Both the position numbers and the translations under genes were made by a program. This document shows, one piece after another, positions 1 to 27,709 of a stretch of 27,709 nucleotides of DNA. Below the pieces are notes generated by a model that saw nothing but the letters and a program-made list of their open reading frames with translations, was not told where the DNA came from and did not search any database. The number at the start of each line of letters is the position of its first letter. Position 1 is the stretch's first letter. The stretch is from Folioceros fuciformis (taxonomy: Eukaryota). The stretch is from positions 403,821-431,529 of the forward strand of contig JBNGIO010006255.1 of the NCBI GenBank assembly GCA_049999805.1, written 5' to 3'.

Positions 1-359
1 GTCTAGAGGAAATTTTTGAATTCCTTGTAAAGAGGAAAGTGTCTTCTGTCCATAGTAATGTACTATAGTATCTAATAAGGCTTGTGAGTTTGCAAAGTCT
101 TTGTCCAGGTTTCACTTCAAAATGTGCAACAAGGATCATGATGATCTCACATTATACTAGAGGTCATTGAAGGCAATGATATCTAGAGCTATCTTGATGA
201 ACATGCAAGTGTGCCTGCTTTATGTTGTCTTATGGAACAAGCTTGTGTTGTATGTTCCATGTTGAAACTCCTCAGAAGATGGAGTTGTAGCAACCACATC
301 TAGTGCTTTGTAAGATGAGTGCTGTGTAATTACACAATAAGAATGCACAATTTGGGAAT

Positions 360-600
360 CCTATAAGGTTCCTGGATTTGATAGTAACTTAGCTATAGAG
401 TATAAAGAACTAGGGTAGAAGCTTTGAGGACATGGAGAGAGAGAGAGAGTGATTGTCTCGAGCTTAGTTGTGAGCTCACTATGAAGAAATAATCGTGGAG
501 GGCTTGAAGAGGCTAATCACGATACCCTGCTCAAGGAAGGGGTATTACTGTCCCTGCATTTGTGCCTCCTTATGTTGCATGCGTTTGCCCATCTCTATCC
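360..600 (+). mobile_element. Possible degenerate LTR-like fragment
   Basis: TATAAAG followed by a (GA)n tract, and a 17-mer GTGGAGGGCTTGAAGAG (495-511) identical to 25115-25131 and 25191-25207 in the putative solo LTR. Confidence 0.3.
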
Positions 601-822
601 ATGATGATGTCTACTTCCAAAGTGACTAGCTTAGGGCCCAAAGTTGTCTAAAAAAACGATTGCAACACATAATAACATTATTTTAATTAAATTTAATATA
701 TTTACTTTTGTCGGGGTCGTCTCTTGTGGCGACATCATGTACTGGTTCCCACGCTCCGATTGAGGAAGCAGGTACGTGAACAGAGGGTCATTTTGCTGAA
801 GAAGTTCGGATGCAGCGTGTGG

Positions 823-2874
823 ATGCTGGGTGCAGTGGAAATGCATTGGGCCGTGACGGCAGAGACCGTCAGTAGACTGTGTCAGGAAGGGCACGTCGGA
901 GAGGCTGTTGAGGCTCTGGGATGTCTGGTACACGCAGAGTGTGAGGCTTCTAAATCTCTCTTTTATGAAGTCATAAAAGGATGTGGGAAGGAGCTGTCTC
1001 TGGGTCGCCGTGTTCATGCTCTTGCACTGTGCAAGGGGTATGATTCGGATACGTTCTTGTGCAATCACATCCTGCGGATGTATGCTTCCCATGCCAGGTT
1101 GGAGGAAGCTATGGATGTGTTCAATATGGTTGCCAAACCAGATGCCTTCACATGGTCGGCTATCATCTCAGCTCATGTGAAGCACGGGCAAGATGTGCGT
1201 GCCATACAATTGTATCATGGAATGCGCGAGTCGGGGGTGAAGCCAGATTGCCATGTCTTTGTGGCAGCGCTTCAGGCTTGTTCGAGGGGAGGAGACTTGA
1301 AATCTGGGCAGCAGGTGCATGCGGATGTGTTGGCTAGTGGTGTAAAGCCTAACGCATTCGTTTCTAGTGGCTTGGTGGACATGTATGCTAAATGTGGCAG
1401 CCTGGAAGAAGCGCAAAGAGTGTTTGATGGGCTGCCCCAGAAAGATTTAGTGACTTGGAGTGCCATGATAGCAGGATACTCCCAGCAGGGCATGGGACAG
1501 GAGGCCCTTCATTTGTACAGGACCATGGAAGACGAGGGCATCGTTGAAATAGATTATGTAACGTTTTTGTGCCTCTTACAGGCATGTGCAAGTGTCGGCA
1601 CCCTGGCTTTGGAGAAGGGCAGGCAGCTTCATGGACAGATCAAAGAACGAGGACTTCAAGCTGACGTTTTTGTGGCCAGCAGTTTGGTCAACATGTACGC
1701 AAAGTGTGGCAGCCTAGAGGACGCTAGGGTCGTATTCGACGGACTTGGTGAGAAAAATGTGGTAACGTGGAATACCATGATAGCTGGGTACTCTCAGCAG
1801 GGCATGGGGGAGGATGCCGTTCTTGTGTTCAGGGCCATGCAAGAAGAAAGCATTGTTGCACCCAATGGCGTCACATTTGCAGGCCTCCTTCAGGCATGTG
1901 CAAGTCTGTCCTGTTTGGATCTGGGACAGCAAGTTCATGCACAAGTTAAAGAACAAGGGCTTCATGTCGATTTGCTTGTAGCCGGCAGTTTGATCAACAT
2001 GTACGGAAAGTGCGGGTGCATGGATTATGCGCAGCAGGTCTTCGAGGAGGTGCTCAATAGAGACGTGTCCACTTGGAATGCACTAATTGCTGGATACACC
2101 CGACAAGGAGACAGCGAAGAGGTCTTCCAACTGGTCCACAGAATGAAACAGGATGGCATACAGCCAGACGGCATAACCTTCCTGAGCTTGCTTACAGTAT
2201 GCAGCCATACAGGGCTAGTGGGCAAGGGGCGAGAATACTTCCAGGCTATGAGCAGACTCGGCACCATCACCCCCACGGCAGACCATTACACGTGCATGGT
2301 GGATCTCCTGGGCCGTGCAGGACACCTTGATGAGGCACTACATCTGGCAAGGACAATGCCTATGCGGCCCAATACCTCAGTGTGGCACACCCTGTTGAGT
2401 GCTTGTCGAAAGTGGGGAAATGTGGACGTGGGACATCATGCTTTTGATGAAGCTGTGAGGCTAGACGAGAAAGATGCCGCAGCTTATGTGTTGATGTCAA
2501 ACATATACACAGACGCCCAGATGTGGGAAGAGGCACAGGAGATGCAGGCCAGGAGACTAAGAATCGGGGCATGGAAGGAGCCAGGGCAGAGCTGGTGGAT
2601 AGACATGGACGGACTTGAGCATTGTTTCCTGGTGGGGAACGCCAAGCATAATCCCGGAAGTGAACTGAAGCTGGAGCGCATTCTTCACAAGAGGACGAAG
2701 GAACCGCATGTTGCAAAAACGAACTCGGATATGCCTCGTGATGGATGGCCCACTGTGAGTGTGAAAAATTTGCGGTTCTCCGTTCTTTGTCGAAGTGCCC
2801 CATTACACGCAGCTTTTGTAGAGAGGCGAACTCGCATGCACTGCGGTGTGCCCGTACACGGCGCCTGCATTTGA
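823..2874 (+). CDS. PLS-class PPR protein (copy 1), E1-E2 + WW-type PG box, degenerate DYW-like tail
   Basis: ORF 724-2874 opens at TTG; first in-frame ATG is 823, next is 841. Repeating S (LVDMYAKCGSLEEA), P (VVTWxAMIAGYSQQG) and L (VTFxCLLQACA) motifs, then P2-L2-S2 (ITFLSLLTVCSHTGLV, DHYTCMVDLLGRAG), E1/E2 (AAYVLMSNIY) and KEPGQSWWIDMDG. Start codon uncertain. Confidence 0.9.
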   Translation: MLGAVEMHWAVTAETVSRLCQEGHVGEAVEALGCLVHAECEASKSLFYEVIKGCGKELSLGRRVHALALCKGYDSDTFLCNHILRMYASHARLEEAMDVFNMVAKPDAFTWSAIISAHVKHGQDVRAIQLYHGMRESGVKPDCHVFVAALQACSRGGDLKSGQQVHADVLASGVKPNAFVSSGLVDMYAKCGSLEEAQRVFDGLPQKDLVTWSAMIAGYSQQGMGQEALHLYRTMEDEGIVEIDYVTFLCLLQACASVGTLALEKGRQLHGQIKERGLQADVFVASSLVNMYAKCGSLEDARVVFDGLGEKNVVTWNTMIAGYSQQGMGEDAVLVFRAMQEESIVAPNGVTFAGLLQACASLSCLDLGQQVHAQVKEQGLHVDLLVAGSLINMYGKCGCMDYAQQVFEEVLNRDVSTWNALIAGYTRQGDSEEVFQLVHRMKQDGIQPDGITFLSLLTVCSHTGLVGKGREYFQAMSRLGTITPTADHYTCMVDLLGRAGHLDEALHLARTMPMRPNTSVWHTLLSACRKWGNVDVGHHAFDEAVRLDEKDAAAYVLMSNIYTDAQMWEEAQEMQARRLRIGAWKEPGQSWWIDMDGLEHCFLVGNAKHNPGSELKLERILHKRTKEPHVAKTNSDMPRDGWPTVSVKNLRFSVLCRSAPLHAAFVERRTRMHCGVPVHGACI

Positions 2875-3274
2875 CGACTTTAAAGCTCATCCAGATCCAC
2901 GCATTCTTCCCAGAGAATCCCAGAGCTCTTCCTCGTCACGTATATACGTACATCGCACCGAAAGACATTCCTGTATCCCAACAACAGCTCCAGATGTCAA
3001 CCTTTGCACTTGAACGAACCACATGTTAGACGACCAACCTACATGGTCACGGAAAACCTGGCACCTGCAGACCGGCCGTCAAGAAGGCAAGTGGAGCCTG
3101 GTGGATAATCGTGACCATGATCAAGGCCAATCGTGGACGAGCTTATGATAAACGATCGCTAATTGTGTCCTTGACTATGACAAGCTCTTGATTAGTGGCG
3201 CTGCCCGATGGTTTTGTGCGTCACGCTGGTTGGCTGTGCCGGCAGCCATAATCTCAGTGCTGTGATCCTGAGGC

Positions 3275-6200
3275 ATGGATGTCTGGACCTTTGCTGTTGA
3301 CTCCCTCAAACCGCAACAGGAAACACTGGGGAGACCGTTTGTATGCACCCTGCAGGGTGGTAGCTTGAGTTTTGTAGGAAGTTGTCCCGTTCACGTGAAT
3401 TGGAGGTGTCTAGTGGAACCCAGCAGATGCTGCACCTTGGTAAGAAAGCCAAGCTGTGTAACAGTATGTCGGGCTACTGTGGAAATGCAGGTGGGTGGGT
3501 GGACTACATTGAACCGGAGCGTGCCGGATGGCGAACCTGGCAAGGTTGCAGGGAGTGGAAAGGGCGTCACCGTCAAAACTGTGAACAGATTGTGTCAGAG
3601 GGGAGAGCTTGCTCAGGCCATCGAGGCTGTAGGAGTGCTGGTGCTGACAGACTGTCGTGTTACCAAATTTGTGTTTTACACCATCGTGAGGCAATGTGTG
3701 GCTGCTAAGGATCTGTGTTTGGGTCGCCGTGTTCATGCTCTCGCGGTGGAGAAGGGGTATGACTCAGATGCGTTCTTGGGCAATCACATCCTGCGGATGT
3801 ATATTTCTCATACTAAGTTGCAAGAGGCTATGGATGTGCTCAGTATGATAGCCAGACCAGATGCTTTCACGTGGTCTGCTGTGATTTCTGGGCATGTTAA
3901 GCACGGGGAAGATAAACAGGCCATAGAACTGTACAGGGGGATGCGTGGCTCGAGTGTGGAGCCAGATGGACATGTGTTTGTGGCAGCCCTTCAGGCTTGT
4001 GCAAGGGGAGGAGATCTGAAGTCTGGGCAGCAGGTTCATGCTGATGTGCTGGCTAGTGGCGTGAAGCATGATTTGTTTGTGTGGAACTCCTTGGTGGACA
4101 TGTATGCAAAATGTGGCAGCTTGGAAGAAGCTCAGAGATTGTTTGACGGACTTGGTGAAAAGGATGTGGTGACATGGAATGCTTTGATAGCCGGATACGC
4201 CAAGCAGGGCATGGGGCAGGAAGCCCTTCACCTGTACAGGGCCATGGAAGAGGAAGGCATAATCGCACCAAATTCTGTGACATTTGTGTGCCTCCTGCAG
4301 GCTTGTGCAAGCGTGGGCGCATCAGCTTTGGAGGAGGGGAAACAACTTCATGCAAAAATTAAAGACCAAGGGCTTCAGGCTGACGTCGTTGTAGGTGGGA
4401 GTCTGGTAAACATGTATGCAAAATGTGTCAGCATCGATGATGCTCGGTACGTCTTTGATCGACTTGATGTAAAAAATGTAGTGACTTGGAGCTCCATGAT
4501 AGCAGGGTATTCACAGCAGGGCATGGGGCAAGAAGCCCTTCGCCTTTACAGGGCTATGCAAGAGGAGGGCCTGGCTGCGCCAGATTCTGTCACATTTGGG
4601 TCCCTCCTCCGGGCTTGTGCAAGTGTGGGCACGACGGCTTTGGAGAAGGGGAAGCAGCTTCATGCAGAAATTAGACAATGCGGGCTCGAGGATAACGGGT
4701 TTGTAGCTAGCAGTTTGGTGAACATGTATGCAAAGTGCGGAGGTATAGAGGTTGCCCGTGGCGTGTTTGACAGTCTTCGCCAAAAAAACGTGGTGACTTG
4801 GAGCGCCATGGTAGCAGGATATTCCCAACAAGGCATGGGGGAGGAAGCCCTTCGTGTCTACGAGGCCATGCAAGAAGAAGGCATTGTTGCACCTAATTCT
4901 GTGACATTTGTTTGCCTCCTGCAGGCATGTTCAAGTGTGGGGACCTCTGCTCTGGAGAAGGGGAGGCAGCTTCATGCACAAATTAGGGGACTAGAACTGG
5001 AGGCCGATGTGTTTGTAGCCAGCAGTCTGGTACACATGTATGCAAAATGCGGCAGCTTAGAAGATGCTGAGAGAGTATTTGAGGGACTTGGTGAAAAGAA
5101 TGTTGTGACATGGAGTTCCATGATAGCAGGATATTCCCAGCAGGGTATGGGGCTGAAGGCCCTTCGCCTCCACACAGAAATGCAACAAGAAGGCATGGCT
5201 GCACCTGATTCTGTGACGTTTGCGTGCCTTCTGCAGGCATGTGCAAGTATAGGCACCCCGGCCTTGGAGAAAGGGAGACAGCTTCACGCAGAGATCAGAG
5301 AACAAGCGATCGAGGCTGATTTGTTTGTAGCCAACAGCTTGGTAACCATGTACGCAAAATGCGGCAGCCTAGAGGAAGCGCGGGAGGTATTTGACGCATT
5401 AGTTCAAAAGGATGTTGTGACATGGAATGCAATGATAGCAGGATATTCCCAGCAGGGAATGGGGCTTGGCGCTCTTGAGCTGTTTCGGACAATGCAGGAA
5501 GAAGGCATTGTTGAACCCAATTGTGTGACGTTTGTGTGCCTTCTTCAGGCATGCGCTAGCGTAGCAGCTTTACCTCAAGGGCGGCAACTTCATGTACAGA
5601 TCAAAGAACAAAACCTCCACGCTGATTTGCTTGTAGCTGGCAATTTGATAAATATGTATGGGAAGTGTGGCAGCATGCTTGATGCGCGGCAGGTGTTTCA
5701 GGCATTGCCAAAAAGAGATGTCTTCACATGGAGTGCACTCATCGCCGGATACACCCGTCAAGGAGACAGTGAAGAGGTGTTTGGCCTGCTTCGCAAAATG
5801 GAAAAGGATGGCATACAGCCAGACAGCATCACATTCCTCAGTGTACTAACAGTGTGCAGTCACACGGGTCTCGTGAACAAGGGCCGGCAATACTTTGAGG
5901 ACATGAGCAAGCACTATGGCATCACTCCCACGGCGGATCACTATACATGCATGGTGGATCTTCTAGGTCGTTCTGGACAACTGCAGGAGGCACTGGCTCT
6001 GATACAGACAATGTCTGTACCGCCTGATGCTGCTCTTTGGCGGACTCTTTTGGGTGCCTGTCAAAAATGGAGCGATGTGACTGTTGGACTGTATGCTTTC
6101 AATGAAGCTGTCAAGCTAGACGAGAAAGATTCCGCAGCGTATGTGTTGATGTCCAACGTATACACCAGTGCCCAGATGTGGGAGCAAGCGCGGGAGATGC

Positions 6201-6301
6201 AGTCTCGGAGAAAAACTGTTGGAGCGTGGAAGCAGCCCGGCCAGACCTGGTGGACAGACATGAATGGACAGGTGCACAGATTTTCAGTTGCGGATCTTTG
6301 A
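3275..6301 (+). CDS. PLS-class PPR protein (copy 2), E1-E2 + WW-type PG box, truncated before DYW catalytic region
   Basis: 1008-aa ORF with ~95-aa N-terminal extension (possible organelle targeting peptide), seven S motifs before P2-L2-S2 at ~312-nt period, ending KQPGQTWWTDMNGQVHRFSVADL*. Confidence 0.93.
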   Translation: MDVWTFAVDSLKPQQETLGRPFVCTLQGGSLSFVGSCPVHVNWRCLVEPSRCCTLVRKPSCVTVCRATVEMQVGGWTTLNRSVPDGEPGKVAGSGKGVTVKTVNRLCQRGELAQAIEAVGVLVLTDCRVTKFVFYTIVRQCVAAKDLCLGRRVHALAVEKGYDSDAFLGNHILRMYISHTKLQEAMDVLSMIARPDAFTWSAVISGHVKHGEDKQAIELYRGMRGSSVEPDGHVFVAALQACARGGDLKSGQQVHADVLASGVKHDLFVWNSLVDMYAKCGSLEEAQRLFDGLGEKDVVTWNALIAGYAKQGMGQEALHLYRAMEEEGIIAPNSVTFVCLLQACASVGASALEEGKQLHAKIKDQGLQADVVVGGSLVNMYAKCVSIDDARYVFDRLDVKNVVTWSSMIAGYSQQGMGQEALRLYRAMQEEGLAAPDSVTFGSLLRACASVGTTALEKGKQLHAEIRQCGLEDNGFVASSLVNMYAKCGGIEVARGVFDSLRQKNVVTWSAMVAGYSQQGMGEEALRVYEAMQEEGIVAPNSVTFVCLLQACSSVGTSALEKGRQLHAQIRGLELEADVFVASSLVHMYAKCGSLEDAERVFEGLGEKNVVTWSSMIAGYSQQGMGLKALRLHTEMQQEGMAAPDSVTFACLLQACASIGTPALEKGRQLHAEIREQAIEADLFVANSLVTMYAKCGSLEEAREVFDALVQKDVVTWNAMIAGYSQQGMGLGALELFRTMQEEGIVEPNCVTFVCLLQACASVAALPQGRQLHVQIKEQNLHADLLVAGNLINMYGKCGSMLDARQVFQALPKRDVFTWSALIAGYTRQGDSEEVFGLLRKMEKDGIQPDSITFLSVLTVCSHTGLVNKGRQYFEDMSKHYGITPTADHYTCMVDLLGRSGQLQEALALIQTMSVPPDAALWRTLLGACQKWSDVTVGLYAFNEAVKLDEKDSAAYVLMSNVYTSAQMWEQAREMQSRRKTVGAWKQPGQTWWTDMNGQVHRFSVADL

Positions 6302-6986
6302 TATAAAAGAACTTGATTCAAAATCTGGCAAGAGCAGCATTCGAGTGACATCCTCAGCCCTCCGACTGAGAGACAGATGATCGTTTGCGATGATAGTCAC
6401 AAAGGTGTACATTTAGAATCTCAGACTTGGAAGAACGCGATCGACAACTTGTCAGCCTCAGCAGCGGTAAGATTTGCAGTCTCGCGATTCTTGCCAAATT
6501 GATCGAATCACATAATCGTCGTAGGGAGCTCATAGATATGGTGAATTTCTCATACTTGGGGTTCTTGCAAGCAAGGACTGCTTGTAGTACGCCAATGCTG
6601 CCTAGCATGCATTTGTGGCTGAGTATACCCTCTGCGTGCGGGAAGCATGCCAGGATGACTTTGGGACGGCAAGCATTCGATCTGTGACAGAAGAGCCATG
6701 AGAACTTGCAGCTTTCGTGGTCACGTTCAACATATATGCCCAAGCTTGCGGTTGGGGATCTGCAAAGAACATGGAGGAGCGGAGTCACGAAACAGTTGCG
6801 TAGAGGGTGCTTGGCCACGGCTCGATCGAGCATGAGCAGGGATTGAGAACTTTCGATCCATGAAGCAGTGTTCCATGGATAGCTGGAAGAGCAGAGATGC
6901 ATCTGTATCCATCTTTACAAGAGTCCAGGTAGTGGCATGGTGGTCCGTTTCTCATTTTGGAAGTAGCAACTAGAGTTTTGATGGGA

Positions 6987-9410
6987 CTAGGGATGCTTCT
7001 CATCTCCAACCAAGAAACTGTGCACAAGTCCATACTGGTCTGTCCACCAGCTCTGGCCTGGCTGCTTCCATGCCCTCATTCTTTTTCTCCGAAACTGCAT
7101 TTCCTGTGCATGCTCCCACATTTGGGCGCTGGTGTATATGTTGAACATCAACACATAAGCTGCAGAAACGGTTTCCTCTAACTTCACTGCTTCGTCAAAA
7201 GCATACCGCCCCACCTGTACGTTGCTCCACATCTGACAAGCACCCAACAGGGTGTACCAGACCACAGCACTAGGCGACACAGGCATTGATTTTATCAGTC
7301 TCAGGGCCTGGTCCAGTTGTCCTGCTCGGCCCAGGAGATCCACCATGCATGTATAGTGGTCGACAGTGGGCGTGATGCCATAATATCTGCTCATTGCCTC
7401 AAAGTACTCCCACCCTTCCTCCACTAGACCCGCATGACTGCACACTGCAAGTACACTAAGGAATGTGACGCTGTCTGGACGCACGCCATCACCTTCCATC
7501 CTCTGGACCGAGTCGAAGACAACGCCACACCGTCCTTGAGAGGTGTATCCTGCAATTAGTGCGTTCCAGATAACAACATTCCTTCTGGGCAATGCATCAA
7601 ACACCTGCTGCGCTTCAACCATACTACCCGACTTTCCATACATATTAATCAAACTGCCTGCCACAACCTCCTCTGTTTCAAGACATTGTTCTACAATCTG
7701 CCCATGTAACTGCCTTCCCAGACGCAAAGCAGCCACATTCGCACATGCCTGAAGGAGGCACACAAATGTGGGGACATCCTGTACAGCCATACCTTCTGCT
7801 ACCATAGCTCTGTAGAGACGAAGAGCTTGCTGCCCCATGCCCTGCTGGGAATACCCTGTTATCATGGCAGTCCATGTCACCGCATCTTTCTGACCAAGTC
7901 CGTCAAACACTGTCTGAGCATCGTCTAAGCTGCCACACTTTGCGTACATGTTCACCAAACTGCTGGTTACAAAGACATCAGCCTCAAGTCCTCGTTCCCT
8001 AATCTGTGCATGGACTTGCTTCCCCTTCTCCAAAGCTGGAGTGCCCACGCTTGCACATGCCTGGAGGATGCACACAAATGTCACGGGAGTGGGTGCAGCC
8101 ATACCTTCTTTCACCATAGCATTGTGGAGACGCAGCGCTTCAGCACCCATCCGTTGTTGGGAATACCCTGCTATCATGGCATTCCACGTAACCACATCCT
8201 TGTGACCAAGTCCATCGAACACCCCTTGGGCATCTTCCAAGCTGCCACACTTTGCATACATGTTCACCAAACTGTTGGCTACAAACACATCCCCTTCACA
8301 TCCCCGTTCGCGTACCTGAGTATGAAGGTGCTTCCCCGTCTCCAACGCCAAGGTGCCCACACTTGCACATGCCTGGAGGAGACACACGAACGTTACAGAA
8401 TTTGGTACAGCCATGCCTTCCTCTCGCATGGCATTGTAGAGACGAAGAGCCTCCTGCCCCTTGCCCTGCTGAGAATACCCTGCTATCAAGGCAGTCCACG
8501 TCACCACATCCTTCTGACCAAGCCCGTCGAACACATCCTGGGCATCCTCCAAGCTGCCACATTTTGCATACATGTCCACCAAGCAACTATAGACAAACAG
8601 ATTACCCCCGACGCCACTGGCCAACACATCAGCATGCACCTGCTGCCCACTCTTCAAGTCCAAGCCCCTTGCACAAGCTTGAAGAGCTGCTACAAACACA
8701 TGACCATCCGGCTCCACTCCAGACCTCCGCATCCCATGATACAGTTCTATGGCCTCCTTGTCTCGCCCGTTTCTAACATGGGCAGAAATGATGGCTGACC
8801 ACGTAAAAGCATCAGGCTTGGTCACTGCTTCAAACACGTCCATCGCATCTTGCAACCTGCCATGGGAGGCATACATTCGCAGAATGTGGAAGCCCAGAAA
8901 CGTATCTGACTGAAACCCCTTTCTCACCACCACGGTATGCACTCGGCTCCCCAGCACAAGCTCCTTCTTTGCTACACAACCCTTCAGGACCGCGTACAGG
9001 ACAGACTTGGAAACAAATCGCTTCGTCTGCACCAGAATTTCCAATCCCTGGACTGCCTCAGTGAGACGACCCTCATCACATAGCCTGCTCACCGTGGTAG
9101 CCGTCATGCCCAAATCATCACCTGCAGGCCCGTCAGGCAAGCTAGCTGGTCTGGAACCGGGAACGGAGACGCAGCGAGACGTTTCCTTCCCCGTTTCCAG
9201 AGCAGCGAGCTTCGCAACCACCACAGTTGGCCGGTAGCAAGTGTTCAACCAGAGCATCTCCAGAGACTGCCTTCGCCCGACGCCAGGCAAATGGCGGTTT
9301 CGGCCCAAGGTCTCCCATCCACGGGCCTCTCTGAAACATACCTGTCCATCCTTGTGGCTCAGCGATTTTGCTTGACAGGGCCATGAATTCGCTAAGCCAG
9401 GGCAGCGCAT
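6987..9410 (-). CDS. PLS-class PPR protein (copy 3, inverted orientation), E1-E2 + WW-type PG box
   Basis: 807-aa ORF, same motif architecture, five S motifs before P2-L2-S2, ends KQPGQSWWTDQYGLVHSFLVGDEKHP*(TAG). Confidence 0.93.
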   Translation of the reverse strand: MRCPGLANSWPCQAKSLSHKDGQVCFREARGWETLGRNRHLPGVGRRQSLEMLWLNTCYRPTVVVAKLAALETGKETSRCVSVPGSRPASLPDGPAGDDLGMTATTVSRLCDEGRLTEAVQGLEILVQTKRFVSKSVLYAVLKGCVAKKELVLGSRVHTVVVRKGFQSDTFLGFHILRMYASHGRLQDAMDVFEAVTKPDAFTWSAIISAHVRNGRDKEAIELYHGMRRSGVEPDGHVFVAALQACARGLDLKSGQQVHADVLASGVGGNLFVYSCLVDMYAKCGSLEDAQDVFDGLGQKDVVTWTALIAGYSQQGKGQEALRLYNAMREEGMAVPNSVTFVCLLQACASVGTLALETGKHLHTQVRERGCEGDVFVANSLVNMYAKCGSLEDAQGVFDGLGHKDVVTWNAMIAGYSQQRMGAEALRLHNAMVKEGMAAPTPVTFVCILQACASVGTPALEKGKQVHAQIRERGLEADVFVTSSLVNMYAKCGSLDDAQTVFDGLGQKDAVTWTAMITGYSQQGMGQQALRLYRAMVAEGMAVQDVPTFVCLLQACANVAALRLGRQLHGQIVEQCLETEEVVAGSLINMYGKSGSMVEAQQVFDALPRRNVVIWNALIAGYTSQGRCGVVFDSVQRMEGDGVRPDSVTFLSVLAVCSHAGLVEEGWEYFEAMSRYYGITPTVDHYTCMVDLLGRAGQLDQALRLIKSMPVSPSAVVWYTLLGACQMWSNVQVGRYAFDEAVKLEETVSAAYVLMFNIYTSAQMWEHAQEMQFRRKRMRAWKQPGQSWWTDQYGLVHSFLVGDEKHP

Positions 9411-9814
9411 ATCTCAGCTCGACTGGACTTCCCCTGAGATATGCCTGCAGCAGTACAGACATTGCCTGCATTTGACAGGAGTCTCAAAACCCATCATCAG
9501 ATGCGCAGATTATGTTGGGCTAAGTCTGTGGTTGGTCCCAGCACACTTACAAGCTCTTGTGAATCATATCAACGGTATGTAGTTCAGACAGTTCGTGTTC
9601 CTGTGAGCGATGGGGTGTTCTAGCAACAGCTCCGGCTGGGAACATCCCAATTCAAGGAGCCAATCGCGGGCAGACAACGAAGCTCCCAGATGCAGGATTG
9701 CCGAGAGAAGTGCACCTCGCGCAACAGGATATCTGGCAGCAGACCGGCCTTGCAGGGCTACCCGTTGCCAATTGGGTCTCTGGCTGGACAAATTCCACAA
9801 GCCAGTTTGGGTGG

Positions 9815-12778
9815 ATGTTCAGCTGGCAGCTGTGGATACGGAGAGGGGCGGTAGTGCCCCGGCATACAACTGGAGCATGCCGGATGATCGTGACCGTCTC
9901 AGAGCGTCCAGGATTCGAGACGAGAGTGCGGGCTGAAATAGTGGACGGACTGTGTCAGCAGGGGAGGCTGAAGGACGCCGTCGAGGCTCTCGGAGTCCTA
10001 GTGCATGCAGCCTGTGATATTCCCAGATCTCTGTTTTATGCTGTCCTCAAAAAGTGTGCGGCGGAGAAGGACCTGTGTCTGGGCCGTCGTGTCCATGCTC
10101 TCTCAGTGAAGAAGGGGTATGAGTCCGACACTTTCTTGTGCAACCACATCCTTCGAATGTATGCTTCGGATGCCAGGCTGCAAGAGGCTATGGATGTGTT
10201 CACCATGGTTGTCAATCCTGATGCATTCACGTGGTCTGCCATAATTTCTGCTCATGATAAGCATGGGCAAGGTAAGCAGGCCATCCGTCTGTATCACATT
10301 ATGCGCAGGTCGAGTTTGAAGCCAAATGGCCATGTGTTTGTAGCAGCCCTGCGGGCTTGTGCAAGGGGAGGAGACTTGGTTTCTGGACAACAGGTGCATG
10401 CTGATGTGTTAGCTAGTGGTATAGAGCCGAATCTGTTTGTTTTGAATGGTTTGGTGTACATGTATGCCAAATGTGGCAACTTAGAAGAGGCTCAAAGAGT
10501 GTTCGATGGACTTTGTAAAAAAGATGTAGTGACATGGAGCGCTATGATAGCTGGGTACTCCCAGCAGGGGATGGGACGCGAAGCACTTCATCTTTACTGT
10601 GCCATGCAAGACGAAGGTGTGGTGGTACCCAACTCTGTGACATTTGTTTGCCTCCTGCAGGCATGTGCAAGTCTGGGCACGCCAGCTTTGGAGAAGGGGA
10701 AGCAGATTCATGCACGAATAAGACAACAAGGCCTTGAGGCTGACTTGTTTCTAGGAGGGAGTCTAGTAAGCATGTATGTGAAGTGTAGTAGCCTTGAAGA
10801 TGCTCGCTGCGTCTTTGACAGCCTTGGGCCAAAAAATGTGGTTACGTGGACTGCAATGATAGCAGGGTACTCCCAGAAGGGCATGGGGCACGAAGCTCTT
10901 CGGCTTTACAGGGCTATGCAAGAGGATGGCACGGCTCTAGCCGATGCTTTGACATTTGTATCTGTCTTGCAGGCATGCGCAAGTGTAGGAACCTCAGCTT
11001 TAGAGAAGGGGAAGCAGATTCATGTAGAAATTAATGAGCAAGCTCTTCAGGCTAATGTGTTTGTAGCCAACTCCTTGGTAAACATGTATGCAAAGTGTGG
11101 CAGCCTTGCAGATGCTCGGGGTGTGTTCGACAGGCTAGTTCAGAAAAATATTGTGACGTGGAGTGCCATGATTGCTGGATATTCCCAGCAGGGAATGGGG
11201 CAAGAAGCTCTTCGTCTGTACAAAACTATGCAGGAAGGTGGCATGGCTGCACCTGACGCAGTGACATTTCTATCCCTCCTGCAGGCATGTGCCAGCGTGG
11301 GCACTCTAGCGTTGGAGAAGGGGAAGCAGCTTCATGCAGAAATTAGAGAACAAGGCCTTGAGGCTGACGTGTTTGTGGGTAACAGCTTGGTAGACATGTA
11401 TGCAAAGTGTGGCAGCCTAGAGGATGCTCGGGGTGTGTTTGATGGACTTGATCAAAAGAATGTGGTGACCTGGAGCGCGATGATTGCAGGATATTCCCAG
11501 CAGGGCATGGGGCAGGAAGCTCTTCAGGTCTTCAGGGCTATGCAAGAAGAAGGCATGGCAGCTCCCAATTCTGTGACATTTGTATGCCTCTTGCAGGCGT
11601 GTGCAAGTGTAGGCCCCTCCGCTTTGGAGAAGGGGAAACAGCTCCATGCGCAGATCAGAGAAAGAGGACTTGATACGGAAGTATTTGTAGCTACCAGTTT
11701 GGTAACCATGTATGCAAAGTGTGGCAGCATAGTGGATGCTCGAGGTGTGTTTGATGGACTGGGTGAAAAAAACGTGGTAACGTGGAGTGCCATGATAGCA
11801 GCGTATGCCCAGCAGGCAATGGGGCAGGATGCCCTTCGCCTTTACGTGACTATGCAAGAAGAAGGCCTCGTTGCACCCAATTTGGTGACATTTTTGTGCC
11901 TGCTTCAAGCATGTGCGAGTGTGGCGGCTTTGCATTTGGGAAGGCAGCTTCATGCACAGATCAAGGAGCAAGGTCTTCATGCTGATGTGCTTTTGGCTGG
12001 TAGTTTGATAAACATGTATGGGAAGTGCGGCAGCATGGTTGATGCACGGCAGGTATTTGAGGCATTATCTGAAAGAGATGTGGTTGTCTGGAATGCACTG
12101 ATTGCAGGATACACCCGTCAAGGAGAAACTGCAGAGGTGTTTGACTTGGTGCTTAGAATGACAGCGGATGGTGTACAGCCAGACTCCGTCACGTTTCTCA
12201 GTGTCCTAACAGTGTGCAGTCATACGGGTCTAGTGAGCGAAGGGCGAGAGTACTTTGAGTCTATGAGCAGAATCTATGGCATCACACCCACGGCGGACCA
12301 CTACACGTGCATGGTGGATCTCCTTGGGCGTGCAGGACAATTGGAAGAGGCTCTAATTGTAGCAAGGACAATGCGTACAGTGCCCACTGCTGCCATCTGG
12401 CACACTTTGTTGGGTGGTTGTAGAAAGTGGAGCAACGTGGTAGTGGGACGCCGTGCTTTTGATGAAGCAGTGAAGCTAGACAAGAAAGATGCGTCAGCCT
12501 ATGTGTTGATGACAAACATATACACTAATGCCCACATGTGGGAGCAGGCAAAGGAGGTCCAGGCCAGGAGAGTACAAATCAGGGCATGGAAGCAGCCAGG
12601 CCAGAGCTGGTGGACAGACCCGGATGGGCTGGTGCATAGCTTCCTGGTTGGGGATAAAGGCATTGAGCGAAGCGGAAGCAGGTGTTTTCCAGATCGAAGA
12701 AATTGCAACATGCGGACTCGTCCATCGGAGGTCTTTCTTGTTGGACAGCAAGAAATTGGCTACCCGTTGTGGATCTAA
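9815..12778 (+). CDS. PLS-class PPR protein (copy 4), E1-E2 + WW-type PG box, frameshifted DYW relic
   Basis: ORF 9698-12778 opens at TTG; first in-frame ATG is 9815. Seven S motifs before P2-L2-S2; ends KQPGQSWWTDPDGLVHSFLVGDKG followed by a non-conserved tail. Start uncertain. Confidence 0.92.
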   Translation: MFSWQLWIRRGAVVPRHTTGACRMIVTVSERPGFETRVRAEIVDGLCQQGRLKDAVEALGVLVHAACDIPRSLFYAVLKKCAAEKDLCLGRRVHALSVKKGYESDTFLCNHILRMYASDARLQEAMDVFTMVVNPDAFTWSAIISAHDKHGQGKQAIRLYHIMRRSSLKPNGHVFVAALRACARGGDLVSGQQVHADVLASGIEPNLFVLNGLVYMYAKCGNLEEAQRVFDGLCKKDVVTWSAMIAGYSQQGMGREALHLYCAMQDEGVVVPNSVTFVCLLQACASLGTPALEKGKQIHARIRQQGLEADLFLGGSLVSMYVKCSSLEDARCVFDSLGPKNVVTWTAMIAGYSQKGMGHEALRLYRAMQEDGTALADALTFVSVLQACASVGTSALEKGKQIHVEINEQALQANVFVANSLVNMYAKCGSLADARGVFDRLVQKNIVTWSAMIAGYSQQGMGQEALRLYKTMQEGGMAAPDAVTFLSLLQACASVGTLALEKGKQLHAEIREQGLEADVFVGNSLVDMYAKCGSLEDARGVFDGLDQKNVVTWSAMIAGYSQQGMGQEALQVFRAMQEEGMAAPNSVTFVCLLQACASVGPSALEKGKQLHAQIRERGLDTEVFVATSLVTMYAKCGSIVDARGVFDGLGEKNVVTWSAMIAAYAQQAMGQDALRLYVTMQEEGLVAPNLVTFLCLLQACASVAALHLGRQLHAQIKEQGLHADVLLAGSLINMYGKCGSMVDARQVFEALSERDVVVWNALIAGYTRQGETAEVFDLVLRMTADGVQPDSVTFLSVLTVCSHTGLVSEGREYFESMSRIYGITPTADHYTCMVDLLGRAGQLEEALIVARTMRTVPTAAIWHTLLGGCRKWSNVVVGRRAFDEAVKLDKKDASAYVLMTNIYTNAHMWEQAKEVQARRVQIRAWKQPGQSWWTDPDGLVHSFLVGDKGIERSGSRCFPDRRNCNMRTRPSEVFLVGQQEIGYPLWI

Positions 12779-12896
12779 CAAAACACCTTACCAGAATGAA
12801 TGTGACATACGAGTATGAATGTGACAAGTTACTATCTGTTGGATTGCCTTGATGTGTCGCATTGTCCGGAACGATAGAGCATCTGCCAAATGATTT

Positions 12897-13178
12897 TCTT
12901 TGAGCATCTGCCAAACTGCCACACTTCGCATACATGTCCACCAAGCAACTGCAGACAAATAAGTCATGCTCGACTCCACTAGCCAACGAATCAGCATGGA
13001 CCTGCTGCCCAGATTGCAAGTCTCCTCCTCTTGCACAAGCCTGAAGGGCTGCTACAAACACATGCCCATCTGGTTTCACGCGTGACGTGCGCATCCTATG
13101 ATAGAGCTGTATGGCTTGCTGATCTTGTCCCTGTCTAACGTGCCCAGAAATTATGGCAGACCATGTGAAGGTATCTGG
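12897..13178 (-). repeat. Inverted partial duplicate of PPR copy 5 (left arm of an inverted repeat; partner 13805-14084)
   Basis: Reverse complement aligns to 13805-14084 with perfect blocks of 77 nt and 88 nt, about a dozen substitutions and one 2-nt indel (hand count, ~95% identity). Encodes PDTFTWSAIISGHVRQGQDQQAIQLYHRMRTSRVKPDGH...MYAKCGSLADAQR. Confidence 0.93.
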
Positions 13179-13327
13179 CCGGCTTGTTTCATCATTCCAT
13201 CATTGTTCCGAATTCTTCTACACTGCGTGCTGGCCGATGTCGTGGTCCTGTCAATGGAGACTGATGCGAGCCGAAGTCTTCCGGATGACCTACAGGTTCC
13301 TCCTCCTGTGCATCGCTTGTGCAAACC

Positions 13328-15670
13328 ATGTCTGTCTGTAGGGGCACAGCTCGTGTAGGAAGAGCATTTACTAATGTGATTCTGAGGAATCAACTACTGG
13401 CAAACAACGAAGCCGCGAGCCGCAGCAAGCAAGCACGTGCGATGTCTGAACTTGCATGTTCTGCAGACGGTAGTCGCCACCAGATGCACAGGCCTGCTGG
13501 ACATGAAACCGACGTAACGGCTAAAACCGTTAGGAAACTATGCCGGCAGGGCAAGCTCGCGGAGGCTGTTGATGCTCTGGCAGTTTTGGTACACACTGGC
13601 TGTGAGATCTTCCAATCCCTCTTTGACACGGTTCTTAAGGAACTTATAGCACAGAAAGATCTGCTGCTAGGTCGCCGTGTTCATGCTCTCACTGTGAAGA
13701 AGGGGTATGAATCGGACAGGTTCCTGTGCAATCACATTCTACGAATGTATGCTTCTCATGCCAGGCTGCAAGAGGCTAAGGATGTGTTCAATGTGATATC
13801 CCAACCAGATACCTTCACATGGTCTGCCATAATTTCTGGGCACGTTAGACAGGGACAAGATCAGCAAGCCATACAGCTCTAAAAGGATGCGCACATCGAG
13901 TGTGAAACCAGATGGGCATGTGTTTGTAGCAGCCCTTCAGGCTTGTGCAAGAGGAGGAGACTTGCAATCTGGGCAGCAGGTCCATGCTGGTTTGCTGGCT
14001 AGAGGAGTCGAGCATGATTTATTTTTCTGCAGGTGCTTGGTGGACATGTATGCGAAGTGTGGCAGTTTGGCCGATGCTCAAAGAGTGTTTGTCGGCCTTA
14101 CTGAAAAAAATGTGGTGATTTGGAACGCAATGATCGCAGGATATTCCCAGCAGGCCATGGGGCAGGAAGCCCTGCAGCTGTACAGGGCTATGGAAGATGA
14201 AGGCACGGTGAGGCCCAATTCTGTTACATTTGTGTGCCTCCTGCAGGCATGTGCGACAATGGGCACCCCGGCTTTGGAGGTAGGTGGGGAGCTTCATGCA
14301 AAAATTAGAGAACAACGGCTTCAAGCTGATGAATTTGTAGCCAGCAGTTTGGTCAACATGTACGCAAAATGTGGCAGTATAGACGAGGCTCGATGCATAT
14401 TTGACGGACTCGCGCAGAGAAACGACGTGACATGGTGTGCCATGATAGCAGGATATTCCCAGCAGGGCATGGGGCAGGAAGCCCTTGACCTCTATGGGGC
14501 TATGCAAGAAGAAGGCATCGTCGCACTTGATTCTGTGACATTTGCGTGCCTGCTGCAGGCCTGTGCAAGTCTAGGCACCCCAGCTTTGGAGATTGGGAAG
14601 CAGCTTCATGCAAAAACTAGAAGAGGAGGACTTGATTCTCATCTGATTGTAGGCAACAGTTTGGTGAACATGTACGCCAAATGTGGGAGCCTAGAGAGTG
14701 CTCATGGCGTGTTTGACACACTCCTTCAAAAAGTGTGACATTCAAAAATCCTTCAAAAATGATGGCATTCCATGTGGTGACATGGAATGCCATCATTGCA
14801 GGACATTCTCACAAGGGCATGGGCTCCCGTGCTCTTCGTCTTTACAGGGCTATGCGAGAAGAAGGTCTTGTTGCCCCCAATTCTGTAACATTTGTGTGCC
14901 TTCTTCAGGCATGTGCAAGCTTGGCAGCGCTGGATATAGGCCGGGAGATTCATGCGCAGATTAAATCTCAAGGACTTCAAGCTGATGCCACGGTGGGTAA
15001 CAGTCTGATAAACATGTATGCAAAGTCGGGCAGCATGGTTGAAGCACAGAAAGTGTTTGACACATTGCCCGAAAGAACTGTTGTCACCTGGAGTGCATTG
15101 ATTGCAGGATACGCCTGTCAAGGAGACAGTCAGTTGGTCTTTGAATTGGTTCTCAAAATGAGGGAGGATGGCATAAAACCAGACGCCATCACATTCCTCA
15201 GCATACTAACAGTATGCAGTCACACGGGTCTAGTGAGGCAAGGACGAGAGTACTTTGATGCCATGAGCCGAGACTATGGCATCAGTCCCACGGTGGACCA
15301 CTACACAAGCGTCGTGGATCTCTTGGGTCGTTCAGGACAACTGGACAAAGCACTAGTTGTGGCTAGGACAATGCCGGGAGTCCCTGATGCTGCAGTATGG
15401 CATACTCTTTTGGGTGCTTGTCGGAAGTGGAGCAACATAGAGGTGGGGCGGCATGCTTTCAACCAAGCTGTGAAGCTAGATAAGAAAGATGCTGCAGCAT
15501 ATGTGATGATGTCGAACATCTACACCGATGCCCAGATGTGGGAGGAGGCACAGGAGATACAAGCGACGAGAAAGAAAATCGGGGCATGGAAACAGCCAGG
15601 CCAGAGCTGGTGGACAGACATGGACGGACTCGTCCATGGTTTCTTCGTTGGTGAAAAAAGTCATCCTTAG
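13328..15670 (+). pseudogene. PLS-class PPR pseudogene (copy 5) broken into three ORFs
   Basis: Three consecutive ORFs (13319-13882, 13887-14738, 14735-15670) reconstruct one PPR gene. Lesion 1: ctc-taa-aagg-atg at 13877-13889 (stop plus 2-nt deletion versus ctc-tat-cat-agg-atg in the inverted copy). Lesion 2: frameshifting insertion at ~14733-14772. Ends KQPGQSWWTDMDGLVHGFFVGEKSHP*(TAG). Confidence 0.88.
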
Positions 15671-15816
15671 GTTGTGCAGAACGAAGGAAAAATGTGGAAA
15701 ACCACCTGTACGTTTATAGCTACCGTAGGTCTTGTCCAGACAAGTAGATGTACGCTAAACATGGATAAAACCGTCTACGTTGCGATTGAAGAACAACGCA
15801 ACACTGAAAATGATCC

Positions 15817-18267
15817 ATGTTGTACACAACACTCGAGTGCTCGCAAGCATTGCAGCTTCGATCTCTTCGCTCTGGCGAGAAAGGACTGGACGTGGATCAT
15901 CCTAAAGCCAGAGCTCAAAACCATGATGAGCTGATAACAGGCAACAACCCGTCCCCTTCACTTGCTGTATTACTTATGCAGATGGTTCATCCTCTCCCTG
16001 CATCCAACTGGAGCATGTTTGACATTGAGTGTTTCCCTCACAGGCCTTCGCTGTACAAAAGGCACATAACGGCTGATACCGTGACGAAGCTATGTCAGCA
16101 GGGGCATCTTAGTGAAGCTGTTGAGGCTGTGGGAGTTTTGGTACAGACAAACTTGTACGTCTCCAACTCTGTCTTCTACACGGTGCTAAAAGAGTGTGCG
16201 GCTAAGAAGAATCTGCCTCTGGGTCGCCGTGTTCATGCTTTTACAGTGAAGAAGGGATGTGAGTCGAACACGTTTGTGTGCAATCACATCCTGCGTCTAT
16301 ACAGTGCTCATGGCAGATTGCAGGAGGCTATGGATTCATTCGCTTTAGTTGCCAATCCAGATAGGTTCACGTGGTCTGTGATTATCTCAGCTCATGTTAA
16401 ACAGGGGAATGACAAGCAGGCTATAGAGCTGTATCAACGGAGCTGCAGGTCGAAAATGAGGCCAGATGAACGTGTTTTTGTGGCAGTGCTTCAGGCTTGT
16501 GCAAAGGGACGAGACTTGAAATCGGGACAGCAGGTGCATGCGGATGTATTGGCTGCTGGCATCGAGCCTGGTCTTTTTGTCTATAGTTCCTTGGTGGATA
16601 TGTATGCTAAGTGTGGAAGGTTGGAGGAGGCTCAGAGAATCTTTGACGGCCTGCCGCGCAAGGATTTGGTGACCTGGAGTGCTCTGATCGCTGGGTATTG
16701 CCAGCAGGGCTTGGGGCAGGAAGCCCTTCGTCTCCACAGTGCCATGCAAGAGGAAGGCACCCTTGTGCTCGACGGTGTAACATTTGTGTGTCTCCTGCAG
16801 GCATGTGCTAATGTGGGCACCTCAGCGCTGGAGAAGGGGAGGCAGTTTCATGCGCAAATTACAGAACGAGGATTTCAGAGTGACCTCTTTGTGGCCAGCA
16901 GTTTAGTAAACATGTATGTGAAGTGTGGCAGTTTAGAGGATGCGCGGGGTGTCTTCGACGGGCTTAGTCAGAAGAATGTGGTAACATGGAGCGCCATGAT
17001 AGCTGGATATTCCCAGCAGGGACTGGTGGAGGAATCCTTTGGTCTATACAGAGCTATGCGGGAAGAAGGGACCTCACCGAATTCCGTGACATTTGTGTGT
17101 CTCCTTCAGGCGTGTGCAAGTTTGGGCACCCTGGCGTTGGTGAAGGGAAAGGAGCTTCACGCAGAAATCAGAAGAAGATGTCTTCACACAGATGGATTTG
17201 TAGGCAACTCTTTGGTAAACATGTATGCAAAGTGCGGCAGCTTAGAGAACGCTGAGGTAGTGTTTGAAGAACTTCCTGTGAAAGACGTGGTGACTTGGAA
17301 TGCCATGATAGCAGCTTATTCCCAGCAGGGCGCAGTGCAGGCAGCCTTTCGTCTTTACAAGGCTATGCAAGAAGAAGGCATGGCTGAACCCGATTCTGTA
17401 ACATTTGTGTGTCTGCTGCAGGCATGTGCAAATGTGGCAGCTTTGCATGTGGGAAGGCAGCTTCATGCACAGAGTAGAGAACAAGGACTTCAAGCTGACG
17501 TGCTTGTATCTGGCAGTTTGATTAACATGTACTCAAAGTGCGGTAGCATGGTTGATGCACAGCAGGTGTTTGAGGAATTGCCTGAACCAGACATCTTCGC
17601 CTGGAGTTCACTAATCGCAGGGTACACCCAGCAAGGAGACACTGAAGTGGTGCTTGAATTGTTTGACAGAATGCGAGACTATGGCTTACAGCCGGCTGGC
17701 ATCACATTCCTGAGTGTACTGACAGCATGCAGTCATACAGGGCTAGTGAGAAAAGGGCGAGAGTACTTCGAGATAATGCGAGGACGCTATGGTATTAGTC
17801 CCACTGTGGAACACTACACATGTATGGTGGATCTTCTTGGCCGTGCCGGTCTATTAGATGAGGCACTTGAGTTGATAGAGACAATGGCTGTACAGCCTGA
17901 TGCTGCAGTTTGGCACACTCTATTGGGTGCCTGTCGAAAGTGGGGCAGCGTGGCTGTAGGAGTCCATGCTTTCGAGGAGGCAGTGAAACTAGATCAGGAT
18001 GATCCCGCTGCATATACACTGATGTCCAACATATACAGGGGTGCCCAGATGTGGGAGAAGGCACATGAGATACAGGCAAGGCGACTGAGAATCGGGGCAT
18101 GGAAGCAGCCAGGCCGGACTTGGTGGACTGACCTGGACGGAGTGGTGCATACTTTTTCGGTCGGGGATAAGTTTCCAGGGATTGAAGCACGTTGTATCCA
18201 GGCTCTGCACCCGAGCCTGTATTTAACGATGGAAGGCAAGGTTTGTCATGTGGGCTGCCTTAGATAA
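15817..18267 (+). CDS. PLS-class PPR protein (copy 6), E1-E2 + WW-type PG box, DYW relic after stop
   Basis: 816-aa ORF, five S motifs before P2-L2-S2, ends KQPGRTWWTDLDGVVHTFSVGDKFP.... True start may be a downstream ATG (~15976-16015). Confidence 0.92.
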   Translation: MLYTTLECSQALQLRSLRSGEKGLDVDHPKARAQNHDELITGNNPSPSLAVLLMQMVHPLPASNWSMFDIECFPHRPSLYKRHITADTVTKLCQQGHLSEAVEAVGVLVQTNLYVSNSVFYTVLKECAAKKNLPLGRRVHAFTVKKGCESNTFVCNHILRLYSAHGRLQEAMDSFALVANPDRFTWSVIISAHVKQGNDKQAIELYQRSCRSKMRPDERVFVAVLQACAKGRDLKSGQQVHADVLAAGIEPGLFVYSSLVDMYAKCGRLEEAQRIFDGLPRKDLVTWSALIAGYCQQGLGQEALRLHSAMQEEGTLVLDGVTFVCLLQACANVGTSALEKGRQFHAQITERGFQSDLFVASSLVNMYVKCGSLEDARGVFDGLSQKNVVTWSAMIAGYSQQGLVEESFGLYRAMREEGTSPNSVTFVCLLQACASLGTLALVKGKELHAEIRRRCLHTDGFVGNSLVNMYAKCGSLENAEVVFEELPVKDVVTWNAMIAAYSQQGAVQAAFRLYKAMQEEGMAEPDSVTFVCLLQACANVAALHVGRQLHAQSREQGLQADVLVSGSLINMYSKCGSMVDAQQVFEELPEPDIFAWSSLIAGYTQQGDTEVVLELFDRMRDYGLQPAGITFLSVLTACSHTGLVRKGREYFEIMRGRYGISPTVEHYTCMVDLLGRAGLLDEALELIETMAVQPDAAVWHTLLGACRKWGSVAVGVHAFEEAVKLDQDDPAAYTLMSNIYRGAQMWEKAHEIQARRLRIGAWKQPGRTWWTDLDGVVHTFSVGDKFPGIEARCIQALHPSLYLTMEGKVCHVGCLR

Positions 18268-18807
18268 TCCCATTGCCATTTCGAGAAACCTGGGTTTGCA
18301 TCATACAAGAACGGAAACTGCTGCGTTGAGAATTACCATGACATCCGCATTAGATGGGCTTGCTCAGGCATTTCAGCAGAAAGGAGATGGATACCGCCTC
18401 ACGAGCTTGAATAGCAACATCACCTCAAGAAAAGCCGAATTGACCTGCAGTTCCCGTCCTTTTCCAGCCAAAACATTTGTCTCCTTCTGGGCAGCTTGAT
18501 TGTCGTCCAACACTTCCAACTCGAACTAACAGGAGAGGAGATACATCTAATTCCATGTCAGACCGAAGGAAAGGTACTTTCGTAACAGCTCCTTCCAATT
18601 TCCACGTTTCTCCAAATGCTGAAAAGTACGGATCACGACAGAATGTTGGGCAGGTGCGGTGGAAGAGGTTCTTCGTCTGCAAGGATCTGCAAAATGGCTA
18701 CTTGCCAAAGCCACCCTGATGGAGTTGCTGGGACTCAAAAGTCTTATGAGTTCAAGCTACGTTTCCGCCATACTCTGGACGACCCTCCTCCTTGCCACCT
18801 CATGGGC

Positions 18808-20192
18808 CTACACTCTCCTAGCCAGTAACAACGTGTTTTCCGGGGATACTGTCTCTGGCACGTACTTTACCAGCTTTGAACGCATTTCCTGCTGGTTCAG
18901 CCACCTCAGTCTTCCGGTGTCAATCAGTCGCTTGCATTTCATTCCTAACTCCTTCCTCTCATCTGCACTGAGGCACCTAATGGCCTCAGAGAGCTTCTGC
19001 TTCCCATTAGCCAAATGCACCAAAGGTTTAGCATATGAAAGAGGCACGTCTTGCTGCAAACTCCCGTCTCCATGCTCAGCATTACCGCTCAGTGCCCAGC
19101 TGCTGAGCCATGTGATCATACTAAATTCGTCCTTCGTGAAACCCAAGTCCAGGAAGAAACTCTTGTTCACAAACGACTTCCAGCTACACAAATGATGGCA
19201 ACAAGTGGCGATCCCAACACCAAATAGAACTGGAGCAGGAACGTTCTTCGCATAATCTCTCACTTCTTCGCCACAGGTGTCGGCATCCCTCGAAAGGCAG
19301 CACCTAAGAGCCAGGTCCGTGGCTGCCCCACACAAGTGTTTGCTCACAGCCACATAACGCAGGCCCTGCAAGGATGGAACAGCTCCCAGCTTAAGGTCCT
19401 CTATATCAATTCTCAAACGGTCCAACGACACCCCTGCCTGCTGTCGCAAGGTCCTATCCGCCTTGAACTTGTATGACCTCCGCTCTATCATCAAAACCTT
19501 CCCAACCTCATAGCAGTCACACAACATGTGCGACAGATATCCTCTCCCAGCGCCAAACTCCACATAACACGTCCCTCCAGACGTTTCCAGAAGCCCAAAC
19601 TCTTCCAGGTTTCCCAAGATGGAAGCCTGTTGCACCACATGTTTCTCCTGGAACGGTAACCTTCTGTCTCGCTCAGCCCATCTGTTGCACACCACCGGTG
19701 CCAAAATACTCTCATCCAGGGACTCCTGACAATAAGCGTCACAAGAAGCCTTGATTCTCCTCACCAACTCCTGAAATGCATTCTCGCTCAATTCAGCCAC
19801 AGCTGCCCTCTTCCCTCCCGCTGTCACAAGCTCTCCCTCATCATCACTCCCGGCATTCACCGCCCTGCGAAAATACTCTTGATCATCAAAACGTTGCTGC
19901 TGCTTGGCCACGTTACATTTCTTTAAGTGGGCAACCATCTCGGCTCGCAAAATCGTGCTGCAAACAGAAACCCAGAAATCAGACCCCGTAAAGCCCGTGG
20001 CAACCTCGACAAGCGACTGACTGGACGGAAGCTGGCTTACTGAGATGGATCCAGCGGGCAAGCCACCCTCGCTTGCGTGTCTGACTCTTGGTGATTACCA
20101 CAAAACTGATGGGAGGGCAGTGCCCAACTGGCACACGACCTTCGCTTGGAAGGCAGCCATTTCCCACATCGCTGCCTCGAGCCCTTCTCCAT
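18808..20192 (-). CDS. TRM13: tRNA:m(4)X 2'-O-methyltransferase TRM13, two exons (20192-20041, 19957-18808), 433 aa
   Basis: Exon 1 reads MEKGSRQRCGKWLPSKRRSCASWALPSHQFCGNH...RVACPLDPS (CCCH zinc finger and start of CHHC finger). Splicing a GT..AG intron joins it in frame to H-TILRAEMVAHLKKCN. The methyltransferase domain has VEFGAGRGYLS, IERRSYKFKAD, RIDIEDL, SKHLCGAATDLALRC, IATCCHH, LIDTGRL and YVPETVSPEN, all typical of TRM13. 152+1150 nt = 434 codons including stop. Confidence 0.92.
19958..20040 (-). other. 83-nt spliceosomal intron of TRM13
   Basis: On the minus strand it begins GTAAGC and ends TTTCTGTTTGCAG. Removal restores the CPLDPSH...HLKKC zinc-finger motif in frame. Confidence 0.88.
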
Positions 20193-20544
20193 CTCCGCTC
20201 AATATGACCAGAAAATATGGAGCATTAAATCTCTATAGAAACTTGTTGGGTGCATATGTGGATTGTAGGCCCGTTGCTTCTTCCTTAGAATCAATCCTGC
20301 GGTGGTAGCTTTGTCCTACCACTGGTCTGGCTGATGTCCTACAGCTCGCTTCTTGTCCGATAGAAGCTAAATCGAGCTTCCTGTTGGTAAGCTCGGGCGT
20401 GCTCGTGTGAGCCATGGCTGTGTGCAGGCCAACAGCTCCTCCAGGAAGAGCTTCTGCTCAGCTGAATTCGAGGTCCGAACCGTGGGTGAACAGGGGAGCC
20501 CTGAGGGGCAGCACCGTTGTAAGGAGAGCAGCTTGTGAAAGAGG

Positions 20545-23211
20545 ATGTTCCGCTGGAGGAGCATCCTCCAGCGAGGGTGGTCGCATAGAGGGCTTCAGGA
20601 AGGCCATGCTTTGCGGAACGGGGAGTTCCAAGGGGTCCTCTGCTTCACCAAGTACCATGAGCCAGCTTCAGTGGATCCGCAGCTGACTGCTCCTGACATG
20701 GAGAAAGGTCGTGGTTCCCGAACTTTCAGCTCGAGCGTGCGGGTCCCGGTCGATTGTGAGCACCCGGGGGACGTCAGTGCCGAAACCGTGAGAAAGCTAT
20801 GTCAGCATGGGGAACTTGGTGAGGCTGTTGAGTGTTTGGGAGTCCTAGTTCGCACAGACTTTCATGTGTCGAAACATCTCTTTTGTACGGTGTTAAGAGA
20901 ATGTGTGGCTAGGAGGGATCTGCCATTGGGTCGCCGTGTTCATGCTCTTACATTGAGGAAGGGCTATGAGTCGGATACGTTCTTGTGCAACCACATCCTC
21001 CGCATGTATTCTTCTTATGGCTTATTGCAAGAAGCTGTTGATGCGTTCTCTCTGATGAGCAAGCCTGATGCGTTCACGTGGTCTGCCATAATTGCAGCGC
21101 ATGTTAAACATGGACAAGATAAGCAGGCAGTACAGTTGTATCAGCAGATGAGGAGGTCAAGTGTGAAGCCAGACGGGCATGTGGTTGTAGCAGCACTCCA
21201 GGCGTGTGTGAGGGGAGGAGATTTGAAATCTGGTCAGCAGGTGCACGCTGATATGTTGGCTAGTGAATTTGAGCAAGATTTGTTTGTCACTAGTTGCTTG
21301 GTGGACATGTATGCCAAGTGTGGCAGCTTGGAGGACGCTCGACGTGTATTTGATGCGCTCCCTGGGAAGGATGTTGTGACATGGACTGCCATGATAGCAG
21401 CATATTCTCAGCGCGGCATGGGCCAGCAAGCTCTTGCTCTCTACAGGACAATGGAAGCAGGAGGCATGGTGGTACCCAACTCTGTTACATTTTTGTCTAT
21501 CCTGCAGGCATGTGCGAGTGTGGGCCCGTCAGCTTTGGAGAAGGGGAAGCAGCTTCATGCAGAAATTAGAGAAAGAGGACTGCAGGCTGATGTGTTTGTA
21601 GTCAGCAGTTTGGTAGACATGTATGCAAAGTGTGGCAGTGTAGAGGATGCTCGGGACTTGTTTGATGGACTAGATCATAAAACTGTGGTGACATGGAGTG
21701 CCATGATAGCAGGATACACCCAGCAGGGCATGGGACTGGAAGCCCTCCATCTCTATAGGGCTATGCAAGAAGAAGGCATGACTGCACCAAATGCTGTGAC
21801 TTTTGTGTGTCTTCTGCAGGCGTGTTCAATCGTGGGTACATCAGCTTTGGAGACCGGAAGGCAGCTTCATGCACACGTCAGGGAGCAAGGGTTTCACAGC
21901 GATCTGTTGGTAGCTACCAGCTTGGTTAACATGTATGCAAAGTGTGGTAGCATGGCAGAAGCTCAGAGAGTGTTTGATGGACTTGGTCAGAAGGATGTGG
22001 TGACATGGACTTGTCTGATAGCAGGGTATTGCCAGGGGGGGATGGGCCAGGAAGCCCTTCGTCTCTACAGTGCCATGCAAGAAGAGGATGTGGCTGTACC
22101 CGATTCGGTGACTTTTGTTTGCCTTCTGCAGGCATGTGCGAGTTTGGGTATCCAGTCTTTGGAAAACGGGAGGCAGCTGCATACACAGATTAGAGAAAGA
22201 GGACTTGAGGCTGATACGTTTGTAGCCAACAGCCTGGTAAACATGTATGCCAAGTGCGGCAGCGTAGAGGATGCTCGGGGCGTGTTTGATGGACTTGCTG
22301 AGAAGGATGTGGTGACCTGGAATGCTTTGATAGCGGGCTATTCCCAGCACGGCATGGGGCAGGAAGCCCTTTGCCTTTACAGGGCTATGCAAGAAGAAGG
22401 TGTGGCTGCACCTGATAGCGTGACATTTGTTTGCCTGTTACAGGCAAGTGCGCATGTCGCAGCTTTGCATCTGGGACAAGAGCTTCACATGCAGATTAAA
22501 GAGCAAGAGCTTGAAGATGATGTGCTTGTAGCTGGCAGTTTGATAAGCATGTATGGAAAATGTGGTAGCATGGCTCATGCACGGGAGGTGTTTGAGGCGT
22601 TGTCCCATAGAGATGATGTTGTTTGGAATGCTCTGATTGCAGGCTACTCTCGGGAAGGCGACTGTGAAGCCGTACTTGACTTGTTTCACAAAATGAGAGA
22701 GACTGGTGTACATCCAGCTGGCCTCACATTCCTCCATGTCCTAACTGTCTGCAGTCATACGGGCCTAGTGAAGGTGGGGCGAGAATACTTCGACGCTATG
22801 AGCAACACCTACGGCATCAGTCCCACATTAGAGCACTACACATGTATGGTGGATCTCCTGGGCCGTGCAGGTCATCTGGATGAGGCTCTAACGTTGATAA
22901 AGGCAATGCCTACCCCTCCGGATGCTGCAGTTTGGCGCACTCTTTTGGGTGCTTGTCAGAAGTGGAGCAACGTGGAAGTGGGCCAGCAAGCTTTTCACGG
23001 AGCAGTCTCGATCGACTCGCATGATCCCTCAGCTTATGTGTTGATGTCGAACATCTATACCAGTTCCCAAATGTGGGAGCAGGCACTGGAGATGCATTCG
23101 TGGAGACAAGGAAATAGGGCATGGAAGCAGCCAGGCCAGAGCTGGTGGACAGATATGGACGGACTGGTGCATAGTTTTCTGGTTGGGGATACCGTGGCAC
23201 GTTCGACATGA
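20545..23211 (+). CDS. PLS-class PPR protein (copy 7), E1-E2 + WW-type PG box, truncated before DYW catalytic region
   Basis: 888-aa ORF with Arg-rich N-terminus (MFRWRSILQRGWSHRGL..., mitochondrial-presequence-like by composition), six S motifs before P2-L2-S2, ends KQPGQSWWTDMDGLVHSFLVGDTVARST*. Confidence 0.93.
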   Translation: MFRWRSILQRGWSHRGLQEGHALRNGEFQGVLCFTKYHEPASVDPQLTAPDMEKGRGSRTFSSSVRVPVDCEHPGDVSAETVRKLCQHGELGEAVECLGVLVRTDFHVSKHLFCTVLRECVARRDLPLGRRVHALTLRKGYESDTFLCNHILRMYSSYGLLQEAVDAFSLMSKPDAFTWSAIIAAHVKHGQDKQAVQLYQQMRRSSVKPDGHVVVAALQACVRGGDLKSGQQVHADMLASEFEQDLFVTSCLVDMYAKCGSLEDARRVFDALPGKDVVTWTAMIAAYSQRGMGQQALALYRTMEAGGMVVPNSVTFLSILQACASVGPSALEKGKQLHAEIRERGLQADVFVVSSLVDMYAKCGSVEDARDLFDGLDHKTVVTWSAMIAGYTQQGMGLEALHLYRAMQEEGMTAPNAVTFVCLLQACSIVGTSALETGRQLHAHVREQGFHSDLLVATSLVNMYAKCGSMAEAQRVFDGLGQKDVVTWTCLIAGYCQGGMGQEALRLYSAMQEEDVAVPDSVTFVCLLQACASLGIQSLENGRQLHTQIRERGLEADTFVANSLVNMYAKCGSVEDARGVFDGLAEKDVVTWNALIAGYSQHGMGQEALCLYRAMQEEGVAAPDSVTFVCLLQASAHVAALHLGQELHMQIKEQELEDDVLVAGSLISMYGKCGSMAHAREVFEALSHRDDVVWNALIAGYSREGDCEAVLDLFHKMRETGVHPAGLTFLHVLTVCSHTGLVKVGREYFDAMSNTYGISPTLEHYTCMVDLLGRAGHLDEALTLIKAMPTPPDAAVWRTLLGACQKWSNVEVGQQAFHGAVSIDSHDPSAYVLMSNIYTSSQMWEQALEMHSWRQGNRAWKQPGQSWWTDMDGLVHSFLVGDTVARST

Positions 23212-23674
23212 AGCAAGGTGAGAGGATTGCCTGACTATGAAGACTCTTCAATTCTGGTCACCTTGCTGGTATTCCATGCTGAGATAAACACGTGAGGGCT
23301 ATCTCATCCAGGTGATCGTGGTCACTTTGCCTTCATGTGTAAGGAGTTTCCTCATCTGGTCGAGACTTAGTGCACCTCAAGGGTTTCAACAACCCATACC
23401 CCGCGTTTCAGAGTACCTGGGATCGTTTTCCTTCGCAGTGCTGTCTCACGAGACGGCCAAAGAAATGACATACACTGGCACTCACGTGAAATAGTCTGCT
23501 CAACTGCGATGATGGCATAAGTCTTGTGGCGAGTGAGACAATGTGTGGGATTTCCAGGTGCCCGTCGATGGCGTAGGGCGGGTCACATCGTCTCTGGACT
23601 CCGGGCAGTCCACCGCTCCTATTTTTCACTCCCAATCTGTCGACCACCTCTACCCTCCGACAGGCTCTGGCGGG

Positions 23675-24355
23675 GAGAGCCAAGTGCATGCAGATGTAGT
23701 GTCGGTTCTGACGGGGTGAGAGCCAAGAGCCTGCAAATGTGGAAAAGACTGGCATCGACCTGCTAAGTTTTCTAGGGCTCTGAGGGTTTCTAATACCTAC
23801 CCATGGCAAAGCACGTCAACGAGCTTATGTTCATTCACTTAGTGGAGGCAAGTGCCTGCAAACCTAGAAGAAGACAGGTGCATGCTCGTGTTCATCTGCT
23901 CGCGATGAATAGGAGAGTCAAGTGCCTGCAAGTGTAGAAGAAGCGAGGTGGACGCTCATGTTCATCTCCTGAGATGAGGAAGAGAGTCAAGTGCCTGCAA
24001 ATGTAGAAGAAGACAGGTGGACGCTTATGTTCATCTCCTGAGGATGAGGAGGATAGTCAAGTGCCTGCAAGTGTAGAAGAAGACAGGTGGACGCCGCTGA
24101 TGTTCATCTCCAGAGGATGAGGAGGAGAGTTAAGTGCCTGCAAATGCAGGTGGACGTTTACATTTATCTCCTGAGAATGAGGAGGAGAGTCAAGTGCTTG
24201 CAAATGCAGGAGGATGTTTATGTTCCTCTCTTGAGGATGAGGAGGAGCGCCGAGTGCCTGCAAATGTAGAGAAAGACAGATGGAGGCTTATGTTCATCTT
24301 CTCAGGATGAGGAGAAGAGCCAAGTGTCTGCACATGTAGAAGAAAACAGGTGTCC
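23675..24355. repeat. Tandem repeat (minisatellite), ~70-bp unit with two 60-bp variants
   Basis: CAAGTGCCTGCAAATGTAGAAGAAGACAGGTGGACGCTTATGTTCATCTCCTGAGGATGAGGAGGAGAGT-like units start at 23849, 23919, 23988, 24058, 24131, 24191, 24251 and 24321. More degenerate partial units lie at ~23675-23830. Confidence 0.9.
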
Positions 24356-24614
24356 ACCTACAAAGTTTTATAGCCTGTGTTTTGTAGGTGCAGTGTCTGA
24401 TTGTCTTTGCTCCCGTTTGTTAATTAATACGTACCAGTAATAAAGCATGTCAACGAGAATACTTCTTAGTCGTCCCACATTGTGCCTTGTGTTCTCTCGC
24501 ACTCGACAACCATCAAAATTTGAAGAAAACTTGACAGCTTTATTTCCCTTGAAGGAAAAGAAATTTCAAAATATTTTTTGAATAAAATATTTAAGAGATA
24601 TATATATATGGGTA

Positions 24615-24689
24615 TGGCATAGTTTGGTTTCAAACTGAAGATGTCCTAGGACGTGAGACCGATGTCATAACCAACTACACCACGAGACC
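24615..24689 (-). pseudogene. Degenerate tRNA-Val(CAC) pseudogene / tRNA-derived element
   Basis: Minus strand reads GGTCTCG TG GTGT AGTTGGTTA TGAC A TCGGT CT CAC GT CCTAG GACATC TTCAG TTTGAAA CCAAA CTATGCC A. The 5' half matches plant tRNA-Val (A box TGGTGTAGTTGG); the T arm and acceptor 3' strand are decayed. Confidence 0.65.
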
Positions 24690-24875
24690 GCCATAATGCA
24701 GCTACCACACCATAAAACGGATTGAGTATTGGCACAAGTGAAACAAGGTGAAAATTAAAAGTAGAAAGGTGAAAGCTAAATCTATAGCTGTCTTGATGAA
24801 GAAGCAAGTATGTTTCTTGCTGCCTTTGGAAACAAGATGTTTTTTCCAAGCAAAACCTCCTAGGAAGGATGGAGT

Positions 24876-25533
24876 TGTAATGACCACTTGTATTCTGAGA
24901 TGAGTGGTGTGTATCATTCCCAGCTTTAGGAGTGGCTTAGCTGTGGAGTATAAATAGGTCAGTGTTAGGGTCTTAAGGATATACTGTGATACACAGAGAG
25001 ACAGTGGAGTATAAATAGGCCAATGTTAGGGTCTTAAGGATATACTGATACACTGATACACAGAGAGACAAAGAGAGAGGCAAACAGTGAGAAGTCTAGC
25101 CTTGAGGCATAGCTGTGGAGGGCTTGAAGAGCAAGCTTGTCAAATTGAGTCTAGGGTAGTAGCCAGTGGGGCTAGCCTTGAGGCATAGCTGTGGAGGGCT
25201 TGAAGAGCAAGCTTGTCAGATTGAGTCTAGGGTAGTAGTCAGTGGGGCGTAGATCGCCAAACTCTTTTGTAAGTATCTTGAATAAAGAGCAGCACATAGA
25301 GGAGGTGGTCTGCGAGTCGTCAGTGGACAGCGGGCTACTTGGAGCCTAGTGCTGAGTCGTGAGAGAGGGAGTGAGTGATTTGGTGGTCTGCAAGTCGTCA
25401 GTGGACGGTTGGAGCCTAGTGCTGAGTCATGAGAGAGGGAGTGAGTGATTTGTAAGTGGAGCGCTGCGGAGCGAATAGACGAGATTCGAGGCCGTTGCTT
25501 CCTTTTACTCTGCGTAAGGAAGGGGGCGTTACT
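24876..25533 (+). mobile_element. Probable solo LTR of an LTR retrotransposon
   Basis: Starts TGTAATGACC and ends GGGGGCGTTAC(T), giving imperfect terminal inverted repeats typical of LTRs. Contains TATAAATA boxes, GA-rich tracts, an AATAAA and three internal tandem duplications. No convincing target-site duplication and no adjacent gag/pol seen. Confidence 0.6.
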
Positions 25534-25676
25534 GATTGCATACTTTTGATTAATTTATTTTAGTATTTTGGCCTTTTATTGGACTCATATACTGATCTAG
25601 AGACAACTACTTTCCATGCCAGTGATCCTTCAATAGGCTTGTTCATTAAATAGGCTTGTTCTTCTTGTTGGAAAAC

Positions 25677-26340
25677 GAGGTGCAATTGGAACCAAGCTTT
25701 TGCATACCCAATACCACCTATGAAGAACCACAAACTCCAAGAGGTCTAGGCTTCCTCAAATTGGCTTGTTGGAACTACGAGATGCAAGTGGAACCAACCT
25801 TGTGCTTACCTAATACTATCTATGAAGAAGAGCAAACTCGAAAGAGGTATGGGTCTCCTATCCTAAATAGAGCATACACTTTATCTTGGTTCAAATCTTG
25901 CTGTGGTCGGAAGGATCGAATTTTAAATCCTACCACGGCAAGATTCTCCTCTATGAAGACTTGACATCAAAGATCATGAGGAGACTTCACGAGGAATCAT
26001 AAGGTTGGGTTGTATGCTCAAGGGATATCTATGACAAGCAAACACTATATCTTTCATTGCATGTTGTTTTCTCTAGTACTTGTCATCCACAACTATCTTG
26101 TGAACTTCATCAAAATATTTTTGATAAAGGAAGGCTTGTTAGAGCCACGAGGTGTGAGTAGACCCGTTGGCAAGCTTTTGCTTATGCAATGTTATCTACG
26201 AAGAAGTGCAAACTCTTGAAGATGTTTAGATTTCCCCAAATCAACTTGTAGGAACCACGAAGTGCAAAGTGGAACTAACCTAATGCTTACCCAACACTGT
26301 GTGTGAAGAAGTGCAAACTTTGAAGAGATTTGGATTTCAG
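25677..26340. repeat. Degenerate ~90-100-bp repeat family (about 4 copies)
   Basis: Motif like GAGRTGCAAxTGGAACCAAxxTxTGCWTACCxAATACxAxCTATGAAGAAxxxCAAACTC recurs at ~25677, ~25780, ~26171 (partial) and ~26259. Confidence 0.55.
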
Positions 26341-26833
26341 GTCATGAAGAGACTCCACAAGATGTCATTGAAGATTGGCTCTTATGCTTATTTTGAGGAA
26401 ATGAACGTCATATGCTCATTGACTTCCTTTGTGACAAGTAGGTATAACGTGGGACTGGGAGTAGGAATAAAAAACAAGCAAACATTGTACCTTCATTGCC
26501 CTAGAAAGCTTAGCAAGTGCACACTTTGTCTTCCTCTATCTACATTTGTAGACAAAGTCTCCTACCTCCCCTCATGCCACTCTTCCTTTAGTCTCAAAAT
26601 CTCCTTCCCCATAGCTACTTGCTGGTTCCTCATTTCCTACGCCATGAACTTTGTGTTCCCCTTTAAAAACAACATTGAAGGATGAATCTTTGTTCCAATA
26701 TGCTAATTATTTTTTGTCTTCCATATGTTCTATGGGATTGCTATTTTATACCCTCAAATGACAAGTCAAATATATTTGAATTCCATAGTGCCTTAAAAGT
26801 AAGATTATGAAGTATATTTATACATCTTGCATA

Positions 26834-26907
26834 GGTTTCATGGTGTGGTTGGTTATCACGTCAGCCTAACGCACTAGAGGACCTCGGTTCGAGACCGGGT
26901 GAAGCCA
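26834..26907 (+). tRNA. tRNA-Val(AAC)-like gene, probably a pseudogene
   Basis: GGTTTCA TG GTGT GGTTGGTTA TCAC G TCAGC CT AAC GC ACTAG AGGAC CTCGG TTCGAGA CCGGG TGAAGCC A (74 nt). Acceptor and T stems pair and the B box GGTTCGAGACC is intact. A14 is G, the anticodon stem has two C-A mismatches, and no oligo-T terminator follows directly. Confidence 0.75.
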
Positions 26908-27709
26908 TATAGGTTTGTAGATCATACGGCGACCAGTTTACCTCACTAGAACTGTTGCGGCTTCTATTGTCAAGTTATGTAGGCTCTTGGGAACATCATA
27001 GGTCCGGGCACCTTCTAGTGTGCTATCGGTGATTTGGCTCGGAAGCAGGCTTCTTTGCCAGTCGCCTTTGGAGGGGTTGGTCTTTTGGCCATGGAGGGCT
27101 CTGCCCCAACTGCCTTTCTCGGCAGCTGGGCCCTTTTAGCTCCAATTTTGGCCTCTCGTTTTTTGCTACAAGATTCCCCTATTCTTGAAAGTTTTATTTC
27201 AGGTGTTGAGGAGGGCGTTTTCCCTTTACAGGTGTCTCTTAGGCAAGCAAGGGATTCTCTACCTTTGGAGGCTCGTGAGGCTCTACCTCCTTTTCTAGGG
27301 AAGGGTTGAAGGGTCTCCAAGCTTCCCTCCTATAAAGCAATATGGCCAAGCACTAAGAGCCCTTCTTTCAAACTCATCCATCCCTAGGTCTTTTCTCAAG
27401 CTCGTATTCGATCTTGTTCAGGTAAAGGAGCGGGCTCTTGGCTTTTAGCTCGACCTTGCATCCAGGCGTTTCAAATCGCACTAGCAACTTTCGCCAGTGC
27501 GATAAGATTTCACTTAGGTTTGGCCCACCCCTTGGCTTTTTCTCTCTCTACATGCAGTTGTGGAGTTGCCATTGTCGATACAGGGTTCCATTTGGCACGT
27601 TGTCCTGTTGGGGGGGCAGCACCGCATTGCCACTTATGATGTAGTTCTAGATGTCATGTTCTCAATGGCTAGGGAGTGTGGGTTTCTTCCGTATAGGGAG
27701 CGCCCATAT

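What the first reader, a model, noticed from the sequence alone, without database searches (positions are those of the whole stretch)
823..23521. Tandem array of WW-type PLS-PPR editing factors that all keep the PG box but have lost the DYW deaminase, with different breakpoints
Seen: all seven paralogs conserve E1-E2 and KxPGx(S/T)WWxDxxGxxHxFxV(G/A), then diverge abruptly, with different stops and unrelated-looking tails; DYW-like fragments survive downstream in several. Established: PLS-E-DYW proteins are organellar RNA-editing factors, the HxE..CxxC region is catalytic, a 'WW' DYW variant is described from hornworts, and angiosperm E+ proteins lacking the catalytic part recruit DYW donors in trans (DYW1/DYW2). 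Inference: this cluster may be a lineage-specific, parallel origin of 'E+'-like specificity factors. Selection would keep the PG box as an interface while catalysis comes from an unidentified trans-acting DYW:WW partner.
Basis: partly seen in the sequence, partly recalled or inferred. Interest (0 to 1): 0.78.

Follow-up and report, generated by a model that had tools for sequence, protein, structure and literature searches.

The report
Hornwort RNA editors split in two
The seven genes belong to a family of over 300 RNA-binding proteins in this hornwort-type genome that keep only the first hairpin of their editing enzyme, and the same genome encodes three stand-alone enzyme halves lacking exactly that hairpin, which likely pair with them to edit organelle RNA.

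Summary
Core observation confirmed: seven PLS-PPR-E1-E2 genes end shortly after a WW-type PG box, and no HxE..CxxC exists in the window. Corrections: one copy is frameshifted twice; the seven are not a local clade; no downstream DYW remnant scores above noise in them. The pattern is genome-wide: 318 WW PG boxes, 0 of 157 sampled with a catalytic motif, PG box under purifying selection (dN/dS about 0.11). No intact DYW:WW was found in the assembly, so the proposed DYW:WW donor is not supported. Instead three PPR-less, PG-box-less DYW genes (C2033, C2365, C1291) keep HSE..CxxC..DYW and the gating helix, the parts the WW proteins lose. C2033 is spliced and conserved in four runs; a C1291 relative occurs in Nothoceros. 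Best reading: a DYW1/CRR4-like split editor used at genome scale. Pairing and editing are inferred, not shown. Hornwort E+ enrichment is in print; I found no report of these donors, but two key papers were unread.

The parts
823..2874 (+). Copy 1: PLS-PPR-E1-E2-PG(WW); PG box at 2581, stop 97 codons later; tail without recognisable DYW
3275..6301 (+). Copy 2: long PLS array, PG box at 6236, stop 21 codons later; 3' end covered unspliced by a same-species contig (6162-7066)
6987..9413 (-). Copy 3 (inverted; stop-to-stop frame, ATG candidates include 9257): PG box at 7061, stop 24 codons later
9563..12778 (+). Copy 4 (stop-to-stop frame, ATG candidates 9815 and 9884): PG box at 12596, stop 60 codons later; its E1-E2-PG part is modelled as helical repeats followed by a two-stranded hairpin
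12897..13178 (-). Inverted duplicate of part of copy 5 (matches 13805-14084; 93-100% complementary); PPR fragment
13289..15670 (+). Copy 5: in three reading frames (breaks near 13880 and 14720-14770), probable pseudogene; PG box at 15596, stop 24 codons later
15976..18267 (+). Copy 6: PG box at 18109, stop 52 codons later; 3' end covered unspliced by a same-species contig (17907-19796)
18808..20094 (-). TRM13 tRNA methyltransferase gene interrupting the cluster; not part of the system
20545..23211 (+). Copy 7: PG box at 23131, stop 26 codons later

Best explanation
These genes encode PLS-PPR proteins that end in the PG-box hairpin and lack the rest of the DYW deaminase, and they likely pick organellar C-to-U editing sites while one of three PPR-less, PG-box-less DYW proteins of the same genome (G000 C2033, C2365, C1291) would supply catalysis in trans. 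Shown: the PPR arrays keep P/L/S spacing and mostly canonical code residues; selection stops at the end of the PG box; the three DYW-only genes keep the gating helix, HSE, CxxC and DYW but not the PG box; C2033 is spliced and conserved. Inferred: the PPR array binds upstream of a cytidine; E2 plus the PG hairpin dock on the donor and complete its sheet and substrate pocket, as described for CRR4 with DYW1; the donors' PDF-like motif may add non-specific nucleic-acid binding. Once donors existed, everything after the PG box in WW genes was free to decay, gene by gene, which would give the different breakpoints.
For: (1) Census by exact patterns: 318 WW PG boxes (control 0), 363 HAE..CxxCH of mostly KP type, and only 9 matches to the HSE-type pattern: 5 full PLS-DYW:PG, 3 PPR-less genes, 1 broken KP; a sixth full PG-type gene has HAE. 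(2) In 157 sampled WW genes: 0 with in-frame HxE..CxxC; 0 stops in 12,090 codons from 60 before the PG proline to +17, then 69 stops in 2,420 codons from +18 to +37. dN/dS over 78 disjoint pairs: PG box 0.11, E2 0.22, E1 0.27. With an anchor upstream of E2, 156 WW genes were intact through the PG box and 3 frameshifted before it. (3) The retained piece is modelled as a two-strand hairpin at +2..+6 and +12..+16; the PG box is the first two strands of the fold (PMC7611903, passages). (4) The donors align to canonical DYW from the gating helix onward and lack the PG box; exactly three such genes score apart; the C2033 model matches DYW structures, DYW1 7W86 Z 10.4, rmsd 2.9, 79 aligned, tied with OTP86. 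(5) C2033 is spliced at both predicted introns in a same-species run and has spliced relatives in runs of three other organisms; all 16 listed differences between L082 2292 and 2580 are third codon positions (40 of 207 differences shown). A C1291 relative is recorded from Nothoceros aenigmaticus. (6) 48 of 59 P/S motifs in six window copies have canonical 5th/last pairs. (7) Precedent: CRR4's E2 and PG box complete DYW1's pocket (PMC11897456, PMC13041630, passages); a designed hornwort DYW:WW is used as a C-to-U editor (PMC12684383, passages).
Against: No editing site was matched to any protein: the assembly gave no psaA/psaB hit and one cox1 fragment with a stop. The assembly is 87 Mb in 7,240 contigs and may miss an intact DYW:WW; pattern searches also miss diverged motifs and intron-split domains. 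The sample was chosen by likeness to an E2-PG query, which inflates PG conservation; the 18 lowest-scoring members still kept it, but that set is small. Synonymous divergence is high (dS about 1), so dN/dS is rough. Organelle targeting of donors and of window proteins was judged by eye only. The donors carry a poorly modelled insertion after the gating helix (residues 42-79, pLDDT under 50) and a changed gating loop, so their activity is untested. C1291's 5' end is off the contig.
Confidence: 0.67

Rival explanations
1. The WW proteins are editing specificity factors, but catalysis comes from full-length proteins: the few PLS-DYW:PG, DYW:KP proteins, or an intact DYW:WW missing from this assembly. 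The three PPR-less DYW genes serve other partners, such as the non-WW E+ class.
For: Six full-length PG-type and about 363 KP-type domains are present. Intact DYW:WW exists in other datasets (P0004, P0005, Selaginella) and in hornwort transcriptomes (PMC12684383, passages). A second DYW-less E+ class with PGxSWIE-like boxes exists in G000. The assembly is fragmented.
Against: Full-length donors have their own PG box, which does not explain why the WW PG box is more constrained than E1/E2 while the gating helix is dispensable (20 of 155 keep it). Only a few non-WW E+ genes turned up beside 156 WW genes. Four searches for intact DYW:WW were negative.
Confidence: 0.17
2. The WW proteins are not editing factors. 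They bind organellar RNA for stability, splicing or translation, and the PG hairpin is kept as a structural cap on E2.
For: No catalytic motif in 157 of 157; no target or editing link was tested here; PLS proteins with non-editing roles are known (own knowledge).
Against: With only six PG-type full-length enzymes found, the large C-to-U editomes reported for hornworts (recalled; PMC7027989 passages link PLS expansion to editing) would lack specificity factors. The lysine before the PG box, whose mutation cuts editing in PPR56 (PMC7611903), is 99% conserved. PG-less DYW genes with intact active sites are conserved.
Confidence: 0.1
3. The genes are decaying pseudogenes, or they splice onto a downstream DYW exon.
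For: Copy 5 is broken; 3 of 159 upstream-anchored WW genes are frameshifted before the PG box; decayed catalytic remnants exist in some members (8 of 154 against 1 control).
Against: 132 of 139 bounded upstream frames are open for 500 aa or more; dN/dS 0.11-0.27; no HxE..CxxC anywhere in the window; same-species contigs cross the stops of copies 2, 3 and 6 without a joint; only 9 HSE-type domains found genome-wide, all accounted for.
Confidence: 0.04

Closest known systems
Arabidopsis CRR4 + DYW1 (PDB 7W86)
   Same: PPR factor ending soon after the PG box, paired with a PPR-less DYW protein that lacks the PG box but keeps HSE..CxxC..DYW (PMC11897456, PMC13041630, passages). The C2033 model matches 7W86 (Z 10.4, rmsd 2.9, 79 aligned; tied with OTP86).
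   Different: DYW1 serves one site with one partner; here three donors would serve over 300 factors. The hornwort donors carry a PDF-like motif (seen in C2033 and C2365), long low-complexity linkers and an insertion after the gating helix, and form their own clade (99/96).
Angiosperm E+ proteins + DYW2 (with NUWA, MORFs)
   Same: Many truncated specificity factors share few donors (PMC11897456, PMC10226603, passages).
   Different: Angiosperm E+ keeps a strictly conserved start of the gating domain and DYW2 has lost it (PMC11897456, PMC11121751). Here the division is reversed: donors keep the helix, and 20 of 155 WW genes, none of the seven, retain it. DYW2 has degenerate PPRs; these donors have none.
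DYW:WW editing factors of hornworts and lycophytes
   Same: Same E1-E2 and WW-type PG box; truncated G000 genes group with WW proteins of other datasets.
   Different: P0004, P0005 and Selaginella proteins have a complete DYW domain; none was found in G000.
Hornwort E+ subgroup (PMC13386178)
   Same: [quoted passage not shown]
   Different: In the passages seen it names no hornwort trans donor and has no mention of PDF or OSB; its supplement could not be read.
OSB proteins (PDF motif)
   Same: Donors carry a roughly 50-residue motif with a Pro-Asp-Phe signature, as described for OSBs (PMC6963530, passages); the detailed consensus I matched is recalled.
   Different: No OB-fold family was hit; the motif is joined to a deaminase.

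Membership tests
PLS-class PPR, E-type | P-L-S triplets of about 35/35-37/31 aa followed by E1-E2 | tested here: met
   Pfam PPR and E_motif; motif spacing in six copies
DYW:WW subgroup | PG box with WW | tested here: met
   7 of 7
DYW:WW subgroup | Complete DYW domain with HxE..CxxC and terminal DYW | tested here: not met
   None in the window's six frames; 0 of 157 sampled
E+ subgroup (broad: truncated DYW retaining the PG box) | PG box kept, catalytic part absent | tested here: met
E+ subgroup (angiosperm sense, DYW2 clients) | [quoted passage not shown] | tested here: not met
   None of the seven; 20 of 155 in the genome sample
CRR4/DYW1-type split editor | A PPR-less DYW protein lacking the PG box with intact HxE..CxxC in the same genome | tested here: met
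   C2033, C2365, C1291
CRR4/DYW1-type split editor | Physical interaction of factor and donor | not testable with these tools
   Needs a binding or co-purification assay
CRR4/DYW1-type split editor | Editing of a defined site depends on both proteins | not testable with these tools
   No organellar genome or editome in hand
CRR4/DYW1-type split editor | Both proteins in the same organelle | not tested
   N-termini of C2033 and C2365 look like transit peptides by eye only
Angiosperm DYW1/DYW2-like clade (orthology of the donors) | Donors group with DYW1/DYW2-like sequences | tested here: inconclusive
   Separate clades in the best tree, union not rejected, p-AU 0.2, 91 columns; my DYW1/2-like labels rest on sequence likeness and one source name
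OSB family | OB-fold-like domain plus PDF motif | tested here: inconclusive
   PDF-like motif seen; no Pfam OB-fold hit in the pieces scanned, but this domain is poorly conserved

The most novel reading that the evidence does not exclude
Hornworts independently evolved a fully split C-to-U editosome: hundreds of WW-type PPR proteins donate only the PG-box hairpin, and three PDF-motif DYW proteins, conserved at least as far as Nothoceros, supply nearly all C-to-U catalysis in both organelles, with the split at a different point from angiosperm E+/DYW2.
Probability: 0.45. Interest if true: 0.85.

Novelty: new variant of a known kind. Interest (0 to 1): 0.7.

Why it matters
Hornworts are among the heaviest RNA editors and are reported to be enriched in E+ proteins, yet in the papers I could read the catalytic partner is not named. 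Three concrete, expressed or conserved candidates make the question directly testable in E. coli and by knock-out. If right, trans-donor editing is not a seed-plant speciality, and the complementary losses (factors keep the hairpin, donors keep the gating helix) map the natural split point of the DYW domain. That bears on how PG-box complementation activates the enzyme and on the design of split, low-background RNA editors.

Tried and rejected
Complex prediction of copy 4 E1-E2-PG with the C2033 DYW part gave no answer (score 0.22, mark 0.34; alignments were not used); it is no evidence either way. No RNA holder is on record for the window; run X1 is treated as RNA only because its C2033 contig is spliced. 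A PPR-code test against editing sites could not be run: no psaA/psaB hit, one broken cox1 fragment. The 1,065 'candidates' are not a copy number; I use the exact-pattern count of 318 (141 of 157 sampled members fit that pattern, so about 350 in all). Searches for intact DYW:WW: 3 pattern matches, none WW; best protein hit 61%, a PG-type gene; 13 matches against 8 control for a looser pattern, one starting in a real WW box but with a stop and an out-of-frame CxxC. dN/dS after the PG box could not be estimated (pN 0.66, pS 0.72, unalignable), and that script stopped before the window-only figures. A broader DYW profile failed to build, so only the five-sequence WW profile counts. Independent origin of the donors was not established (p-AU 0.2). 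The scan's earlier findings returned nothing. Gerke et al. 2020 is not held; Gutmann et al. 2020 and Toma-Fukai et al. 2023 were not looked up and are known only through citing papers.

Full report
Observation. The window (G000:C6255:403821-431529) holds seven WW-type PG boxes at 2581, 6236, 7061(-), 12596, 15596, 18109 and 23131. Pfam finds PPR and E motifs, never DYW_deaminase, in the 10 ORFs scanned; one ORF is TRM13. Stops fall 21 to 97 codons after the PG proline. Copy 5 is in three frames and partly duplicated in inverted form. Six copies have regular P/L/S spacing, and 48 of 59 P/S motifs carry canonical code pairs. The claimed downstream DYW fragments are not detectable: best score 2.4 bits against a profile of five intact DYW:WW domains.

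Organism. Hundreds of DYW:KP domains, some ending in DRH- or GRP-like triplets, point to a hornwort, since these variants are described from hornworts (PMC9478123, passages). This is an inference about the plant group only.

The pattern is genome-wide. An exact pattern finds 318 WW PG boxes, control 0. I fetched regions around 118 hits plus clusters and neighbours and recovered 157 distinct WW genes after dropping one at a contig end and those under the score filters. None has an in-frame HxE..CxxC. There are 0 stops in 12,090 codons through PG position +17, then about 0.03 per codon (69 in 2,420 codons from +18 to +37). Column conservation is 0.97-1.0 at K-2, P0, G1, W5, D7, G10, H13 and F15, and falls to 0.51 or less from +20. 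Nei-Gojobori dN/dS over 78 disjoint pairs is 0.27 (E1, also used to choose pairs), 0.22 (E2) and 0.11 (PG box); beyond it the sequences are saturated. Because the sample was drawn by an E2-PG query, I re-anchored upstream: of 186 anchors, 156 were WW genes intact through the PG box, 3 WW genes frameshifted before it, 12 KP-labelled, 11 other and 4 at edges; the 18 lowest-scoring members kept the same columns. Remnants show descent from full DYW:WW: 24 of 154 score 8 bits or more against 1 control, 8 against 1 reaching past the HxE position. The gating helix survives in 20 of 155, scattered over the tree (16 changes at least; weakly supported FastTree). The window copies do not group together, so this is a cluster of old paralogs and not a local origin.

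Expression of window genes. No run is on record as RNA. Run X1 matches the window without mismatches in eight listed pieces; 6162-7066 crosses the stops of copies 2 and 3, and 17907-19796 crosses the stop of copy 6, without a joint. X1 does contain spliced contigs.

No intact DYW:WW was found. Two pattern searches and a protein search with an intact WW domain gave only PG- and KP-type genes or chance matches. HAE-type domains number 363. The HSE-type pattern gives 9: five full PLS-DYW:PG genes, one broken KP gene and three genes without PPRs. The assembly is fragmented, so absence is not proven.

Candidate donors. C2033 (three exons, 399 aa; L082 3675-2265, minus strand), C2365 (four exons predicted, 461 aa) and C1291 (5' end off the contig) encode a low-complexity linker, a helix, a conserved (R/K)YPRH segment and HSE..CxxCH..DYW. 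Pfam finds only DYW_deaminase over its cut-off. A search with the donor-specific segment separates exactly these three. Aligned to canonical domains they begin at the gating helix and lack the PG box. The WW proteins keep a predicted two-strand hairpin ending at +16, the part described as the first two strands of the fold (PMC7611903, passages). The halves are thus complementary. The C2033 model has the helix, a poorly modelled insertion and a deaminase core that matches DYW1 and OTP86 about equally (Z 10.4 and 10.1). C2033 and C2365 carry a PDF-like motif after a possible transit peptide; degraded copies of C1291's 5' part suggest it has one too. X1 splices C2033 at both predicted introns with no mismatch. 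Runs of three other organisms hold spliced relatives, and all 16 listed differences in the deaminase-side stretch are third positions (40 of 207 shown). Loose ends in X2 and X4 match the spliced C2365 junction, checked by eye. Among 1.84 billion representatives two clear relatives stood out, P0121 and P0124; P0124 clusters with a Nothoceros aenigmaticus transcript. The six donors form a clade (99/96) outside the WW clade (100/96) and apart from DYW1/DYW2-like sequences, but union with the latter is not rejected (p-AU 0.2). Three rows without a matched motif were left out of that tree.

Mechanism. Inferred: the PPR array binds upstream of a cytidine, E2 and the PG hairpin complete the donor's pocket, and the donor's zinc site deaminates, as reviewed for CRR4 and DYW1 (PMC11897456, PMC13041630, passages). 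A designed hornwort DYW:WW is used as a C-to-U editor (PMC12684383, passages), which fits the direction. Unlike angiosperm E+/DYW2, where the factor keeps the gating start (PMC11897456; PMC11121751, passages), here the donor keeps it. Pairing, localisation, targets and activity were not shown.

Novelty. E+ enrichment in hornworts is in print (PMC13386178: passages and section 7; supplement unreadable). Ten full-text searches, read as listings, and passages of PMC10226603, PMC7027989, PMC8075897, PMC9459714, PMC8110955, PMC6963530 and PMC13393729 showed no hornwort PPR-less DYW donor. Gerke et al. 2020 is not held and Gutmann et al. 2020 was not read; either may already describe truncated WW proteins and could mention these genes. 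Verdict: the window is an ordinary sample of a known expansion; the complementary donor family is the new and testable part. New variant of a known kind; interest 0.7.

Noticed in passing
L082:2265-3675 (-); L096:41-1710 (+); L094:1-1710 (+): Three PPR-less, PG-box-less DYW genes (G000 C2033, C2365, C1291), the candidate trans donors; outside the window, central to this report.
   Followed up: yes
L250, L251, L252 (G000 C1036, C5989:10261, C6255:79391): Genes with the donors' PDF-like motif and the same repeated helical motif as C1291 but no DYW seen in the fetched stretch; possible accessory proteins.
   Followed up: partly
L248, L249 (G000 C689, C5784): Degraded, frameshifted copies of the 5' part of the C1291 gene, joining a PDF-like motif to its Gly-rich segment.
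   Followed up: partly
L080, L253, L257, L258; P0125, P0127: The PDF-like motif also sits at the N-terminus of many long PPR frames, DYW:KP among them (150 scored of 276 candidates), of 13 of 132 WW genes by a loose test, and of a Sphagnum PLS-DYW protein.
   Followed up: partly
L121, L087, L169, L173, L213, L102: A second, non-WW class of DYW-less E+ genes with PGxSWIE-like boxes, often keeping the gating helix.
   Followed up: no
L181 (-) and L191 (+): Two WW genes read through in frame into the next PPR gene (next stops 738 and 865 codons after the PG box).
   Followed up: no
L203 (+), L089 (+), L175 (+): WW genes with a full-length but decayed DYW still in frame, catalytic residues lost: intermediate stages of the loss.
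   Followed up: partly
window 12897-13178 and 13805-14084: Recent inverted duplication inside the cluster, next to the broken copy 5.
   Followed up: partly
window 18808-20094 (-): TRM13 gene in one open frame between copies 6 and 7; one intact copy and 11 fragments with stops elsewhere in the genome.
   Followed up: partly
window 23830-24350: Degenerate direct repeats of roughly 60 bases after copy 7, seen by eye, followed by AT-richer repeat-like DNA.
   Followed up: no
L081 (G000 C6303): A full-length PG-type PLS-DYW gene with HAE in place of HSE.
   Followed up: no
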